Assembly (NCBI GenBank): GCA_018221305.1
Contig: JAAOYK010000062.1
Span: 1 to 59,403, forward strand
Direction of reading: 5' to 3'
From: Candidatus Pacearchaeota archaeon
Lineage (GTDB): Archaea > Nanobdellota > Nanobdellia > Pacearchaeales > GW2011-AR1
Length of the DNA: 59,403 nucleotides
In this document: piece after piece, positions 1 to 59,403 of the stretch
How positions within the stretch are numbered: the first letter of the stretch is position 1
How the letters are laid out: each line of letters begins with the position of its first letter
Made by a program: the position numbers and the translations under genes
The notes under the pieces: model-generated
What the model saw: the letters and a program-made list of their open reading frames with translations, nothing else
What the model was told of the DNA's origin: nothing
The model's database searches: none

Positions 1-479
1 GTGATAATCTTAAAGAGATAAAAGAAGCTATAACAAAGCAAGACATCAAGGACTTGCACAGAGATGGTATAATCACTGTAAAAGAAGTTAAAGGGAGAAA
101 GAAAATTAAAAGAAGAAAGTCTCGTCGTGGGCCTGGAAAGATTAAAAAGACAGTTAATAAAAGAAAACAAAGATATGTTAAAATCACGCGAAAATTAAGG
201 GCATATTTAAGTGGACTTAAAAAGTTAGGAATAATTGATAGAGAAAAATCTATTGAATTAAGAAATAAAGTAAGAATGAGAACATTTAGAAGTAAATCAC
301 ATTTAAAGGAATATTTAGAAAAGGTTGAAGAGATCAGCTTAAAGCCTGAAGCAATACGACAAAAGATTAAAAAAGAAGCAGCAGAAAGTAAGTCTAAGAC
401 AAAAAAAATAATTAAAAAAACAGAAAAAAAAGTAGTTAAAAAAGCTGAGAAAAAAACTGTGAAAAAAACTAAAAAATGA
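1..479 (+). CDS. rpl19e: 50S ribosomal protein L19e (5'-truncated by window edge), Lys-rich C-terminal tail
   Basis: Frame is open from the window start (DNLKEIKEAITKQDIKDLHRDGII...), followed by RRGPGKIK and RKLRAYL..LK motifs typical of L19e; lies upstream of L18. Confidence 0.93.
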   Translation, partial: DNLKEIKEAITKQDIKDLHRDGIITVKEVKGRKKIKRRKSRRGPGKIKKTVNKRKQRYVKITRKLRAYLSGLKKLGIIDREKSIELRNKVRMRTFRSKSHLKEYLEKVEEISLKPEAIRQKIKKEAAESKSKTKKIIKKTEKKVVKKAEKKTVKKTKK

Positions 480-970
480 AAAGACAAACAAAAATTGTAA
501 AACGTAGACGAAGGGAAGGGAAAACAAATTATACTCGAAGATTAAAGTTACTTGTAGGAAAACATCCACGGTTTGTTTTCAGAAAAACTAACAGATACTT
601 AATTTTACAAATTGTACAAAGTAGTCATGCGCAAGACAAAGTTGTCCACGTTACTAATAGTAAAGAATTATTAAAACAAGGCTGGCCAAAAGAAAAAACA
701 GGAAGTTTAAAATCATTGCCAGCGGCATACCTTTCAGGATATTTGTTAGGCAAAAAAGTTAAGGACATAAAAGGGAAAATCATTTTAGATGTTGGACTTA
801 TCCCAAGTACTAAAGGTTCAAAAATATACGCAGCACTTAAAGGATTTAGTGATGCAGGCGTAAATATTGCTCATGATAAAAAAATACTACCCACACAAGA
901 ACGCATAGAAGGGGAGAATTCAAAAATAGATAAGGAAACGTTTAATAAAATAAAGGAAGCTATAAAATGA
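476..970 (+). CDS. rpl18: 50S ribosomal protein L18 (uL18)
   Basis: RRRREGKTNYTRRLKLL, RKTNRY, SLPAAYLSG and LDVGL motifs of archaeal L18. Confidence 0.96.
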   Translation: MKRQTKIVKRRRREGKTNYTRRLKLLVGKHPRFVFRKTNRYLILQIVQSSHAQDKVVHVTNSKELLKQGWPKEKTGSLKSLPAAYLSGYLLGKKVKDIKGKIILDVGLIPSTKGSKIYAALKGFSDAGVNIAHDKKILPTQERIEGENSKIDKETFNKIKEAIK

Positions 971-1710
971 ATGACCGAAAAATGAATGATAGAAGACCAC
1001 AAAGATTCACAAGACGGAAAAAACTCTCACGAGAAGAGATGAATAAACTTCGTGAAGAAAGAATTAAGCAGGAACAAATAAAACATCTTGAAGAATGGAA
1101 ACCAAAAACAAGCCTTGGTACGAAAGTTAAGACAAAACAATTTAAAGAGATAGATAAAGTATTAAATTATAAACTTTTGGAACCAGAAATTGTTGACATT
1201 TTAATGAATACTACATCAGATATCTTAAATATTGGACAAGCTAAAGGAAAATTTGGAGGCGGTAAAAGACGAGCTTGGAGACAAACACAGAAAAAAACTG
1301 CTGAAGGTAATGTTCCAACATTCTCATGTATGGCGGTTATAGGTAATGAAGATGGTTATGTAGGATTAGGGTATGGTAGAGCAAAAGAAACACTTCCTGC
1401 ACGTGCCAAAGCAATACGAAGAGCTAAACTAAACATTTTCAAGATTAAACGTGGATGTGCAAGTTTTGACTGTACATGTGGAGAACCTCACACTGTTCCA
1501 TTTATTGTTGAAGGAAAAACCGGAAGCTGTAAAGTTAAATTAATGCCTGCCCCTCAAGGTACTGGGTTAGTTATCGGGGATGAATGTAAAAAGATATTAA
1601 AGGCTGCTGGAATAAAAGATGTTTATAGTGTTACTAATGGAAAAATTAGGACAACAATTAATCTCGCAAAAGCGTGTATCGATGCTTTAGAAAAAACAAA
1701 CCAAATGTAA
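967..1710 (+). CDS. rps5: 30S ribosomal protein S5 (uS5)
   Basis: WKPKTSLG, TQKKTAEG, GNEDGYVGLG, GCASFDCTCGEPH, LMPAPQGTGLV, AGIKDV motifs. Confidence 0.96.
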   Translation: MNDRKMNDRRPQRFTRRKKLSREEMNKLREERIKQEQIKHLEEWKPKTSLGTKVKTKQFKEIDKVLNYKLLEPEIVDILMNTTSDILNIGQAKGKFGGGKRRAWRQTQKKTAEGNVPTFSCMAVIGNEDGYVGLGYGRAKETLPARAKAIRRAKLNIFKIKRGCASFDCTCGEPHTVPFIVEGKTGSCKVKLMPAPQGTGLVIGDECKKILKAAGIKDVYSVTNGKIRTTINLAKACIDALEKTNQM

Positions 1711-1712
1711 AA

Positions 1713-2720
1713 ATGGAAGAACGTAAATTTATCAGACTGAAAAAGGAAGAATTTGGTATAAAAGAATATATCAAAAGAAATCTTGGTAAAGGAAAAATTA
1801 GCCGACTAGATATAGAGTATACTCCTGTTGGTGAAAAAATCATCGTAGCAACTAGTAGGCCTGGTCTTGTTATTGGTCGAAGAGGAGAAAAAATTGAAGA
1901 ATTAACTAGAGTATTAAAATCAAGGTTTAAGCTTGAAAATCCACATATTGAAATCAGTGAAATTAAAAATCCATTATTTGATGCACAATTAGTAGCAGAC
2001 GAAATGGCTTTAGCACTTGAAAGAATGGGGAACCTTAAATTCAAAGTTATAGCGTATAGAAAATTAGGAGATGTAATGAGAGAAGGGGCACTTGGATGTG
2101 AGTTCAGGCTTACTGGAAAACTTCCAAGTGATAGAGCAAAGTCATGGAGATTTGCTCAAGGATATTTAAAAAAAGCAGGAGAATCAAGAAAAGAAATTGA
2201 TAGAGCTCAAGCAACTGCGTTAACAAAGACAGGGATTATAGGTATAAAAGTTGCAATAATGTCACCAGATGCAAGAATTTATGATAGAATTGATATTGAT
2301 GATAAAATGAAAGCACATATTCAAAGAATACCAGAGGATCCAAAAGAAAAAGAAGAAGAAAAAGAAGAAAAAAATAAAAAAAGTCACAAAAAGAAGAAAG
2401 TTACAAAAAAGATTAAAGAAATGATAGATGAAGGAGCACAAAAAAGTGAAAAAAAAGCAGCTAAAATCCTAGAAAAAGGAGAAACAAAGGTTATAATGGA
2501 ATCTCAAAAGGTTAGCAAGCAAGAAGATGGTACTGCTATGATGATTGAAGAAGAGATAGAAGAAGGAGTTCCTCAAGATCAAATTGATAAAGATATAAAA
2601 AAGGGATTAAAGAAAGAAGAAGAAAAGAAAGAAAAAGCAAAACCTAAAGAAAAGATGACTAATAATGATAATGAAAAAGCTAATAAAGATGAAAAACTTA
2701 ACATGGAGGAAGAAAAATAA
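1713..2720 (+). CDS. rps3: 30S ribosomal protein S3 (uS3) with a long charged C-terminal extension
   Basis: MEERKFI start (ATG 1713, just after the S5 stop); KH motif RPGLVIGRRGEKIEEL, LTGKLPSDRAK, GIIGIKV. Confidence 0.95.
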   Translation: MEERKFIRLKKEEFGIKEYIKRNLGKGKISRLDIEYTPVGEKIIVATSRPGLVIGRRGEKIEELTRVLKSRFKLENPHIEISEIKNPLFDAQLVADEMALALERMGNLKFKVIAYRKLGDVMREGALGCEFRLTGKLPSDRAKSWRFAQGYLKKAGESRKEIDRAQATALTKTGIIGIKVAIMSPDARIYDRIDIDDKMKAHIQRIPEDPKEKEEEKEEKNKKSHKKKKVTKKIKEMIDEGAQKSEKKAAKILEKGETKVIMESQKVSKQEDGTAMMIEEEIEEGVPQDQIDKDIKKGLKKEEEKKEKAKPKEKMTNNDNEKANKDEKLNMEEEK

Positions 2721-2775
2721 TGGCAACAATGAAAAATTCTATGATTGTGTCTAGCCATTTGATTATTAAATAAGA

Positions 2776-2979
2776 ATGGCTGTTTTAAAAAATAAAGATA
2801 TCAAAAAAATGTCTGATAAAGAGATTAATAGTAAAATTAAAGAACTAAACATGGAACTAATTAAGAGCAAAGTTGGGGCAAATAAAGGCGGAAAAATAAA
2901 GATTCGTGAGATGAAGATAGCTATTGCCAGGCTTAAAACATTCAATAGATTAAATCAAATAAAGTCTGTTGAAAAATAG
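2776..2979 (+). CDS. rpl29: 50S ribosomal protein L29 (uL29)
   Basis: 67 aa basic protein with MAVLK..DI..MS..E...KI.EL..EL and KIREMKIAIARLKT; follows S3. Confidence 0.9.
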   Translation: MAVLKNKDIKKMSDKEINSKIKELNMELIKSKVGANKGGKIKIREMKIAIARLKTFNRLNQIKSVEK

Positions 2980-2985
2980 AGCAAT

Positions 2986-3285
2986 ATGGATATATGCCCA
3001 AAATGCGGATTGCCTTTACAAGCATGCGTTTGTGAAGAAATAGCGAAGACTGAACAGAGAATACACATCCGGACTGTGAAGAAAAAGTTCGGAAAGATAA
3101 ACACAATAATCTCTGGTTTTCAGGGAGTAGACCTGAAAACCTTAGCCAAGGACCTAAAGCAGAAATTGGCATGTGGTGGAACAGTGAAAGATGATTCACT
3201 AGAACTCCAAGGGAGCCACACAAAAAAAGCTAAAGAGACATTAGTTAAACTTGGCTTTTCAAAAGAAACAATCGACATTGTGTAA
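2986..3285 (+). CDS. sui1: Translation initiation factor aIF-1/SUI1
   Basis: ICPKCGLP..CVCEEIAK, LKQKLACGGT and IELQG-like (LELQGSH) motifs; canonical position after L29. Confidence 0.95.
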   Translation: MDICPKCGLPLQACVCEEIAKTEQRIHIRTVKKKFGKINTIISGFQGVDLKTLAKDLKQKLACGGTVKDDSLELQGSHTKKAKETLVKLGFSKETIDIV

Positions 3286-3364
3286 AAAAGGCATTTAAAA
3301 AGCAGAACACGAAGGTGATAAGATTAAGAGTAGGAATACTGCCAAAATTTTAAAAGTAAATAAA

Positions 3365-4051
3365 ATGGAACAAGAAAAAACAACTGAAGAAGAAATACGT
3401 GAAGAAATTCATGAAGCTGAACAAGAAATTGCTAATGAAGTAGTAAAGATAAAAGATAAAGTTAGTGACCATAAGATCACAAGTAAACAAGCTAACAAGA
3501 AAATTGATAAAGAAGTTTCTGAAATAGCACAAGAAACAATGAAAGATATTGAAAAAGTAAAAAAGCCGAAAAAGCAAATGAAAAGTGAAAAAAAGCCTCA
3601 AAAAGTTGCAAGCCCAAAATCAGGAGTTATTGCGATTATTCGAATATCTGGCATGGTTAAAGTTAAAGATGAAATAGCCTCAACACTTTCAAGGTTAAGA
3701 CTTCGGCGTAAATATGCATGCACGCTTATTGATAGCACAGACAATCAAATAATGAAAATGTTAGAGAAAGTTAAGTATTATGTAGCATATGGGCTGATTA
3801 ATGAAGCAACATTGTCTCAGTTAATTAAAGAACGCGCAAGAAAAATAGGAAGTTCTAAAAAGCCAAAGTTGGATGAAAATGATATTATGAAGAAGATAAT
3901 GAAAGGCGACAACCTAAAAAGTTTAGGCCTTAAACCCTTCTTTAGGCTACATCCTCCAAGACGCGGAATAAAAAGTAAACTTCAATATCCAAAAGGTGTT
4001 CTTGGGAATAATAAAGAAGATATAAATAAATTAATTGCAAGGATGCTTTAG
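3365..4051 (+). CDS. rpl30: 50S ribosomal protein L30 (uL30) with a ~85 aa charged N-terminal extension
   Basis: IAIIRISG..TLSRLRLRRK and FFRLHPPRRG..GVLG..INKLIARML motifs. Confidence 0.93.
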   Translation: MEQEKTTEEEIREEIHEAEQEIANEVVKIKDKVSDHKITSKQANKKIDKEVSEIAQETMKDIEKVKKPKKQMKSEKKPQKVASPKSGVIAIIRISGMVKVKDEIASTLSRLRLRRKYACTLIDSTDNQIMKMLEKVKYYVAYGLINEATLSQLIKERARKIGSSKKPKLDENDIMKKIMKGDNLKSLGLKPFFRLHPPRRGIKSKLQYPKGVLGNNKEDINKLIARML

Positions 4052-4055
4052 AAAA

Positions 4056-4565
4056 ATGGTTGTAAGAATAAAAAAGAAAAAGAAAGCGCCAGGAATGCGT
4101 GGAACTAATAGTCATGGAGGAGGAGCAAGAGGAAAACGAAGAAAAAGCGGTCATCATGGGGGTGGAGGAATGTCTGGTAGTGGTAAACGAGCAGATCACA
4201 AAAAGTCTCTTGTAATAAAACTTTATGGCAACAAATATTTTGGTAAAAAAGGAATTGTCGGCAAAAAAACAGCAAGAGATAAAAGACAAGCAATGGATCT
4301 GAAAGAGATTCAAAGAGATTTAAGATCAATATTAAAAAAGTTTGGTGTTAAAGGAAAGAAAGATGAGATCATATTAAAAGATTATACAATACTTGGTGAG
4401 GGCGAATTGAAACAAAAGTTAACAATTACTGCAAAAAGATTTTCAAAAAGTGCAAAGCAAAAAATTGAAAAAGCTGGAGGAAAATGGATAATGACCCAAG
4501 CTCAAAAAACAATTTCTGAAGCACCAGAATCTATAAAAAAAGTGAAAGATAGTGAGCAAAAATAA
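4056..4565 (+). CDS. rpl15: 50S ribosomal protein L15 (uL15)
   Basis: RGTNSHGGG..RKSGHHGGGGMSGSGK, ILGEG, FSKSAKQKIEKAGG; ATG 4056 chosen as the start. Confidence 0.94.
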   Translation: MVVRIKKKKKAPGMRGTNSHGGGARGKRRKSGHHGGGGMSGSGKRADHKKSLVIKLYGNKYFGKKGIVGKKTARDKRQAMDLKEIQRDLRSILKKFGVKGKKDEIILKDYTILGEGELKQKLTITAKRFSKSAKQKIEKAGGKWIMTQAQKTISEAPESIKKVKDSEQK

Positions 4566-4618
4566 TCAGCTTTATAAACTAATTCCCATTCATAATCAAA
4601 TAAACAAAGAATTTAGAT

Positions 4619-6004
4619 ATGGAATTTCGAGCTATATTAAAAAATTTACCAGAAGTCCGGGCACCTACTGAAAAAAAATTAGGATTTAATATTAAGTTAA
4701 AATGGACTGTAATAGTTTTAGTTGCTTTCTTTATAATGTCAAACATTGCGTTGTATGGATTAGAAAACAATGCATTAGAACGTTTTGAATATTTAGCAGT
4801 CATTATGGGTACTAGTTTTGGATCAATAATTAGCTTAGGTATTGGACCAATCGTAATGGCATCAATCATATTGCAATTACTGGTTGGAAGTAAGATCTTA
4901 AACATTGATACCTCAACAGAGGAAGGAAAAAAGTTTTTCCAAGGCCTGCAAAAGTTATCAGTATTTTTCTTCATAATATTTGAGGCAGTGATTTATGTAG
5001 TAATGAAAGGACTTGAAGCAACTCCTGGGTTTACATCAGTTGTTATTTTACAATTAATTTTAGGTGGGTTAGCAATTTTATTCATGGACGAGGTTTCTCA
5101 AAAATGGGGATTTGGTAGTGGTGTTAGCTTATTCATCGCAGCAGGTATTGGTTGGAGATTAATTACTGCAGCGTTTGGATTTTTAAACACGCAAGGTAAC
5201 TTTCAAATAACTGGAAGAATTTGGGTATTATTTACAAGTTTAGTGGCAAGCCCACCAGATACTCAAGGGTTCATGCTAGCTTTAGCAGCGATTCTAGCAA
5301 CAGTTATATTATTTTTAATAGTTGTATGGACACAATCATTAAAAATAGAAATCCCACTAAGTTATGACAGACTACGAGGATATTCTATGAAGTGGCCGTT
5401 GCAGTTTTTTTATGCCTCAGTAATCCCTGTAATCTTGACAGCAGCCTTAATTGCCAACTTACAACTCTTTGGAGGACTATTACAAAATAAACTCGGCCAC
5501 CCGACAGTACTTGGAAATTTTAAAGAAGGTCGCGCAGTATGTGATGTTGATGGTTGCGGAGTTCTTTATTGGGTAAGTTCAACAAACGTTGTTGAAAGAA
5601 TAATTACTAAAAGCTGGAGTTGGACAATTTTAGGACAAACAGCAGGGCATGTATTATTTTTCATGTTTTTTGCTGCATTGTTTTCAGTATTTTGGGTGAA
5701 AACATCAGGAATGGACGCATCCAATCAGGCACAAAATATACTCAAATCAGGTCTGCAAATCCCTGGATTTAGAAGAGACGAACGTATCCTTGAATCTATA
5801 TTATCAAGATATGTTATGCCTTTAACAATAATGGGGGGTCTTGCAATAGGGCTCTTAGCAGCGTTAGCAGACATTTTAGGAGCATTAGTAGGCGGAACAG
5901 CTCTACTGTTAGGTATAATGATCACGTTCCAGTTTTATCAAAGTATTGCAAAAGATCATGCAATGGATATGAATCCAGCATTAAAGAAAATGATGGGTGC
6001 TTAA
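4619..6004 (+). CDS. secY: Preprotein translocase subunit SecY
   Basis: LPEV..P, KLKWT, LGIGPIVMASIILQLLVG, KWGFGSGVSLFIAAG, IPGFRRD; multi-TM; follows L15. Confidence 0.97.
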   Translation: MEFRAILKNLPEVRAPTEKKLGFNIKLKWTVIVLVAFFIMSNIALYGLENNALERFEYLAVIMGTSFGSIISLGIGPIVMASIILQLLVGSKILNIDTSTEEGKKFFQGLQKLSVFFFIIFEAVIYVVMKGLEATPGFTSVVILQLILGGLAILFMDEVSQKWGFGSGVSLFIAAGIGWRLITAAFGFLNTQGNFQITGRIWVLFTSLVASPPDTQGFMLALAAILATVILFLIVVWTQSLKIEIPLSYDRLRGYSMKWPLQFFYASVIPVILTAALIANLQLFGGLLQNKLGHPTVLGNFKEGRAVCDVDGCGVLYWVSSTNVVERIITKSWSWTILGQTAGHVLFFMFFAALFSVFWVKTSGMDASNQAQNILKSGLQIPGFRRDERILESILSRYVMPLTIMGGLAIGLLAALADILGALVGGTALLLGIMITFQFYQSIAKDHAMDMNPALKKMMGA

Positions 6005-6056
6005 GCGTAGTTTTAAAAACACACAAAAACTCAAAGATATACGATAATACAAAAAA

Positions 6057-6461
6057 ATGGCATTAATAGATATGATTCAAGGAAATCCAAGGGTAGCAAT
6101 TATCTTTTTCTCGTTTCTAGTAACTCTGTTTATCACAGTTATAACATATTATATGACTGATAGAGAAAAAATGAAAGCTATTAGAGATAGACAGAAGCTG
6201 CTTCGAAAAGAAATGAAACAGTATAGAGACAACCCTCAAAAGATGATGGAACTTAACAAACAATTAATGGCAGACTTTCCTGAACAAATGAAGCATTCAA
6301 TGAAACCAATGCTTGTAACAATTATCCCATTACTAATACTTTTTAGCTGGCTTAGATCAACTTTTGCGCAAACTGCTATTGCTGGATCTTGGTTTTGGTG
6401 GTATTTAGTATCATCGATCATATTTAGTATGTTCTTAAGAAAAAGCCTGGGATTACAATAA
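6057..6461 (+). CDS. DUF106/EMC3-TMCO1 (Oxa1-superfamily) membrane protein
   Basis: TM helix, coiled region, MKPMLVTIIP and WFWWYLVSSIIFS; canonical position downstream of secY. Confidence 0.85.
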   Translation: MALIDMIQGNPRVAIIFFSFLVTLFITVITYYMTDREKMKAIRDRQKLLRKEMKQYRDNPQKMMELNKQLMADFPEQMKHSMKPMLVTIIPLLILFSWLRSTFAQTAIAGSWFWWYLVSSIIFSMFLRKSLGLQ

Positions 6462-6528
6462 TCTTTTTAAACAAAAATTTGTTTCAAAAATTAGATGATA
6501 TCAAAATTTAAAAGATTCTTTTAAAAAA

Positions 6529-7008
6529 ATGATTTTTGAGATAAACACATATAAATCTAGTGGTGATGGGCTGCGAGCAAACCCAGACATTAAAGAGATT
6601 TCTGATCAACACATAATCTATAAACAAGGGTTAGGGCGTGCTAATAATAAAAATGATGCAAAAGTTTTAGCACAAAATACTGCAAAGACATTATTTTTGA
6701 TTCAAGCACATGCACTAGGTGTAGATTTTTTTACTGACAGGGAATCTGACTGGCAAGTGATATCATTTAAAAGCTCCCTTAGTATTTTCAGTTCTCTTGA
6801 TCCTTCAAAATCACAAACATATATAGCAGCAATAGTGGAGGGCGGAGTTGGTTATGTAGGGACATATACAGATTATAATTCAATGAAAGAAAAACGAGCA
6901 CAACAGTTAGAAATAGCAAGAGGATTAGTTAGAAAATTAAGTAACTTTCCAGCAAAATATTGTAATGATGTCTTAAATATGATTAAACGAAAAGAAGGGA
7001 CACTCTGA
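6529..7008 (+). CDS. Hypothetical protein
   Basis: 159 aa ORF filling the gap between genes; no motif recognised. Confidence 0.6.
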   Translation: MIFEINTYKSSGDGLRANPDIKEISDQHIIYKQGLGRANNKNDAKVLAQNTAKTLFLIQAHALGVDFFTDRESDWQVISFKSSLSIFSSLDPSKSQTYIAAIVEGGVGYVGTYTDYNSMKEKRAQQLEIARGLVRKLSNFPAKYCNDVLNMIKRKEGTL

Positions 7009-7013
7009 TAATT

Positions 7014-7391
7014 TTACTTTTTTCTTAAAATTAGATAAAACACACTTGATGCTAAAATTCCTACAGAATTTGTTATTATATCAGTGTACGAACAAAACCG
7101 GTTTGGTACAAAAAATTGATGAATCTCGTCAGTTATAGAATATGCTAGAGCTAATAATATCGCAAACAGTACTAAATACCTATTATCTATCTTACCCCTT
7201 ATTATCGCAATTAATAAGAAAAACGAAAAGATTGCAAATATTGTAAAATGGTACATATAAGATTTATAAGGGATACCTTTACCAGGGACACCGGCCTCGA
7301 AAGTAAGGCCTGAGATATAAAATATAAATATGGCCATACCAAGAGCCATAAACCATGCAAAAAAGCTATGTCTTTCAAACCACTTTATCAT
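7014..7391 (-). CDS. VanZ-like membrane protein
   Basis: IFYIS, H..IFA and YSITDEIHQFFVPNR..DIITNSVG are VanZ signatures; start moved to ATG 7391 on TATA spacing. Confidence 0.85.
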   Translation of the reverse strand: MIKWFERHSFFAWFMALGMAIFIFYISGLTFEAGVPGKGIPYKSYMYHFTIFAIFSFFLLIAIIRGKIDNRYLVLFAILLALAYSITDEIHQFFVPNRFCSYTDIITNSVGILASSVFYLILRKK

Positions 7392-7412
7392 GCAATACTT
7401 CAAATGCATAAA

Positions 7413-7422
7413 CCTTAAAAAG
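7413..7422. promoter_or_regulatory. Candidate shared bidirectional TATA element between VanZ-like and prefoldin genes
   Basis: CCTTAAAAAG sits about 29-30 nt upstream of both ATG 7443 (+) and ATG 7391 (-). Confidence 0.45.
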
Positions 7423-7442
7423 CTTGCTAATTCTCAATTTCT

Positions 7443-7865
7443 ATGGATCAACAAAAAATAATGCAAATACAAATGATTGAACAGGAAAATCAGCACTTGA
7501 ATCAACAATTACAATTAATAGAACAAAATATTGTTGAATTACAAGAACTAAACGAAAGTATGCAAGAAATTGAATCTGGAGATAAACAAGAGTTATTAGT
7601 AAATATTGGGAAACGGATCTATTTGCCTGTTAAAATTACTGAGAAAAAATTATTAGTAGAAGTTGGAAACAAAAATTTTGTTAAAAAAAGTATTCCAGAA
7701 ACAACAGAAGTTATTACTGAACAAATCAAAAGATTATTAGAAGGAAAAGAGCAAGTCACGGAAAGGTTAAACATTTTACAAAAAGAAGTTGAGATGTTAA
7801 TTAGAAATGTAGAAGCTGAGCAAAAAAAAGAACAAAAAAAGCCGGCAAGCAAGAAAAAAAATTAA
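7443..7865 (+). CDS. pfdA: Prefoldin subunit alpha
   Basis: Coiled coil, then ELLVNIG..IYLP..KKLLVEVG..FVKKS beta hairpins, then coiled coil. Confidence 0.9.
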   Translation: MDQQKIMQIQMIEQENQHLNQQLQLIEQNIVELQELNESMQEIESGDKQELLVNIGKRIYLPVKITEKKLLVEVGNKNFVKKSIPETTEVITEQIKRLLEGKEQVTERLNILQKEVEMLIRNVEAEQKKEQKKPASKKKN

Positions 7866-8680
7866 TCATTTTTTGAGTTTTCTATAAACTGATCATAAGT
7901 TAAAGTTCCAAGTTCGCTAATTATACGTTTAATATATTTCTTTTTTACTAAACCAAATGCTGGATTTTTTATCTTAATTCTTTTTTTTGTGTCCCAGATT
8001 TCATCAGGATCTCTTTGCTCTAATTTGATATTTCTAGAATATTTCCAGGAGTCTGCTAAAATATAAACCGGGATTTTGTTAGCGCGAGCAATTTGTGCAA
8101 ACATGCCACTACCAATCTTATTAACAACACCATTAATTGTTATTGCGTCAGCACCAAATAAAACCAAATCTACATCTTTTGTTCCTTGAGATTTGGTCAA
8201 TGCAATTCCGGCTGCAGAATCAACAAATAAAGTAACATTAATACCTACTTTACGTAGATCACGTGCTGTTTTTCTTCCCTGATATAATGGACGTGTCTCA
8301 GTATGATATACTTCAAACTTTTTACCTTTATCTTTTGCATACATTAAAGCATTAACAACACTTGAAGAATGACAGTGAGTAAATATGACAGAATTTTTCT
8401 TAATCAACTTATAGACATGTTTGTTTATAATCTCCTGATTTTCGTTTATCATTATTCGCAAATCATTAGATGACCAATCATCTGCTCGCTCTAAAATGTG
8501 ATGAAGTAAGGGTTCAGTCGGGCGCAAAGATAAAAGTTTATTTTTTGATGCAAAAGTAGGTACTAGCTTATATGCTCTAAAAGCTGAACGGGCAACATTA
8601 CGGGCTCCTTGTATTCTTAGATCTTTTATGTTTTTACAAATCTTATTAAATAGTTCTCTTTTTCTTTTTTTGGTCATCAT
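7862..8680 (-). CDS. Ribose-1,5-bisphosphate isomerase (eIF-2B alpha/beta/delta family)
   Basis: IQGARNVA, RPTEP, THCHSSSV (catalytic Cys), ETRPLYQG, GADAI (catalytic Asp), NKIGS, NPAF. Confidence 0.85.
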   Translation of the reverse strand: MMTKKRKRELFNKICKNIKDLRIQGARNVARSAFRAYKLVPTFASKNKLLSLRPTEPLLHHILERADDWSSNDLRIMINENQEIINKHVYKLIKKNSVIFTHCHSSSVVNALMYAKDKGKKFEVYHTETRPLYQGRKTARDLRKVGINVTLFVDSAAGIALTKSQGTKDVDLVLFGADAITINGVVNKIGSGMFAQIARANKIPVYILADSWKYSRNIKLEQRDPDEIWDTKKRIKIKNPAFGLVKKKYIKRIISELGTLTYDQFIENSKND

Positions 8681-8834
8681 TCTCTTAATTCCCCTTTTTT
8701 CTTATTATATTAAAAAGAGTAGAGTATAAAAGTTTTTGTTAACATTATAAATGATATATATTCATTTTTGAACATAAAAGACTATTTAAACTAATAAAAT
8801 TTAATTATTATAGTCAAGAAAAAGGTGAACTCAT

Positions 8835-9695
8835 ATGTTAGAAATGTTAATTAACCCATCAAAGGCAGAAAAACGGCCATGGGAAATGTTTTTTATTGGA
8901 GCATTTTATGCAACAATCTCATTAGTGCTTGTAAAATGGATTTTTTCAGGAGACCCAGTACTATCAAAATATACAGGGATATTAGTTGTAACTTTTTGTG
9001 TCATGTTTACAATCCCTTTCATGTATTATGCGCTAAAAAAAGAAGAAGAAAAAGATTTACATATTAAAGGGTTTGCTAATCTTTTAAAAGAACATAACAA
9101 AGCATTGATCTACTTAATGTTCTTATTCATTGGTTTTATAGTAGCATTTTCGTTTTGGTATATAATCTTTACAGACGGGAACCAAAGTTTTCGTGCACAA
9201 ATTGAAACATATTGTATGATCAATAAGCCTACACATTTTGATGATTGTGTCTCAGAATATGGTGTGAAACGAGTCTCAAGGACTACAGCATTTTTAACAG
9301 CACAAGAAAGAATAGTTAACATTTTTGCAAACAATATTTATGTCCTCATCTTCACGTTAGTCTTCTCGCTGATATTCGGGGCCGGGGCAATATTCATCTT
9401 AGCTTGGAATGCAAGCGTTATATCGGCAGCGATTGGCATATTTTCAAAATCAAACCTAGCCCGGCTGCCACTTGGACTTGCTAGATACATGATACATGGG
9501 ATCCCAGAGATTGCTGCATATTATGTTGGTGCTCTTGCAGGGGGAATTGTCAGCGTTGCTGTTATTAATCATGATGTTCATTCAGAAAAGTTCTGGGTTA
9601 TTTTGCAGGATGCATTAAACCTAGTTATAATCTCTGTTGTTATATTATTTCTAGCAGCATTGATTGAAGTATTCATAACACCAGCACTGTTCTAG
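8835..9695 (+). CDS. SpoIIM/DUF95-like integral membrane protein
   Basis: IFANN..., ILAWNASV, HGIPEI and AALIEVFITP motifs; AGGTGA Shine-Dalgarno just upstream. Confidence 0.8.
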   Translation: MLEMLINPSKAEKRPWEMFFIGAFYATISLVLVKWIFSGDPVLSKYTGILVVTFCVMFTIPFMYYALKKEEEKDLHIKGFANLLKEHNKALIYLMFLFIGFIVAFSFWYIIFTDGNQSFRAQIETYCMINKPTHFDDCVSEYGVKRVSRTTAFLTAQERIVNIFANNIYVLIFTLVFSLIFGAGAIFILAWNASVISAAIGIFSKSNLARLPLGLARYMIHGIPEIAAYYVGALAGGIVSVAVINHDVHSEKFWVILQDALNLVIISVVILFLAALIEVFITPALF

Positions 9696-9737
9696 ATAAA
9701 AACTTAAAAATGAAGAGATTGTTATACGTATGAAAAA

Positions 9738-9884
9738 ATGATAAAATATATATGCACCAACTGCAATTACAGATTTAATGCACAAGAAGCAATTGACTGT
9801 CCTTATTGTGGAAAGGAAAAGATCGAAAAAGAAAAAAATGCTACAGAATTATTAGAAGAGGTGGAACAGATTTTAGGTAATTAA
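9738..9884 (+). CDS. Small zinc-ribbon protein (48 aa; not in the supplied ORF track)
   Basis: MIKYICTNCNYRFNAQEAIDCPYCGKEKIEKEKNATELLEEVEQILGN*; two CxxC motifs; fills the intergenic gap. Confidence 0.8.
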   Translation: MIKYICTNCNYRFNAQEAIDCPYCGKEKIEKEKNATELLEEVEQILGN

Positions 9885-9893
9885 TATAATAAA

Positions 9894-10892
9894 ATGGAAA
9901 TAATACTCTTAATGTCATTGGTGATAAGTTTTTTGGTCACGCTTTTGCTTATGCCTGCTTGGATCAAAAAGTGCAGACAAATCGGTCTTTTGTGGCGAGA
10001 TATGAATAAATACAAACATCCAGAAAATGTTGCGTCATCTGGAGGTTTAATTGTTATCACAGGATTTGTGTTAGGAGTTTTATACTTTGTTGCTTTTCGT
10101 ACATTCTTATTAAACGCAACAAATGGAATAAATATTCAGATCTTTGCAGTATTATCTGTTGTGTTAATCTTTGCAATACTTGGATTTGTTGATGATATTT
10201 TAGGATGGAGTCATGGAGGATTACCAAAAAGAGTTAGACTACTGCTTGCATTTGTTGCTTCAATCCCATTAGTTGTCATTAATGCAGGGACACCATTTAT
10301 TAATGTGCCATTTTTTGGTGAACTTAATTTAGGATTTTTTTATCTTTTGGTAATGATCCCCTTAGCAATAGTGGGTGTTTCAACAACATACAATTTTTTG
10401 GCAGGGTTTAATGGTTTGGAAGCAGGGCAAGGTATTTTGATATTATCCTTTTTGTCCTATGTTGCTTATGTTACAGGAAGTGCCTGGCTTGCTGTAATCG
10501 GACTTTGTATGGTGGCATCATTAGCTGCATTTTATCTATATAATAGAGTACCTGCAAAAGTTTTTCCAGGAGATATATTAACTTATTCTACAGGGGCAAT
10601 GATTGCGATAATGTGTATCTTAGGTAATTTTGAAAAAGTTGCAGTGTTTATTTTCATACCATACATCATAGAAGTTATCCTTAAATTAAGAGGTGGGCTA
10701 AAAAAATATTCTTTTGCCAAACCAAATAAAGATGGAAGTTTAAGCATGCCTTATGACAAAATTTACGGACTTACGCATTTGTCATTATTCCTATTAAAAA
10801 AGGTAAAGAAAAAGGTCTATGAACGAGATGTTGTATATTTTATTTTCGGGATACAATTAATATTTATTATAATTGGATTTTTCTTGATTTAA
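9894..10892 (+). CDS. aglH: UDP-GlcNAc:polyprenyl/dolichyl-phosphate GlcNAc-1-phosphotransferase (MraY/GPT family)
   Basis: DMNKY, GFVDD, YNFLAGFNGLEAG, PAKVFPGD motifs; multi-TM. Confidence 0.88.
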   Translation: MEIILLMSLVISFLVTLLLMPAWIKKCRQIGLLWRDMNKYKHPENVASSGGLIVITGFVLGVLYFVAFRTFLLNATNGINIQIFAVLSVVLIFAILGFVDDILGWSHGGLPKRVRLLLAFVASIPLVVINAGTPFINVPFFGELNLGFFYLLVMIPLAIVGVSTTYNFLAGFNGLEAGQGILILSFLSYVAYVTGSAWLAVIGLCMVASLAAFYLYNRVPAKVFPGDILTYSTGAMIAIMCILGNFEKVAVFIFIPYIIEVILKLRGGLKKYSFAKPNKDGSLSMPYDKIYGLTHLSLFLLKKVKKKVYERDVVYFIFGIQLIFIIIGFFLI

Positions 10893-11000
10893 ACAAATTT
10901 GGTTAGATCTAACACTTTAGAAGAAATACACCATAAAACATTTAAATCGTTTTCTGTAAACAAACATAGAGGGGAGATACGAGTTTTGAAGAATTTGAAC

Positions 11001-11738
11001 ATGGCAAAAAAAATAAAATTTAGCAGGTATAATTATAAGGACATCCGAGGAATTATTAAAAGCAAGCCGAAAAAACTTATATTTAGTTTTATGAATGCCA
11101 ATGATATTTATTGTTTTTCTAAAGACAAAGATTTTCAAAAATCAGTCACAGATCCAAAAATGAACCGTATCACAAGTGTTGATGGTACTACTACAGCGAT
11201 TGTGTTATCTATTAAAAACTTTCAACGAGTTAAAAGATTAACAGGGCCTGAATTAACCGACAAAATTTTTAAAGATCAAGACGTAATAGACAGTAAAAAA
11301 CATTTTTTTATTGGAGTTGATGAATCAGATTTAGTAAAAATACGCGAAAAATACCCATTATTAAAACAAAAAAAGATGTCTGGATATAATCCACCATACG
11401 TCAAAGGAACACATTTCTCAGCACAAGAAGTACAAAAAATGGTTAAAATAATCAATAAATTTAAGCCAGATTTTCTCTGGATCGGTATTGGTTGCCCAAA
11501 ACAAGAAATTCTTGCATATGATCTTTACGACAAAATTAATCCAAGCTGTATATTTAATGTAGGGGCTGCATTGCAATATATACAAGGCACACAAAAACGT
11601 GCACCAAAGTTCTTTCGAAGTCTTGGCCTTGAGTGGTTATATAGATTATTTAAAGAGTTTAAATTAACAAGTAAAAAGTTATGGAATTCTATGATTGGGA
11701 CGATTATTGGGTTCTTTTTAATAAAATTAGATCAGTAG
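11001..11738 (+). CDS. WecB/TagA/CpsF family glycosyltransferase (GT26)
   Basis: VDG, RLTGPEL, PDFLWIGIGCPKQE, VGAA, RAPKF..LGLEWLYRL; start uncertain (TTG 10899 possible). Confidence 0.88.
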   Translation: MAKKIKFSRYNYKDIRGIIKSKPKKLIFSFMNANDIYCFSKDKDFQKSVTDPKMNRITSVDGTTTAIVLSIKNFQRVKRLTGPELTDKIFKDQDVIDSKKHFFIGVDESDLVKIREKYPLLKQKKMSGYNPPYVKGTHFSAQEVQKMVKIINKFKPDFLWIGIGCPKQEILAYDLYDKINPSCIFNVGAALQYIQGTQKRAPKFFRSLGLEWLYRLFKEFKLTSKKLWNSMIGTIIGFFLIKLDQ

Positions 11739-11803
11739 AATACCAAAGTATTTAAAAAAGCGGATTTATTGATATAAGAAATTAAGAACTCCTTGATTAA
11801 AAG

Positions 11804-14713
11804 ATGGATTGGAAAAAATTTAGTAAAGAATCTGTAAAACAAATTAAAGAAAACCCTACATTTTTTGTTATAAGCTTATTTGGGCTTTTTGCATTATTTT
11901 TATTTTTAGTAAATTTGTTCGCTGTTAAAAATCTTAATAGTACTAATTTTATTGCTGTTTTCATAAATAATTTTATTTATCTAGCAAAGACATTAGGCTT
12001 ATCACAAACAACGATTATTTTATTTTGTGTAGCAGGTTCAGCTGCATTAGCTTATTATAAACGTTTTAAGCTTTCAATAACAATACTTTTGTTATGTGTT
12101 GTTTTTATCGGAGTTAATGTAAGGCTAGCTAATCTACCACTTCTTAAAGATTCAACAAATGGTGAATATCTTCCGCTTGCATTAGACCCATTATATTTTA
12201 TGAGGGTTGCCCAAACTAGGCTTGCGACAAATAATAATCTTCCACAATATGATCCGTTAAGGGTATTTCCTGGTGGAAACATTGCATGGCATCCAGAAAT
12301 CATGCCAGAACTTAACGTATTTATTTTCAAAGTAGCCTCTAACTTTATTTCAGGCATTGATATAAGATTTATTGCAGTAATTTCTCCAGTAATTTATTTC
12401 TTTTTTGCAATTCTATTATTTTACATACTAATATTTAAACTTACAAAAAATAAGGGGATAGCGCTGCTTGCAACACTTTTACTCTCAGTTATTCCGGCAT
12501 ACCTTTACAGGACAATGACAGGTTTTGCAGACCATGAATCTATTGGAATGCTTGCATTTTATTTGACCTTTATCGCATTTGTTTACGCTCTTTCAAATAT
12601 TAATAATAAAAAGGTTGGAAAAGTTGTATTTGCTAGCTTTTTTGTTGGGTTAACAACGACATTAACAATAGCAATGTGGACCGGAATTTCGTCAATTTTA
12701 TTCGTTCTATACCCGTTTACATTTTTCTTTGTATGGCTTTTTAATACAAAAAAAGAGTCAAAAGTGTTTGTAAGAAACGGCCTTACGTTCTATATCGGAT
12801 GGATAATATTTACTGTAATAACAGGATTATTTTTTAAATATAGCCCTATGGGCATGCTTAATTTCTTCCTGGGATCTCAATCCATAATCTCCATAGCAGT
12901 ATTAGGATTTATGGTTGTTGATGCCATATTTATATATACAAAACCAAAATTTGTCAAAAAGAATAAAAGATTATTTTATAGTTTAGGTGTTACTATAATT
13001 TTAGGGGTAATAGTTTTGCCAATAATTGGAATAGACCTCGTAGGTATACTACGTTCAAGTATAGTCAAATTTTTAACACCTTGGAATACAAGCAGGCTAA
13101 ACATCACAGTAGCAGAGAACAAGCAACCATACCTTCAGGATTGGATCGGAACTACAGGAAAGGTTATATTTTGGATGTTTATTTCAGGGGCCGTATTGTT
13201 TGGAATTAGACTTGCAAGAAAAATTAAAAACCTAAAAAAATCTACAATATTTTTTATCCTTTATATTTTAATGATTTTTGGAATTGTTTTTTCAAGAATT
13301 TCTCCTACAAGCACATTAAATGGAGAATCTTTTGCAAGCTCCTTGGTATATTTTATACCTTTGATAGCATTTTGGGTGTATTTTTTTAAGATCTATATGA
13401 ATGAGGATTTTAAATTTACAGGAATACAGATGTTTATATTTTCTTGGTTATTTTTAACAATAGTTACGGGTCGTGCAGCTATAAGAATGTTTTTTGCAAT
13501 AACACCTTTTGTGAGTTTTATGGCAGCATACTTTATTATAGGTATATTTGAAGAAACTAGGCGTGCAAAAGATGAAATTTTAAAAATGATTTTAATAGTA
13601 ATATTTACTTTGATCGTCATATTAACGTTTAACGCTACAGCACAAGCTTACCTTGCTACAAGTAATCAAGCAAAAAATACAGGGCCTTCAGCTAATTTTC
13701 AATGGCAAAATGCAATGTCATGGGTACGAACAAATACTGCAGAAGATAGTGTTTTTGTGCACTGGTGGGATTACGGATACTGGGTGCAAACGTTAGGTGA
13801 ACGGGCTACAATCGCTGATGGAGGGCACTTCCAAGGAGCCTACAATGGAGATCATAAGATTGGAAGATATGTTCTTACAAATCAGGATCCAAATGCAGCT
13901 TTAAGTTTTTTTAAGAGTATGCAAACCGACTATTTACTAATTGACCAGACAGATTTAGGCAAATATTCTGCATATTCGTTGATTGGAAGTGATGCTGAAT
14001 GGGATAGAAGATCTGCTATCCCAGCAGCAGTATATGACCCAAAACAGACAAGAGAAACTAATAAAGGCATTGTATTTAGTTATGTACTTAACAGTATGGT
14101 TGATGAAGATTTAGTATACCAAGAAGGAAATTCATCTAAGATATTTATCCCAGGCCCATCTTATGATGTTAGAGGTAATGCTTTTGCTAATGCAGGAATA
14201 TATAAAATTGAAGTTGGGGTAAGTAACAATAGTGTTACACAACCAATGGCAGCATATTATTTTCAAGGACAAAATTATAACCTTCCAGTAAGATATGTTT
14301 ATATTAATGAACAATTATTTGATTTTAAAAAAGGAGTGGATTCTGTAGTTATGGTACTTCCATATTTTAAGACACAAGGCCAAAGCGGAAATCTAGACCC
14401 TTTCGGGGCAATAATTTATTTAAGTCCAAAGGTACAAAAAAGTCTTTTCGCACAATTATATCTTTTAGATGATGCCTTTGGAAAGTATCCTACAATAAAA
14501 TTAGCACATGAGGAACCAGACCAAATGATCTCTTATTTAAAATCACAAGGAGCTCAACTAAACGAGTTCGTATTCTATGGGGGCCTTAGAGGACCTATAA
14601 AGATATGGGACCTACAAGATATCCCTGAAAATATACAAGTTGTTGAGGAATTTTACGAGTACCAACACGAACAGTACGGAATCCTTGATGATAAACAATT
14701 TATTCTAGAATAA
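11804..14713 (+). CDS. aglB: Oligosaccharyltransferase AglB (STT3 family)
   Basis: DPLYFMR, GFADHE, TVAEN, WWDYGYW and DLGK motifs; multi-TM N-terminal part plus soluble C-terminal domain. Confidence 0.96.
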   Translation: MDWKKFSKESVKQIKENPTFFVISLFGLFALFLFLVNLFAVKNLNSTNFIAVFINNFIYLAKTLGLSQTTIILFCVAGSAALAYYKRFKLSITILLLCVVFIGVNVRLANLPLLKDSTNGEYLPLALDPLYFMRVAQTRLATNNNLPQYDPLRVFPGGNIAWHPEIMPELNVFIFKVASNFISGIDIRFIAVISPVIYFFFAILLFYILIFKLTKNKGIALLATLLLSVIPAYLYRTMTGFADHESIGMLAFYLTFIAFVYALSNINNKKVGKVVFASFFVGLTTTLTIAMWTGISSILFVLYPFTFFFVWLFNTKKESKVFVRNGLTFYIGWIIFTVITGLFFKYSPMGMLNFFLGSQSIISIAVLGFMVVDAIFIYTKPKFVKKNKRLFYSLGVTIILGVIVLPIIGIDLVGILRSSIVKFLTPWNTSRLNITVAENKQPYLQDWIGTTGKVIFWMFISGAVLFGIRLARKIKNLKKSTIFFILYILMIFGIVFSRISPTSTLNGESFASSLVYFIPLIAFWVYFFKIYMNEDFKFTGIQMFIFSWLFLTIVTGRAAIRMFFAITPFVSFMAAYFIIGIFEETRRAKDEILKMILIVIFTLIVILTFNATAQAYLATSNQAKNTGPSANFQWQNAMSWVRTNTAEDSVFVHWWDYGYWVQTLGERATIADGGHFQGAYNGDHKIGRYVLTNQDPNAALSFFKSMQTDYLLIDQTDLGKYSAYSLIGSDAEWDRRSAIPAAVYDPKQTRETNKGIVFSYVLNSMVDEDLVYQEGNSSKIFIPGPSYDVRGNAFANAGIYKIEVGVSNNSVTQPMAAYYFQGQNYNLPVRYVYINEQLFDFKKGVDSVVMVLPYFKTQGQSGNLDPFGAIIYLSPKVQKSLFAQLYLLDDAFGKYPTIKLAHEEPDQMISYLKSQGAQLNEFVFYGGLRGPIKIWDLQDIPENIQVVEEFYEYQHEQYGILDDKQFILE

Positions 14714-14730
14714 ATTAATTAAAAATTATA

Positions 14731-15669
14731 ATGAAGAAGAAAAATGTTATTATTGGAGTTGTTAAAAATTATTCCTATAAAAAAATACGCCCATTTGTAA
14801 AATCTTTAAGAGATACTGGATTTAATGGAGATATTGTTCTTTTCTGTAATGAAGTTCCAAAAAAGACAATAAAACAGCTTAAAGCTGAAAAAGTAATTGT
14901 AAAAGAGTTTAAGATAAAATCTCATGAACATTTAATCCCTGCCAAACAAATTGAAAAAATACCGTATGATCAACTCCCGCTCATGAGTTATAGGTTTATT
15001 TTATATTTAGACTTTTTATTAGAAAATAAAGAAAAGTATGAAAATATAATGTTAAGCGACATAGGAGATGTTATTTTTCAAAAAGATCCATTTGATTTTA
15101 ATATTGGAAAAATGAATTGCTTTTTTTTAATGAACTGCCCAATAAAAGAGGCTCCAGCATATGTTTCGTGGTTAAAGAAAGTTTATGGGATAAAGATTTT
15201 TAACAAATTAAAAAATAAAAACATGAGTTGTGCAGGAACGTTTATTGCAGATTATGATAATATGATTAAATATCTTAAACTTATGAAACAAGAAATTTTT
15301 AAAGGAAATGATCAATGTGTACACAATTATATTTGTTATTCAGGGGTGTTAAAAAATATTAAGCTATTTGAAAATGGGGATGTTATTGCTACAGTCGCAA
15401 GTAAACAAGAACTTCAAAAGGCAATAATAGTTAAAAAAAATAAGGTGTTTAGTAAAAAAGGTGAACTTATAAATATTATTCATGGATATAATCGACACAA
15501 AATACTTTCAAATATTTTCGGAGGAAATAAAGAAAGTAAAATCATTAGAAAGCTTAAAAACAGTAAATATATAACACAAAAAGGGAACAGTTTGCGTAAA
15601 AAGCTTTATAAAATACCTTTCTTAGGTAAGAAAATCAGACAATTTTATCAAAATACAATATTAAAATGA
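14731..15669 (+). CDS. Putative nucleotide-diphospho-sugar transferase (GT-A like)
   Basis: PFVKSLR..GF.GDIV, RF..YLDFL, LSDIGDVIFQKDPF and DQCVHNY patterns. Confidence 0.6.
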   Translation: MKKKNVIIGVVKNYSYKKIRPFVKSLRDTGFNGDIVLFCNEVPKKTIKQLKAEKVIVKEFKIKSHEHLIPAKQIEKIPYDQLPLMSYRFILYLDFLLENKEKYENIMLSDIGDVIFQKDPFDFNIGKMNCFFLMNCPIKEAPAYVSWLKKVYGIKIFNKLKNKNMSCAGTFIADYDNMIKYLKLMKQEIFKGNDQCVHNYICYSGVLKNIKLFENGDVIATVASKQELQKAIIVKKNKVFSKKGELINIIHGYNRHKILSNIFGGNKESKIIRKLKNSKYITQKGNSLRKKLYKIPFLGKKIRQFYQNTILK

Positions 15670-16193
15670 AACTACACTTAGGATGCGGGATTGATAAGAA
15701 AGCAGGATATGTAAACATAGACCGGTCTGATCAAGTTAATCCAGATCTGGTCTGGGATTTAGAAGAAACACCCTTACCTTTTGAAGATAATAGTATAACA
15801 GAGGTCGTAGCAAATCATGTTTTTGAACATTTATACAATTTTGTACCTTTGATGCATGACTTAAGAAGAATATGCGTCCCAGGAGCTAAAATCAAGATAA
15901 AAGTACCATTTTATTCTACATGGGGGCAATATAATGATCCAACACATGTAAGATTTTTTAGCCCGTTCACTTTTAACTACTTTCAAAAAGGTAATTATTC
16001 ACATGAAGTTGAATGCAAAGACAATATGTTTAAGATAAATAAGGTTAAAATTAATTTTGGGATCGGACGTGCAAGTAAACTAAACTGGATAATGAATCCA
16101 ATAATTAACCTGCATCATGCCTTTTATTGTAGATTTGCGGCCTGGATTATACCTTCCTCTGAGATTGAATTTGAGCTAGAAGTTTTAAAATAA
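15666..16193 (+). CDS. Class I SAM-dependent methyltransferase-domain protein
   Basis: KLHLGCG, VNID, HVFEHL and DPTH motifs. Confidence 0.85.
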   Translation: MKLHLGCGIDKKAGYVNIDRSDQVNPDLVWDLEETPLPFEDNSITEVVANHVFEHLYNFVPLMHDLRRICVPGAKIKIKVPFYSTWGQYNDPTHVRFFSPFTFNYFQKGNYSHEVECKDNMFKINKVKINFGIGRASKLNWIMNPIINLHHAFYCRFAAWIIPSSEIEFELEVLK

Positions 16194-17012
16194 TTATTTC
16201 TTAGGTATAAGTACTACGTTAATAATTCCGCGTACAGCTATTTCTGAAAACAAAATATTTTTATTTTTATAAAACACGCCTTTATCTGAGCATACACTAT
16301 ATCCTTTTAATGAAAAAATAAAATCAACATAGTCCTTAAGCCCTTCCTCATCTGCTCCGATCTCGGCAATAACATATGGATGGAATTTTTTTATGACTTC
16401 ACGAGCCCCTAAAAGTACTTTGGCGTCAAAACCATCAGTATCAGTCTTTATTAATCTAACATTTTTTATTTTATTTTTCTTAACATATTCATCCAAAGTT
16501 ACAAATTTTACTTTTTCTTCACTAGGGCCTTTTGCTGATTTAAACATAGAATACTGGTTTTGGAAATAGAATTTCTGTGTTCCAGGTTTATCTGAAACTC
16601 CTAGTTTTTCAAGGTTTATATTTTTGAAGTTGTTTAAAAGCAAATTTATCTGCATCCGCTTATTTGCAGAAGTCATCGGTTCAAATGAATAAACAGAACC
16701 CTTATCACCTACAATTCTTGAAGATAATAAAGAATAATATCCAACATTTGCACCAACATCTAAAACCACGTCGCCAGGACGTAGAAACTTCTTAAAAAAT
16801 CGTGTTATAGTGGGCTCATAAAAATCATAATAAATACCACTTTCAACCATATCATTTAACCTTAGCAAAAAATTTATCCCTCTCCGCCTTGCAAAAACCA
16901 CCTTATTTTTGTCCCTTTTCCTATAAAATTTAAACAGTTTTGAAAGAGTTTTTCTAAAGGGCCTACTAGAAGATGCATAATATGATTTTAAGAGAGAATT
17001 CATTAAGGTCAT
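16194..17012 (-). CDS. FkbM family methyltransferase
   Basis: LDVGANVGYYS, VYSFEP, TLDEY, IKTDTDG. Confidence 0.9.
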   Translation of the reverse strand: MTLMNSLLKSYYASSSRPFRKTLSKLFKFYRKRDKNKVVFARRRGINFLLRLNDMVESGIYYDFYEPTITRFFKKFLRPGDVVLDVGANVGYYSLLSSRIVGDKGSVYSFEPMTSANKRMQINLLLNNFKNINLEKLGVSDKPGTQKFYFQNQYSMFKSAKGPSEEKVKFVTLDEYVKKNKIKNVRLIKTDTDGFDAKVLLGAREVIKKFHPYVIAEIGADEEGLKDYVDFIFSLKGYSVCSDKGVFYKNKNILFSEIAVRGIINVVLIPKK

Positions 17013-17140
17013 TTTTAGATTGAGTATTAGATATAAAAAAATTTATGTAAGATCAATTTATAAAGTTATAGGTGATTTATACATTAAATTAGTAATATGC
17101 AAAACATTTAAAATAAAGAGAAAGTAAATTATATGTTATC

Positions 17141-18232
17141 ATGAAAAAGTTAAAAATTTATCTTCAAAAACCCTGGAAGTTTTCAGATTCACCATATTAT
17201 CAGTATTTACGAGAAAATCCTGCAGAAAATGTAATGTATGCTAATATTGAGAATTTTAAGCTAATACAAACAAAGAAAAAATTAAAATTCAATAATTGGC
17301 TAAAAAGTAGTATTAAAAAAGTAATCAAAAACTTTTCTCCAGATTTTCCTAATGCGCATTATACCAAGAATGCAAAAAGGTATGATTTAATACACTGTGC
17401 GCATTGTCTAAGCTTAAACAAAAAGCCGTTTGTTGCAGATATTGAATGGGTTGGACAATTTTGGGCAACAGGAGATGAAAATAAAAAAAAGAGAAAACGT
17501 ATATTAAAAATTTTAATGAGTAAACATTGTAAAAAAATTCTTGCATGGACAAAGTGGTCCTCAGAAGGAGTATTAAAAGTCTTTCCTGAAGTGAAAAATA
17601 AAATGGAGATAGTATACCCTGCAATGCCCAAACAAAAATTTGAACGCAAAAAAACGAAAAATATTCACTTATTATTTTCTGCGAGACGTTTCTATTTTAA
17701 AGGAGGATTACATGCTACTGAAGTTATTGATCAACTCACAAAAAAATATAAACATGTGTATGGCATAATTGCTTCTGATACCCCTAAAGAGGTTCTTGAT
17801 AAATATTCTAAAAATAAAAAAATAAAGTTTTATCCATTACTTGCAAAAAAAAGACTTTTTAAAGAAATTTATCCAAAGACAGACATTTTTGTTTATCCGT
17901 CATATACTGACACTTTTGGATTTCAATTAGTTGAAGCTCTTGCATTTGGGATACCAGTTGTAAGTGTAGACAACTTATCAAGAAACGAAGTTGTAATGGA
18001 TAAGAAAACAGGGTTTTTAGTAAAAAAACCAAAAGTCTGGAAGTATGATACATTAGTAGGTCAAGAAAAAATAGTTAACAAGATATGTGAAAAGACAGAA
18101 ATTCTCATAAAAAATAACAAATTAAGAACCATCATGTCAAAGAATTCATTAAAAGAAATAGAAACTGGAAGATTTTCAATAAAGCAAAGAAATGAAAAAC
18201 TTAAAAGGATATATAATGACGCTTTAAAATGA
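17141..18232 (+). CDS. Glycosyltransferase family 4
   Basis: F..KG, DIFVYPS..DTFG..LVEALAFGIPVV, TGFLV. Confidence 0.9.
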   Translation: MKKLKIYLQKPWKFSDSPYYQYLRENPAENVMYANIENFKLIQTKKKLKFNNWLKSSIKKVIKNFSPDFPNAHYTKNAKRYDLIHCAHCLSLNKKPFVADIEWVGQFWATGDENKKKRKRILKILMSKHCKKILAWTKWSSEGVLKVFPEVKNKMEIVYPAMPKQKFERKKTKNIHLLFSARRFYFKGGLHATEVIDQLTKKYKHVYGIIASDTPKEVLDKYSKNKKIKFYPLLAKKRLFKEIYPKTDIFVYPSYTDTFGFQLVEALAFGIPVVSVDNLSRNEVVMDKKTGFLVKKPKVWKYDTLVGQEKIVNKICEKTEILIKNNKLRTIMSKNSLKEIETGRFSIKQRNEKLKRIYNDALK

Positions 18233-19107
18233 TTATTGTAGAAATTGGTCGAGGGCTTGGAAATGCAATGTATGTATACTCTGCAGCACTTGCCTTAGCT
18301 AAACATCATAAAACAGAACTTAAAATAGATGCGTCTTATGTTAATTGTTGGCCAAGACTTGAAAAATATGGAGGAGATTGGGAGTACAGTTTTGGCAAAT
18401 TTAATGTTTCAGCTAAACGAGCTACAAAAAAAGAAATCAGACAACATATATTTAAAACTAATTTCAGGTTAGTAGACAAATTTTTAAGAAAGAAGAAACT
18501 TTTTCAAAAACGAGTATACACTCATGGAACATATAACCCACGCGAAGAATTATTTAAACTTCCAAACGACATATATCTCTGGGGATATTTTGGTCATCCA
18601 AAATATTTTGATCACATTAAAAATGATTTAAGGCATGAATTTGAATTAAAAGATGACGCAAAACAAAAAATTTTACCTTTAATTAACAAATTAAAATCTG
18701 AAGAATCAGTAGCAATACATGTAAGACGGGGAGATTTAATAAGAATAGGGGCGCTTTTACTAACAAAAGAATATTATGCTAAAGCAGTTAGTATGATAAA
18801 GAAAAAAGTGAGAAATCCTAAATTTTATGTTTTTTCAGATGAACCAGAATGGTGCAAAAAAAATTTTGACTTTGATGTATCAATAGAGTATATTGAAGGA
18901 AACAAAGGTTATGAAGACTTTGAATTGATAAAATCTTGTAAACATAAAATTTTGGCTAATAGTGCGCTTAGCTGGTGGGCAGGATATCTTAGTGATATTA
19001 AGAATGCAATCATTATATCTCCAAGACCGTTTACGCACTGGATAAGTTTAGCAAAACAAGCAGAAGAAATAATTCCCAGAAAATGGATAAAAATCGATGT
19101 TACTTAA
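18229..19107 (+). CDS. Alpha-1,2-fucosyltransferase-like protein (GT11)
   Basis: GRGLGNAMY, AIHVRRGD, FYVFSDEPEW, ANSALSWWAGYL are the GT11 motifs. Confidence 0.9.
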   Translation: MIIVEIGRGLGNAMYVYSAALALAKHHKTELKIDASYVNCWPRLEKYGGDWEYSFGKFNVSAKRATKKEIRQHIFKTNFRLVDKFLRKKKLFQKRVYTHGTYNPREELFKLPNDIYLWGYFGHPKYFDHIKNDLRHEFELKDDAKQKILPLINKLKSEESVAIHVRRGDLIRIGALLLTKEYYAKAVSMIKKKVRNPKFYVFSDEPEWCKKNFDFDVSIEYIEGNKGYEDFELIKSCKHKILANSALSWWAGYLSDIKNAIIISPRPFTHWISLAKQAEEIIPRKWIKIDVT

Positions 19108-19164
19108 AAACATAATTTTTTAAAAAGTAACAATATTTATTAATGGATCATTTTATTAGTGAAT

Positions 19165-20253
19165 ATGAAAGATAAAAGAAAAGTTTTGTTTATCGGAAGG
19201 TTTCCTCCACCAATGCATGGAGCTTCAAAGATGAATGAATTGTATTATAATAGCAAAATTATCAGAGAAAAGTTCCATGTGCGAAAGATAAAGATTAATT
19301 ATTCTGAGACCTTGGACGAACTTGGACGTTTTAATATTAAAAAATTTTTTGGAGTATTTATTGTATTTTTCCAGGTTTTGAAAAATCTAATAAGCTTTAG
19401 ACCAAATGTAGTAGACTTTGAAATTGCACCACATGGTGTTGCTTTTTATAGAGATAGTATTTATGCGCTACTGTTTAAGCTTTTTGGCAAAAAAGTAATT
19501 TATCACCTACATTCTAAAGAAGTTACTAATAATTTCTACACCAGATTTATATATAACAATTCAAAAGTCGTTATCTTATCAGAGGGACTTTTATCTTCGA
19601 TAAAAGGTGTTGTAAATAGAAAAAATCAAGTTATCATTAATAACGGATTAAAGGATACAATCAGTGATAAACAATTTGAAGCAATTTTAAAAGAACGAAA
19701 AAAAGAAAAAGTGCCTCAAATATTATTTTTGTCAAATCTGATAATTAGTAAAGGGTCAATAGACACGCTTAAGATTTGTAAAGAATTAAAAGAAAAAAAG
19801 AAGGAATTTAGGTGTTCGTTTGTAGGGTCCTGGCCAGATGAGGCTACAAAAAAAGCCTGGAACCAAAAATTGCATGATTATAAGTTAGAAGATTATTGTA
19901 AGTATTTAGGGCCAAAATATGGAAAAGAAAAAAATAAAATCCTTGCAAAAACTAAAATTATGATTCTGCCTACACAATATAAAACAGAATGTTACCCGTT
20001 AGTTATTCTTGAAGCGTTTATGTTCGGTATACCGGTATTATCCTATGATAACGGAGCAATCAAAGAGATTATTATAAAAAACGAATTTGGTAAAGTAGTT
20101 AAGAAAGGTGAATGGAAAAAACTTGCAAAACATTTGAATCAAAATATTGATAAAAAAACAAATGCTCAAAAAATCAGGAATCATTTTAAAGAAAAGCATT
20201 TAGTAGTTTATTCTGAAAAGAAATTACTAGATCTGCTAAAGAAATCAGTATAG
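19165..20253 (+). CDS. Glycosyltransferase family 4
   Basis: PPPMHG, LFLSNL..SKG, ECYPLVILEAFMFGIPV. Confidence 0.9.
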   Translation: MKDKRKVLFIGRFPPPMHGASKMNELYYNSKIIREKFHVRKIKINYSETLDELGRFNIKKFFGVFIVFFQVLKNLISFRPNVVDFEIAPHGVAFYRDSIYALLFKLFGKKVIYHLHSKEVTNNFYTRFIYNNSKVVILSEGLLSSIKGVVNRKNQVIINNGLKDTISDKQFEAILKERKKEKVPQILFLSNLIISKGSIDTLKICKELKEKKKEFRCSFVGSWPDEATKKAWNQKLHDYKLEDYCKYLGPKYGKEKNKILAKTKIMILPTQYKTECYPLVILEAFMFGIPVLSYDNGAIKEIIIKNEFGKVVKKGEWKKLAKHLNQNIDKKTNAQKIRNHFKEKHLVVYSEKKLLDLLKKSV

Positions 20254-20263
20254 AAATCGCGTA

Positions 20264-22303
20264 TTAGCTTTCAACTGGCCAGACACGTGATCCTCTTTGT
20301 TCAAAATTAAAATCCAGGATCTCTCCACCTTCACTTGCAAGCATTTTTACTAATTGATTTTTCTTTTTTGGTGGATGGAAAAATAAAAGATAACCTCCAC
20401 CGCCAGAGCCTAATAGTTTTCCTCCAAAAATTCCACTTTTTATTCCTAAGTCATATAAACGATCAATTTTTTCGTTTGTTACATGAGGTGATAATTCTCT
20501 TTTGCGTTCCCAGGATTCGTGTAATAACTCACCAATACGTTCAAAATTTGGTGTTGCAGATAACAAATTCTCTTTAATCCCTGTAGCAACATCTTTTAAG
20601 CTTTGAAGCTTTCTTGTCACCTGGGCTTCATCTTCTTGAAAAGATTTCTCCTGGCTTTTATGCTGCTCACTAGAATAGTGTTGGCTGCCAGTATAACATA
20701 AAGTTAGATGACTTTTTAATTCATCTATTGTACTATCCTTAAGTCTTAGTGGATGCATAATCTTTTTGTCGCCATTAACAAACTCCATCCAATTAAAACC
20801 TCCAAAGACTGCTACATACTGATCTTGTTTTCCTCCACGAATATTTAACTCATCAACTTCTACACGATAAGCAGTCTCTGCCAAAGATTCATCATCAAAT
20901 CTTCGTCCTTGTAATTCACCTAAAGCTTGTGTTACTAATACTGCCAAACTAGCAGAAGAACCAAGGCCACGCCTTGGAGGTACATCATTATGTAAATAAA
21001 GATCAACACCAAAATTTGGTTTAACAACATTAAAAACTGCTTTGACAAGGTCAAAATTTCCATCATATTTTAAGTCCTTTGTGTCAAGCACTAACTCGTT
21101 TTCAAGCATGTCAGATTCTATGACGAGTTTTGAATCTGCTCTTCTTGCAGCAGTTAAGTGGCAATATTTATCAATTGTTGTACTAATAACAACACCCCCA
21201 TATTTTTCAAAAAAGTATGGAATATCTGTTCCCCCTCCTGCAAAACTTATACGCAAAGGAACCTTTCCGCGCACTACTGGAAGTTTTTGTACTTCAATTT
21301 CTTCATTATGAAACCTAATATCAGCAATACGCCCATTATCATCCAAAATTGGTAGATGACGGGTTCCTGAAAGTAAAATATTAAAATTCTCTTCGTCACT
21401 ATAACTTGTTCTTCCAATTTTTTCTAAATGTTTTACCATTGCTTTTGAAACATTTTCATCCACATCACCACCATTTATTAAATATCTTCTAATAATATTA
21501 TCATTAAGAACACCTTGAAGTTTTCCATCAGGACAAGTAATAAGTAAAAGATCTGTTCGATTTAAATCTAGGATCTTCATTGCTTCACGCACTGTCCTGT
21601 TATCTGTTGTTTGCAATTTTTTTAAGAAATCTTGCCTAAACCTTTCATAGGTTTCGGGTCTTCCAATATCCATAAAATATCCGTCATGGACCTGACCATA
21701 AAGATCACCCTGACGTGCAAGATTTGGAAAAAGTTCATTTTCCAAAGAAACTTTTTTTCCTTCAGGAATTTGTTTAAATATTTCAGGATTAAATAAATAA
21801 ATTCCACGATTTACAAGCCCAGAAGGTGAACCAGACTTTTCTAAAAAATCCGTGATTTTGTCACCTGTTAGCATTACACTCCCATATTCTTTAACGTTAT
21901 CTGAGCGTGTAAGAACCATACTTGCAAGGCCCTTATGGGTATTATGAAACTCATTAAAATCTGATAGATTCACATCAGAGTAAGAATCTCCATTTAACAC
22001 AAAAAAGGTATCATCAATATATTTTTGTGCAAGTTTAATTGCTCCACCGGTTCCTAAAGGAACTTCTTCTTGAGAATAAGTAAGATTTACACCAAACCGG
22101 CCACCATCTCCAAAGTAGGATTTAATATTGTCAGATTTATAATGTACACATAAAGTAATATCATTTAGTCCCTGATCTCTTAAATAATCAATCTGATGTT
22201 CAAGAAAAGGTTTTCCTGCAATCAAGGCCATTGGTTTTGGTAGATCTTTGACTACCTCGCGTAACCTTGTTCCAAATCCTCCTGCAAGAATAATTGATTT
22301 CAT
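20264..22303 (-). CDS. Sugar-1-phosphate nucleotidyltransferase (HddC-like) - CBS pair - GHMP sugar kinase (HddA-like) fusion
   Basis: N-terminal ILAGGFGTRL..PKPM, LGTGGA, NGDS, DIGRPE; central CBS-like segment; C-terminal PLRISFAGGGTD, GLGSSAS, GKQDQY, GGKLLGSGGGG. Confidence 0.9.
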   Translation of the reverse strand: MKSIILAGGFGTRLREVVKDLPKPMALIAGKPFLEHQIDYLRDQGLNDITLCVHYKSDNIKSYFGDGGRFGVNLTYSQEEVPLGTGGAIKLAQKYIDDTFFVLNGDSYSDVNLSDFNEFHNTHKGLASMVLTRSDNVKEYGSVMLTGDKITDFLEKSGSPSGLVNRGIYLFNPEIFKQIPEGKKVSLENELFPNLARQGDLYGQVHDGYFMDIGRPETYERFRQDFLKKLQTTDNRTVREAMKILDLNRTDLLLITCPDGKLQGVLNDNIIRRYLINGGDVDENVSKAMVKHLEKIGRTSYSDEENFNILLSGTRHLPILDDNGRIADIRFHNEEIEVQKLPVVRGKVPLRISFAGGGTDIPYFFEKYGGVVISTTIDKYCHLTAARRADSKLVIESDMLENELVLDTKDLKYDGNFDLVKAVFNVVKPNFGVDLYLHNDVPPRRGLGSSASLAVLVTQALGELQGRRFDDESLAETAYRVEVDELNIRGGKQDQYVAVFGGFNWMEFVNGDKKIMHPLRLKDSTIDELKSHLTLCYTGSQHYSSEQHKSQEKSFQEDEAQVTRKLQSLKDVATGIKENLLSATPNFERIGELLHESWERKRELSPHVTNEKIDRLYDLGIKSGIFGGKLLGSGGGGYLLFFHPPKKKNQLVKMLASEGGEILDFNFEQRGSRVWPVES

Positions 22304-22339
22304 GCTCTAATTTTAAAAAAACCTCATTTTGAAATAATA

Positions 22340-23320
22340 TTAAACATTCCCATAAAGATTATTTTTTAATAAAATTTCATATGCCTTCAAAAGCTCAACA
22401 ATACCATCATCTAAAGAATAAGCAGGCTTAAAGCCTGTATCTAATAAACGTTTATTTGATACAATATAGTTTCTTTTGTCAGGATCTTTACCAATAGGAG
22501 CTTCTAAGATTTCCAAACCTGGGACATATTTTTTTATTTTTTGTGCAAGTTCTAGTTTTGACAAATTAGCATCATCAAGGCCTAAATTATAAGGTTTGTT
22601 CTTCATTGTTTCATAATTTTCTATTCCGTGCTCAAAAGCTCGGGCCACGTCACGAATGTGGATGTAGTTTCTTTTAAAAGAAGATTCAAAAAGTACTAAG
22701 CTTCTGTCTTGCACAGCTTTTAACACGAAATCGTTTACTAGCAAATCAGTACGCATTCTTGGAGAAACACCAAACACGGTCGCAAGCCTAAAAGTTAAAG
22801 CGTCTTTAGTTCCTTCTAATAAATCCTTTTCAGCCTTACATTTTGTTTTACCGTACAAAGAAATAGGCTGAAGAGGAGTATCTTCAGTACAAAAGACTTC
22901 ACCAGTTCGAGCACCATACCCACTATTTGTGTTTGGATATAATATTTTTTGTTCAGGACTTCTAAAATAATTAAGATTATCTACTGCTTCCTCATTAATC
23001 TCTCTTGCGTCTTGAGGATTTCTATCGCATAAAGGCATCCCAACCCTTGCTGCTAAAGGAATAATAACATCCTTATCTTTTATAACACGTTTTACAAGGC
23101 CTTGGTCACGTACATCACCATAAATAAAGTCAAACTTAGGATTATGTGCATAAATCATTAAGGATTTTTGACTAAATGATAGATTATCAAGACAAGTGAC
23201 ATTATAACCAGATTCAAGAAAGTGACCAGTCATCACGCTTCCAAGATACCCTGCACCACCCGTAATCAGGATGTTTCCTTTATCTCTTTTAACCTCTTTG
23301 AATTCATAACTCTTTGCCAT
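22340..23320 (-). CDS. NAD-dependent epimerase/dehydratase (extended SDR)
   Basis: TGGAGYLG, PLAARVG, YGKTK (intact YxxxK), RLATVFG. Confidence 0.9.
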   Translation of the reverse strand: MAKSYEFKEVKRDKGNILITGGAGYLGSVMTGHFLESGYNVTCLDNLSFSQKSLMIYAHNPKFDFIYGDVRDQGLVKRVIKDKDVIIPLAARVGMPLCDRNPQDAREINEEAVDNLNYFRSPEQKILYPNTNSGYGARTGEVFCTEDTPLQPISLYGKTKCKAEKDLLEGTKDALTFRLATVFGVSPRMRTDLLVNDFVLKAVQDRSLVLFESSFKRNYIHIRDVARAFEHGIENYETMKNKPYNLGLDDANLSKLELAQKIKKYVPGLEILEAPIGKDPDKRNYIVSNKRLLDTGFKPAYSLDDGIVELLKAYEILLKNNLYGNV

Positions 23321-23465
23321 ATTTTACCTATTCTTTAATACTTAAAATGACAAAAAATTGTTTTAAATAGTTTATTATTATCAATTATATCTATGCAATA
23401 ATAGTTATATATTGCAGTTGTTTTACCTTAAGAATATTTAAAAGTAAGTCATGAATTCTGTTTTT

Positions 23466-25067
23466 ATGAAAAATAAAGCTAATAAAATTATGGTGATAAC
23501 TGTAACAGATGTACGTAATATTCCAAAGCAACAATGGACAAAGCCTTTGACTGAAAACTGCAAAGAGCTAGTTTGGATTGATTTAAAGAAAATATACCTT
23601 GAACATGGTAAAGAAAAAACACAAAAAATTCTCTTAAAGAAAGTTGAACAAGAAAAGCCAGAATTTTTGTTTATGTATGATAGTCTTTTTTATGATATTA
23701 ACCTCTTAAGTTTAATGGATGGTATTAAACAAGTATCAAAAAAAACACGCACAGTACTTTTTTCAGGCGATGATGACTTAACTTTTGATTATACAAGATA
23801 CCTTGCATTATTTTTTGATTATATTTTGCTTGGATTAATTGATTATGTCAAGATTTATGAAGAACACGGACTAAATAATGCATATTATATAACACCTGCA
23901 GATTATAAAGAAATCCCACAACAAGCAAAAAAGTATGATGTAACATTTATGGGGGCTGATAAAGCAGATAGAAGAGAAGTTTTGGATTATTTGCACAAAA
24001 GCGGAGTTAATATCACATTGTTTGGGTATCCAACATGGAAAAAATATCCAGGATTAAGAGATATTTATAAGGGAATGCTCCCCAGCGAAGAATATTTGAA
24101 AACAATCAGTCAAAGCAAAATAAATCTTTGCTTTTCTAAAAATATGCTTGGCGTGCCCCACTTAACAGGAAGATTTCTTGAAAACAGTGTCTTAAAATCT
24201 TTTTCTTTGATTGAGTATTCTCCTCAGGTTGCTGAACTTCTCAAGGAAGGAAAGGAAATTGTCATGTTTAAGACAAAAGAAGAAGCATTAAAGAAAATAA
24301 AATATTATCTAGAACATGAAAACGAGCGAGAAAATATAGCCAAAGCAGCATATAAAAAAGTTACAGTAGATTTTGATTTCAGAAAGAATCTTAAAAAATT
24401 TATACAAAAAGCATTAAAACAAAAACCAAAAAGTAATGTACCAAAAGAAGATTCTTCATTAATCTATCTTAACGAAAAATTGATGAAAGAGCCAAAAGAG
24501 CAATTGTTCAAAAAAATAAAAAATTTTGAATATATTGCTTTTTCAAAAGGTAAAGTTATAAAATCTAGATTTAAAGATAGATTACAGGTATACTCTATTA
24601 AAGAAAATAAGAAACAAATTAGCTGTTGTGACTATACTATTTACTCAAAACAGTTAGGAGATTATGCAAGGTTTCGATTTGTACCCTTTGGTAAAGTTCC
24701 AAACAGAGAATATGCACCTTACTTAAGCATAAACCAGATTGTTATGACAAAAAAGTTTTTTATTGAAAATTTTGCACAAATAAAAAATGCATACAAAAAG
24801 GAAATGATTAATTTTGTTAATCAAAAAAATACTGCTTTTGTCTCAATACCATTAGTACGGATCAGTAAGTTTAGGTCGAAATTTTTCAAACAAAAAGAAT
24901 TAACAGAACAATTAGGTCTATTTTTATTTTCATTTCATAGAGAGCTTTATGCTAGAAGAAAAAATCCAATCAGATTCATGCAATATGTTTTCTCATTACT
25001 AAAAGAAATTATTATGGGTAAGAGGTTTATAATTAAACAAATAAAATATAGGATCCCAAAGTCTTAA
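23466..25067 (+). CDS. CgeB/DUF3880-type GT-B glycosyltransferase with an extra C-terminal domain
   Basis: YDVTFMG..R, SKINLCF, R.LE, GKEIV.F, YYLEHE.ERE.IA; start set by a TATA 29 nt upstream. Confidence 0.75.
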   Translation: MKNKANKIMVITVTDVRNIPKQQWTKPLTENCKELVWIDLKKIYLEHGKEKTQKILLKKVEQEKPEFLFMYDSLFYDINLLSLMDGIKQVSKKTRTVLFSGDDDLTFDYTRYLALFFDYILLGLIDYVKIYEEHGLNNAYYITPADYKEIPQQAKKYDVTFMGADKADRREVLDYLHKSGVNITLFGYPTWKKYPGLRDIYKGMLPSEEYLKTISQSKINLCFSKNMLGVPHLTGRFLENSVLKSFSLIEYSPQVAELLKEGKEIVMFKTKEEALKKIKYYLEHENERENIAKAAYKKVTVDFDFRKNLKKFIQKALKQKPKSNVPKEDSSLIYLNEKLMKEPKEQLFKKIKNFEYIAFSKGKVIKSRFKDRLQVYSIKENKKQISCCDYTIYSKQLGDYARFRFVPFGKVPNREYAPYLSINQIVMTKKFFIENFAQIKNAYKKEMINFVNQKNTAFVSIPLVRISKFRSKFFKQKELTEQLGLFLFSFHRELYARRKNPIRFMQYVFSLLKEIIMGKRFIIKQIKYRIPKS

Positions 25068-25093
25068 ATTCAGGGAATCATTATATCAATAAC

Positions 25094-26038
25094 ATGGAAA
25101 AAACATCAAAAATATATGTTGCAGGACATAACGGGCTTGCAGGCTATGCTATAGTTAAAGAACTAAAAGCAAACGGGTATCATAACCTGGTTTACAAAAC
25201 AAGAGACGAGTTAAATCTAAAAAATTTAGAAGAAGTAGAGAAGTTTTTTAAAAATCAAAGACCAGAATATGTTTTTATTGCTGCTGCTAAAGTTGGAGGG
25301 ATAAAAGCTAATAAAGAGAAAAAAGCAGAATTTATATATGACAATCTTCAGATTCAAAACAATTTAATACATTTGTCATGGAAATACAATGTCAAAAAGT
25401 TATTATTTCTTGCAAGTAATTGTATGTATCCTAAAGAATCATTACAACCGATCAAAGAAGAATTTTTCCTTACTGGCGCGCCAGAACCTACAAACGATGC
25501 ATTTGCCGTTGCAAAAATTGCAGGAGTAAAAATGTGTCAAGCCTATAATCAGCAATACGGATGCAAATTTATAAGTGTTGTCCCGTCAAGTTTATACGGA
25601 GAAAATGATAATTTTGATTTGAAGTCGTGTCACCTTCTTCCAGCGCTTATTCGACGTTTTCACGAAGCAAAATTAAGAAAAAGCAATATAATCGAGCTTT
25701 GGGGAAGCGGGAGACCAAAAAGAGAATTAATGTATGCAAGAGACCTGGCACGTGCTTTAATCTTTTTAATGAGAAATTATGAAACTACACAACTAATTAA
25801 TATTGGTCCGGGACAAGATAAATCAGTAGAAGAAATTGCAAATATTGTCAAAGAGATTGTTGGATTTGACGGAGAAATTGTTTTTGATAAAACTAAACCT
25901 GACGGGGTGTTTAGGAAATTGCTTGATACTACTAAAATTAAGGATCTTGGATGGACTCCAAAAACAGATTTAAAAACAGGAATCAAAAAAACCTATGATT
26001 GGTTTAAAATTAACTATGCAAGCCTACAAAATCTCTAG
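25094..26038 (+). CDS. GDP-L-fucose synthase (Fcl/ColC)-like epimerase-reductase with catalytic Tyr replaced by Phe
   Basis: AGHNGLAG, AAAKVGGI, SNCMYP, PTNDAFAVAKIAG, WGSGRPKRE, KPDG. Confidence 0.88.
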   Translation: MEKTSKIYVAGHNGLAGYAIVKELKANGYHNLVYKTRDELNLKNLEEVEKFFKNQRPEYVFIAAAKVGGIKANKEKKAEFIYDNLQIQNNLIHLSWKYNVKKLLFLASNCMYPKESLQPIKEEFFLTGAPEPTNDAFAVAKIAGVKMCQAYNQQYGCKFISVVPSSLYGENDNFDLKSCHLLPALIRRFHEAKLRKSNIIELWGSGRPKRELMYARDLARALIFLMRNYETTQLINIGPGQDKSVEEIANIVKEIVGFDGEIVFDKTKPDGVFRKLLDTTKIKDLGWTPKTDLKTGIKKTYDWFKINYASLQNL

Positions 26039-27203
26039 TTTTTTCTAAAAAATAATCAAGATGATCATTCTCTAAATCTTGATGCACACCAATATGCAAA
26101 CCTTTTTCGCCAATATATTCTGATTCTGGGAAATCGCCACGAGTATGACCCATGAATTTAAAACTGTCGTACCCTGTAGGTATTGAGTCAAATAATACAC
26201 GAGTTTCAATACCATTTTGTTCTAAGTGTTGAGCATATTGTTCTCGAGTAAAAGGCGCATCTTCGCTTAAAATTATTGGAAATGCATGTGGGCCGATAAC
26301 CTCATAATCTTCTTTTTTAAAAGTTTGAAGGATTGGACCAAATTCTTGAAGATTTTCAATAAGATAATCAAGGTTTCCGATTCTTTTCTCTAAAATATCA
26401 TGATAAATATCCAAAGTTCCAAGCCCTACAGCTGCCTCTAATTCGTTCATTTTTGTAGAGTATCCAATACGCTGAAACGTAAAACGCATATCCTTACCAT
26501 CTTGAAATCTTCTTTGACAGTAATCACCAGTAATGTTCATACGGCACGGGCTGCATGAACACCATCTACCATGAGAACGAAGTGATCTTAATATTTTTGC
26601 ATAATCCTTATTATCTGTTGTAATAATTCCACCTTCGACACTAGAAATAATGTGTGCCAGATATAAACTAAAAGCGCCCATATCACCCATAGTTCCTGCA
26701 TCACGTCCATGATATTTTGTTCCGTGAGCTTCTGCTGCATCTTCAATAACTTTTAAATCATATTGTTTAGCTAATTGTGATATTTTATTCATGTCTGCAG
26801 GCTTACCCATAAGATGTACTGGCATTATAGCAATTGTATCTTCATTAATTTTTTCTTTAATCCTTTCTGGATTAATATTTAAAGTGTCACGCTCTACATC
26901 AACAAAGTTTGGTACAAAGCCAGCATTAATAACAGAATTTGCAGTAGCCACAAAAGTCAGTGAAGGAATAATTACATTATCCCCCCTTTTAGCCCCGTAA
27001 TCGTAAAGTACTGATAAAGCTAAAGTGTCAGCATCAGTACCAGAAGTTACTGCTACTGCCTCTTTGACACCTATTAAATCAGCAAATCTTTCTTCAAATT
27101 CTTTGACATATTTTCCTTGAGAAACTCGTTTAGATTCTAATGCTTTATTTACTAATTCTTTTGCTTTATCTGTGATAGTTATTGTTCCAAATGGATATCT
27201 CAT
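26010..27203 (-). CDS. DegT/DnrJ-fold PLP/PMP enzyme of the His-type RfbH(E1)/ColD 3-dehydratase subgroup
   Basis: SGTDA, TFVAT, PVHLMG, EDAAEAHG; FSLYLAHIISSVEGG has His at the Schiff-base Lys position; HGRWCSCSPC...C Cys cluster. Confidence 0.85.
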   Translation of the reverse strand: MRYPFGTITITDKAKELVNKALESKRVSQGKYVKEFEERFADLIGVKEAVAVTSGTDADTLALSVLYDYGAKRGDNVIIPSLTFVATANSVINAGFVPNFVDVERDTLNINPERIKEKINEDTIAIMPVHLMGKPADMNKISQLAKQYDLKVIEDAAEAHGTKYHGRDAGTMGDMGAFSLYLAHIISSVEGGIITTDNKDYAKILRSLRSHGRWCSCSPCRMNITGDYCQRRFQDGKDMRFTFQRIGYSTKMNELEAAVGLGTLDIYHDILEKRIGNLDYLIENLQEFGPILQTFKKEDYEVIGPHAFPIILSEDAPFTREQYAQHLEQNGIETRVLFDSIPTGYDSFKFMGHTRGDFPESEYIGEKGLHIGVHQDLENDHLDYFLEKTRDFVGLHS

Positions 27204-27270
27204 TTTTATAATTACAAAAACCTCCTTTTTACTTATAAATACGATTGTTATACAACAGAATATACAAATC

Positions 27271-27278
27271 TTTAAAAG
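27271..27278 (+). promoter_or_regulatory. Archaeal TATA box (leaderless-type spacing)
   Basis: TTTAAAAG starts 30 nt upstream of ATG 27301. Confidence 0.55.
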
Positions 27279-27300
27279 CAAAAATATTTATTGTTAACTT

Positions 27301-28200
27301 ATGATTATTACTCTTAATCCTGAAAAGGACGATATTCCGCAAACAAATTCTATTGATCAAGAACAAGCATTAGAAATATTTGAAAAAATCTGTTATACAA
27401 GAGCTTTTGAAAAACAGGTAAAAAAGTCTTATGATACTCATGATATCAAATGTCCTGTTTATTTATCAGTCGGACAAGAAGCAGCATCTGCCACAATTTC
27501 TACTTTTTTTAAACCAGATTTAATATTTACACAGCATAGAGGACATGCATATTATTTATCTTTTGGAGGAGATAAAGACAAGATTGTTGACGAATTATTA
27601 GGAAGAGATTCTGGATGTAATCGAGGTAGGGGCGGATCTCCAGGCGTACAGGATTTAAATATTGGAATGATTGGTCATCACGGGTTAATCGGAGAAAATG
27701 TACCATTAGCAGTAGGGGCAGCAGTAGGAGACACTACAAAAAAAGTATTGTGTGTTTTTGGTGACGGAGCTGCTGAGGAAGATTATATTTTTACAGCGAT
27801 GGCTTTTGCTCAAACTCATAAACTTCAAGTACTTTTTGTTTGTGAGGACAATGATTTATCAATACTTACAAAAAAGCATGTTAGACGAAACTGGGAGTTA
27901 AGTGATGCTTTAAAGGCCATTGGGATGCCTGCAGTTGATATACCTGATGATCCAGAACTTATTGCAAAATATGTTAACGAGTTTAAGCATAAACTTCCAG
28001 CATTTATTAATTGTAGAACGTGTAGACATTTATGGCATGTAGGAACAGGTCAGGACGGAACACCGCGCATAGATAGATTAAAAGAATACAAACAAAAACT
28101 TATACAAATGGGTTCTAGTTCATACAAATTACAAGAAATTGAAGATCAAAAATTACAGGAGGCAGAAACATTATGGCGCAGACACTTGGAGAGACAATAA
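27301..28200 (+). CDS. TPP-dependent dehydrogenase/carboligase E1 alpha-like subunit
   Basis: YLSVGQEA, HRGHA, GRGGS, FGDGAAEE...EDN (TPP-binding GDG-x-N motif). Confidence 0.9.
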   Translation: MIITLNPEKDDIPQTNSIDQEQALEIFEKICYTRAFEKQVKKSYDTHDIKCPVYLSVGQEAASATISTFFKPDLIFTQHRGHAYYLSFGGDKDKIVDELLGRDSGCNRGRGGSPGVQDLNIGMIGHHGLIGENVPLAVGAAVGDTTKKVLCVFGDGAAEEDYIFTAMAFAQTHKLQVLFVCEDNDLSILTKKHVRRNWELSDALKAIGMPAVDIPDDPELIAKYVNEFKHKLPAFINCRTCRHLWHVGTGQDGTPRIDRLKEYKQKLIQMGSSSYKLQEIEDQKLQEAETLWRRHLERQ

Positions 28201-29096
28201 AAGAAATCACGCGTAAGCATTTAGAAGAAAATAATGGCATTATCCTTGGCCAATGCCTTAGTGCTGTTGGGTGGGTCAATAATACAGTTCCAGATACAAA
28301 AAATATTATTGAGCTTCCTATGACTGATGTTGCTGGAGCAGGGATTGCGGCAGGAGCTGCTATAACCGGAAGAAGACCAATTTTTGTTATAAGATTTCAG
28401 GATTTTATGTTTCTAAACTCTAGCACATTAGTTAACTATGCAGCTAAAGCAAAACAGATCTTTAATGTGAATGTTCCAGTATTTATTAGAGCCTTAGCAA
28501 CCGAAGGAAATGGAACTGGTCCTGTACACTCTGGGGTCTTGCATGGAATTTTTATGCATATGCCTGGATTTAAGGTCTGTTCACCAATGACTCCTGGAGA
28601 ATATAAAGAAGTTTGGAGCGAGTTCATGAAAAGTGATGGGCCAATGTATGTTAGTGAACATAGGAAGAGCTTTAATCAAATTGAAGAAATACCAGACATC
28701 ACTACAACAGACGCAGAAATTACTATTTATGGCATTTCAACATCACGTTTCAGTATAGTACAAGCTATTGAGATGCTAAAAAATGAAGGAATAAAATGTA
28801 ACTTTGTAAACATTTTATGGCTTAAGCCTTTAAAACTTACAGAAAGAATGACAGAACCTTTACTTAAAACAGGTATGGGATTAATTGTTGATACTGATTT
28901 TGAAATTGCAGGAGCATCACAGTCTATTGCTTATGAATTAATGAAAAAAACAAAAAAGTATGTAGAAGCATTAGGTGCTATGGACAAAAGCGTTGGTACA
29001 GCAAAAAGATATGAAAACGGAACACCTAGTCCTGAAAAAATAGTTGCAAAAGTTAAAGAATTAATTGAAATTAGAAAACAATCAAATACGCAATAA
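28173..29096 (+). CDS. TPP-dependent E1 beta / transketolase C-terminal-like subunit
   Basis: ELPMTD..G.A.GAA..G.RPI, GPVHS, PG..V..P.TP and L..L.PL pyrimidine-binding/C-terminal patterns; overlaps the alpha gene. Confidence 0.85.
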   Translation: MAQTLGETIKEITRKHLEENNGIILGQCLSAVGWVNNTVPDTKNIIELPMTDVAGAGIAAGAAITGRRPIFVIRFQDFMFLNSSTLVNYAAKAKQIFNVNVPVFIRALATEGNGTGPVHSGVLHGIFMHMPGFKVCSPMTPGEYKEVWSEFMKSDGPMYVSEHRKSFNQIEEIPDITTTDAEITIYGISTSRFSIVQAIEMLKNEGIKCNFVNILWLKPLKLTERMTEPLLKTGMGLIVDTDFEIAGASQSIAYELMKKTKKYVEALGAMDKSVGTAKRYENGTPSPEKIVAKVKELIEIRKQSNTQ

Positions 29097-29528
29097 ATAT
29101 TTTTGTAAAAGAGGCTTTAAAGTCCTAAATAAAGGAATTATTTCAATTTTATCTCGCGGGATTAAAAATCCACCTTTTCCTTCCATAACTTTTACATTTG
29201 ACAAGGATTTTAGATCATTATCCGGAATCACAGATTCATATAAAGTATAATTAAACTTTTTATTTAACACATTGATAAATGTAAGATCAGCAATACGTTT
29301 TGAGCCCTCATAAATCATGTCAGTAACTTTTGGTCCTAATTCTTCAAGAAGTTCTCTTTTTAATGCCTGAGTTTCAGTTTCATCATCTTCTATTGCTCCA
29401 CCAAAAAAAGTGTAATGTAGTCTATATTCTTCTATCCAATAAGTATCATCTTTTTGTTGAAGATAAAAATCTGTATGACCGGGATTTGTAATAACAAGGC
29501 CTACACCGTAATATGTTTTATCATCCAT
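29082..29528 (-). CDS. NUDIX hydrolase
   Basis: Nudix box GGAIEDDETETQALKRELLEELG. Confidence 0.88.
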   Translation of the reverse strand: MDDKTYYGVGLVITNPGHTDFYLQQKDDTYWIEEYRLHYTFFGGAIEDDETETQALKRELLEELGPKVTDMIYEGSKRIADLTFINVLNKKFNYTLYESVIPDNDLKSLSNVKVMEGKGGFLIPRDKIEIIPLFRTLKPLLQKYLLRI

Positions 29529-29577
29529 AGATATTTCAACTATATAGCAGCTTATTAATATTTGTATAATCATAAAC

Positions 29578-29585
29578 TTTAAAAG
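29578..29585 (+). promoter_or_regulatory. Archaeal TATA box (leaderless-type spacing)
   Basis: TTTAAAAG starts 30 nt upstream of ATG 29608. Confidence 0.55.
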
Positions 29586-29607
29586 TAAGACATTTCTTAA
29601 TTGAATT

Positions 29608-30159
29608 ATGAAAAGAGCATTGGTTTTAACAGGAAATCTAGTACAAGATCATGAATATATTTATCCTTATTACCGTCTAAAAGAAGAAGGATTTGAGGTG
29701 ACTACAGCACTTAAAGATGCAAAAGCATGCCTAGGAATTTTAGGTACAAACATACCTTCAGATAGAGATGCTAAAATTATAAGTTATGAAGAAATGAGGA
29801 TTGAAGATTTTGACATATTAGTAATTCCTGGTGGTGCAAAATGTATGGAAAAACTGCGTCAAGAAAAAGGTGTACTTAATTTTATCAAAGAGTTTAATGA
29901 CGCAGGCAAAGTTATATCAAGTATTTGCCATGGAGCTCAATTACTTATCTCTGCAAAAATTGTTAATGGTAGGCGGATTTCTGGATATTATAGCATAATG
30001 GATGATATAAGCAATTCTGGGGCAGAATATGTTGACGCACCATATGTTACAGATAATAATATTATTAGTTGTCCACATTACAAATATTTAGGAGACTGGA
30101 TGAAAGAAACATTTAATGTCTTTAATAAAAAAAATGATCCGGAAAGTTCAAAATTCTGA
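29608..30159 (+). CDS. DJ-1/PfpI family protein
   Basis: DHEYIYP, VIPGG, SICHG (nucleophile Cys). Confidence 0.9.
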   Translation: MKRALVLTGNLVQDHEYIYPYYRLKEEGFEVTTALKDAKACLGILGTNIPSDRDAKIISYEEMRIEDFDILVIPGGAKCMEKLRQEKGVLNFIKEFNDAGKVISSICHGAQLLISAKIVNGRRISGYYSIMDDISNSGAEYVDAPYVTDNNIISCPHYKYLGDWMKETFNVFNKKNDPESSKF

Positions 30160-30892
30160 TTTAGACTCAAGGCGTCTTTCTGAAATTAACATCAAAATTG
30201 AGAATGAATTAGATGAATTTGATTTCTCAAAAGTTGTTGTTAGAAAGCCTTGGGGGCACGAATATTTAGCATATAGAGAAGAAGGTGTATCAATATGGAT
30301 ATTGCATATAAAAAAAGATGCAGCAACATCTACACATTGTCATTTAGATAAACGTACAGACTTATTGGTCTTATCTGGACACGTGGTATGCACTACATTA
30401 GAGAAAAAAATAGATTTAGTAGAAGGAGACCTCTTAATACTAAACAAAAAAGTTTTTCATTCAACAAAAGCAGCATCTGAAAGCGTATTAGTAATGGAAA
30501 TAGAATTTCCATCAAAAAAAACAGATCTTGTACGTTTGAATGATTCTTATGGAAGAGAGAAAAAAGGTTATGAAAAACAAAAAGATATGTGTTTTGATTT
30601 ATCTGAATATCAGCGAGTTTTTTTAAATGGTACTGACCTAAATCGTATGATTGGAAATATGAACCTAAGCATTGAAGAATTTGACGACATCAAAGGGTTA
30701 AAAGATTATTTGAAAAGAAATGATAGTCTTTTAGATGTTTTTATTACAGGCGAAATCAGAATAAATAATGACGAATCAATAATCAGTGTAGGAGATGCGC
30801 TGAAATTAGAGGATTTAAAACAAGAAAATATTGAAATAACAAAACCAATAAAAGTGCTTAATATTAAAAAAAATATATTAGACTTTGACTAA
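30116..30892 (+). CDS. Cupin-domain protein (mannose-6-phosphate isomerase type II C-terminal-like)
   Basis: VRKPWGHEY, TSTHCH..K, VFHS, DLVRLNDSYGR. Confidence 0.75.
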   Translation: MSLIKKMIRKVQNSDLDSRRLSEINIKIENELDEFDFSKVVVRKPWGHEYLAYREEGVSIWILHIKKDAATSTHCHLDKRTDLLVLSGHVVCTTLEKKIDLVEGDLLILNKKVFHSTKAASESVLVMEIEFPSKKTDLVRLNDSYGREKKGYEKQKDMCFDLSEYQRVFLNGTDLNRMIGNMNLSIEEFDDIKGLKDYLKRNDSLLDVFITGEIRINNDESIISVGDALKLEDLKQENIEITKPIKVLNIKKNILDFD

Positions 30893-30895
30893 GAA

Positions 30896-31546
30896 ATGGT
30901 GATAAAAGGAATATTGTTTGATCTTGATGGAGTAATTGTTGATACTATGCATGACCATTTTGTTGCATGGAAAGCTGCGTTTAAAGATTATGGAGCAGAT
31001 ATTGATAAAACAGAGTATTACAAGTTAGAAGGACGACGCATAATACAAATAGCAGAGATATTAGCAGAAAAGTACGGTATACCTAAAACAGAGGCTGAGA
31101 AGATTCATGATTTAAAATTAAAGTATGCTGCTACTGGAAAAAGGGCTAAGTTTTATGAAGGAGTTAAAGAGTTAGTCAGTAACTTAAAAACAAAAGGCAT
31201 AAAAATTGGAATTGTAACAGCTAGTGTTAAAGGATTTTTAGAAGAAAAAGTTGATAAAGAATTTTTAGACAAATTTGATGTTATTCTTACAGGAGACATG
31301 TATGAAAAAGGAAAACCAGATCCTGACCCATATATCCAGGGAAGACTTGCATTAGGCCTTGAGGAAGAGGAATGTATTGTTATAGAAAATGCACCATTGG
31401 GTGTTAAAGCAGCAAAAGCTGCAAACATGTATTGTATTGCTATAGAATCTACGCTTGATAAATCCTATTTAGGTGAAGCAGACGTAATTCTTGAAAAATT
31501 TGGTGATTTAAAAACTACTGATAAAATTAAAAAAGTTCTTGAATAG
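30896..31546 (+). CDS. HAD superfamily phosphatase (beta-PGM/CbbY-like)
   Basis: FDLDGVIVDT, VTAS, GKPDPDPY, VIENAPLGV.AA. Confidence 0.9.
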   Translation: MVIKGILFDLDGVIVDTMHDHFVAWKAAFKDYGADIDKTEYYKLEGRRIIQIAEILAEKYGIPKTEAEKIHDLKLKYAATGKRAKFYEGVKELVSNLKTKGIKIGIVTASVKGFLEEKVDKEFLDKFDVILTGDMYEKGKPDPDPYIQGRLALGLEEEECIVIENAPLGVKAAKAANMYCIAIESTLDKSYLGEADVILEKFGDLKTTDKIKKVLE

Positions 31547-31621
31547 TTGTAAAATGTAGATTTTAAAAAACATATAAATCCATATATATAAACTTATAAA
31601 CAAAAATTGAGTCCTAAAAAA

Positions 31622-32572
31622 ATGAAGTTTTATGAAGATAAAAAGGTGTTAGTTGCCGGAGGTACGGGCCTTATTGGTAAAACCCTTGTAAACAAATTAA
31701 TAGATCATGGCGCACAAGTAAGAATTGCATCTATTGATGATCCTTCTCGGGCTCATGAAGATGCAGAATTTTGTAGGTTTGATTTAACAAAATATGATAA
31801 CTGTATGGAAGCGTGTGAGGACATGGATTATGTCTTTAACCTACTCTGCATAAAAGGGTCACCAAAAGTAATGAAAGAAAGATCAGCATCAATATTTACA
31901 CCAATGATTCTTTTTAATACAAATTTATTAGAAGCTGCTAGAAAAAGTGATATTAAAAGATATCTTTATACCAGTACGTCAGGAGTTTATACACCAACAG
32001 ACATTGCTAAAGAAGATGACATGTGGAATGGATTTCCTTCAAAAAAAGACTGGTATGCAGGATGGGCTAAAAGAATGGGAGAACTGCAAGTTGAAGGTTA
32101 TAAAAAAGAATATGGATGGGACCACATTTCAATTGTCAGACCAGCTAATATTTATGGGCCTCATGATGATTTTCATTCTGATGGTGCAATGGTTGTACCT
32201 TCACTTATCAGAAAAGCGTGTGCAAGTGATGGAGAATTAGAAGTGTGGGGAGATGGTAGCGAGATTAGAGATTTTGTTTATGTTGAAGATATTGCCAGAG
32301 GTATGATGATGACATTAGAACAATCCCCAAATGTTCCAATAAATCTTGGAAGCGGAAAACGTTATTCAATAAAAGATTTAGCAGAAACTGTCGCATCAAA
32401 TTTTGATCCAGCACTTAAACTTAAATGGAAACCAACAGAATTTGGTGGAGATAAAATAAGAGTTTTGGATGCTAGCCGTGCAAAAGATCTTATTGGGTGG
32501 GAATCAAAAATAACATTGCAAGAGGGTATTAAAAAAACAATGGATTGGTATAAATCAACCTATGGCAAATAA
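31622..32572 (+). CDS. NAD-dependent epimerase/dehydratase (Fcl/GME-like), atypical active site
   Basis: AGGTGLIG, AGWAKRMGE, RPANIYGP.D, VWGDGS..RDFVY. Confidence 0.85.
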   Translation: MKFYEDKKVLVAGGTGLIGKTLVNKLIDHGAQVRIASIDDPSRAHEDAEFCRFDLTKYDNCMEACEDMDYVFNLLCIKGSPKVMKERSASIFTPMILFNTNLLEAARKSDIKRYLYTSTSGVYTPTDIAKEDDMWNGFPSKKDWYAGWAKRMGELQVEGYKKEYGWDHISIVRPANIYGPHDDFHSDGAMVVPSLIRKACASDGELEVWGDGSEIRDFVYVEDIARGMMMTLEQSPNVPINLGSGKRYSIKDLAETVASNFDPALKLKWKPTEFGGDKIRVLDASRAKDLIGWESKITLQEGIKKTMDWYKSTYGK

Positions 32573-34565
32573 TGCAAAAACAGCAGGCAAAACAGAATTA
32601 GGACTTGTACAAATAAATAATAGTTTTGGGAATCAAACATATTTTCCACTGTCTATAGGATTTTTACAAGCTTATGCTCAGGAACACCTTGCAAACATTA
32701 ATGATTTTAGTTTTAAAACACCAATATATAAACGTGGTCCAATAAAACAAAGTCTTGAACATTTAACAGGGTCGCGTGCAGTATTTTTTAGTACGTATAA
32801 CTGGAACATGAACGCAGCTTCACAAATCGCAAGCGAGCTAAAAAAGGTAGATCAAGAAATATTAACCGTTTTTGGCGGATGCGAAATTCCAAAAGATAAT
32901 GCTGAACAATTTTTACGGGATAGACCTTTCATTGACCTGGCAGTTCATGGGGAAGGTGAAAAAGTTTTTACATCAATTTTAGAGAATTATAATGACAGAA
33001 ATTGGGAACAAGTTCCTTCTTTAAGTTATATTGATGGAAATGGAAAGTATAGAGAAACTGAAAAAGCTAAAAGAATTGATGACTTGACAACAATACCCTC
33101 TCCATACCTTGCAGGTGTTTTTGATCAAATGATGAAAGATAACCCTCAAGATATATGGCTTGGATTATGGGAAACAAACAGAGGATGCCCTTTTCAGTGT
33201 AGTTTTTGCGAATGGGGCTCAGACTATCAAAAAAGGTTACATCAGCATGAACTTGAGCGAGTCTTGAAAGAAGTTGACTGGTTTAGTAAAAATAAGGTAG
33301 AATTTGTGTTTTGTGCAGACTCTAACTTTGGAATGCTGGAGAGAGATTTAGACATAGCTAAACAGTTTGTGACAAATAAAGAAAAGTTTGGATACCCAAA
33401 AGCATTTTCAGTACAAAACACAAAAAATTCTACTGAAAAATCTTACCAAGTTCAAAAGACATTATCTGACGGAGGACTTAGTAAAGGAGTAAACCTAGCA
33501 TTTCAGTCAATGAATCCAGATACATTGAACGCTATTGGGCGTAAAAATATTCCAAATGATACATTTCATGAACTGCAAAGAAGGTTTAATATTGACGGGA
33601 TTGAAACATTTTCTGACATTATTTTAGGACTTCCAGAAGAAAGTTATCAAACATTTACTAAAGGTATTTCTGAACTAATCAGCGGAGGTCAACAAAACAG
33701 GATCCAGTTCATTAATTTATCAATACTTGCAAACTCTCAGATGGGTGACCCTGAATATCAAAAAAAGTATGGTTTCCATACTGTTGAAGGAGATATGATA
33801 AACATTCATGGAAGTTTGGATGCTGGAACAGACATCATGGAAAAACAAACATTAGTTGTTGGAACTAAAGACATGCCAAAAGAAGACTGGATTAAAGCAC
33901 GAACTTTCGGATGGATGACATCAGCGTTATATTTTAACAAATTATTACAAATCCCATTTAATGTAATTAATTCGTGTTATGATGTAGATTATGATAAAAT
34001 TGTTGAAGAATTTATGAAAGTTGACAAAAAAGACAGCCCGATAATTCATGGCATGAACCAATTTTTCCAAGAACGTGCACACGGAGCTCAAAAAGGTGAA
34101 CCAGAATTTTGTAGGTCAGAGAAATATTTAAACATCTGGTGGCCTGCTGATGAACTTTCAATGATTAAAATATGTGCTGAAGGAAATCTTGAAGGATTTT
34201 ATCAGGAGTCGCAAAAGGTTATTGAAAAAATATTAGACTCAAGAAGTATTGATTACAATCCTGGTCTAATCTCAAACGCAATTGACCTAAATAATCAATT
34301 GATCAAAAGACCGTTTACTAATACTGATGTTCAAGTTGACCTTGAACATAATGTGTGGGAAATATATAAAGATTCAAAAGCTGGAAACCCAATTGATGTA
34401 CAAGAAGGCAAATTTTCATATTTAATAGACAGAAGTACAGAGACATGGGATTCCTGGAATGAGTGGGCACAAAAAGTTGTATGGTATGGAAACAAGCGAG
34501 GAGCTTACGTATATAAATGTAAACCAGTAGAAAACGCAAGCGAAACATTGGAGGAAAAATTATGA
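32562..34565 (+). CDS. Cobalamin-binding-domain radical SAM protein
   Basis: N-terminal B12-like domain (YNWN..FGG..HGEGE), IPSPYL, ETNRGCPFQCSFC (CxxxCxxC), DSNFG, ILGLPEE. Confidence 0.9.
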   Translation: MANNAKTAGKTELGLVQINNSFGNQTYFPLSIGFLQAYAQEHLANINDFSFKTPIYKRGPIKQSLEHLTGSRAVFFSTYNWNMNAASQIASELKKVDQEILTVFGGCEIPKDNAEQFLRDRPFIDLAVHGEGEKVFTSILENYNDRNWEQVPSLSYIDGNGKYRETEKAKRIDDLTTIPSPYLAGVFDQMMKDNPQDIWLGLWETNRGCPFQCSFCEWGSDYQKRLHQHELERVLKEVDWFSKNKVEFVFCADSNFGMLERDLDIAKQFVTNKEKFGYPKAFSVQNTKNSTEKSYQVQKTLSDGGLSKGVNLAFQSMNPDTLNAIGRKNIPNDTFHELQRRFNIDGIETFSDIILGLPEESYQTFTKGISELISGGQQNRIQFINLSILANSQMGDPEYQKKYGFHTVEGDMINIHGSLDAGTDIMEKQTLVVGTKDMPKEDWIKARTFGWMTSALYFNKLLQIPFNVINSCYDVDYDKIVEEFMKVDKKDSPIIHGMNQFFQERAHGAQKGEPEFCRSEKYLNIWWPADELSMIKICAEGNLEGFYQESQKVIEKILDSRSIDYNPGLISNAIDLNNQLIKRPFTNTDVQVDLEHNVWEIYKDSKAGNPIDVQEGKFSYLIDRSTETWDSWNEWAQKVVWYGNKRGAYVYKCKPVENASETLEEKL

Positions 34566-35293
34566 CAAAAGAGACAGCATTGATTACAGGCGCAAGTAAC
34601 GGGCTTGGAGAACACTTGGCATATGTTTTTGCAGATAATGGTTATGATCTAATTTTAAACGGAAGAAACCTTGGAGACTTAGCCAGAATTTCAAGACGTT
34701 TTGAAAAAAATGCAGATACTAATGTTGAAATTATTCAAGGAGACTTAAGAGAAAACGAGACAATAGATAAATTATATGAAGCAGCACAAAAACAGGATAT
34801 CACTGTTTTAATTAATAATGCGGCACTTCCTTGCCCAGACGTGCCTTTTGAAAACATAACAGAACAACATATTTATGATATGGTATCAACCAACTTAATG
34901 GTTCCAATAAGATTAACGCAAAGAATTTATCCAATATTCCAAGAAAAAAATAAAGGACGCATAGTAAATATTAATTCTATAATAAGCCTAGAAACAAAAA
35001 ATAAAAGAACACTCTCTACGGCTTGTAAAAGCGGATTGGCAGGATTTTCAAAAGGATTAAGAACTGAAGCTGCAAAACATAACATTTCAATCCTAGACGT
35101 TTACATGAGCAGGGCACGAACCAAACCGCATTATGAATGGGGGATGGATACAGATTATGTCGTAAACAAGATTTTTGAATATCAGGCGCAGCCAGAAGTT
35201 GATGAACTAGTAATTGACGGACGACCATTAAAGGTAAGAGAAAAAACAAAACCGTTAAGAATTTATATAGATGCTAGGCATAAGAGTATATAA
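34562..35293 (+). CDS. Short-chain dehydrogenase/reductase, atypical active site
   Basis: TGASNGLG, LINNAA, NINS; STACK in place of YxxxK. Confidence 0.82.
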   Translation: MTKETALITGASNGLGEHLAYVFADNGYDLILNGRNLGDLARISRRFEKNADTNVEIIQGDLRENETIDKLYEAAQKQDITVLINNAALPCPDVPFENITEQHIYDMVSTNLMVPIRLTQRIYPIFQEKNKGRIVNINSIISLETKNKRTLSTACKSGLAGFSKGLRTEAAKHNISILDVYMSRARTKPHYEWGMDTDYVVNKIFEYQAQPEVDELVIDGRPLKVREKTKPLRIYIDARHKSI

Positions 35294-35309
35294 AAAGAAC
35301 AAAGAAAAA

Positions 35310-36260
35310 ATGGATACAAAAAAAGTTTTAGTATGTGGAGCAACAGGGTTTATTGGGAGAAACACAACAGAAAAGTTAGCACAACGCCCAGACTTGGAAG
35401 TCTATGGTACTTACAATAATCGGCCAAGATATGATAATGACAACGTAAACTGGGTTAAAGCAGACCTTACAAACAAAGAAGATGTAAACAATGTATGCAA
35501 AGGTATGGATGTTGTTATCCAGATGGCAGCATCCACTACAGGTGTAAAAGATTCTATAAACGCCCCACATATACATCTAGCTGACAACGCAATAATGAAC
35601 ACGCTACTTTTGCGTTCTGCTTATGATAATAATGTAGGGCAATTTATCTTCCCGAGTTGCACAGTTGTATACCCATCAAGTGATCAGTTAATCAAAGAAA
35701 CAGACTTTACAGGAGAAATTCATCCAAAATATTTTGGTGGTGCATGGATGAAGATTTATGCTGAAAAAACTGCAGAGTTTTATGCTGGACTTGGAAAAAC
35801 AAAACATACAGTTTTCCGTCATTCAAACGTTTATGGACCATATGACAAATATGATCTGGAAAAGTCACATGTTTTTGGTGCAACAATTGCAAAAATAATG
35901 ACTGCAAAAGATAATGATAAAATTGTTGTCTGGGGAAAAGGATTAGAAGAGCGAGACTTGCTTCATGTTGATGATTTAGTCTCGTTCATGCAAACAGCAA
36001 TAGATACGCAAAGTACACCTTATGAGCTTGTCAATGTTGGATTAGGTGAATCTATTTCTGTAGACGGACTAGTTAAAAAAGTTATTAAACATTCAAACAA
36101 AAGTTTGGATATTGAGTATGACGAAACAAAACCAAACGTTATGACTAAAGTTGCACTCGACTGCAGCAAAGCTAAACAGGTTTTTGGATGGACCCCAAAA
36201 ATAACTTTAGACGAAGGTATTAAGAAAACAATTAAATGGTATGAAGAAAATTTACTATAG
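35310..36260 (+). CDS. NAD-dependent epimerase/dehydratase, atypical active site
   Basis: CGATGFIG, SCTVVY, GAWMK, RHSNVYGP.D..SHVFGA, VWG.G...RD. Confidence 0.85.
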   Translation: MDTKKVLVCGATGFIGRNTTEKLAQRPDLEVYGTYNNRPRYDNDNVNWVKADLTNKEDVNNVCKGMDVVIQMAASTTGVKDSINAPHIHLADNAIMNTLLLRSAYDNNVGQFIFPSCTVVYPSSDQLIKETDFTGEIHPKYFGGAWMKIYAEKTAEFYAGLGKTKHTVFRHSNVYGPYDKYDLEKSHVFGATIAKIMTAKDNDKIVVWGKGLEERDLLHVDDLVSFMQTAIDTQSTPYELVNVGLGESISVDGLVKKVIKHSNKSLDIEYDETKPNVMTKVALDCSKAKQVFGWTPKITLDEGIKKTIKWYEENLL

Positions 36261-36280
36261 TTTAAAATTTGTTTAGAAAA

Positions 36281-37606
36281 ATGCAAAAGATAGGTTTTAT
36301 ATTTCCAAGTAGTGATTATTTACATGATCCGTTTAGAGGGGACCCTCATACACATTTTCAAATACTAACAGTATTAGATGATCGGCTCGGAAATAAAGTA
36401 GATACAAGCCTTATTGATCTTCGTGGAATTAAAAGAAAATTTGCTCATTACGTAATTCCAGAACAAGACGTTTTCCTACATTCCACATATACACTAGATT
36501 GGGAAGAACAAAAAGAAATTGTTGAAGGAATAAGAGACAGATATCCAAATGCTAAGCATATAGCAGGGGGGCCGCATACCAGCTGTTTTCAAAAAGAAAG
36601 CAAGCAAGTCTTTGATTCTATAATTTTGGGCGATGGAGAAGAATCTATTGTACAAGCAATCAATGATAACGAAAAAAATGAATTACAGCAAATTTATGAA
36701 CAACAGGGCAAAATTGATGTAAAAGAGTATCCATTTCCAAGACGACACTATCTCCCACATGCAACTATTGCGCGAAAGGGGTTAGTGAGTAGAAGGGATA
36801 ACAAAGAACTCGAGAATTTATTGAGCACAACAGTCATTTTTAGTAGAGGATGTACAGACAAGTGTGCTTTTTGTGCAATGCCAGGCATAAAAAAATATAA
36901 TCCAGGAATTCGGTTCCGTGATCCTGAATCTATTGAAGCAGAGCTTGAATATTTAAAATCAGATTTTGGGATTCAAGCAGTTAGTCTTTTAGATGAAATA
37001 GGATTTCCACCCCGCTTCGATAAAGCGCAACCATATATTGAAGCAATTGGTAGAACACAAATTCCTTGGAAAGGTCAGTGTAGGGTAGACAATGTTACAA
37101 AAGACGTTGCCGCACTTTTAGCAGACTCTGGGTGTGAAGTCATGTGTCTTGGAGTAGAAAGTGTGTATCAAAATTCCCTTGACCTAATAAAAAAAAGGAT
37201 ACAAGTTGAACAATCAAAACAAGCAATTAAACTATTAAACAAACAAGGTATTGAGACACGAGTTTATATGATAATTGGTCTTCCAGGAGAAGATAACAAG
37301 GTTGTTGAAAAAACATGGGATTTTATCAAAGAAACAAATCCTGCATCTGTTTATCTTTCATTATTTACTGCACGCCCGGGAACAGATGTTTTTAACAATC
37401 CACAAAATTACGGTATAAAAAACATCGATTCTGACTGGAGTAAAACAATGCATATTTATGGCAGATATGAGCATGAACGGCCACGATTAACTTTTGAATA
37501 TGAAGATAATCCTTTCTGGGGAAAAGCAATGAAAAGTGAAGAAATTGTTGACAAATATTTAGAATTACAACAAAAAGTAATAGATAATGGATATGGGCCA
37601 GTATAA
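36281..37606 (+). CDS. Cobalamin-binding-domain radical SAM protein
   Basis: AGGPH, GDGEES, FSRGCTDKCAFC (CxxxCxxC), GVES, IIGLPGE. Confidence 0.9.
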   Translation: MQKIGFIFPSSDYLHDPFRGDPHTHFQILTVLDDRLGNKVDTSLIDLRGIKRKFAHYVIPEQDVFLHSTYTLDWEEQKEIVEGIRDRYPNAKHIAGGPHTSCFQKESKQVFDSIILGDGEESIVQAINDNEKNELQQIYEQQGKIDVKEYPFPRRHYLPHATIARKGLVSRRDNKELENLLSTTVIFSRGCTDKCAFCAMPGIKKYNPGIRFRDPESIEAELEYLKSDFGIQAVSLLDEIGFPPRFDKAQPYIEAIGRTQIPWKGQCRVDNVTKDVAALLADSGCEVMCLGVESVYQNSLDLIKKRIQVEQSKQAIKLLNKQGIETRVYMIIGLPGEDNKVVEKTWDFIKETNPASVYLSLFTARPGTDVFNNPQNYGIKNIDSDWSKTMHIYGRYEHERPRLTFEYEDNPFWGKAMKSEEIVDKYLELQQKVIDNGYGPV

Positions 37607-37620
37607 AAAATTATTAACTT

Positions 37621-37779
37621 CTACCACAACGCGTAAATAAAAGGAGATATACTACTTGCCTGGCCAAAGATTATAAGCCCAGATACAAGTATCAGCATAA
37701 GGATAGTAGGTAATAACCACCATTTTTTTCGAACTTTTAAATAGTTCCATACTTCCCCTAAAAATGACTTATTTTTCAT
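37621..37779 (-). CDS. DUF5989/SxtK-like small membrane protein
   Basis: EVWNYLKVRKKWWLLP...SSISPFIYALW signature; ATG 37779 overlaps the upstream stop. Confidence 0.85.
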   Translation of the reverse strand: MKNKSFLGEVWNYLKVRKKWWLLPTILMLILVSGLIIFGQASSISPFIYALW

Positions 37780-38777
37780 GTGAGTGTAAGATTCTGGTCT
37801 TTTATAAATTTTGCGATGGTTTTTCCTACTTCTTCGTTTGCAAGACAAGAAGGATGCCCGCCATCTATCCCAACTTGCTGATCATGGGTCAAGTAACTAG
37901 TCGCATTATGGATATTTGTTACACAATAAATATCATATTTGTTACAGAATTGTCTTGCATCATCAATATATCCGGGAGTAAAAGTATCTCCAGTAAAATC
38001 GTAAAAAACAATAACTAATATTTGCTTTCTTTCATCTAATGTATTCTTTAATCTAAGTATTTGTTTTTTAGACTCTTCAATAAAAAAGGGTCCATATAAG
38101 TCGACTGGAGGAAGCATGTTAGCACTTCTTTTAAATGCCATAATCAGCGGGCTTGATTTTTGGTACATATAACTTAAAAAAGATGATTTTCGCTTTACAT
38201 CAAACATAAAATCATAAATCGGTCTTTTTTTAGGAGGATCCATTGGTCTTACAAAATCGTGTTCTATCGGAACCATGATAATAAGGTCTCCTTCAATAAA
38301 GTATTCCTCATTAAAGTAATAACTTGCGACCATATGTTTAAACCCGTAAGCCCCTTGACCATAGTTTAAAACTTGATTATCAGAAAGATTAAAAATTTGC
38401 TGAAAATGATGAGACACGGTTTCATCATCTTTTAAGAACCATCCAAACATGAACGAGTCACCAAAAAAGGCATACTTATTATCAGCCTTAAGAACATCAA
38501 TATCTACATCGTTTCCTCTGGCCCCAACATTATTTATGCGTGCCTCCATTTTGTTTTTAAGACCTTTTTGGACATTATACCAACCATCCTGATTCGGACG
38601 ATTATAAAGAAATCCATTAGGTTCATAATTTTTTATTAAAACTTTTCCAACAGTCATCCTGACAAAAATTTCTCCAAAAAGAAAAAGAACAAATAAGACT
38701 ATTAAAAGCAAAATGAAATTTGCAATTAATTCTTTCTTTTTTTTCTGTTTTGATTTAGGTGTCTTTTTAGTTTTCAT
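37776..38777 (-). CDS. SGNH/GDSL hydrolase-like membrane-anchored protein
   Basis: N-terminal TM helix; INNVGARG, FFGDSFMFG, VLNYG, DGGHP. Confidence 0.8.
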   Translation of the reverse strand: MKTKKTPKSKQKKKKELIANFILLLIVLFVLFLFGEIFVRMTVGKVLIKNYEPNGFLYNRPNQDGWYNVQKGLKNKMEARINNVGARGNDVDIDVLKADNKYAFFGDSFMFGWFLKDDETVSHHFQQIFNLSDNQVLNYGQGAYGFKHMVASYYFNEEYFIEGDLIIMVPIEHDFVRPMDPPKKRPIYDFMFDVKRKSSFLSYMYQKSSPLIMAFKRSANMLPPVDLYGPFFIEESKKQILRLKNTLDERKQILVIVFYDFTGDTFTPGYIDDARQFCNKYDIYCVTNIHNATSYLTHDQQVGIDGGHPSCLANEEVGKTIAKFIKDQNLTLT

Positions 38778-40527
38778 TTATGGTTTTAGTGCTATCCCAT
38801 ATGTGTCTGGGATTATCACTTCTTTTTATTAAGAATTTATCAATTACAAGGTAGTCAATCTCAGTGCCCATCATACATTTATAAGCATCATACATTGAGC
38901 ATACAATTGGTTCACCACGAATATTGAATGATGTATTAATTAATATTGGAATTTTTGATAGTTTTCCAAATTCTTTTATTAAATCATAATACAACTCATT
39001 TTGTTTTCTTGTAACTGTCTGTAATCTTCCAGTACCATCTACGTGAGTTACTGCAGGAATTTTTTTGTGCCACTGTTTTAATATTGGGTAGACCATTAGC
39101 ATAAAATCAGTAGATTCGGGTATTGGCTGATCACAATCAAAATATTTTAGTGCATCATCTTTACAAATCACTGGAGCAAAAGGTCTAAATTTTTCACGAT
39201 GTTTTACTTTAAGATTTAAAAGATCTTGTGCCTTTAGATTGCACGGGTTTGAAAGTATACTTCGAGCACCTAGCGCGCGCGGGCCCCATTCCATACGTCC
39301 CTGAAACCATCCCACAACACTATTTTCGTAAATTAATTTTGCAACACTGGTTATTAACTTTTTGTTATCTTTAAACGTAGAGTATTTAATTTTATTTTTG
39401 TCTAAAAAACGCTTTATTTGATCAGCAGTAAACGAAGGGCCAAGATATGCTGAATTTAAACCATGGGTCCTTTTATTTTTTAAAAGCTGATTATAGATAT
39501 AAAATGCTACCCCTAAACTTGTACCCCCATCTCCAGGATCTGGCTGCGACCAAAAGTGCTTAAAAGGAGTATTTTTTAAAATTTTGCCATTAGCTACACT
39601 ATTTAATCCACAACCTCCTGCAAGAACAAGATTTTCAGATTTTGTTTCGTTATATATATGGTTTAACATTTTGATTAGAATATCCTCATAAACAAACTGC
39701 AAGGCTGCAGCAATATCTTTATGCCTTTGAGTAACTTCAGACCCTGGCTTTCTTACAGAACCTCCAAGAAGCCGACATAATTTTCTTGATGGCATCCTTT
39801 CTGAAAAATGGTATACAAAATTGCTCATATCAAAACGAAAACTTCCATCATTTTTTAAGTCTATTAAGCTCATTAATTTCTCATAATAAGGATTCTTTTC
39901 CCGATCAGATTCTCCATATGCTGCTAATCCCATTACCTTATATTCTGAATTATTTGCCCTAAAACCAAGATATGTAGTAATAGTAGAGTACAAAAGTCCT
40001 AAAGAGCTTGGAAAATCTATTTCTTTTAATAATTTAACGTTATTTTTATCCCCAACCCCATACGAACTAGTAGTCCATTCCCCTACACCATCTAAATTAA
40101 GAATTGCTGCTTTTTCAAACGGACTTGGAAAAAAAGATCCTGCAGAGTGTGCTAAATGATGGTCCACAAATAAAAGTTCATTTTTAAAACCAAGTTTTTT
40201 GATCTTTTTTACTATTTTTAACTTTTCTGTAAACCACGGACTAATTGAGGATAAAAAAACCTTATAACTTCTTGGAAACATCTGAAGATGTTGATATATA
40301 ATTCTCTCAAACTTTAAAAAAGGTTTCTCATAAAATCCAATATACTCTACTTCGTTTAAAGTTATATTCGCTATTTCTAAACATTTTTCAATAGCTTTTT
40401 TTGGAAACGAAACATCATGCTTCTTTCTTGTAAGCCTTTCCTCTTGTATAGCTGCTACTACTTTTCCGTCTTTTAAAAGAGTTGCTGAGGAGTCATGATA
40501 ATAACAGCTAATTCCTAAAATGTACAT
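38767..40527 (-). CDS. O-carbamoyltransferase (NodU/CmcH/SxtI family)
   Basis: YHDSSA..EERLTRKKH, HHLAH, DGVGE, EYKVMGLAAYG, AGGCGLN, EWGPRALGARS, THVDGTGR, NTSFN. Confidence 0.95.
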   Translation of the reverse strand: MYILGISCYYHDSSATLLKDGKVVAAIQEERLTRKKHDVSFPKKAIEKCLEIANITLNEVEYIGFYEKPFLKFERIIYQHLQMFPRSYKVFLSSISPWFTEKLKIVKKIKKLGFKNELLFVDHHLAHSAGSFFPSPFEKAAILNLDGVGEWTTSSYGVGDKNNVKLLKEIDFPSSLGLLYSTITTYLGFRANNSEYKVMGLAAYGESDREKNPYYEKLMSLIDLKNDGSFRFDMSNFVYHFSERMPSRKLCRLLGGSVRKPGSEVTQRHKDIAAALQFVYEDILIKMLNHIYNETKSENLVLAGGCGLNSVANGKILKNTPFKHFWSQPDPGDGGTSLGVAFYIYNQLLKNKRTHGLNSAYLGPSFTADQIKRFLDKNKIKYSTFKDNKKLITSVAKLIYENSVVGWFQGRMEWGPRALGARSILSNPCNLKAQDLLNLKVKHREKFRPFAPVICKDDALKYFDCDQPIPESTDFMLMVYPILKQWHKKIPAVTHVDGTGRLQTVTRKQNELYYDLIKEFGKLSKIPILINTSFNIRGEPIVCSMYDAYKCMMGTEIDYLVIDKFLIKRSDNPRHIWDSTKTINEN

Positions 40528-40529
40528 TT

Positions 40530-40781
40530 TTAAAATTGATTACAACAATCCTCCATTTTGTTTGAATTTTGATGATAATCCTTCCAATAACTTTTCTTAT
40601 CCTTTTCAAGACGTAATTCCAAAAGTTGTTTTCTAAAAAGTTTCGCGAACACGCAAGTAATACCAATACCAAAAATGTATACAGCAGTTAAAATTATGGA
40701 ATTAACCAACACTGTGATACTTTTTCCAAATTCCTTTTGACCTTGGATAAACCCTTTAAAAAATAATTTTATTTTTCCCAT
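40530..40781 (-). CDS. SxtJ-like membrane protein, C-terminal half
   Basis: NSIIL..VY...I....KLF.K..L......KSYW......QF matches the SxtJ C-terminus; abuts the carbamoyltransferase. Confidence 0.7.
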   Translation of the reverse strand: MGKIKLFFKGFIQGQKEFGKSITVLVNSIILTAVYIFGIGITCVFAKLFRKQLLELRLEKDKKSYWKDYHQNSNKMEDCCNQF

Positions 40782-40782
40782 A

Positions 40783-40968
40783 TTATTTAAGCCAATATTT
40801 TAATAAAGTTCCAAAAATTAAGATAGATAATGCTATTGAAAAAGTATGAAAAAAGGTCCAAGATTTTGGGAGTTTACCAAAAAAATTTAAGGCAAAATAC
40901 ATAATAAAACTAAACAATAACAATGAAAATATATAACCACTGAGATTTCCCACTTTTTTTGAGTCCAT
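40783..40968 (-). CDS. Small two-TM protein, probably the SxtJ N-terminal half
   Basis: Two hydrophobic helices; stop is 1 nt before the ATG of the SxtJ-like ORF. Confidence 0.55.
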   Translation of the reverse strand: MDSKKVGNLSGYIFSLLLFSFIMYFALNFFGKLPKSWTFFHTFSIALSILIFGTLLKYWLK

Positions 40969-41068
40969 AAGAAATTATGTAAGCGACCATTTAAAAAGTT
41001 TACTATACTCTCAATACTTATGTCGTAGAATAGCATATATCCTCGGTTACACTTATAAAAATTAATAT

Positions 41069-41944
41069 TTAGGCATTTTTTCTTCCAAAAGTTATCCAAT
41101 ACCCGCCTTCATGATGTGTTCTCCAGATCCAAGTAAATTGTTTATAAAACCTTGTTGGAAAAATCGGATAAGTCTCGTTAGCATTATTCCACACCCCAGC
41201 CATCTCCAATGCACCCTGGTAAAGAGGGGTAGAAGATGGGACTGTTTGATAGTATTTAACATTATTATTTTTAAACCACTTTAAAACTTCACCAATAGTA
41301 TGACTGGTTTCATGTGGATGAAGATACTGATCATTCCACCACCCTCTTGCACGTTCCTTATCTTTAACATCACCAATTTGCATTTGTATGAACCAATCCT
41401 TTACCTTGTCATTATTCTTAAAAATAGTCTTTGCCAACATTTTTCGGATTTTTAATGGAATTCTCCCGTATTTATTATATAAACCGATTGCAATATGTCC
41501 GCCAGGTTTAAGAAGCTTCAAAATATTTTTAAATCCCTTGTAAGCGTCCCCGGTATGATGCAGAACACCCAAACACAAAACATAATCAAACTTCATCCCA
41601 ATATCTTCTATCTCTTTATCATTAAGTATATCAACCTTTTTCAAAGTTAAAGAATCAAGCTTTAATTTTTCTTTTAATTTACGTGCCTTGCTTAGCGATC
41701 CATCGGACAAATCTATCCCCCATACGTTTTTTCTATTTAATGATAAGAATGAAGATAATTGGCCGGTACCAGTACCAACATCAATAACTGTTGCATTTTT
41801 TGGAATAGTCCTATCTAAAATTTTTGCAAAAGTATAAGCCCCAGAAGCTAAATCAGCTTTACTGTTAAACCGATCTAATTCATAATCTGGAAATGGTGTT
41901 TCATTATAAAAATCTTGGACCTGTTTACCAATTTTTGTGACCAT
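41069..41944 (-). CDS. Class I SAM-dependent methyltransferase
   Basis: FY...PFP, IDVGTGTGQ, GVLHHT, LKPGG, DQYLHPHE; start set by TATA spacing. Confidence 0.88.
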   Translation of the reverse strand: MVTKIGKQVQDFYNETPFPDYELDRFNSKADLASGAYTFAKILDRTIPKNATVIDVGTGTGQLSSFLSLNRKNVWGIDLSDGSLSKARKLKEKLKLDSLTLKKVDILNDKEIEDIGMKFDYVLCLGVLHHTGDAYKGFKNILKLLKPGGHIAIGLYNKYGRIPLKIRKMLAKTIFKNNDKVKDWFIQMQIGDVKDKERARGWWNDQYLHPHETSHTIGEVLKWFKNNNVKYYQTVPSSTPLYQGALEMAGVWNNANETYPIFPTRFYKQFTWIWRTHHEGGYWITFGRKNA

Positions 41945-42020
41945 ATCTGTAAAAAGGATATTGGGCATATATAAAGATATTGATACAAATACACAATCCA
42001 AACACTAAAGATAGGCTGAT

Positions 42021-42518
42021 TTATTTTATAACTTGTATTTTGACATCAATTTGGACATAAATATTATTTAAAAAAGTTGCCAGAATTTTAAGAATTTTTG
42101 GATGTAGCCATCTTAAGTACCTTTGAGGATGAATATACATGTTTTTAATCTTAAACCTTTGTCTTCCAGAACGGCTCACGTCATAATTATCATTACCACA
42201 AATTGAAGTAAATGACTTATCATTAAAAAAAGATTTATGCCCTAAATCAAAATATGCAGATTTACTTCCTACATAGGGAACAGTTATCTCAATTATAGCA
42301 TTATTTTTACAAATTCTATGGAGTTCATCAAAAACTGCAGGTAAATTCCCTACATGTTCTAAAACTTGCTCAGAAATGACATAAGTGAACTGATTTTCTT
42401 TAAAAGGATAAGGTGTTTTTTCAAAATTAAATGATTTATCTATCCAATCTGCTTCTTGAATATCAACATTCACATATCCTTCTCTTGCTTTACTTCCGCA
42501 ACCAAAGTTCAATTTCAT
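42021..42518 (-). CDS. Class I SAM-dependent methyltransferase-domain protein (paralog of 15666..16193)
   Basis: KLNFGCG, VNVD, QVLEH, ELHRICK. Confidence 0.85.
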   Translation of the reverse strand: MKLNFGCGSKAREGYVNVDIQEADWIDKSFNFEKTPYPFKENQFTYVISEQVLEHVGNLPAVFDELHRICKNNAIIEITVPYVGSKSAYFDLGHKSFFNDKSFTSICGNDNYDVSRSGRQRFKIKNMYIHPQRYLRWLHPKILKILATFLNNIYVQIDVKIQVIK

Positions 42519-42653
42519 AATCTTACATCAATTTAAGCATTTTTAAAGGATATGGTACTAAATAATAATGAACAGAAGATTATACAAGTATAGAATTCTT
42601 TAAAAACTAAATATTCTACCTAAAAGAATCTGACAGATATTAGAAGGTTTTAA

Positions 42654-43991
42654 ATGGTAGATAAAAAATTAAAGTTCTGGAATGAAAAAATCCCTTTTTT
42701 AAAGAAATTAAAGGAATTTTTTTTGAAAAGCAATCATAATGGTATAAATCTATGGCCAATTATGGCTGGAGAGAGTTATACATACAATACATTTAGTGAA
42801 AAAAGCCGGTTGAAAAGGTTTCTTATGGTTCTTAAGCTTATATTTTTTAAAGAAAATTTTAAACTTAAATCTGAGAAAGATAAGATCTGGGCAACATTTT
42901 TTATGCCACGAGATGATCATCAAGAACTAGTTGCAAAAGCAATTGAAAAATTCTCAAAAAAAGAATTACTTTTTCTTAATGCGTGTGAGTATAAAAAACA
43001 AAAAGCACTTTTGAAAGGAAGACTAACATTTCCTGACTTTTCTCTTATATTTAAAATATGGAAACAGTTTAAAGATGCAAAACTTAAAAAAACATTACAA
43101 GAAAATTATTTATTTTTTATAGCACGTACATATCAAAGATGTAAACAAATAGACTATTTTACTAATCAAATTGAAAAGTATAATCCAAAAGCACACATAG
43201 CGTTTTGTCCTTCTGCTTTTGGAGAAGAAGCAGTTATTACAAGCATTATGAAAAAACAGAAAAAACCAACGTTTACGCTTCAACATGGATTTTTTTATAA
43301 TAGTCCAAAAAATTTTGCAAGTCAAGCAGTTGTGAGTGAAAATGTTATCTCAGATTACTCGCTTCTCTGGGGGAAAACTAGTTACGATCATCAAAAAAAA
43401 TATCTAGATAAATCAAGATTAATACTTGCAGGAAATCCTAAATATTCACTTAAGGATGTTAGGAAATTAAAAAAATTTGCACCAAAAACTGCTACATTCT
43501 TTTTTAGTGTTACAGGTTATGAAGAAAGTAATGCAAGCATAGTAAAAATTATTAATGAGTTTGCAAAAAAATATCCTAAAATACGATTTAATATGAAAAT
43601 ACATCCTTTTGATGAGATAGATAATTATACTCAGTATATAACGCAGGAAAATATAAAATTTGTGGGTAAAAATGTTCCTATAAAAGAATTACTAGAAACA
43701 AGTGATTTTGTCATACTACACAATACGTCTGTAACTTACGAAGCATTAATTTATAGAATTCCAATGATGAGATTTGTTGACAAAGTTGCTGAAAATCTTT
43801 GGGAAAAAGTGGACACGTTTAAAAATTTGGATGAATTTGAAAAATTGTTTAAAAACTTAGAAAATCCTAAAAAATTTAAAGACATGATGAGATTTTACGA
43901 CAAAAAATTTAAAGCAAACCTTTATTTTCATGCCAAAAAAGAACCCTCAACAGTATATTATGAAGAAATCATGAAAAGAATAAAACCCTAA
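42654..43991 (+). CDS. GT-B protein of CDP-glycerol glycerophosphotransferase / sialyltransferase-like type
   Basis: TLQHG, LLWG, AGNPKY, MKIHP and NTSVTYEAL...P motifs. Confidence 0.6.
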   Translation: MVDKKLKFWNEKIPFLKKLKEFFLKSNHNGINLWPIMAGESYTYNTFSEKSRLKRFLMVLKLIFFKENFKLKSEKDKIWATFFMPRDDHQELVAKAIEKFSKKELLFLNACEYKKQKALLKGRLTFPDFSLIFKIWKQFKDAKLKKTLQENYLFFIARTYQRCKQIDYFTNQIEKYNPKAHIAFCPSAFGEEAVITSIMKKQKKPTFTLQHGFFYNSPKNFASQAVVSENVISDYSLLWGKTSYDHQKKYLDKSRLILAGNPKYSLKDVRKLKKFAPKTATFFFSVTGYEESNASIVKIINEFAKKYPKIRFNMKIHPFDEIDNYTQYITQENIKFVGKNVPIKELLETSDFVILHNTSVTYEALIYRIPMMRFVDKVAENLWEKVDTFKNLDEFEKLFKNLENPKKFKDMMRFYDKKFKANLYFHAKKEPSTVYYEEIMKRIKP

Positions 43992-44723
43992 TTATTTTAT
44001 TTTATTATTTGAAGCAAAAACATTATAATGATTCTTATCATTTAATTTTTCATATTTTAAATATCCACCAGCAGCTTTTACTAAAGCCAAACCTGCAGCA
44101 ACATCCCACAAAATTATTCCATCTTCAGCGTATACGTCTGTTTTTCCAGCAGCAACATAAGCAAGGGATAAAGCTGCTGAACCCAAAAATCTTGCCTTTT
44201 TATAATTTTGAAACATTTTAACAACTTTTAGCAAATCTTCATCAGAATAACTAGAATTTACTGGAATACCTGACGCGATTATAGCGCGCTTTTTATCTTC
44301 AATATTACTAACAGTTATTTCCTTATCATTAAGCCAAGCCCCTTTACCAACAATTCCAAAATATAAATCGTTTCTATTAAAATCATAAATAACGCCTAGC
44401 AAAGGTTCTTGACCATCCCATAAAGCAATAGAGACCGCAGAGTTTGGAATTCCTCTTAAAAAATTTAAACTTCCGTCAAGCGAGTCAACATACCAAACAA
44501 GTTCTGTTTTTTTATCAAAAAAGCCTCTTTCTTCGGCAAGTATAGAATAATTTGAACTATTTAATAAGTAGTTAAGAATAATCTTTTCTGCAGCTCGGTC
44601 TGCATCTAATTTAATATCTTTACCTTTATTTTCAAGAACTTGAATATTTTCTAAATTTTTTAGATATTCTCCGGCATCTATTGCTGCCTTTTTTGCCAGT
44701 TTTAATTCATTTTCAAGATCCAT
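43992..44723 (-). CDS. Inositol monophosphatase family phosphatase
   Basis: ADRAAE, ILAEE, WYVDSLDGSLNF, GSAALSLAYVAAG, WDVAAG. Confidence 0.92.
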   Translation of the reverse strand: MDLENELKLAKKAAIDAGEYLKNLENIQVLENKGKDIKLDADRAAEKIILNYLLNSSNYSILAEERGFFDKKTELVWYVDSLDGSLNFLRGIPNSAVSIALWDGQEPLLGVIYDFNRNDLYFGIVGKGAWLNDKEITVSNIEDKKRAIIASGIPVNSSYSDEDLLKVVKMFQNYKKARFLGSAALSLAYVAAGKTDVYAEDGIILWDVAAGLALVKAAGGYLKYEKLNDKNHYNVFASNNKIK

Positions 44724-45669
44724 TTTCAAAAAAATCTTTTAATCCATTAACTGAAGCATAACCCATTGCAAGAATTGATTCGTTAGAATTTCCACCAATG
44801 TGTGGAGTACAAATCAAATTTCTTAATTTTAATAATTCCTTGTTTTCAGGAGGATTTTCTGTTTTATACACGTCAAGGGCGCCACCAGCAATAATTGAAT
44901 TTTTTAATGCAAAAAATAGGTCATCTTCATTAATTATCTCAGAACGTGCAGTATTAATAATAAAAGAGGTTGAATTCATCATTTCAAAGACCTCTTTATT
45001 AATCAAATTTTGGGTCAGGTTTGTTAAAGGAATATGAAGACTTATTATGTCTGCTTTTTTATAGATTTCATCTTTTGAAACTTCTTTCAAATTATTTTCT
45101 TGATAAAATGATTTTTGCTCCTCATCTTGACGTATATCATTAACCAAAATCTCACATTCATAAGGTTTTAGTAACTTAACGATTTCTTTTCCAACATTTC
45201 CTACGCCAATGATTCCAATTGTTTTTTTTGACAAATTTCTTCCTCCAGCTTTGTCCCAAGAGTTTTCTTTTAGTTTTAAGGAGGTTTGATACCAATTTCT
45301 CATAAGACCCGACATTAACCCTAAAGTTAATTCTGCAACAGAACGCTTATTTACACCTTCTTTATTTTTTATTGTTACACTATATTTTGCACATGCAGCT
45401 AGATCCAAGTTGTCTAACCCTACCCCATAATTAGAAATAATTTTCAAATTCGGACATTTTTCAAGGACTGATTCATCTATTATATCTGCACCAATTATTG
45501 CACCTTCAACTTCTTTTAAAACATTAATCAATTCTTGAAAAGAATACCTTTTTCCAGTATTATTTAAGATACAGTTAGGAAATGTCTCTTTTAATGTAGA
45601 AACTAAATATTCTTTACTTGAAAAAGTACCGCCAGTGGCTGCAATTTTATTAGGATATTGCTTTGTCAT
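44713..45669 (-). CDS. D-isomer-specific 2-hydroxyacid dehydrogenase (PGDH-like, no regulatory domain)
   Basis: YGVGLDN.D, SVAEL, GIIGVGNVG, SLHIPL, INTAR, ALDVY..E, TPHIGG. Confidence 0.9.
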   Translation of the reverse strand: MTKQYPNKIAATGGTFSSKEYLVSTLKETFPNCILNNTGKRYSFQELINVLKEVEGAIIGADIIDESVLEKCPNLKIISNYGVGLDNLDLAACAKYSVTIKNKEGVNKRSVAELTLGLMSGLMRNWYQTSLKLKENSWDKAGGRNLSKKTIGIIGVGNVGKEIVKLLKPYECEILVNDIRQDEEQKSFYQENNLKEVSKDEIYKKADIISLHIPLTNLTQNLINKEVFEMMNSTSFIINTARSEIINEDDLFFALKNSIIAGGALDVYKTENPPENKELLKLRNLICTPHIGGNSNESILAMGYASVNGLKDFFENGS

Positions 45670-45760
45670 TATAAGATTTTATTATTTTTTTGATTTTAAA
45701 AAGATATAATCAGTAAGAGCTCATTAAAAATAATAGTGAAGACCTACCTTATTAATCTTT

Positions 45761-47017
45761 CTAAAGAGTATTTTCTAGGCCTACAGACCCACCTTTTTGC
45801 CCTGAGAAAACGTCGCTAGCATGCTCCCCAGTATCATGAATATGAATAAAATCAAGATCTCCTGCTTTAGAAACAACATTTAAAATGAACTCTTGTGCAT
45901 CTAAAAGAGAAGAAGTATAATCTATAGTAAATGGATTTTTATTATTTAAGTGTTCAAGTGCAGTTTTTATAACTGGAACATATCTTATTTGTTTTTGATT
46001 TGTTAGTTCTAGTATATCTTTTCTTTTTTCATCATTATCAGAAAAGTAAAGCACATTTTGATGATAATCTAAGTAAAGTGACCCTTTTGTTCCAGTGATT
46101 TTAATCCTTCTTTGATTTTCTCTATCTGAAATATATTTCCCAACCAAGACTTGTACTGGAATCTTTTTTGAAGTTAAAAAGCTAAACTCAGCATAAGATT
46201 CTGCAATCTGTTCTTTAGGCAATTTATGCAAATTAACCCCTAAATCAAAATATTCTTTACATCTTGCGATTCTTACACTTCCGTGATTAAAGGACTTATC
46301 AATGTCTCCTAAGTAATCTTTAAGTGCAAACAAAGGAATTACAGCATGAAACCCTAAATCCTGTATCATACCTCCACCTGTTTTTTTATCGAATAAGTGA
46401 CTTCCACGATGATCTAACTTGCCAATATCACTTCCAGCTTCTAAAATTTTTATTTGTACAGAAAGAGGTTTACCAATCAAAGATTTTATATCAGGCATGG
46501 AATCATTAGAATCTTCTAAAAAATCTTTTTGTCTTAGAATATTTTCTGATTTGAAATAAAAACTATCAGGCTTAACTAATCCGTCTAACATTAAAAGAGG
46601 GATAGTTTTCCTCATTAAATGATATTCAAGTAAAGCAACATGGTTTGGGTTTTCTTTAATTAGATTTGATAATTCTTTTAATTGTAATTTATTTACTACG
46701 TAAGGCTTTTCAATCATTACCCTAAATCCATGCGAAACTAATTCTTTAGCATCAGGGGTATGTAAATTGTTTGCATGACCCAAAATTACAACAGGATTTT
46801 GTTCTTTTAGATCAAGAACCAGTTCACTTAAATTCTGTGAAGGTTCCCTTAATTTATGCTCAACAGATTTAAACAAATCCTTATTTGGAAAGGGTTTTTC
46901 TCGAATATCAATGGTTCTTACTACGTCTACTAAATCATTTTCTTGCATCACTTTTAAACAAGGTGCTAAAAATCTATAATAATAGTCCCCAGTTCCTACA
47001 ATAACTACCTTTTCCAT
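45761..47017 (-). CDS. Gfo/Idh/MocA family oxidoreductase
   Basis: VVIVGTG, H, VMIEKP, GGGMIQDLGFH. Confidence 0.8.
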   Translation of the reverse strand: MEKVVIVGTGDYYYRFLAPCLKVMQENDLVDVVRTIDIREKPFPNKDLFKSVEHKLREPSQNLSELVLDLKEQNPVVILGHANNLHTPDAKELVSHGFRVMIEKPYVVNKLQLKELSNLIKENPNHVALLEYHLMRKTIPLLMLDGLVKPDSFYFKSENILRQKDFLEDSNDSMPDIKSLIGKPLSVQIKILEAGSDIGKLDHRGSHLFDKKTGGGMIQDLGFHAVIPLFALKDYLGDIDKSFNHGSVRIARCKEYFDLGVNLHKLPKEQIAESYAEFSFLTSKKIPVQVLVGKYISDRENQRRIKITGTKGSLYLDYHQNVLYFSDNDEKRKDILELTNQKQIRYVPVIKTALEHLNNKNPFTIDYTSSLLDAQEFILNVVSKAGDLDFIHIHDTGEHASDVFSGQKGGSVGLENTL

Positions 47018-47069
47018 TTTGATTTTTAGAATTAACAATATATAAACATTATCATACAGGACAAAAGTA

Positions 47070-47111
47070 ATGTAGCTTAAAGTACTCTATATGTAGTTTA
47101 AAGTGCTCTAT
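47070..47111. repeat. Tandem 21-bp direct repeat (2 copies)
   Basis: ATGTAGCTTAAAGTACTCTAT / ATGTAGTTTAAAGTGCTCTAT, 19 of 21 identical, in a divergent intergenic region. Confidence 0.8.
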
Positions 47112-47161
47112 AATAAAATTTATATACTTTCTTTAAAGAATATTAAGATATAGAACTAAAC

Positions 47162-47887
47162 ATGGCAAAAAATAAATTTCTAAACCAAAGAAAAAGGGGG
47201 ATTATTAAAAAAATCCTTCCAAAAAAGATTGTTGAACATATTAGATATAAAAATGTCGCAAAAAGATTAAACACGGTTAAGAAATCACAAGATTTTTTAA
47301 AACTTCATGAGGAAGTAAAACAAATTAAGAAATATCTTCAAAATCCAAAACATTTAATAGACATTGGTGCAAATTGTGGTGAAATCTCTTTTTACTTATC
47401 AAAAGAATATCCTAATGCTAAAATCTATGCATTTGAACCTGGAACAAGAGCATTTAATGTTTTGCGGAAAATAAAAAAGAAATTTCATTTAAACAATCTT
47501 TTAATATATAAAATGGCCTTAGGAGATAAAAAAGAAATTGTAGGAATGGAATTTCCAGATTCAAATGATACTTTAGCATTCATAACAAAAAGAAAAAATT
47601 CAAAGAACAAAGTGAGAATAGAAAAATTAGATGATTTTATTGCAAAGAAAAAAATTACTCAAATAGATTTCATAAAAATTGATGTCGAAGGTTTTGAAAT
47701 GAAGATTTTAAATGGGGGAGCAAACTCAATTAAAAAATCAAAGCCATTAATGTTAGTAGAAGTAGACGAGGGAAATCAGAAGAGGTTTAATCACAGTTCT
47801 AAAGATATTTTAGACTTTATGAAAAAAATGAAATATGAAAAAATTCAGCATGATAATAATTATCTTTTCATACCAAAACGTAAATAG
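47162..47887 (+). CDS. FkbM family methyltransferase
   Basis: IDIGANCG, IYAFEP, LDDF, IDFIKIDVEGFE. Confidence 0.92.
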   Translation: MAKNKFLNQRKRGIIKKILPKKIVEHIRYKNVAKRLNTVKKSQDFLKLHEEVKQIKKYLQNPKHLIDIGANCGEISFYLSKEYPNAKIYAFEPGTRAFNVLRKIKKKFHLNNLLIYKMALGDKKEIVGMEFPDSNDTLAFITKRKNSKNKVRIEKLDDFIAKKKITQIDFIKIDVEGFEMKILNGGANSIKKSKPLMLVEVDEGNQKRFNHSSKDILDFMKKMKYEKIQHDNNYLFIPKRK

Positions 47888-47891
47888 AATC

Positions 47892-48545
47892 TTAAAGATT
47901 AACAAGATCTTGTTTAAGTAAAGCTTCTGCAAATAAAAAATCAGTAAGAGTATCAATATCAACTGCTTCTATATCATTCACCTGAACAGTTTTTACATTA
48001 CCACAAACACGCTTTGCATATTTCTTAAATGATTCTTTTCGAATAAAATAAAAATCTGCTTCTTCTTGAACAGGGATTAATGATTGAGTGCCAATTAAGT
48101 TATTAATATCATGATTAATAGGCTTATCTTTATACCAAAAACGGTTTTGTCTTGGAACAATACCAATCAGAGAATCTATACTAGGGTCTTGTTCCATCAA
48201 AGAAATGGATCTTTTTATAGTTTCAACAGTCAAAAAAGGCGTAGTAATAAGAATCCAGCCAATAATGTCATAATCTAACATATCAACTATCCGGTCTAAA
48301 AGTTCATTTCCTTGAATATGGTCAGCATCATATTCTTCTGGACGTTTTAAAGTCTTAAATCCCCATTCTTTTGCTATATTTAACACATGATCATCTGAGG
48401 AATCAATATATACATCAACACCAACAAGCTTTTTTAACGTGCTAAAAACATATGTATAAAGTGGCTTTCCATTTAGCAGTTTAAAAGTTTTTCCAGGTAA
48501 TCGCTTATTAGTAGTCTTTATTGTTGTAACAATACAGGTTTTCAT
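47892..48545 (-). CDS. CMP-ulosonate synthetase-like cytidylyltransferase (NeuA/KdsB family)
   Basis: KTTNKRLPGK..LLNGKPL, RPEEY, TTPF, EAVDIDT..DF. Confidence 0.85.
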   Translation of the reverse strand: MKTCIVTTIKTTNKRLPGKTFKLLNGKPLYTYVFSTLKKLVGVDVYIDSSDDHVLNIAKEWGFKTLKRPEEYDADHIQGNELLDRIVDMLDYDIIGWILITTPFLTVETIKRSISLMEQDPSIDSLIGIVPRQNRFWYKDKPINHDINNLIGTQSLIPVQEEADFYFIRKESFKKYAKRVCGNVKTVQVNDIEAVDIDTLTDFLFAEALLKQDLVNL

Positions 48546-48700
48546 GATTTCAGAATAAGAAATGTATTTAAATAAATTTGGGTCTTAAACAAACGCTATG
48601 AAGCCAAGTTTAGTACAAGATTTATACAAATGCAAACATGTATTTTTGCGAAACATTAATTTTTTATAGGCATTATTATTCATATTTACTTGACTACAAA

Positions 48701-49297
48701 ATGATGCACGATGCAAAAAAAGACATTACAGAATATATTACTAGATATAGCAAAGCATTAAGTGAAATGAACCATCCGGTTTTGCAAAAAGCAACAGACT
48801 TCTTGAGAACAAGAGATTATGGAACAATTTTTACTGCAGGAAATGGGGGAAGTATGTCAACTGCAGAACATATGGCAGCAGATTTAAACAAATGGACAAA
48901 TTCTGGTGATCAAAAAAAATATATTCGAGCGCAATGCTTAAATTCTAATCCTCCAGAAATGAGTGCATTAACTAATGATGTTGGTTGGTCAAAAGTGTAT
49001 GAAACGCTTTTAGACATATACCAGGCAAAAAAAGATGATGTGTTAATAGTTTATAGTGTTCATGGAGGAAAAGGAAAAGAAAAAGCAGGACAATGGAGCG
49101 AGAATTTGACAGGAGCAATAGATTGGATGAACAGAAAGGATGGAACAACAATAGGCATAACAGGCGGAGATGGTGGAGCATTTAAAGATCTTTGTGATTA
49201 TTGTATTATAGTACCATCAGCATCAACACCGATTGTTGAAGGGCTACATTCAGTTATAAGTCACATAATCGCAGATTCAGTACGTGCTCATAATTAA
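48701..49297 (+). CDS. gmhA: Phosphoheptose isomerase-like SIS protein
   Basis: AGNGGS...AEH.AAD, ALTND, DVLIVYSVHGG, S.N, TGGDGG, VEGLH. Confidence 0.82.
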   Translation: MMHDAKKDITEYITRYSKALSEMNHPVLQKATDFLRTRDYGTIFTAGNGGSMSTAEHMAADLNKWTNSGDQKKYIRAQCLNSNPPEMSALTNDVGWSKVYETLLDIYQAKKDDVLIVYSVHGGKGKEKAGQWSENLTGAIDWMNRKDGTTIGITGGDGGAFKDLCDYCIIVPSASTPIVEGLHSVISHIIADSVRAHN

Positions 49298-49367
49298 AAA
49301 AAAAGTTGTTATTTATATACTTTCAAAGATAATAAATTATTTAAACATATTTTAAAGACTCATATAC

Positions 49368-50234
49368 ATGGAAATAGAATTTTTTGCAGATACAGCAAGC
49401 ATACAAGAAATTAAACACTGTTTTGCAAATGGCGTAGATGACGGTATTACCACAAATCCAAAAATAATAGAAACAAGCGGCGACTTATCTAAAGGAATTA
49501 AGTCTGCATATCAATCATTAATTGAAAAATATCCAAACGTTCCCATTAGTCTTGAAACTGACTTAAGAGGACTAAATGTTAATGAAATAGAAGCTGTACC
49601 AGAACAAGTTAGTGAAATATTATTAGGTCAAGCATATGACTTAATGGATTTGAGTGAAAATGTGGTTATTAAAATTCCAATATGTACTGGAGGCCTTTTA
49701 GCTACACAAGAACTAACAAAACAAGGTATACGAACAAATGTTACTGCATGTATGACGCCTTATCAAGCACTTGCAGCTGCTCAAGCAGGAGGAACATATG
49801 TTAGCTTGTTTGCAAACCGAATGCTTGATTCAGAAATATTAGCACTTTCAGGAAATAAATTAGAAGAAATTGTTACAAATCCAGAATGGAAATCTATTGT
49901 GAAAGAAAATACTAAAAAACATTTTGATGAAGCATGGGGAAAAACATCAGGAGCAATTGCATATGTTGCAGAAAAATTAGATGGAACTAAATCTAAACTA
50001 ATTGTTGGCAGCATACGGTTGCCTGAAGATATTCATAAAATTGTTCAGGCAGGACCGCAAGTAATCACAATCCCTTATGGAATTGTAAGCCAAATGGGTG
50101 ATATGACGCATCTAAAAAATACACAAAGAACTATTGATTATACAGACGTAAAAGTTGGTAATTCAATAACTCATCCAATGACTCAATACACATTAGACGA
50201 ATTTGAAAAATCTGCAGATAAATATAGAAAATAA
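49368..50234 (+). CDS. tal: Transaldolase (small TalC/FSA-fold type, with an insertion)
   Basis: FADTA, GITTNP, SLE, VIKIP (Schiff-base Lys), NVTAC, YVSLFANR (Phe, i.e. transaldolase rather than FSA type), GSIR. Confidence 0.88.
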   Translation: MEIEFFADTASIQEIKHCFANGVDDGITTNPKIIETSGDLSKGIKSAYQSLIEKYPNVPISLETDLRGLNVNEIEAVPEQVSEILLGQAYDLMDLSENVVIKIPICTGGLLATQELTKQGIRTNVTACMTPYQALAAAQAGGTYVSLFANRMLDSEILALSGNKLEEIVTNPEWKSIVKENTKKHFDEAWGKTSGAIAYVAEKLDGTKSKLIVGSIRLPEDIHKIVQAGPQVITIPYGIVSQMGDMTHLKNTQRTIDYTDVKVGNSITHPMTQYTLDEFEKSADKYRK

Positions 50235-50240
50235 AGATAT

Positions 50241-51161
50241 TTAATTTTTAAATCTAAAAAAGTGCATCAGTTTAGTTTTTCTTAAAAAAGTATTAATTAT
50301 CTTTTGCTTAAAACTCCATGCAAACAGCCGATCATCTGACTCTCTATCAGCAACCATAAAAGGAGGATGTTTTAATGGGAAACTTAATTCTTTTGTAGGT
50401 AATGACCTTTTTTTGTCAAGGTAAGTCATGTTAGAAGCATTAGAAGACATTCCAATATTTGTTATAAGATTTTCATTAGGGATTATAACTAAGCCATTAT
50501 TATAAATTATATTATACACCCATTGAGGGTCCCATACCTGAAATCCATTAATAATATGTTTAAAGTTTGATTTAAGAACCATTCGTTCCAAAAAGTTAGG
50601 ATATACATCTTTTAGATATCCTTTATCTTTAAATTCTTTATATCCTTTCATGTCTGCACTGTAAGTCTTCCATGCACGCCGCCAGGTTGCCCAGCCCCAA
50701 GTATATGGAGATTTTGAAAAATAGTACGAATAATTGTCACGTTTCCAGCCCCTTTGACAGTTACTTCCTGCAATCTGCATGATTCTATCATCATGTTTAT
50801 ATTTTTCAAGTAGTTCCTGACAAAACCAATAAAAACTGTTATTTGGAATACAGTCATCCTCTAGAATGATACCATCCTCTACATGACTAAAAAACCAATC
50901 CAAAGTGTCAATATAACCACCTTTAAGGCCTTTGTTTGTTTCTTTGTAAAAAGTTTTTAACTGGCATGGCCAGTCAATCTTTGTAAATATTTTTTTAACC
51001 TCATCTACTAAAGGTTTATCATTTTCATTTCTTGGACCGTCTATTGCTACAAAAAGTTTTAAAGGCCTTACACGCCTAATAGATTCAAAAAGTTTTTCTG
51101 TTAATTCTGGTCTTATAAATGCAAGGACCAAGATTGGAGTTTTTAATTGTGGGGTTCTCAT
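50241..51161 (-). CDS. GT-A nucleotide-diphospho-sugar transferase
   Basis: F.RP, DGPR, IILEDDC, WGWATWRRAW, NLITNIG. Confidence 0.85.
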   Translation of the reverse strand: MRTPQLKTPILVLAFIRPELTEKLFESIRRVRPLKLFVAIDGPRNENDKPLVDEVKKIFTKIDWPCQLKTFYKETNKGLKGGYIDTLDWFFSHVEDGIILEDDCIPNNSFYWFCQELLEKYKHDDRIMQIAGSNCQRGWKRDNYSYYFSKSPYTWGWATWRRAWKTYSADMKGYKEFKDKGYLKDVYPNFLERMVLKSNFKHIINGFQVWDPQWVYNIIYNNGLVIIPNENLITNIGMSSNASNMTYLDKKRSLPTKELSFPLKHPPFMVADRESDDRLFAWSFKQKIINTFLRKTKLMHFFRFKN

Positions 51162-51166
51162 TTTAT

Positions 51167-51763
51167 TTAGTGGTTTTTTCGTTTAGTAAGTTTTAAGACA
51201 ATCCAACAGTGTGGAAGAAGAAAAGCAGAATTTTTAAATCTTCTCCTTTTCTGAATAACTCGGGTGTTAAAGCCTAATTTTCTCATCTGATCAATAATTT
51301 CATTCATTTTCCATCGTGACACATGACAATTAAAAGAATTTTTTTCTTTTTGTCGTTTTGGGTCTAATTTAGTATAAGGCACTGCTACATAACAAAACCC
51401 GTCATCATCTAATAAATCATAAACCTGAGACATAAGATATAAAGGATTTTTTATGTGTTCAAGCACTTCCATTAAAAAGATTGTTTTATATTTCCCTTTT
51501 AGATTTAGTCTTTTTGTTATATCTTTTTTGATAAATTTATAATTTCCAGCAAGATTCTCTTTTCCTGCTATATCAACTATTGTGGCCTTATCCACCCCTA
51601 AATATTTTAAAAAAGTTCCAGCTCCACCTCCAATTTCTAAAACTGGATCTTTAATCCTAAAACGTAAAGATCTGTATAAGCTTCTATAATAACCTGAATT
51701 AGAGTTTAGCTGCAAAGACCTTTTCCACCAAACTTCAGCAGTTTTTATGCAATCATTTTCCAT
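51167..51763 (-). CDS. Class I SAM-dependent methyltransferase
   Basis: VLEIGGGAG, VDI, EVLEHI..P, G...VAVP. Confidence 0.82.
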   Translation of the reverse strand: MENDCIKTAEVWWKRSLQLNSNSGYYRSLYRSLRFRIKDPVLEIGGGAGTFLKYLGVDKATIVDIAGKENLAGNYKFIKKDITKRLNLKGKYKTIFLMEVLEHIKNPLYLMSQVYDLLDDDGFCYVAVPYTKLDPKRQKEKNSFNCHVSRWKMNEIIDQMRKLGFNTRVIQKRRRFKNSAFLLPHCWIVLKLTKRKNH

Positions 51764-51857
51764 TATTTAAGGAAAAAGAATGATATTTTAAATATTTCTA
51801 TCAATTGATATAATCAATACCCTAAAACTTTTTAAAGTATAACTGGATTCAAAAGTT

Positions 51858-52793
51858 ATGAATATTTTAATTACAGGGTGTGACGGTTTTATAGGAAATG
51901 CATTAGTAGGTAAACTAAAAAATCGGTATAATAAGGTTATTGGATTTGGAAGAGAAAGAAATATGCAAGATAAAAAATTGCATACTCCTGACGTGTTTAT
52001 TCAAGGAGATGTTAGAGATTATGACCTTTTGCGCAGAGTTATCACAGATTATGAAATTGATGAAGTTTATCACTTAGCAGCACAAGCAATTGTAAGAACA
52101 TGTTCTAATGACCCGTACAGCACTTTTGATATTAATGTGATGGGAACAGTAAGTCTTTTAGAGGCATGTAGAAACTCTGGCCAAAATGTTAAAAGTATCA
52201 CAATATCTACCAGTGATAAAGCTTTTGGAGATGCTCCTATTCCTTATACTGAAGAAACCCAACTTAACCCGCAATATGTTTATGATACATCAAAAGGTTG
52301 TCAACAATTTGTATCTAGATGTTATTTTAATAATTATAACGTTCCAACAAAAGTTGTTGCATGTTCAAACATTTATGGTCCTGCAGATTTTAATATGTCA
52401 AGAATAATACCAAATACAGTAACACGTCTTGCAAAAGGTCAGCCAGCCCTACTAAATAAAGGAGTTGCAGATTATATAAGAGAATTTGTCTTTATTGACG
52501 ATGCTGCTAATGCTTTTATTGCAGTTTCAAGAAATGGAACACCTGGAGAAACTTATTGTTGTGGAGGAACTGAACATCTTCCTATAAAAGAGTTAATAGA
52601 AAGAATATGCACTATGATGGGAAAAGATTTTTCAGAAATTGAATTATTTGAAAGACCGTCCCAGTTTAAAGAAATACCAAAACAACAAATTGACTCAACA
52701 AAACTTCGTTCGCTTGGTTGGGCACCACAATATACCTTAAATGAAGGTTTACAAAAAAGTATTGAATTCTATTCAGATTTAGTAAAAAACTAA
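51858..52793 (+). CDS. NDP-sugar 4,6-dehydratase-like extended SDR (CDP-glucose/GDP-mannose dehydratase-like)
   Basis: TGCDGFIG, HLAAQAIV, NVMGT, STSDKAFG, YDTSK, NIYGP.D. Confidence 0.85.
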   Translation: MNILITGCDGFIGNALVGKLKNRYNKVIGFGRERNMQDKKLHTPDVFIQGDVRDYDLLRRVITDYEIDEVYHLAAQAIVRTCSNDPYSTFDINVMGTVSLLEACRNSGQNVKSITISTSDKAFGDAPIPYTEETQLNPQYVYDTSKGCQQFVSRCYFNNYNVPTKVVACSNIYGPADFNMSRIIPNTVTRLAKGQPALLNKGVADYIREFVFIDDAANAFIAVSRNGTPGETYCCGGTEHLPIKELIERICTMMGKDFSEIELFERPSQFKEIPKQQIDSTKLRSLGWAPQYTLNEGLQKSIEFYSDLVKN

Positions 52794-52825
52794 ATGAGCA
52801 CTTTATTTTCAGAATTTATTTTGTT

Positions 52826-54205
52826 TTAAGCCTTATGAAACTTTTTACTGACCCACAGCCCGAAAAAGTAAAAATATCTTGAAAAGACTGTTGCAAGCGC
52901 TGCACCGATTACTGCAAAATTATGACCTAATTTAAGTCCAAAATTTATTAAGACATAATTTAGTAAAACATTAAGTATTGTTGACAATATTAAAATTTTT
53001 GCAACAACTTTAATATTTTTTTGTGAAATAAAATAAGTTTCATAAAGGGAAATAATCGGAGTAACTATCAAAAGTAAAGACAAAATACGCAAATAAGTTA
53101 TTGACTGATGATATTCTTTACCATAAATTATTAGAATAAATATTCCTGCTACAAAAAAGGTTATAACAAAGAGGGCACAAGAGATTAAAAACATGATTTT
53201 TTGAGCCTTTTTAAGTCCACGATCCAATTTTTTTCCTTTAAGGCGACTAAATATTGGAAGCAGGGCAGATGAAGAAAAGCTTACTAAAGCTATCACAGAA
53301 GTGACAAGAACCAGGGCTGCAGAATAAAACCCGATTTGTACAGCAGGAAGATAATGACCTAACATTATACTATCAATGTACCCAAAAAATATTCCAGAAA
53401 GGTTCATAAATGCTATTGGTAAAACTAAAAGCCAAAAAGCCTTTATCTCGCTACGAGTTAACTTTTCAGGTTTTATCTTAAAAAGTTTTGATCGTTTTCG
53501 GTAAGTTATGAAAAGGTAAATTCCAGGAATAATAAATGTAACAGCTAAAACTAAAAACATAAAAAATAGGATTTTGTCTGGAGAGCCAAGTCTTTTAATA
53601 AAAAATACTAAAAATATTGGAACCAAGGTAAGTTTTAGTATTTGAAGAATTATTTCTTGATAAAAAGGAATTTTAAAATCATTATTTGAAGTAAATATTG
53701 GAATAATAAAATTAGAAATGTTCACTATAAGATAATAAAGCGATCCTGCAAGGAGTCCAAGATAAATTGGTTTTTGATAATAACCTCCTGCAAGCCATCT
53801 AGCAGAAAAAATAATGATAAAAACAGAGAAAAAAAGAAGAATTACTTTTGCTTTAAAAATATAATTCAAATATGCTTTTGCTTTTCTTGGCCTTGATTCA
53901 AGATTTCCTGATAAATATGTTATTAAAAGGGCTGCAAGACTAAACGTGAAAAAGCCACCAATTAAAGAAAGAGTTGCATTGATTAATCCATATAAACCAT
54001 AAAGCTCTGGCATTAACAAACGCGCAATCATAATTGTAAAAATTAATCCGCCCACTTTCGTAGTGATATTTCTGACAAACTGTAAAGTAGAATTTTTTAT
54101 AGCTATACCCTTATATCCTGAAAAGTCCCTAGTTTTAATCCTTATAAAAAAATCCTTTATGCTTGATTTCCCTTTCCTTACTTCATTTCTAATTCTGGAT
54201 CTCAT
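52826..54205 (-). CDS. Oligosaccharide flippase (Wzx/AglR, MOP superfamily)
   Basis: KNS, IARLL.PE.YG, D.IMLG..L....IGFYSAA, NVLLNY.LI...GAA.AT; many TM helices. Confidence 0.9.
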   Translation of the reverse strand: MRSRIRNEVRKGKSSIKDFFIRIKTRDFSGYKGIAIKNSTLQFVRNITTKVGGLIFTIMIARLLMPELYGLYGLINATLSLIGGFFTFSLAALLITYLSGNLESRPRKAKAYLNYIFKAKVILLFFSVFIIIFSARWLAGGYYQKPIYLGLLAGSLYYLIVNISNFIIPIFTSNNDFKIPFYQEIILQILKLTLVPIFLVFFIKRLGSPDKILFFMFLVLAVTFIIPGIYLFITYRKRSKLFKIKPEKLTRSEIKAFWLLVLPIAFMNLSGIFFGYIDSIMLGHYLPAVQIGFYSAALVLVTSVIALVSFSSSALLPIFSRLKGKKLDRGLKKAQKIMFLISCALFVITFFVAGIFILIIYGKEYHQSITYLRILSLLLIVTPIISLYETYFISQKNIKVVAKILILSTILNVLLNYVLINFGLKLGHNFAVIGAALATVFSRYFYFFGLWVSKKFHKA

Positions 54206-54266
54206 GGTCCTTTTTGTATTATATTTAACAAAATTTACGTATTTAATTAAGTTATGCAAATACTTT

Positions 54267-54731
54267 TTACAAACTAATAAGATTTTTTCCTTTTCTATTA
54301 AAGGCAATTGTATACAATAATGAGAATTTATAAAAAAGAGGATCCTTGCGGTGACAAAGGTCTACCCAGTCGGCAATCATATGAATCGCAATACCCAGCA
54401 ATACAAATATAAAAAAGTTCCAGAAAAAAGATAAAACTCCCAACAGGATCCAAAATTCTATGACATGGAAAATAAATAAAGGTTTTTTAAATTTTTTTCG
54501 TTTTGCTGGTGGCATTTTTTTTAGCATCTTTATAGTCTTAATTGACCAGCTCCAAAATCTAAATGGAGAAATATTTTTTTTACGAAAAATATAAAGTAAG
54601 TAATGGTCAAAATCAATAAATACTGAGGATAAAAAGATTATAAGCGTATTAAAAAATCCAATGAATGGAAAAATCGTATAAATTGCTACAGAGAGAATTA
54701 TCCCTATGATAAAATGTTTTTTTGGAAGCAT
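54267..54731 (-). CDS. Putative membrane-bound metal-dependent hydrolase
   Basis: PKKH, IDFDH, FH..E and H..AD His/Asp motifs on TM helices. Confidence 0.6.
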   Translation of the reverse strand: MLPKKHFIIGIILSVAIYTIFPFIGFFNTLIIFLSSVFIDFDHYLLYIFRKKNISPFRFWSWSIKTIKMLKKMPPAKRKKFKKPLFIFHVIEFWILLGVLSFFWNFFIFVLLGIAIHMIADWVDLCHRKDPLFYKFSLLYTIAFNRKGKNLISL

Positions 54732-54736
54732 TTTTT

Positions 54737-54943
54737 TTATTTTTTGAGCCCCCACCGAACCTTAATCCACACCCTTTCGTGAACATAATAAACAATCATT
54801 TTGACAATGACCTCTACAATTCCTAAAGATAGTGCTAGGGCTAATTCTCCTGTAAAAATATAGACCAAAATTACAGTAGTTATTGTTGCACAAATGCGCC
54901 ACGTAATACTTTTAAAAATACTTCTTCTCTTTCTCTCTTTCAT
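54737..54943 (-). CDS. DUF2061 small membrane protein
   Basis: RSIFKSITWR..AT...YYVHERVW..VRWG. Confidence 0.85.
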   Translation of the reverse strand: MKERKRRSIFKSITWRICATITTVILVYIFTGELALALSLGIVEVIVKMIVYYVHERVWIKVRWGLKK

Positions 54944-54953
54944 TTGCTCAAAA

Positions 54954-56459
54954 TTAATCTTTTAATATACGCTTTACAATCTCTGAGAATGCTGGCCGCG
55001 TAATAAATACGCCTGCTGAAATCCCAATAATAGTGGTTATTGCAAATCCTTTAAGCAGACCAGCTCCGGCCCATATTAAAGGTAATAAAGCAAAAAGCGT
55101 AGTTATGTAAGTTCCAAAAATAATGAATAAAGCATTTTTGACACGTTCTCGCAAAGATATAGTTTTACTCATCTGGGATTCATCTAAAATTATGATCTGT
55201 GAGTCCACCCCAGTACCAATGGCTGCGATTATTCCTGCGATTGCTGGAAGGTCTAAATTTCTTTTAAATAATGCAGAAATTCCAAGAATGATCAAAACTT
55301 CACATAAACTTGTTAAAAGAACTGCGATTGATAATTTTAATTTTTTATACCTAAAAAAGACTATTAGACCAACAGCAAGTATTGCGGCAAGACCTGAAAA
55401 CAAAATTGTTTGAATAAATTTTTTACCAAGCAATGGAGAGATTGTGTCAATCTTTTCTATAGTTAACTTGTATGGTAATTTTCCAGTAATAAGAATTGTT
55501 TGAAGCTTCTTCATATTCTTTGTTGCGTCATCATAAGCTTCTTTTCTTGCAGCACCAGAGCCAGAACCACTAATTGAAATTTGTGTTGTCCTGCTTCCTT
55601 TCAAATCTTTTGAAATAAATAAAGAATCAACTAAAATGTCGTCAACATAAAGGTCTAATTTCTTTTCTAGATATTGGGGATTAGTTGTATTCACGCCTAA
55701 TTTAGCGGTTATGTCTGCATGCCTTTTTGCTGCAACATCGCTTAAAGTTATCGCAAACCTAAAGCTACAAAAATCTCCACTAGAACTAACATCACAGGTA
55801 TAGATTCCTGCACGTTCCCCGCTTCGTGCGACATAAGTTACATCTTCTCCTCCAGAAAATACTGTTTCATTCCCAATCTTTGCTTCAAATTTTCCTTGTT
55901 TAGAAATAAGACCTTCTAATTCTCTTGGAGTAGAACCTGCAATCTCTATTAACATATAATTTTTTCCACCCAGGTCTGTTACTGGACGAATAGCGATATC
56001 TTTTAATCCATAAACATTTAATCTTTCATCAGTAACTGCAATTAGATCTGCTAACTCTTGTGAACTAATATCTTCTTCTGTTGAAACTAATGCACGTGCT
56101 CCGCCAGACAAATCAAGACCAGTTTTTATTCTTGTTTTGTCTATGTCTCGCACACTTATTTGTGGCGTTTGGTTAGTTAATAAGATAATATTATTACCCT
56201 GAGAAGTCATGGTTAATTTTACTTCTTCAGTTGTTGGAAAAATTGAATTAATAACGGTTTTATAATCATTAAAATTATTTATAGGAATATCATTTATTAG
56301 AGTAATGATCTGACCTGAACGCAGTCCTGCATTATAATAAGTACTATTTTGTTCAACTGATACAATCTCTACACCTTTATCAAAATTTAACGGAAAGATT
56401 GATAAAAGAGAAGCTATGACTGCAAAAATTAATATCCAAATTTTCCAATTAAGTTTCAT
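54954..56459 (-). CDS. secD: Protein translocase subunit SecD (archaeal)
   Basis: GLDLSGG, RLNVYGL, GKFEA, L.TGKLP, LDLPAIAGIIAAIGTGVD, GFAITT. Confidence 0.93.
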   Translation of the reverse strand: MKLNWKIWILIFAVIASLLSIFPLNFDKGVEIVSVEQNSTYYNAGLRSGQIITLINDIPINNFNDYKTVINSIFPTTEEVKLTMTSQGNNIILLTNQTPQISVRDIDKTRIKTGLDLSGGARALVSTEEDISSQELADLIAVTDERLNVYGLKDIAIRPVTDLGGKNYMLIEIAGSTPRELEGLISKQGKFEAKIGNETVFSGGEDVTYVARSGERAGIYTCDVSSSGDFCSFRFAITLSDVAAKRHADITAKLGVNTTNPQYLEKKLDLYVDDILVDSLFISKDLKGSRTTQISISGSGSGAARKEAYDDATKNMKKLQTILITGKLPYKLTIEKIDTISPLLGKKFIQTILFSGLAAILAVGLIVFFRYKKLKLSIAVLLTSLCEVLIILGISALFKRNLDLPAIAGIIAAIGTGVDSQIIILDESQMSKTISLRERVKNALFIIFGTYITTLFALLPLIWAGAGLLKGFAITTIIGISAGVFITRPAFSEIVKRILKD

Positions 56460-57346
56460 AATCTTGCCTCCTTCCTTTCAAGATACCATTTTAAAATTGA
56501 AGCGTTTGTTATCCAAGTATTTAGAATATCAAAAACAAGACCAATAAGTATAATTGTCAAAATCTGTCCTAGAACGTCTGAGAAAGATTTGGTTATAAAT
56601 AAGGCCACTGAAATAGCGGCAATTGATGTCAAGGTCATAGTTATCCCAGTTTTGAATGCTTGCGTTAAACTTCTTTCTCGACCACGCCGTTTTAGCAAAC
56701 GAGTTGTCAGCATTATATCTGTATCAACACTATATCCAATAAGCATCAAAAATGCAATGATTCCTGCACTTGAAACCCTAATGCCTAAAAGGTTTACAAA
56801 AGCCAGAGTCATCATTATATCTGCAAATGCTGACAAAACTGCAGCAAGGCTTGGAATAAAGGTTCGGAAAATTAAAAAGACAACAATAGCCATTAAAATA
56901 AATGATAAGATTACAGATATTCTTAGCTGTTTGTAAAAAGAACCACTTAAAGATGATCCTGTAAACTCAATGTTTGAGTTTCCCTCATCTAGATCATAAC
57001 CTAAAAAATCTTCTAAAACATCCCTTAAAACATCAGAGTGAACAGAACTTTCAACAATTACAGCTTCTTGACGCCCGGTCCTAAAATTTGATAATTCGCG
57101 TACAGTAAAGTCAGGCAAGGATCCTTCTAAAGTTGTTTTTAGATTGTTTAGATTAACTTCTGTTTCTGGGAAAAGCGTAATCGTGGTTCCACCAGTTAAA
57201 GAAACGTCTTTTCTAATAAAATCTCCAGTTACAGTATAAAAATAAAAAAGATAACCTAAAGATAAAACCAACAGTATTGCAGGTATCAAGAGTAGTCTTT
57301 TATAATTTTTATTATAAGTTTTTCTTAAATTTTGCTTTATCTTCAT
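56456..57346 (-). CDS. secF: Protein translocase subunit SecF (archaeal)
   Basis: LTGGT, FRTFIPS, IAFLMLIGYSVDTDI, TGITMT, D..NTW..NA. Confidence 0.93.
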   Translation of the reverse strand: MKIKQNLRKTYNKNYKRLLLIPAILLVLSLGYLFYFYTVTGDFIRKDVSLTGGTTITLFPETEVNLNNLKTTLEGSLPDFTVRELSNFRTGRQEAVIVESSVHSDVLRDVLEDFLGYDLDEGNSNIEFTGSSLSGSFYKQLRISVILSFILMAIVVFLIFRTFIPSLAAVLSAFADIMMTLAFVNLLGIRVSSAGIIAFLMLIGYSVDTDIMLTTRLLKRRGRERSLTQAFKTGITMTLTSIAAISVALFITKSFSDVLGQILTIILIGLVFDILNTWITNASILKWYLERKEARL

Positions 57347-57462
57347 TTTTTTATAAATTATTTCAGGATTTAATGCTTTTAAAGGTTACTTATTTATCTT
57401 AAAATTTAGATGAGTCTTAAAACTTTCACACTAATCCAGAATTTGATAAGGCCATTGCATGA

Positions 57463-58221
57463 TCAATATATAACTCTATCAAATGCTGATATAAGTTTGT
57501 CACTAGATTTTGGATAGATTTGTTGCCATTTTTTATGTTTTACATTAAATATTTTCGTTTTTGTCCCAATCTGTTTTGATAAATTTTTAAAATTTCCACT
57601 CAAACGGATTTCGCAGTCAGATGAACAAAACCCTACATCTCTTCCAGCATTTCCTAAAACATAAATCTTACATCCTTTTGCAGAAGACCCAAGAGAGTCT
57701 TTCACATCCCCTGTAACAACGATCGTAGAATTTTGTGCTAAATCTCCAAGCCAATTTCCACAATTCCCTCGTATTGATATTATAGAATCTACTGCCTTCC
57801 TCCCTACAAAATGCCCTGCAGCCCCATTTATAGTAAGAACACTATCTCTGAGTTGATATCCGAGATTATTTAAGGATATATCGAGATTAGATAAATTAGA
57901 TAAATTAACATTAAATTGTCTTTCCTTGCTTGAGTGCATTAAAGCGGTTAAATAGTTTGCAGTAAAATCACTAAATCCACCTAAATTACGATATAAAGGT
58001 AAGAATTCAATAAAATCTTTAATATGTTTTTCAGTAGGGACTAGTCTATCGGTTATTGACCGAGGTATTTCTCCTGTTTTGTGTGTCCATTGCATAAAAT
58101 CCACATACCCTTTACAAATCTTTTGAGGATCACAAATTGAAGCCTCTGCGATTAATTTGCTATCATTTAGTAAATCTTCAATTGTTTTTTGCTCAAACAA
58201 TTGTTCATAAAATTCTTTCAT
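57463..58221 (-). CDS. Protein with a C-terminal GXGXG/FwdC-like beta-helix (19-aa repeats)
   Basis: INGAAGHFVG / IRGNCGNWLG / VTGDVKDSLG / VLGNAGRDVG spaced at 19 aa. Confidence 0.75.
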   Translation of the reverse strand: MKEFYEQLFEQKTIEDLLNDSKLIAEASICDPQKICKGYVDFMQWTHKTGEIPRSITDRLVPTEKHIKDFIEFLPLYRNLGGFSDFTANYLTALMHSSKERQFNVNLSNLSNLDISLNNLGYQLRDSVLTINGAAGHFVGRKAVDSIISIRGNCGNWLGDLAQNSTIVVTGDVKDSLGSSAKGCKIYVLGNAGRDVGFCSSDCEIRLSGNFKNLSKQIGTKTKIFNVKHKKWQQIYPKSSDKLISAFDRVIY

Positions 58222-58235
58222 TTTGTTAATTCTTT

Positions 58236-59144
58236 TTAGCGCCTCAGATCAACTTCTTGTTTAAATTTATCAGCAATACATAACAAAGCATAAAGTGCGT
58301 TTGAGTTAGAACTTATTCCAGGAATAAAATCCCTATCCCTAATTAAATCATTCTTAAAACTAAACGTTTCTTCAATTGTTTGTTTAATCTCTTTTGATTG
58401 ACTTTTATCGCCTAACAAATAGCAAAGTAATGAGAATGAGCTGTTTGTGTCTACTTTTAGGTAAGGTTCTTTTATGTTAAACCGGATTAAATTTTTCTTG
58501 AAACCTATTTTTTCAATTATTGCATTTTTTATAGATTTTGCCCTTTTTTTATTCCCAAAAGCGTAATCTAAAATTGCAAAATTAGAATTACTGCAAGCAT
58601 CTGAACCAGCGTAGGAAATAGAGTCCCTAACTAAACCATCTTTAAAACCGATCTTATCTTCAATTGACCTTTTTATTGTTCTTGCTTGGTCTTCATGACC
58701 TAACAAATAACAAAGCATTGCAAATGACGAGTTTGACCTACTTGAAGAGTTCCAACCATCGCCTACAGAGTCCGTACCTCCTATTACATCAAAAAGTAAT
58801 CCATATTCAAAAGCAGTTTTATTTTCAATTGATTTTTTTATTAATCTTGCTTGATCTTCATGACCTAACATATAACAAAGCATTGCAAATGATGAATTTC
58901 CACTCAAACAAGCATAATCATGACGATCCCATTCATTAACTAAACAGCTATGAGAATTATTATCAACAGAACCAAGATTATCTTCAATTGCTTTTTTAAT
59001 ATCCTTTGCTTTAGAAAATTGAAAAAAATCTGCATCAGTATAATTTTTTTCTGAATAAAGTGAATCCCTTTCAGGGATTTGTTTTAAAATCCCAGAGATG
59101 CCCCCTTCTTTTTCAATATATTGCTGGTAAAAATCTTGAGTCAT
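58236..59144 (-). CDS. Uncharacterised helical-repeat protein (about 5 repeats of ~48-55 aa)
   Basis: Repeated NSSFA.LCY.LG...A..IK..IE..IGF..GL. Confidence 0.75.
   Translation of the reverse strand: MTQDFYQQYIEKEGGISGILKQIPERDSLYSEKNYTDADFFQFSKAKDIKKAIEDNLGSVDNNSHSCLVNEWDRHDYACLSGNSSFAMLCYMLGHEDQARLIKKSIENKTAFEYGLLFDVIGGTDSVGDGWNSSSRSNSSFAMLCYLLGHEDQARTIKRSIEDKIGFKDGLVRDSISYAGSDACSNSNFAILDYAFGNKKRAKSIKNAIIEKIGFKKNLIRFNIKEPYLKVDTNSSFSLLCYLLGDKSQSKEIKQTIEETFSFKNDLIRDRDFIPGISSNSNALYALLCIADKFKQEVDLRR
58680..58899. repeat. 55-bp near-identical direct repeat pair (58680-58734 and 58845-58899) inside the repeat protein
   Basis: TCTTGCTTG[G/A]TCTTCATGACCTAACA[A/T]ATAACAAAGCATTGCAAATGA[C/T]GA[G/A]TTT; 4 mismatches, offset 165 nt (55 codons). 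Confidence 0.85.
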
Positions 59145-59146
59145 TT

Positions 59147-59403
59147 TTATTTCCTTTTATCAACTTCTTGTTTAAATTTTTCAGCTAGACAAAGTGTCGC
59201 GTAAAACGCATTTGAGTGAGTCCATAATTTAGAATTTTTAGTACCTGCTTTAACAAGACCACTATTTTTCTCAAAACCAATATAGGATTCAATGCTATGC
59301 TTGATATCGCGAGCACGATTAGTGTTTCCTAAAAGATACTCTAAAATTGCATAAGAAGAATTTGAAGAAGCCCATAAATTAGAGAGATTATTACTTGACT
59401 TAA
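59147..59403 (-). CDS. 3' end of a paralogous helical-repeat protein (truncated by window edge; not in the ORF track)
   Basis: ...SNSSYAILEYLLGNTNRARDIKHSIESYIGFEK...SNAFYATLCLAEKFKQEVDKRK*; same repeat and C-terminus as 58236..59144. Confidence 0.8.
   Translation of the reverse strand, partial: KSSNNLSNLWASSNSSYAILEYLLGNTNRARDIKHSIESYIGFEKNSGLVKAGTKNSKLWTHSNAFYATLCLAEKFKQEVDKRK

Follow-up and report, generated by a model that had tools for sequence, protein, structure and literature searches.

In C. jejuni, synthesis of GDP-3,6-dideoxy-heptose involves a 4,6-dehydratase and a PLP C3-dehydratase together with an epimerase and a reductase (PMC10440746). Pairs of pyruvate dehydrogenase (PDH) E1 alpha and beta subunits add a pyruvate-derived two-carbon branch to NDP-4-keto sugars, as outlined in PMC4802897. 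Heptose is reported as a component of a Thermoplasma N-glycan (PMC11407970).

The window analyzed here, 59,403 nucleotides, is the entire contig C45 of a 1.26-Mb assembly from a Candidatus Pacearchaeota archaeon (67 contigs, 32% GC, completeness 60.7%, contamination 1.3%). In this small-genome archaeon, a block of sugar genes of about 44 kb adjoins the gene for AglB, which transfers glycans to proteins. The ORF listing contains 42 non-overlapping ORFs spanning 9894-54307, of which 38 lie between those for AglB and the flippase; a Pfam family was found for 37, the five exceptions being the ORFs that start at 14731, 37776, 40530, 42654 and 50241. Pfam matches upstream indicate an archaeal context (ribosomal proteins L18, S5, S3, L30 and L15, SUI1, SecY, prefoldin and IF-2B), and SecD and SecF lie downstream. 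The island is real, mosaic and anchored at aglB, and we lean towards reading 9894-54307 as an N-glycosylation locus that is fixed in position and replaceable, in the form found in this archaeon.

The gene inventory of the original prediction was borne out: AglH-like, WecG/TagA, AglB and flippase genes are all present, as are six methyltransferases, six short-chain dehydrogenase/reductase (SDR) proteins, two radical SAM enzymes, a TPP enzyme pair, a carbamoyltransferase and heptose-type activation enzymes (Pfam, NCBIfam). Against the approximately eight glycosyltransferases that it counted, six were recovered by Pfam (GT4-family, WecG, two Glycos_transf_1, GT11 and Glyco_trans_1_2), and two more are weak leads (42654 and 14731).

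Position and variability among relatives

A chimeric assembly, raised in the original prediction as the alternative to a genuine island, is unsupported. No break in tetranucleotide use was found: the ten whole 5-kb chunks of the contig that cover 5001-55000, and with it almost the entire island, fall between the 10th and 94th percentiles of tetranucleotide distance for this genome. No break was found in read depth, which stays at 1-6x over 5000-24999 without steps, joints or variant letters. The read run is probably the source sample itself, with contigs no longer than 904 bp, so that it provides no independent bridging of any junction.

AglH is present in 139 and SecD in 145 of the 151 genomes of the order. 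The two genes share a contig in 71 of the 150 order relatives, are convergent in 68 of these 71, and are separated by a gap of 4.3-97 kb (median 21.4 kb). The frame SecY...IF2B-SpoIIM-[AglB/AglH]-variable-Wzx-4TM-SecD-SecF is repeated, fully or partly, in all ten relatives examined. Its left anchor is a SpoIIM-family membrane protein (8835-9695, + strand; PF01944) with 72-81% identity in genus relatives, where it adjoins AglB/AglH. On the right, SecD and SecF (54954-57346, -; PF02355) are preceded by a conserved protein with four TMs (54267-54755, -), located between the flippase and SecD, which is 25-41% identical in G004, G031, G027 and G013 and lies beside SecD every time. The aglB-secDF stretch is hypervariable, as anticipated, with a fixed position, a variable size and very different contents. 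Given that the relatives hold the block at the same place with such different contents, the island represents a known kind of locus, a glycosylation cluster anchored at aglB in a replaceable site, here in an unusually rich form, and is not the undescribed system that had been suggested.

The proposal that the island is an exceptional investment for the lineage is not supported either. In 13 of the 71 relatives, the gap equals or exceeds the 44 kb found here, and in G013, a relative with a 0.7-Mb genome, a 68-kb gap is packed with glycan genes; the 64 ORFs scanned there include five NDP-sugar SDRs, five radical SAM proteins (four with a B12 domain), five GT2, two GT1, two sugar C-methyltransferases, DegT, an NTP-transferase and GtrA. 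Outside the island, the genome analyzed here carries 27 more GT1/GT2 matches. A precedent is Nanopusillus acidilobi, about 10% of whose proteome is described as likely devoted to surface glycosylation (PMC6142677).

Six modules with differing histories were recognized in the island: a core assembly module (AglH, WecG, AglB, two GT-B enzymes and GT11), common to a minority of relatives at 40-60% identity; a GDP-sugar cassette (20264-30892), common to one genus relative, G010; a B12-radical-SAM/SDR operon (30896-37606); a decoration operon (37776-42518); a module whose product can be guessed at most (42654-48545); and a heptose-precursor module (48638-52793).

The proposed N-glycan assembly core

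The first gene of the island (9894-10892, +) encodes an AglH-like polyprenyl-phosphate HexNAc-1-P transferase of the GT4-family/MraY-WecA-GPT type (PF00953, Glycos_transf_4, 107 bits against a cut-off of 27), with about 11 predicted TMs and 62-66% identity to genus relatives. It is followed by a WecG/TagA-family (GT26) glycosyltransferase (10899-11738, +; PF03808, 115 bits), a family found in few genomes of the phylum sample (10 of 401); two UDP-GlcNAc 2-epimerase genes are located elsewhere in the genome, outside the island. The AglB/STT3 oligosaccharyltransferase (11804-14713, +; PF02516, STT3, 66 bits, and PF21436) contains the WWDYG motif at residue 654. At the opposite end lies a Wzx/MOP-family flippase (52826-54307, -; PF01943 Polysacc_synt, PF13440 Polysacc_synt_3, PF01554 MatE) with about 10 predicted TMs, whose likely start is the ATG at 54205, the island end given originally; its homologs adjoin SecD in G031, G036 and G027. 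The logic of the original prediction, with AglH and AglB at one end and the flippase at the other, is supported.

The AglB protein is 30-33% identical to six AglB proteins from the same genus that are 51-58% identical to each other. In a quick ML tree, it groups with those of G017 and G031 with support of 100, and monophyly of the genus is rejected by the AU test (delta lnL 159, p-AU 2.5e-24). AglH, SecY and SpoIIM behave vertically in the genus comparison. Judging by these sequence comparisons, AglB is a swapped, non-vertical type for the genus.

Two GT-B glycosyltransferases (Glycos_transf_1, PF00534) complete the core module together with a GT11-family (alpha-1,2-fucosyltransferase family) enzyme (18229-19107, +; PF01531, 108 bits; 49% identity in L061). 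One of the GT-B enzymes (17141-18232, +) is 49-60% identical in G031, L050, L061 and L098, and the other (19159-20253, +; 87.5 bits) is 44-49% identical in L050 and L061; core glycosyltransferases are common to L050, L061 and L098. Between AglB and these genes, there are a 312-aa protein (14731-15669, +) without a Pfam, NCBIfam or PDB match, for which Atlas structural neighbors (TM 0.70-0.77), among them clusters with GT8, GT29 or GT7 families, give a lead to a possible GT-A-like glycosyltransferase; a 175-aa SAM methyltransferase (15666-16193, +; PF08241, 1.7e-5) with homologs of 33-44% identity in four metagenome loci; and an FkbM-family methyltransferase (16194-17012, -; PF05050, 62 bits).

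By TM count, AglH, AglB and Wzx are the only polytopic membrane proteins of the island, and neither a Wzy-like polymerase nor a chain-length regulator nor an ABC exporter is found among its Pfam matches, which fits a single oligosaccharide that is handed to the oligosaccharyltransferase. Under this scheme, the AglH-like protein would be the initiating enzyme, and the WecG/TagA-type enzyme would add a second sugar of the ManNAc or ManNAcA type and, together with five to six soluble glycosyltransferases, extend the glycan from nucleotide sugars produced in situ. Six SAM methyltransferases and the carbamoyltransferase would decorate the glycan, perhaps along with an SGNH-type acyl enzyme, the Wzx-type flippase would turn it outward, and the island's own AglB would transfer the glycan en bloc to Asn residues in secreted proteins. 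The N-glycan destination is suggested by the adjacency of AglB, which is circumstantial. The original prediction went further, proposing that the product may be displayed on the S-layer and might help in attachment to a host or in evading viruses. The genome encodes a second STT3-family protein, on contig C3, and given also the glycosyltransferase matches outside the island, the product could take a different route, or the island AglB could be supplied by other clusters.

Sugar-making and decorating modules

The GDP-sugar cassette shares nine genes with G010 at 34-69% identity. It starts with a fusion (20264-22303, -) of an HddC-like sugar-1-P guanylyltransferase (residues 1-224; NF049965, 2.4e-54, 184 bits against an equivalog cut-off of 300) and an HddA-like heptose-7-P kinase (residues 343-676; NF049969, 9.1e-77, 259 bits against 600); the same fusion is found in G010, with 51% identity. 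Next are an extended SDR of the NDP-sugar epimerase/dehydratase family (22340-23320, -; PF01370) with weak GalE and 4,6-dehydratase matches and 58% identity in G010; a 538-aa Glyco_trans_1_2 (CgeB-like) glycosyltransferase (23451-25067, +; PF13524, 72 bits), a candidate transferase for the modified sugar that is found near the E1 pair and/or B12-radical-SAM genes in G010, G016, L043 and L044; and a GDP-L-fucose-synthase (Fcl)-like 3,5-epimerase/4-reductase (25094-26038, +; NF047922, 1e-126, 422 bits against a cut-off of 500; 62% identity in G010).

The DegT-family protein (26010-27281, -), a gene missing from the original list, looks like a PMP-dependent sugar 3-dehydratase of the E1/ColD type rather than an aminotransferase, given that its best PDB matches are the E1 dehydrase (3bcx/3bb8, 3.6e-58) and ColD (2gms, 1.7e-53) and that its His210 aligns to the residue that 3bcx has as H and 3bb8 as K. 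Four of its cysteines align to the Cys-rich stretch of the E1 dehydrase, and no reductase partner for such a dehydratase is seen among the family matches of the island.

The PDH-E1-alpha-like TPP subunit (27301-28200, +; PF00676 E1_dh, TIGR03182, 1.2e-37) contains the GDG...EDN motif and is 62% identical in G010; the PDH-E1-beta-like subunit (28173-29096, +; PF02779 and PF02780, Transket_pyr/C) is 69% identical. E1-beta matches occur in 11 of the 401 genomes of the phylum sample, at no more than 32% identity in all but the genome analyzed here, and an E2 component was not found in this genome, which is 60.7% complete. The cassette ends with a NUDIX hydrolase (29082-29573, -; PF00293), a DJ-1/PfpI-family protein (29608-30159, +; PF01965, 138 bits; 58% identity in G010) and a 258-aa cupin-domain protein (30116-30892, +; PF07883 below the cut-off; 39% identity in G010, where it adjoins the DJ-1 gene), a candidate sugar epimerase.

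The following operon includes a HAD-IA phosphatase of the beta-phosphoglucomutase family (30896-31546, +; PF13419, 116 bits, and NCBIfam matches), a candidate sugar phosphatase; two Fcl-like extended SDRs, one at 31607-32572 (+; PF01370; NF047922, 137 bits) and one at 35271-36260 (+; NF047922, 142 bits; 44% identity in L043, near a radical SAM homolog); a classical short-chain dehydrogenase (34562-35293, +; PF00106, 120 bits); and two B12-binding radical SAM enzymes, for both of which the B12-binding Pfam scores are under the cut-off in hmmscan. The first (32562-34565, +) belongs with the KedN5-like C-methyltransferases (NF033712, 3.3e-75, at 253 bits far under the cut-off of 700), with CxxxCxxC at residue 209 and 42% identity to a Pelagibacteraceae SAG gene; the second (36269-37606, +; PF04055, 73 bits) is PhpK-family-like (6.5e-34), with CxxxCxxC at residue 195.

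The decoration operon encodes an SGNH/GDSL (AlgX-like) protein with a single TM at its N-terminus (37776-38777, -), which has no Pfam or PDB match and is a candidate glycan O-acyl transferase or esterase, a lead based on an Atlas structural match (TM 0.76) that meets the bar for Lipase_GDSL_2. It also includes a NodU/CmcH-type carbamoyltransferase (38767-40527, -; PF02543, 260 bits; PF16861, 231 bits), an 83-aa ORF with one hydrophobic/TM segment that may not be a gene (40530-40781, -), and SAM methyltransferases of 310 aa (41069-42001, -; PF13847, 74 bits) and 165 aa (42021-42518, -; PF13489, PF08241).

In the next module, a 445-aa protein (42654-43991, +) without a Pfam match weakly resembles BFO_1060-family glycosyltransferases (NF046086, 1.5e-12, 47 bits against a cut-off of 200). 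Its neighbors are an inositol-monophosphatase-family phosphatase (43992-44729, -; PF00459, 149 bits), a phosphoglycerate-dehydrogenase-like D-2-hydroxyacid dehydrogenase (44713-45669, -; PF02826; TIGR01327, 2.5e-58), a GFO/IDH/MocA oxidoreductase (45761-47038, -; PF01408), an FkbM-family methyltransferase (47162-47887, +; PF05050, 73.5 bits) and a CMP-sugar-type cytidylyltransferase (47892-48545, -; CTP_transf_3, PF02348, 43 bits; weakly PseF-like, TIGR03584, 6.8e-15).

The heptose-precursor module contains a SIS-domain, GmhA-like sedoheptulose-7-P isomerase (48638-49297, +; PF13580; TIGR00441, 3.5e-19, 69 bits, under the equivalog cut-off of 209) and a protein of the transaldolase/fructose-6-P-aldolase family (49368-50234, +; PF00923, 117 bits). 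In G004, their homologs (35% and 63% identity, respectively) adjoin each other and HddA, and the transaldolase also HddC. A 306-aa protein (50241-51161, -) has no Pfam, NCBIfam or PDB match and an unusable AF2 single-sequence model (pLDDT 35.6); a homolog with 37% identity adjoins GT1_a in L098. The module is completed by a 198-aa SAM methyltransferase (51167-51763, -; PF13489, 55 bits) and an NDP-sugar 4,6-dehydratase-like extended SDR (51858-52793, +; PF16363, 176 bits; TIGR01181, 8.2e-53, below the cut-off).

Proposed sugar chemistry and its precedents

From these family assignments, we infer that the GDP cassette may make a GDP-heptose-derived 3,6-dideoxy, C2-branched sugar. The transaldolase would supply sedoheptulose-7-P, which GmhA, HddA, a phosphatase and HddC would convert to GDP-D-glycero-D-manno-heptose, the order of steps being a guess; the HddA, HddC and GmhA matches are all under the NCBIfam equivalog cut-offs, and no GmhB was identified among the heptose-pathway matches of the island. 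The three Fcl-like SDRs and the HddC-like domain point to GDP-linked sugars; the nucleotide carrier itself is a guess. A 4,6-dehydratase, which would be one of the island SDRs, and the PMP-dependent 3-dehydratase could then yield a GDP-3,6-dideoxy-4-keto sugar to which the PDH-E1 pair would attach a two-carbon branch taken from pyruvate. The Fcl-like reductases/epimerases would complete the sugar, and the B12-radical-SAM enzymes might add C-methyl groups to substrates that can be guessed at.

The view that several of the enzymes resemble those of secondary-metabolite sugar pathways is supported by the KedN5-like radical SAM enzyme and by the PDH-E1 pair, for which Plm8/Plm9 and AviB1/B2 are precedents (PMC4802897).

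Position and content of the glycan locus

The window takes in all of contig C45, which belongs to an assembly of 1,258,565 bases in 67 contigs (GC content 32.3%, completeness 60.7%, contamination 1.3%). The first 9.7 kb of the window carry archaeal genes for ribosomal proteins L18/L5e, S5, S3, L30 and L15, SUI1, SecY, an EMC3/YidC-like insertase, VanZ, prefoldin, an IF-2B-family protein and a SpoIIM-family protein, and the final 5 kb encode a 4-TM protein, SecD, SecF and repeat-containing ORFs. On the left flank, the ORF for S3 (1674-2720) encodes 348 amino acids, of which ~206-217 residues align in five of the six matching relatives, the remainder being a Lys/Glu-rich extension encoded by AAG/GAA-rich DNA; the ORFs of L30 and L15 are long, too. 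On the right flank, imperfect repeats of ~144-165 nt with 64-84% identity (58233-59220) lie within two unannotated ORFs downstream of SecF (58236-59144 and the open-ended 59147-59401), which suggests a repeat protein without a known family.

The island proper (9894-54307) comprises 42 ORFs, 37 of which match a Pfam family at E <= 0.001, and the Pfam and NCBIfam searches recover every gene class listed in the original prediction. The inventory includes six glycosyltransferases (GTs) by Pfam and two weak candidates, six methyltransferases, six SDRs, two radical SAM proteins with B12-binding domains, a pair of E1_dh and Transket_pyr/C proteins and a two-domain carbamoyltransferase. The ORFs starting at 14731, 37776 and 50241 have no match in a PDB sequence search, the single PDB match of the cupin at 30116 is at chance level (E 0.34), and the AlphaFold single-sequence model for 50241-51161 has a pLDDT of 35.6, too low for use.

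The 40 kb around aglB were compared in ten relatives, six from the same genus and four from other families. The frame, that is, ribosomal proteins, SecY, YidC, VanZ, prefoldin, IF2B, SpoIIM, AglB and AglH, a variable stretch, Wzx, the 4-TM protein, SecD and SecF, recurs in full or in part in the ten relatives, with the AglH-to-Wzx stretch spanning, e.g., ~11 kb in G036, ~17 kb in G027 and ~20 kb in G031, the last from another family. Across the order, an AglH-like gene is present in 138 and SecD in 144 of 150 sampled genomes (139 and 145 of 151 when the present bin, G000, is included). The two genes share a contig in 71 of the 150 and are convergent in 68 of these. In the 71 genomes, the median AglH-SecD gap is 21.4 kb (interquartile range 16-33 kb, range 4.3-97 kb), and in 13 of them the gap is at least 44.06 kb, the value for the present bin; where AglB sits beyond AglH, it falls outside the gap. 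The glycan content of large gaps was checked in one genome, that of G013, a member of the same genus (~0.7 Mb), where the 68-kb SecD-AglH interval (C1:31640-99300; loci L045, L046, L047 and L017) takes up roughly a tenth of the genome. The scan covered 64 of the 67 ORFs in this gap, the three that cross locus borders being excluded, and identified 5 NDP-sugar SDRs, 5 radical SAM proteins (4 with B12 domains), 5 GT2 and 2 GT1 glycosyltransferases, 2 TylC3-type sugar C-methyltransferases, 3 NUDIX proteins, 3 cytidylyltransferase-like proteins, DegT, asparagine synthase, an NTP-transferase and 2 GtrA-like proteins. Counterparts of the island genes in the islands of relatives are few, with mostly paralog-level identity. 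In a metagenome scan with AglH, 80 of 381 relatives were kept, and the closest among those kept is locus L050 (SpoIIM 89%, AglH 71%). The predicted hypervariability is thus borne out at genus and order depth, and the comparison shows one replaceable glycan locus, maintained throughout the order at a constant site between SpoIIM and SecDF. Given the archaeal markers and relatives of 0.3-1.3 Mb, we take the lineage to be of the DPANN type; a minimal archaeon, as originally proposed, fits the size range of the genomes in this order.

These comparisons bear on an assembly or binning chimera, an archaeal backbone fused to foreign DNA, which the original prediction had raised as an objection to its own reading. 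The bin comes from a low-coverage metagenome (~4x, 60.7% complete), many of its glycan genes are on short contigs, and one gene has its closest relative, among the representative genomes scanned, in bacteria, but both flanks are archaeal, relatives have the same frame with glycan genes inside, and nine cassette genes recur in the genus relative G010. The ten whole 5-kb chunks from 5001 to 55000, which cover nearly the entire island, fall at the 10th-94th percentile of tetranucleotide distance from the genome mean (219 chunks), so that none is an outlier. A public sediment metagenome run (X1), probably from the source sample, contains 75% of the sampled words of 7000-16999, and over 5000-24999 its depth stays at 1-6x through 30 of 30 bins, without variant letters, joints or a step at the border of the island. 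The Logan contigs of this run are at most 904 bp among the matches listed and none of these bridges a module border, so that its depth lends weak, non-independent support, and the comparison with relatives is the stronger argument against a chimera. Taken together, these observations leave a chimeric assembly without support, and we consider it extremely unlikely.

A mobile genomic island was also considered and ruled out: there are no tRNAs in the window, no integrase or transposase among the Pfam matches, no repeats flanking the island and no tetranucleotide break. The locus is replaceable without being a mobile element.

The oligosaccharyltransferase itself departs from the genus. Pairwise identity of AglB among the six genus relatives is 51-58%, whereas AglB of the present bin is 30-33% identical to these six, lower than the identity of AglBs between families (mostly 34-40%, with one pair at 55-57%). 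For other proteins of the locus and its flank, identity to the genus members matches the level found within the genus (AglH 62-66%, SecY 74-78%, SpoIIM 72-81%). In a quick maximum likelihood tree of 18 AglBs, the protein joins a partial AglB of the genus member G017 and that of G031 from another family (SH-aLRT 100), and eight other genus AglBs form a separate clade with support of 100. Forcing the ten genus AglBs together, a group that is defined by kinship labels but was tested with the tree already known, costs 159 log-likelihood units (AU test, p-AU 2.5e-24). Gene order varies as well: among 46 metagenome loci with both genes, 34 have AglB followed by AglH, with AglB identity to the present protein of 29-39% (median 32), and 12 have the order of the present bin, AglH followed by AglB, with 34-44% identity (median 37); AglH is 61-71% identical under both orders. 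These findings show that the oligosaccharyltransferase is part of the variable set and is swapped with the locus.

Modules of the island and the predicted sugar chemistry

AglH-like, WecG/TagA and AglB proteins mark one end of the island and the flippase marks the opposite one. AglB matches PF02516 (66.2 bits vs a cut-off of 24.5; 60.6 bits in the whole-genome scan) and PF21436 (27.8 vs 23). The translated sequence contains WWDYG, the catalytic motif of the C-terminal domain of AglB/STT3, at residue 654, with a DxxK motif (DLGK) downstream. The AglH-like protein (Glycos_transf_4, PF00953, 107 bits vs a cut-off of 27) has ~11 hydrophobic segments, and its sole NCBIfam match is a weak one to MraY (1.7e-13). 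The flippase has Polysacc_synt/MatE domains (56.5, 55.4 and 43.1 bits vs cut-offs of 28.2, 23 and 24.9) and ~10 TM segments. By Pfam and TM counts, there are no Wzy-like, Wzz-like or ABC-exporter genes among the island proteins, which fits a single oligosaccharide rather than a polymer.

The core module (9894-20253) encodes AglH, WecG, AglB, a possible GT-A-like protein, two methyltransferases, two GT-B enzymes (GT1_a and GT1_b) and a GT11. Parts of it recur in metagenome loci, namely AglH-AglB(40%)-GT1_a(53%)-WecG(45%)-GT1_b(49%) in L050, GT1_a (60%), GT11 (49%), WecG (45%) and GT1_b (44%) in L061, and AglB (44%) and GT1_a (51%) in L098. WecG is rare (10 of the 401 genomes in the phylum sample); three relatives have it within or beside the AglH-SecD interval. 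The bin has two UDP-GlcNAc 2-epimerase genes outside the island, which makes a UDP-ManNAc donor plausible.

The second module (20264-30892) is a GDP-sugar cassette that consists of an HddC-HddA fusion, an SDR, a 538-aa CgeB-like GT, an Fcl-like protein (422 bits), a 3-dehydratase, E1 alpha and beta, a NUDIX protein, DJ-1 and a cupin. Nine of its genes are present inside ~23 kb in G010, with 34-69% identity, and these include the same HddC-HddA fusion. The fusion joins an NTP-transferase to a GHMP kinase (NCBIfam HddC 2.4e-54, HddA 9.1e-77), and the heptose-pathway scores are below the NCBIfam equivalog cut-offs (HddA 258.7 vs 600, HddC 184.3 vs 300, GmhA 69.4 vs 209); the heptose genes co-occur in G004 and G010. 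There is no GmhB match in the island by Pfam or NCBIfam, the HAD-IA and IMPase-family phosphatases being candidates only, and no canonical GDP-mannose 4,6-dehydratase scores over the cut-off in the 60.7% complete bin. The DegT-family protein (26010-27281, minus strand) has its best PDB matches in CDP-4-keto-6-deoxyglucose 3-dehydrase E1 (3bcx/3bb8, 3.6e-58) and ColD (1.7e-53), above aminotransferases. Its His210 is aligned to H of 3bcx and K of 3bb8, at what we take to be the position of the Schiff-base Lys of sugar aminotransferases, so that the protein reads as a PMP-dependent 3-dehydratase. Four cysteines (CSCSPC...YC) align with the Cys-rich stretch of 3bcx, and no ferredoxin-reductase-type partner is found among the island Pfam matches. 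The E1 pair is encoded by adjoining genes (PF00676 and PF02779/PF02780), with a GDG...EDN motif in E1 alpha, and its neighbors are sugar enzymes, in G010 as well. Beyond G010, this type of E1-beta does not turn up: there are matches in 11 of the 401 phylum genomes at 1e-20, all ten other than the present one at most 32% identical, and one of the ten is an unpublished genome. An E2 (PF00198) was not found in the 60.7% complete bin, which fits a role of the pair outside a pyruvate dehydrogenase (PDH) complex.

The third module (30896-37606) encodes a HAD phosphatase, two Fcl-like SDRs, a classical SDR and two B12-radical-SAM enzymes. The radical SAM domains score 37.6 and 73.2 bits (cut-off 29.5), with CxxxCxxC at residues 209 and 195. 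The B12-binding domains score 29.9 and 27.1 by hmmscan (cut-off 32.1); when the genome was scanned, the first, at 33.4, exceeded the cut-off and the second, at 26.1, did not. One of these enzymes is KedN5-like, with a family score of 253.5 that is below NCBI membership (cut-off 700). The genome-collection scan gave 2 loci for it, the best, among representative genomes, in an uncultured Pelagibacteraceae single-cell genome (SAG). There, a surface-glycan-like locus (L043, CACDRY010000007.1, 3183-18346) encodes the KedN5-like protein (42%) and an Fcl-like SDR (44%) together with weaker E1-alpha-like, CgeB-like GT and HddA-like kinase genes, which indicates that the same enzyme pool occurs in streamlined aquatic bacteria.

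Module 4 (37776-42518, minus strand) includes an SGNH/AlgX-like protein with one TM (a structural lead from the Atlas), the carbamoyltransferase and two methyltransferases. Module 5 (42654-48545) encodes a weak GT candidate, an IMPase-family phosphatase, a 2-hydroxyacid dehydrogenase, a GFO oxidoreductase, an FkbM methyltransferase and a CMP-type cytidylyltransferase. Module 6 (48638-52793) consists of a GmhA-like SIS protein, a transaldolase-family protein, one protein without a family, a methyltransferase and a 4,6-dehydratase-like SDR; in G004, TAL (63%), GmhA, HddA and HddC are grouped together. Wzx forms the seventh module.

From the established roles of these families, we infer the following scheme. 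The AglH-type enzyme would begin a lipid-linked oligosaccharide, which would grow in the cytoplasm before Wzx flips it and AglB transfers it. In the best-fitting route for the GDP cassette, GDP-heptose would be made first and would then be acted upon by a 4,6-dehydratase and by the C3-dehydratase. The E1 pair might then add a two-carbon branch from pyruvate, the Fcl-like reductases would complete the sugar, and the B12-radical-SAM enzymes would C-methylate it. A more far-reaching reading, which we hold to be less likely than not, is that the order keeps one "surface serotype" locus with an exchanged oligosaccharyltransferase and that, in this organism, proteins would receive a 3,6-dideoxy sugar derived from GDP-heptose, branched by a TPP-dependent two-carbon addition, C-methylated in a cobalamin-dependent manner and carbamoylated. 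To our knowledge, no archaeal N-glycan of that chemistry (branched, C-methylated, carbamoylated dideoxyheptose) has been described. Individual steps have precedents: in Campylobacter jejuni, the same order of 4,6-dehydratase and C3-dehydratase yields GDP-3,6-dideoxy-heptoses (excerpt of PMC10440746), two-carbon branching from pyruvate occurs in paulomycose, eurekanate and yersiniose (excerpt of PMC4802897), and a Thermoplasma N-glycan contains a heptose, an archaeal precedent (excerpt of PMC11407970).

The same enzymes could be taken to indicate that the product of the distal operons (27301-48545) is not a surface glycan but a small molecule that diffuses or a natural product that is glycosylated, given that the most familiar examples of PDH-E1 pairs, KedN5-like radical SAM enzymes and carbamoyltransferases come from antibiotic sugar pathways. 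This appears very unlikely because the Pfam matches include no polyketide, NRPS or RiPP scaffold genes and the same enzyme types are found both in surface-glycan settings, namely the Pelagibacteraceae SAG and an Omnitrophota MAG, and in the AglB-linked islands of relatives.

Glycan genes in the rest of the genome

The bin invests in glycans beyond the island as well. Over the cut-offs, the bin encodes 12 GT2 proteins, none on C45, and 17 GT1 proteins, 2 of them on C45; the 27 outside this contig (12 GT2, 15 GT1) are on C42, C43, C11, C9, C5, C56, C57, C67, C51, C21, C14, C49 and C32. A second STT3-family gene (C3:4611-7412, minus strand), on a contig of 7.5 kb and directly adjoining a GT2, encodes a 933-aa protein with WWDFG and an acidic low-complexity C-terminal tail that is 22-28% identical to the island AglB and the AglBs of relatives. 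B12-binding domains are found in 10 genes (ORFs of 384-683 aa, for the most part a length usual for B12 radical SAM enzymes), located on C21, C14, C37, C15, C49 and C56 and at 32562-37606 of the window, and six of the eight outside the island are at most 3 kb from a GT or a UDP-GlcNAc 2-epimerase (WecB) match. The islands of relatives likewise hold several B12-domain genes. The Rfam scan of the window detected no RNA family and thus no cobalamin riboswitch. Many of the GT, STT3 and B12 genes of the bin are on contigs of 4-20 kb. Either the bin contains several more glycan clusters or these are fragments of variant islands from co-occurring strains; short contigs could reflect poorly assembling variable regions of such strains, in which case the glycan genes may not all share one cell.

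The second STT3-family gene is also a point in favor of an alternative in which several glycoconjugates are made, such that the core module (9894-20253) alone builds the N-glycan and the distal modules serve glycolipids, O-linked glycans, a secreted polysaccharide or the glycan of the second STT3. This would accord with the modular island in which each part has a separate history, with seven or eight GTs and several sugar pathways, which is much for a single oligosaccharide, and with a CMP-type cytidylyltransferase module that has no recognizable partner synthase in the island. However, the island contains only one flippase and no polymerase, exporter or second acceptor transferase, and in relatives the entire variable stretch lies between AglB/AglH and Wzx. 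We regard this alternative as possible but doubtful.

N-glycans are the outermost chemistry of archaeal cells, and for DPANN-type symbionts they would be the contact surface to hosts and viruses, encoded by a locus that can attain a tenth of a 0.7-Mb genome (G013). With a replaceable locus and a swapped oligosaccharyltransferase, the order is a natural library of paired AglBs and glycans for the study of oligosaccharyltransferase specificity. The window also lays out a specific pathway to a C-branched, C-methylated deoxyheptose that can be put to the test with expressible enzymes. Under the more far-reaching reading described above, the 10 B12-domain genes, most of them beside glycan genes, would make the cell surface dependent on cobalamin, which would come from the host or the community should the cell be unable to make cobalamin itself.

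Comparison with known systems

Heavy investment in surface glycosylation has been noted in a nanoarchaeon (excerpt of PMC6142677), and AglB, AglD and AglE genes have been reported in Nanobdella (excerpt of bioRxiv 10.1101/2023.10.27.564410). A limited search of the open-access literature returned nothing on a locus fixed between SpoIIM and SecDF, on the exchange of AglB in archaea of this type or on B12-radical-SAM enzymes encoded within the glycan clusters of these archaea; the terms "glycosyl", "oligosaccharyl" and "radical SAM" are absent from the text of PMC10936187. The locus is real, rich and mosaic, with testable sugar chemistry, but it is not a new kind of system.

The closest analogs are the aglB-anchored agl clusters of Haloferax volcanii, Halobacterium and Methanococcus. 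Such clusters are already known to vary between close relatives (excerpt of PMC11407970), which argues against the undescribed system of the original prediction. As in the island, the oligosaccharyltransferase of agl clusters is grouped with GTs, sugar-nucleotide enzymes, methyltransferases and a Wzx-like flippase, with content that differs between close relatives. The island differs in being much larger (42 genes), in starting with an AglH/GPT-type enzyme and a WecG/TagA-type GT, in containing TPP, B12-radical-SAM and carbamoyl chemistry but no GT2/Dol-P-sugar synthase genes, and in that AglB itself is exchanged, at a fixed site between SpoIIM and SecDF.

With the GDP-heptose pathways of the C. 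jejuni capsule, the island shares putative activation enzymes for GDP-D-glycero-D-manno-heptose, a 4,6-dehydratase-like SDR and a PLP/PMP C3-dehydratase, along with a candidate cupin epimerase and C4-reductase-like SDRs (excerpt of PMC10440746). In contrast to that route, the island is archaeal and AglB-linked, HddC and HddA are fused, a transaldolase-family gene is added, the PDH-E1 pair and the B12-radical-SAM enzymes are extra, and all assignments are by homology below the equivalog cut-offs. The E1 pair resembles Plm8/Plm9 (paulomycose) and AviB1/AviB2 (eurekanate), adjacent E1-alpha-like and E1-beta-like proteins without an E2 in a deoxysugar pathway, and YerE (yersiniose) is a functional parallel, given that the location beside a 3-dehydratase fits formation of a 3,6-dideoxy-4-keto sugar followed by branching (excerpt of PMC4802897). 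The likeness to the Plm and Avi pairs is one of gene arrangement; the island appears to specify a surface glycan, not an antibiotic, and the carrier is probably GDP, not dTDP or CDP.

Finally, Wzx-dependent O-antigen and capsule loci occupy fixed chromosomal positions, and streamlined aquatic bacteria, e.g., SAR11, have hypervariable glycosylation regions. The island resembles both in its conserved flanks and mosaic cassettes without an integrase, tRNA or flanking repeats and, judging from one Pelagibacteraceae SAG locus, shares with SAR11-type regions an enzyme pool of B12-radical-SAM enzymes, Fcl-like SDR, HddA-like kinase and CgeB-like GT. It differs from O-antigen and capsule loci in having neither Wzy nor Wzz and in that the acceptor step is assigned to an STT3-type oligosaccharyltransferase located inside the variable part.

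Follow-up and report, generated by a model that had tools for sequence, protein, structure and literature searches.

Which sugar is made by a set of genes that places a heterodimeric E1-type thiamine enzyme beside a 3-dehydratase, atypical SDRs and two radical SAM genes is the question raised by a contig of Candidatus Pacearchaeota archaeon, whose whole stretch of 59,403 nucleotides is called the window below and whose assembly comprises 1.26 Mb in 67 contigs with a completeness of 60.7%. Homology and gene context suggest that the most likely role of the cassette (26010-37606; Table 1) is to put a carbon branch on a surface sugar of seven carbons, and this candidate branched heptose has, to our knowledge, so far been seen by nobody. 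Judged by its domain matches, an AglB/STT3 gene assigns the island to protein N-glycosylation. All genes named by an earlier, sequence-only reading were found where it had placed them, the E1 pair being divergent from the 3-dehydratase gene with starts about 97 nt apart, while a Nudix gene had been overlooked. A PGDH-like 2-hydroxyacid dehydrogenase is also encoded within the window.

Table 1. Genes of the cassette and of its surroundings in the window, with the sequence evidence for each
Feature	Position	Strand	Evidence or remark
AglB/STT3 oligosaccharyltransferase	11804-14713	+	STT3 66 bits, STT3-PglB_core
Fused HddC-like nucleotidyltransferase and HddA-like GHMP kinase	20264-22303	-	NTP_transferase, GHMP_kinases_N/C
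Cj1427-type C4-dehydrogenase, extended SDR	22340-23320	-	366.2 bits to 6VO6/6VO8; YGKTK
GMER (GDP-fucose-synthase, Fcl-like) homologue	25094-26038	+	309.7 bits to 1E6U
DegT/RfbH-like gene	26010-27281	-	likely true start ATG at ~27203
E1 alpha, 299 aa	27301-28200	+	Pfam E1_dh 76 bits
E1 beta	28173-29096	+	Transket_pyr, Transketolase_C
Nudix hydrolase	29082-29573	-	canonical Nudix box
DJ-1/PfpI-family enzyme	29608-30159	+	PfpI domain match 138 bits
PMI-like metal cupin with second beta domain	30116-30892	+	KPWGxE, HxH, H115
HAD-IA phosphatase-type enzyme	30896-31546	+	DLDG motif
Extended SDR without canonical Tyr, Cys or His	31607-32572	+	domain matches, alignment
B12-binding radical SAM, KedN5-like	32562-34565	+	KedN5 family 253.5 bits (cut-off 700)
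Classical SDR, Ser at catalytic Tyr position	34562-35293	+	S-T-A-C-K
GMER-like extended SDR without Tyr at K-4	35271-36260	+	epimerase-site Cys and His kept
Second B12-binding radical SAM	36269-37606	+	CTDKCAFC at residue 195
NodU/CmcH-type carbamoyltransferase	38767-40527	-	Carbam_trans_N 259.8, Carbam_trans_C 231.3 bits
GmhA-like SIS isomerase and transaldolase/FSA-like gene	48638-50234	+	gmhA 69.4, fsa_talC 104.4 bits
4,6-dehydratase-like SDR	51858-52793	+	YDTSK, TSDK

The locus was compared with 80 related loci, which come from DPANN archaea and a wide range of bacterial phyla; 41 of these loci have full flanks. E1 alpha adjoins E1 beta and the pair lies among sugar-tailoring genes in every one of the 80, and because of this recurrence the arrangement is more than chance. 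A Cj1427-like, 4,6-dehydratase-like or His-DegT enzyme occurs in 36 of the 41 full-flank loci, and five of the 41 have no keto-sugar-forming gene within 10 kb. Gene fusions show that PfpI, cupin and HAD form one unit with the thiamine enzyme and are not the bystanders they had been taken for. The cupin is an obligate partner of the ThDP enzyme: it is fused to E1 alpha in seven loci and to E1 beta in one, it adjoins or is fused with E1 alpha/beta in nine, and among 62 longer cupin homologues 58 are fused to a ThDP enzyme of the ALS/YerE type and four to HAD (for example P0123, P0124 and P0126). PfpI is present in 43/80 loci, in 42 of them together with the cupin; L006 has it fused to E1 beta and three loci have it fused to the cupin, and it adjoins 10 of 11 ALS-cupin fusions versus 1 of 69 other ALS-type loci. 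HAD occurs in 26 of the 80 loci, 23 times along with PfpI. The unfused ALS-type relatives accompany NTP-transferase, 4,6-dehydratase and DegT genes, a set like that of the yersiniose pathway. In the three ALS-cupin loci examined for it (L082, L088, L089) no DegT gene lies nearby, the neighbours being HAD, an altronate/galactarate-dehydratase homologue and a GT9 gene, which suggests that the ThDP-cupin-PfpI-HAD unit can function without a 3-dehydratase. Orthologues of the Nudix protein (41-59% identity), possibly an NDP-sugar hydrolase, adjoin E1 beta in four DPANN loci, and a Nudix gene is also carried by L056.

Could the pair nevertheless be an ordinary catabolic E1 of a pyruvate, acetoin or branched-chain 2-oxoacid dehydrogenase, whose E2 and E3 are encoded in the 40% of the genome missing from the assembly? 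Such a reading would account for the E1 alpha fold with its intact ThDP motif (GDGAAEEDY...CEDN) and for the full E1 beta fold of the AF2 model (pLDDT 88.1), which matches 3EXE_B with Z 32.1 and rmsd 2.6 over 297 residues; one 132-aa biotin/lipoyl-domain ORF is found on a different contig, and some records among the relatives of E1 alpha (1139 at E <= 1e-5 among 2682 candidates) bear the names 'pyruvate dehydrogenase E1' or 'acetoin oxidoreductase'. It is nonetheless extremely improbable, being contradicted by the sugar-tailoring contexts and by the fusion of the pair with cupin, PfpI and radical SAM proteins. Curated models of the PDH/BCKDH/acetoin type give scores no higher than one third of their cut-offs (129.5 bits for a cut-off of 393.85, 88.9 for one of 321), the best PDB matches of E1 alpha and E1 beta reach 72 and 55 bits, and E1 alpha lacks some 60 residues relative to PDH E1 alpha, with which it aligns only over residues 11-190. 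In E1 beta, Asp52 takes the site of the ThDP-activating Glu (alignment to 3DUF_B, tplaE versus pmtD), as does Asp in 78 of 83 E1 beta sequences, which could mean an altered or reduced ThDP chemistry, and the His of lipoate reductive acylation is replaced in 31 of 77 typed loci (Ala 29, Thr 1, Ser 1). As had been claimed, the pair stands without E2 or E3: neither has a gene within the window, neither PF00198 (E2) nor PF02852 (E3) has a match in the whole assembly, where at 60.7% completeness absence is no proof, and the single E1_dh match there is the window's own E1 alpha. Since the scores fall far under the curated cut-offs and neither an E2 nor an E3 domain is found in the assembly, the sequences support the view that the pair is something other than the E1 of a PDH, a BCKDH or an acetoin dehydrogenase.

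By its alignments the divergent gene (26010-27203) is a PMP-dependent 3-dehydratase of the Yersinia E1 type. It matches 3BCX (Yersinia E1) with 200.3 bits, its His aligning to His220 in agreement with the predicted His type (LYLAHIIS in the window, FYPAHHIT in 3BCX, Lys in the H220K mutant 3BB8), and the RfbH model gives 260 bits versus a cut-off of 423. The motif CxCx2Cx9C, probably an Fe-S site, is invariant in the window copy and 13 orthologues (56-62% identity); a dehydratase of the Fe-S type requires an electron donor, and none is apparent among the genes nearby. The proposed co-occurrence of this E1 subfamily with His-type dehydratases is positive, since 44 of the 80 loci have DegT-family neighbours and each of these 44 proteins has His in the place of Lys.

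A GDP-heptose is the probable base sugar, because the fused HddC-HddA gene adjoins a dehydrogenase matching 6VO6, and GDP-D-glycero-D-manno-heptose, oxidised at C4 by this Cj1427-type enzyme, is the most likely precursor. The majority of precursor-gene matches fall under curated cut-offs: HddA 258.7 bits (600) and HddC 184.3 (300) on the fused gene, gmhA 69.4 (209) for the SIS isomerase and fsa_talC 104.4 (246) for the transaldolase-like gene. The dehydrogenase matches 6VO6/6VO8, the former of which we take to be Cj1427 of the C4-dehydrogenase type, over residues 16-323, and its orthologues (50-58% identity) occur in 41/80 loci. The function of Cj1427, whose product is accepted in vitro by the C. 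jejuni C3-dehydratase, is described in the cited passages of PMC10680097. The expected 4,6-dehydratase-like gene at 51858 is present (179.6 bits to the dTDP-glucose 4,6-dehydratase model, cut-off 365); it sits 14 kb off, and near the E1 pairs of the 80 loci it lacks an orthologue, matches there reaching at most 35% identity. A 3-deoxy acceptor is better grounded than the 3,6-dideoxy one that had been proposed.

The SDRs are as atypical as anticipated, with canonical sites only in the genes at 22340 and 51858, and Tyr-less members recur beside this E1 subfamily. In the GMER homologue at 25094, Phe replaces Tyr136 of E. coli GMER (pYAiAK versus aFAvAK) with Cys and His kept; Phe stands there in 11 of 40 neighbouring homologues and in eight of nine loci with a cupin-GMER-homologue fusion, and the Phe-type protein is probably an epimerase leaving the 4-keto group. 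The families of the SDRs at 31607 and 35271 have Ala or Gly four residues ahead of Lys; orthologues of the former (41-57% identity) often adjoin the first radical SAM type, and those of the latter (48-66%) are paired with the second in L005, L051, L060, L064 and L079. At the catalytic position, two of the four orthologues of the classical SDR at 34562 have Tyr and the other two His. A radical SAM gene is found in 62 of 80 loci, directly flanking the E1 pair in 23, and one B12-radical-SAM protein is fused to E1 alpha (P0185). The enzyme at 32562 (CPFQCSFC at residue 209; orthologues of 42-51% identity in 16-24 loci) is probably a C-methyltransferase; orthologues of that at 36269 (52-60%) occur in about nine loci. 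The carbamoyltransferase possibly O-carbamoylates the sugar.

With every step drawn from homology and gene context, we favour, at a probability of roughly 0.55, the reading that the pair is a C-branching carboligase acting on a GDP-4-keto-(3-deoxy)heptose. Heptose phosphate would come from the SIS isomerase and the transaldolase-like enzyme, and the fused HddA-HddC protein would turn it into GDP-D-glycero-D-manno-heptose; after oxidation at C4 by the Cj1427-type dehydrogenase, the 3-hydroxyl would be stripped by the PMP enzyme to give GDP-3-deoxy-4-keto-heptose, a 3,6-dideoxy sugar arising only with additional 4,6-dehydratase action. The Tyr-less GMER homologue would epimerise without reducing, so that the ketone survives. 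The lipoate-independent E1 pair would then decarboxylate a 2-oxo acid, by analogy pyruvate, and add the acyl-anion equivalent to the C4 ketone, yielding a 4-C-acyl tertiary alcohol. Cupin, PfpI and HAD, as one unit with the thiamine enzyme, may produce or trim the donor, or may instead isomerise the alpha-hydroxy-ketone branch, which the B12-radical-SAM enzymes could C-methylate or extend and the atypical SDRs reduce or epimerise. Carbamoyl- and methyltransferases would modify the sugar, and glycosyltransferases and AglB would attach it to protein. Since one cupin family and PfpI partner both E1-type and ALS/YerE-type ThDP enzymes, we infer for the pair the same role as that of YerE.

Two other uses of the unit have to be weighed against C4 branching. 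The unit might build a polyhydroxylated 2-oxo acid, in some loci with an altronate/galactarate-dehydratase homologue, and ligate it onto the keto sugar to give a long-branched, high-carbon sugar, as has been proposed for erwiniose, caryophyllose and gastriose. Dehydratases of the GD_AH family, which produce 2-keto-3-deoxy acids, directly adjoin cupin-ThDP genes in L040, L044, L088 and L089; PfpI keeps Cys-His-Glu intact in the window copy (E16, C107 and H108 conserved in at least 95% of 51 sequences) and is a member of the DJ-1 family, which converts 2-oxoaldehydes to 2-hydroxy acids; and 2-hydroxyacid dehydrogenases adjoin PfpI-cupin-E1 in L024, L035 and L059. The window has no GD_AH gene, and we hold a long donor to be unlikely here. 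Distinctly unlikely, in our view, is a chain extension, in which a transketolase- or DXS-like thiamine enzyme would join a 2-oxo acid (e.g. hydroxypyruvate) to an aldose phosphate, the cupin would convert the longer ketose phosphate to an aldose phosphate, and GHMP kinase, HAD phosphatase and nucleotidyltransferase would activate the product, a logic like that of the heptose and lincosamide-octose routes. It draws on the invariant type-II PMI signature of the cupin, whose N-terminal barrel (model pLDDT 91.1) superposes on phosphomannose isomerase 7ZVY_B with TMt 0.84 over 110 columns and whose relatives the Atlas names 'mannose-6-phosphate isomerase C-terminal', and on the cupin-HAD fusions, the kinase or NTP-transferase present as separate genes in 33 of 41 full-flank loci, the 2-hydroxyacid dehydrogenases of the window and of the three loci above, and DXS and transketolase as next-best structural matches of E1 beta (Z 25-29). 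The cupin is, however, fused to a homologue of GMER, a GDP-sugar enzyme, in nine loci; in L056 the module coexists with a complete separate heptose-phosphate route (GmhB-GmhA fusion, kinase, NTP-transferase); and an NDP-4-keto-sugar acceptor is indicated by the consistency with which His-type 3-dehydratases and Cj1427-like enzymes accompany the module. Published passages bear on both: YerE-like enzymes were shown to use C4-C8 hydroxy-2-oxo acids (PMC9306805), whereas the E1-type sugar enzymes known to date introduce branches, not extensions, and seem specialised for C2 branches (PMC12247030).

In comparison with known systems, the E1-heterodimer route that had been put forward stands in its sugar context and in the non-PDH nature of the pair, but not in novelty, since actinomycete antibiotics already provide cases of two-carbon sugar branching by an E1-type heterodimer. 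The cited sections name AviB1/B2, Pau11/12 (= Plm8/9), EvdU5/EvdS3 and KbDH-alpha/beta (PMC4425429, PMC4802897, PMC10338323, PMC12247030), and describe how, for avilamycin, paulomycin, aldgamycin and kibdelomycin, E1 alpha/beta pairs take a C2 unit from pyruvate and attach it to 4-keto sugars (PMC4425429, PMC4802897, PMC12247030). What is new is the Asp at the cofactor-Glu site of E1 beta, the fusions tying together E1 alpha, E1 beta, cupin, PfpI, HAD, the Tyr-less GMER homologue and B12-radical-SAM proteins, and the occurrence of the same cupin, with PfpI alongside, fused to thiamine enzymes of the YerE/acetolactate-synthase type. The sole actinomycete pair compared by sequence, which comes from a plasmid-borne Streptomyces locus that also has an EryCIII-like glycosyltransferase, is only 32% and 28% identical to the archaeal subunits and keeps the Glu.

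The window carries archaeal ribosomal proteins, SecY and AglB/STT3, and its host is a small-genome archaeon whose assembly comprises 1.26 Mb in 67 contigs at 60.7% completeness. A glycosylation island covers about 9.9-54 kb of the window, with GT4, WecG, AglB, several glycosyltransferases, methyltransferases and a flippase. Within this island, the cassette at 26010-37606 opens with a DegT/RfbH-like gene on the minus strand and a divergent E1 alpha-E1 beta operon, continues with a Nudix gene (minus strand) and the PfpI, cupin and HAD genes, and ends with three SDR and two B12-radical-SAM genes in the order extended SDR, B12-radical-SAM, classical SDR, extended SDR, B12-radical-SAM; the genes directly upstream encode an Fcl homologue lacking the Tyr, a glycosyltransferase, an SDR and an HddC-HddA fusion protein. 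The gene content listed for this stretch in the sequence-only reading is borne out, to which the Nudix gene has to be added.

Coordinates of the core cassette genes and of further genes in the glycosylation island
Feature	Position	Strand	Remarks
Fcl/GMER homologue	25094-26038	+	
DegT 3-dehydratase	26010-27281	-	likely true start about 27203
E1 alpha	27301-28200	+	
E1 beta	28173-29096	+	
333-aa ORF	37776-38777	-	no Pfam or NCBIfam match; hydrophobic N-terminal stretch; FFGDSF motif
PGDH-like D-2-hydroxyacid dehydrogenase overlapping inositol-monophosphatase-family gene	43992-45669	-	198 bits to TIGR01327, cut-off 454
GFO/IDH/MocA oxidoreductase	45761-47038	-	
PseF-like CMP-sugar cytidylyltransferase	47892-48545	-	55 bits

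Several island genes outside the cassette deserve mention. The 333-aa ORF is flanked by the second radical SAM gene and a carbamoyltransferase, and its FFGDSF motif presumably recalls that of SGNH/GDSL hydrolases. The PseF-like and GFO/IDH/MocA genes may indicate that the island also encodes another activated-sugar pathway, unrelated to this one. Besides the PGDH-like gene of the window, weaker 2-hydroxyacid-dehydrogenase homologues directly adjoin PfpI-cupin-E1 genes in three related loci (L024, L035 and L059), and such dehydrogenases are a possible route to the 2-oxo-acid donor.

Concerning the thiamine pair, E1 alpha is short (about 295-299 aa) with an intact GDG...N ThDP motif, and only its residues 11-190 align with PDH E1 alpha, at 72 bits. 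The model of E1 beta (pLDDT 88) predicts a complete E1 beta fold, with a Z of 32.1 and an rmsd of 2.6 over 297 residues to 3EXE_B, and Asp52 occupies the position of the ThDP-activating Glu (tplaE vs pmtD). Asp replaces this Glu in 78 of the 83 beta sequences aligned from the best 80 of 151 related loci, and the five sequences with Glu come from another E1 pair, roughly 27% identical, that five of the loci contain. This additional pair, whose subunits show about 30% and 27% identity to those of the window and whose beta keeps Glu, lies in the sugar clusters of L011, L035, L042, L051 and L077, and in L011 a His-type DegT gene stands between its two subunits. In BCKDH and PDH a beta His serves the reductive acylation of lipoate; at this position the 77 typed loci from the best 80 of 151 have His (46), Ala (29), Thr (1) or Ser (1).

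The alternative, that the pair is the E1 of a true PDH or acetoin dehydrogenase whose E2 and E3 are encoded elsewhere, has the subunit folds in its favour, and was named in the sequence-only reading as one that would count against its proposal. It is opposed by the scores, which are 129.5 bits for E1 alpha at a cut-off of 393.85 (TIGR03182) and 88.9 for E1 beta at a cut-off of 321 (NF006667), and by the 60.7%-complete assembly, where neither the E2 catalytic domain (PF00198) nor the E3 dimerisation domain (PF02852) found a match and no second E1 was detected. E2 was not seen in any Pfam-scanned related locus either, and the one biotin/lipoyl-domain match in the assembly is a 132-aa ORF on another contig (G000:C26:2140-2337, minus strand, locus L162). 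TPP_enzyme_N found no match in the window or the assembly.

For the sugar precursor, the best models for the fused HddC-HddA gene are those of GDP-heptose kinase and guanylyltransferase, both matched under their cut-offs, and the region at 48.6-50.2 kb encodes a GmhA-like SIS protein and a transaldolase-like one. The SDR at 22340-23320, which has the canonical YGKTK, scores 366.2 bits to PDB 6VO6/6VO8, and 6VO6 is an entry we take to be Cj1427. This enzyme is described as an alpha-ketoglutarate-recycling C4-dehydrogenase converting GDP-D-glycero-D-manno-heptose to the 4-keto sugar, and the C3-dehydratase of C. jejuni takes its product as substrate (PMC10680097). Because the SDR matches 6VO6 and Cj1427 has this chemistry (PMC10680097), the keto sugar is probably made via C4 oxidation with O-6 kept. 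A keto-sugar precursor as proposed earlier is retained, with the 3-dehydratase and the C4-dehydrogenase, while a route through the 4,6-dehydratase-like gene at 51858 is less well founded, for this gene is distant from the cassette and lacks orthologues in the neighbourhood of related E1 pairs. The SDR at 22340 was itself considered as a 4,6-dehydratase; this was rejected in view of the 6VO6 match and of a separate GMD-type dehydratase beside the SDR in L044.

The 3-dehydratase aligns over its full length to Yersinia E1 (3BCX, 200 bits), with His at the position of the Schiff-base Lys as judged against the H220K mutant (3BB8). Four Cys residues, CxCx2Cx9C, are invariant in 14 sequences (the dehydratase and 13 orthologues), and the alignment to 3BCX gives a spacing unlike that in the Yersinia enzyme; they may represent a [2Fe-2S] cluster site of the E1 kind. 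DegT genes occur in 44 of the best 80 of 151 loci, and all 44 have His, so that the co-occurrence of the E1 pair with His-type dehydratases, which had been suggested as a check, is indeed found; the four-Cys motif is in 13 of the 44, and the other 31 are without it, as is ColD.

The cupin displays the PMI-type KPWGxE / HxH / H signature and is modelled as two barrels (pLDDT 91). In the window it has no match to Pfam PF01050 and only a Cupin_2 match at 21 bits, and in the clusters of its relatives 10-51% of members have PF01050. A fold search of the PDB with this model returned no specific match, only generic bicupins (quercetinase, oxalate decarboxylase and seed globulins, with TMq of 0.41 or less) and a small PMI. 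PfpI keeps Cys-His-Glu and HAD keeps the DxD motif, and the three proteins could serve in donor supply, branch isomerisation or acceptor presentation. HAD and cupin were also considered as mimics of the enolase-phosphatase and acireductone dioxygenase of methionine salvage, making a 2-oxo acid; this analogy was set aside by reasoning, because many carriers are labelled as anaerobe-type lineages and the cupin signature is PMI-like rather than ARD-like. A complex prediction for E1 alpha, E1 beta and cupin (score 0.00, mark 0.32) carries no weight for or against binding.

Among the atypical SDRs, the Fcl homologue has Phe for Tyr136 and keeps the epimerase Cys and His (equivalents of Cys109 and His179), and it scores 422.5 bits with the NCBIfam model of GDP-L-fucose synthase, whose cut-off is 500. 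Judged from these residues, it would fit an epimerase that spares the 4-ketone for carboligation. The family of the SDR at 35271 keeps Cys and His and is without Tyr, and that of the SDR at 31607 is without all three. Both radical SAM proteins have CxxxCxxC, with B12-binding domains at 29.9 and 27.1 bits, below the gathering cut-off of 32.1; against the KedN5 family model the first of them, encoded at 32562, reaches 253.5 bits (cut-off 700).

Among 2682 candidate relatives of E1 alpha, 1139 have E <= 1e-5, and a scan of species-representative genomes gave 151 encoding stretches, with the best 80 kept for locus counts. Eight of these best 80 of 151 are labelled DPANN or other archaea and 72 are bacterial, the latter from Nitrospirota, Planctomycetota including Brocadia, Omnitrophota, Elusimicrobiota, Verrucomicrobiota, Desulfobacterota-type lineages, Alphaproteobacteria including Magnetospirillum sp. 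UT-4, Patescibacteria and others. Throughout the best 80 of 151 loci alpha and beta are adjacent (80/80); Cj1427-like orthologues of 50-58% identity are found in 41, PfpI in 43, cupin in 47, both of these in 42, HAD in 26, and a radical SAM gene in 62, where it directly flanks the E1 pair in 23. For the 41 loci within the best 80 of 151 that have complete 10-kb flanks, a keto-sugar-forming enzyme is present in 36, radical SAM in 37 and an NTP-transferase or kinase in 33. The same gene logic emerges from Pfam scans of four bacterial loci; in one of them, L056, the heptose route is complete and includes fused GmhB-GmhA. In Ca. Brocadia pituitae (L040, 5492-8598) the cassette begins directly after flagellin, FliW, CsrA and a TPR protein, which suggests flagellin glycosylation in this organism.

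Mobile elements were searched as well. Phage records gave four weak matches to E1 alpha (30% identity or less) and no support there for a phage-borne copy. Among plasmid records 258 gave matches, all at 32.5% identity or less, and two were examined. L163 was dropped as a comparator since its neighbours are gamma-butyrolactone, ACP and ketosynthase genes, not sugar genes. L164, an unannotated record of Streptomyces albogriseolus plasmid pSALBX2, has an E1 alpha/beta pair of canonical length (E1_dh 209 bits) adjoining an EryCIII-like glycosyltransferase, a P450 and transporters. Its subunits have 32% and 28% identity to those of the window, the alpha sharing GDGAAEE and the beta keeping Glu. It served here as an actinomycete comparison without known function, and it may be an antibiotic-type sugar-branching pair.

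Gene fusions link these proteins further. Across the best 80 of 151 loci there are seven cupin-E1 alpha fusions, one E1 beta-cupin, one E1 beta-PfpI and three PfpI-cupin fusions, one of the locus fusions having been checked by pairwise alignment; the GMER homologue is fused to cupin in nine of the best 80 of 151 loci, eight of the nine having Phe in place of the Tyr. Among database proteins, longer homologues of E1 alpha number 21, including 15 of cupin-E1 alpha size (two checked), five E1 alpha-E1 beta fusions (two checked) and one B12-radical-SAM-E1 alpha fusion (P0185), a protein of 779 aa in which a radical SAM domain of the B12-binding type, with CPFNCSFC at residue 222, is joined to an E1 alpha 63% identical to that of the window. 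As for the cupin, 58 of its 62 longer database homologues are fused to acetolactate-synthase/YerE-type ThDP enzymes and four to HAD. When such an ALS-cupin fusion was used as query in metagenomes, 80 loci were obtained, 11 with the fusion and 69 with unfused YerE-like genes. PfpI lies beside 10 of the 11 fusions and is in one of the 69 unfused loci, which is also the sole one there with a separate cupin; the unfused YerE-like genes adjoin NTP-transferase, 4,6-dehydratase and DegT genes, as in the yersiniose pathway. Three ALS-cupin loci carry GT9, HAD, PfpI, cupin-ThDP, an altronate/galactarate-dehydratase homologue, methyltransferase, radical SAM, SDR and B12-radical-SAM genes. GD_AH homologues directly adjoin cupin-ThDP genes in four loci (L040:16202-16657, L044:14374-15918, L088:11559-13106 and L089:12484-14010); such neighbours occur with both the E1-type and the ALS-type versions, and the window has none. 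PfpI, cupin and HAD thus travel with a thiamine carboligase of either fold, and this common company speaks for a function of the same sort in the E1 pair and the YerE-type enzyme.

From its sequence and context, the E1 pair most likely represents a new variation on the E1-type sugar-branching enzymes already known, one that would act on a GDP-heptose-derived keto sugar. E1-type sugar branching as read from the sequence at the outset is supported in part, and the idea as such is already in print. A wider reading, to which we give a probability of about 0.3, is that E1 alpha/beta with Asp, PMI-like cupin, PfpI, HAD, Tyr-less GMER homologue and B12-radical-SAM form one unrecognised multi-enzyme machine with two interchangeable thiamine architectures, E1-type and acetolactate-synthase-type, which would build high-carbon sugars of a new class, C-branched, C-methylated and of nonose size or larger, on the N-glycans of archaea and the surface or flagellar glycans of bacteria, by chemistry beyond that of YerE, e.g. 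a hydroxyacyl branch that the cupin isomerises and radical methylation lengthens. If the branching reading is right, there would be a never-described branched heptose-derived surface sugar in DPANN archaea and in a wide span of uncultured bacteria, its bacterial carriers including Nitrospira, anammox Brocadia, Omnitrophota, Elusimicrobia, Patescibacteria and others; Asp for Glu at the cofactor-activating residue would be an oddity in thiamine enzymology; and the fusion network would offer the first functional context, as partners of thiamine carboligases, for this PfpI/DJ-1 subfamily, the PMI-like cupin and the Tyr-less SDRs. The 1139 relatives at E <= 1e-5 would also be a large natural pool of stand-alone E1-type carboligases, enzymes wanted for the biocatalytic production of chiral tertiary alcohols (PMC12247030).

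Compared with known systems, no description of the cassette was found in the literature searched, and its subfamily members may be listed in an in-silico survey of sugar-branching ThDP enzymes, reportedly by Krug et al. 2024. The nearest relatives in kind are AviB1/AviB2 (avilamycin), Pau11/Pau12 = Plm8/Plm9 (paulomycin), EvdU5/EvdS3 (everninomicin) and KbDH-alpha/beta (kibdelomycin), grouped as "alpha-KADH2" in a 2025 review; addition of a pyruvate-derived C2 unit to 4-keto sugars by E1-type pairs has genetic support for avilamycin, paulomycin and aldgamycin, and for KbDH it is described as demonstrated in vitro on ketone analogues (PMC4425429, PMC4802897, PMC10338323, PMC12247030). Like them, the window pair is a two-subunit E1 alpha/beta without E2 or E3 among deoxy-keto-sugar genes, and it is likened to AviB1/B2, Pau11/12 and KbDH through architecture, context and their descriptions rather than sequence grouping. 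However, those pairs belong to antibiotic clusters and to dTDP- or UDP-linked sugars, whereas here the loci are surface-glycan ones (N-glycosylation or flagellin-adjacent) of DPANN archaea and many uncultured bacterial phyla, with a sugar that is probably GDP-heptose-derived, a short alpha, Asp for the cofactor Glu in beta, cupin, PfpI and HAD as obligate partners, and coupling to B12-radical-SAM enzymes. PDH and BCKDH E1 and acetoin:DCPIP oxidoreductase share both subunit folds (beta Z 30-32) and the GDG...N motif; the window pair differs from them in being without E2/E3, below curated cut-offs, truncated in alpha and Asp-bearing in beta, and every locus examined here is in sugar-cluster context.

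The yersiniose A pathway (YerE/YerF), together with ErwE, MygE and MMAR_2332, resembles the proposed route in ThDP acyl-anion addition to a 3-deoxygenated 4-keto NDP-sugar and in the E1/ColD-type His dehydratase, and a relative of YerE-type fold is fused to the same cupin that accompanies the E1 pair. YerE is nevertheless a single-chain acetolactate-synthase-type flavoprotein acting on CDP-hexose, while the E1 alpha/beta architecture of the window enzyme is unrelated to this and does not have the single-chain TPP_enzyme_N/M/C layout, so that by domain content it is not a member of that family, although it would work like YerE; YerE-like enzymes using longer hydroxy-2-oxo acids have been described (PMC9306805). 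The capsular GDP-heptose pathway of C. jejuni (HddA, HddC, GmhA/B, Cj1427, C3-dehydratase, cupin epimerases and GMER-like C4-reductases) shares with the window the precursor genes, a close Cj1427 homologue and a PLP/PMP 3-dehydratase, and the window has GMER-like proteins that match 7M13 and 7ANH, entries of the C. jejuni type, at 287-309 bits. Its dehydratase uses PLP and glutamate (PMC10680097), whereas that of the window has the four-Cys motif; and the C. jejuni pathway ends in a Tyr-containing C4-reductase and unbranched heptoses, while in the window a GMER homologue without this Tyr is followed by the thiamine and radical SAM enzymes.
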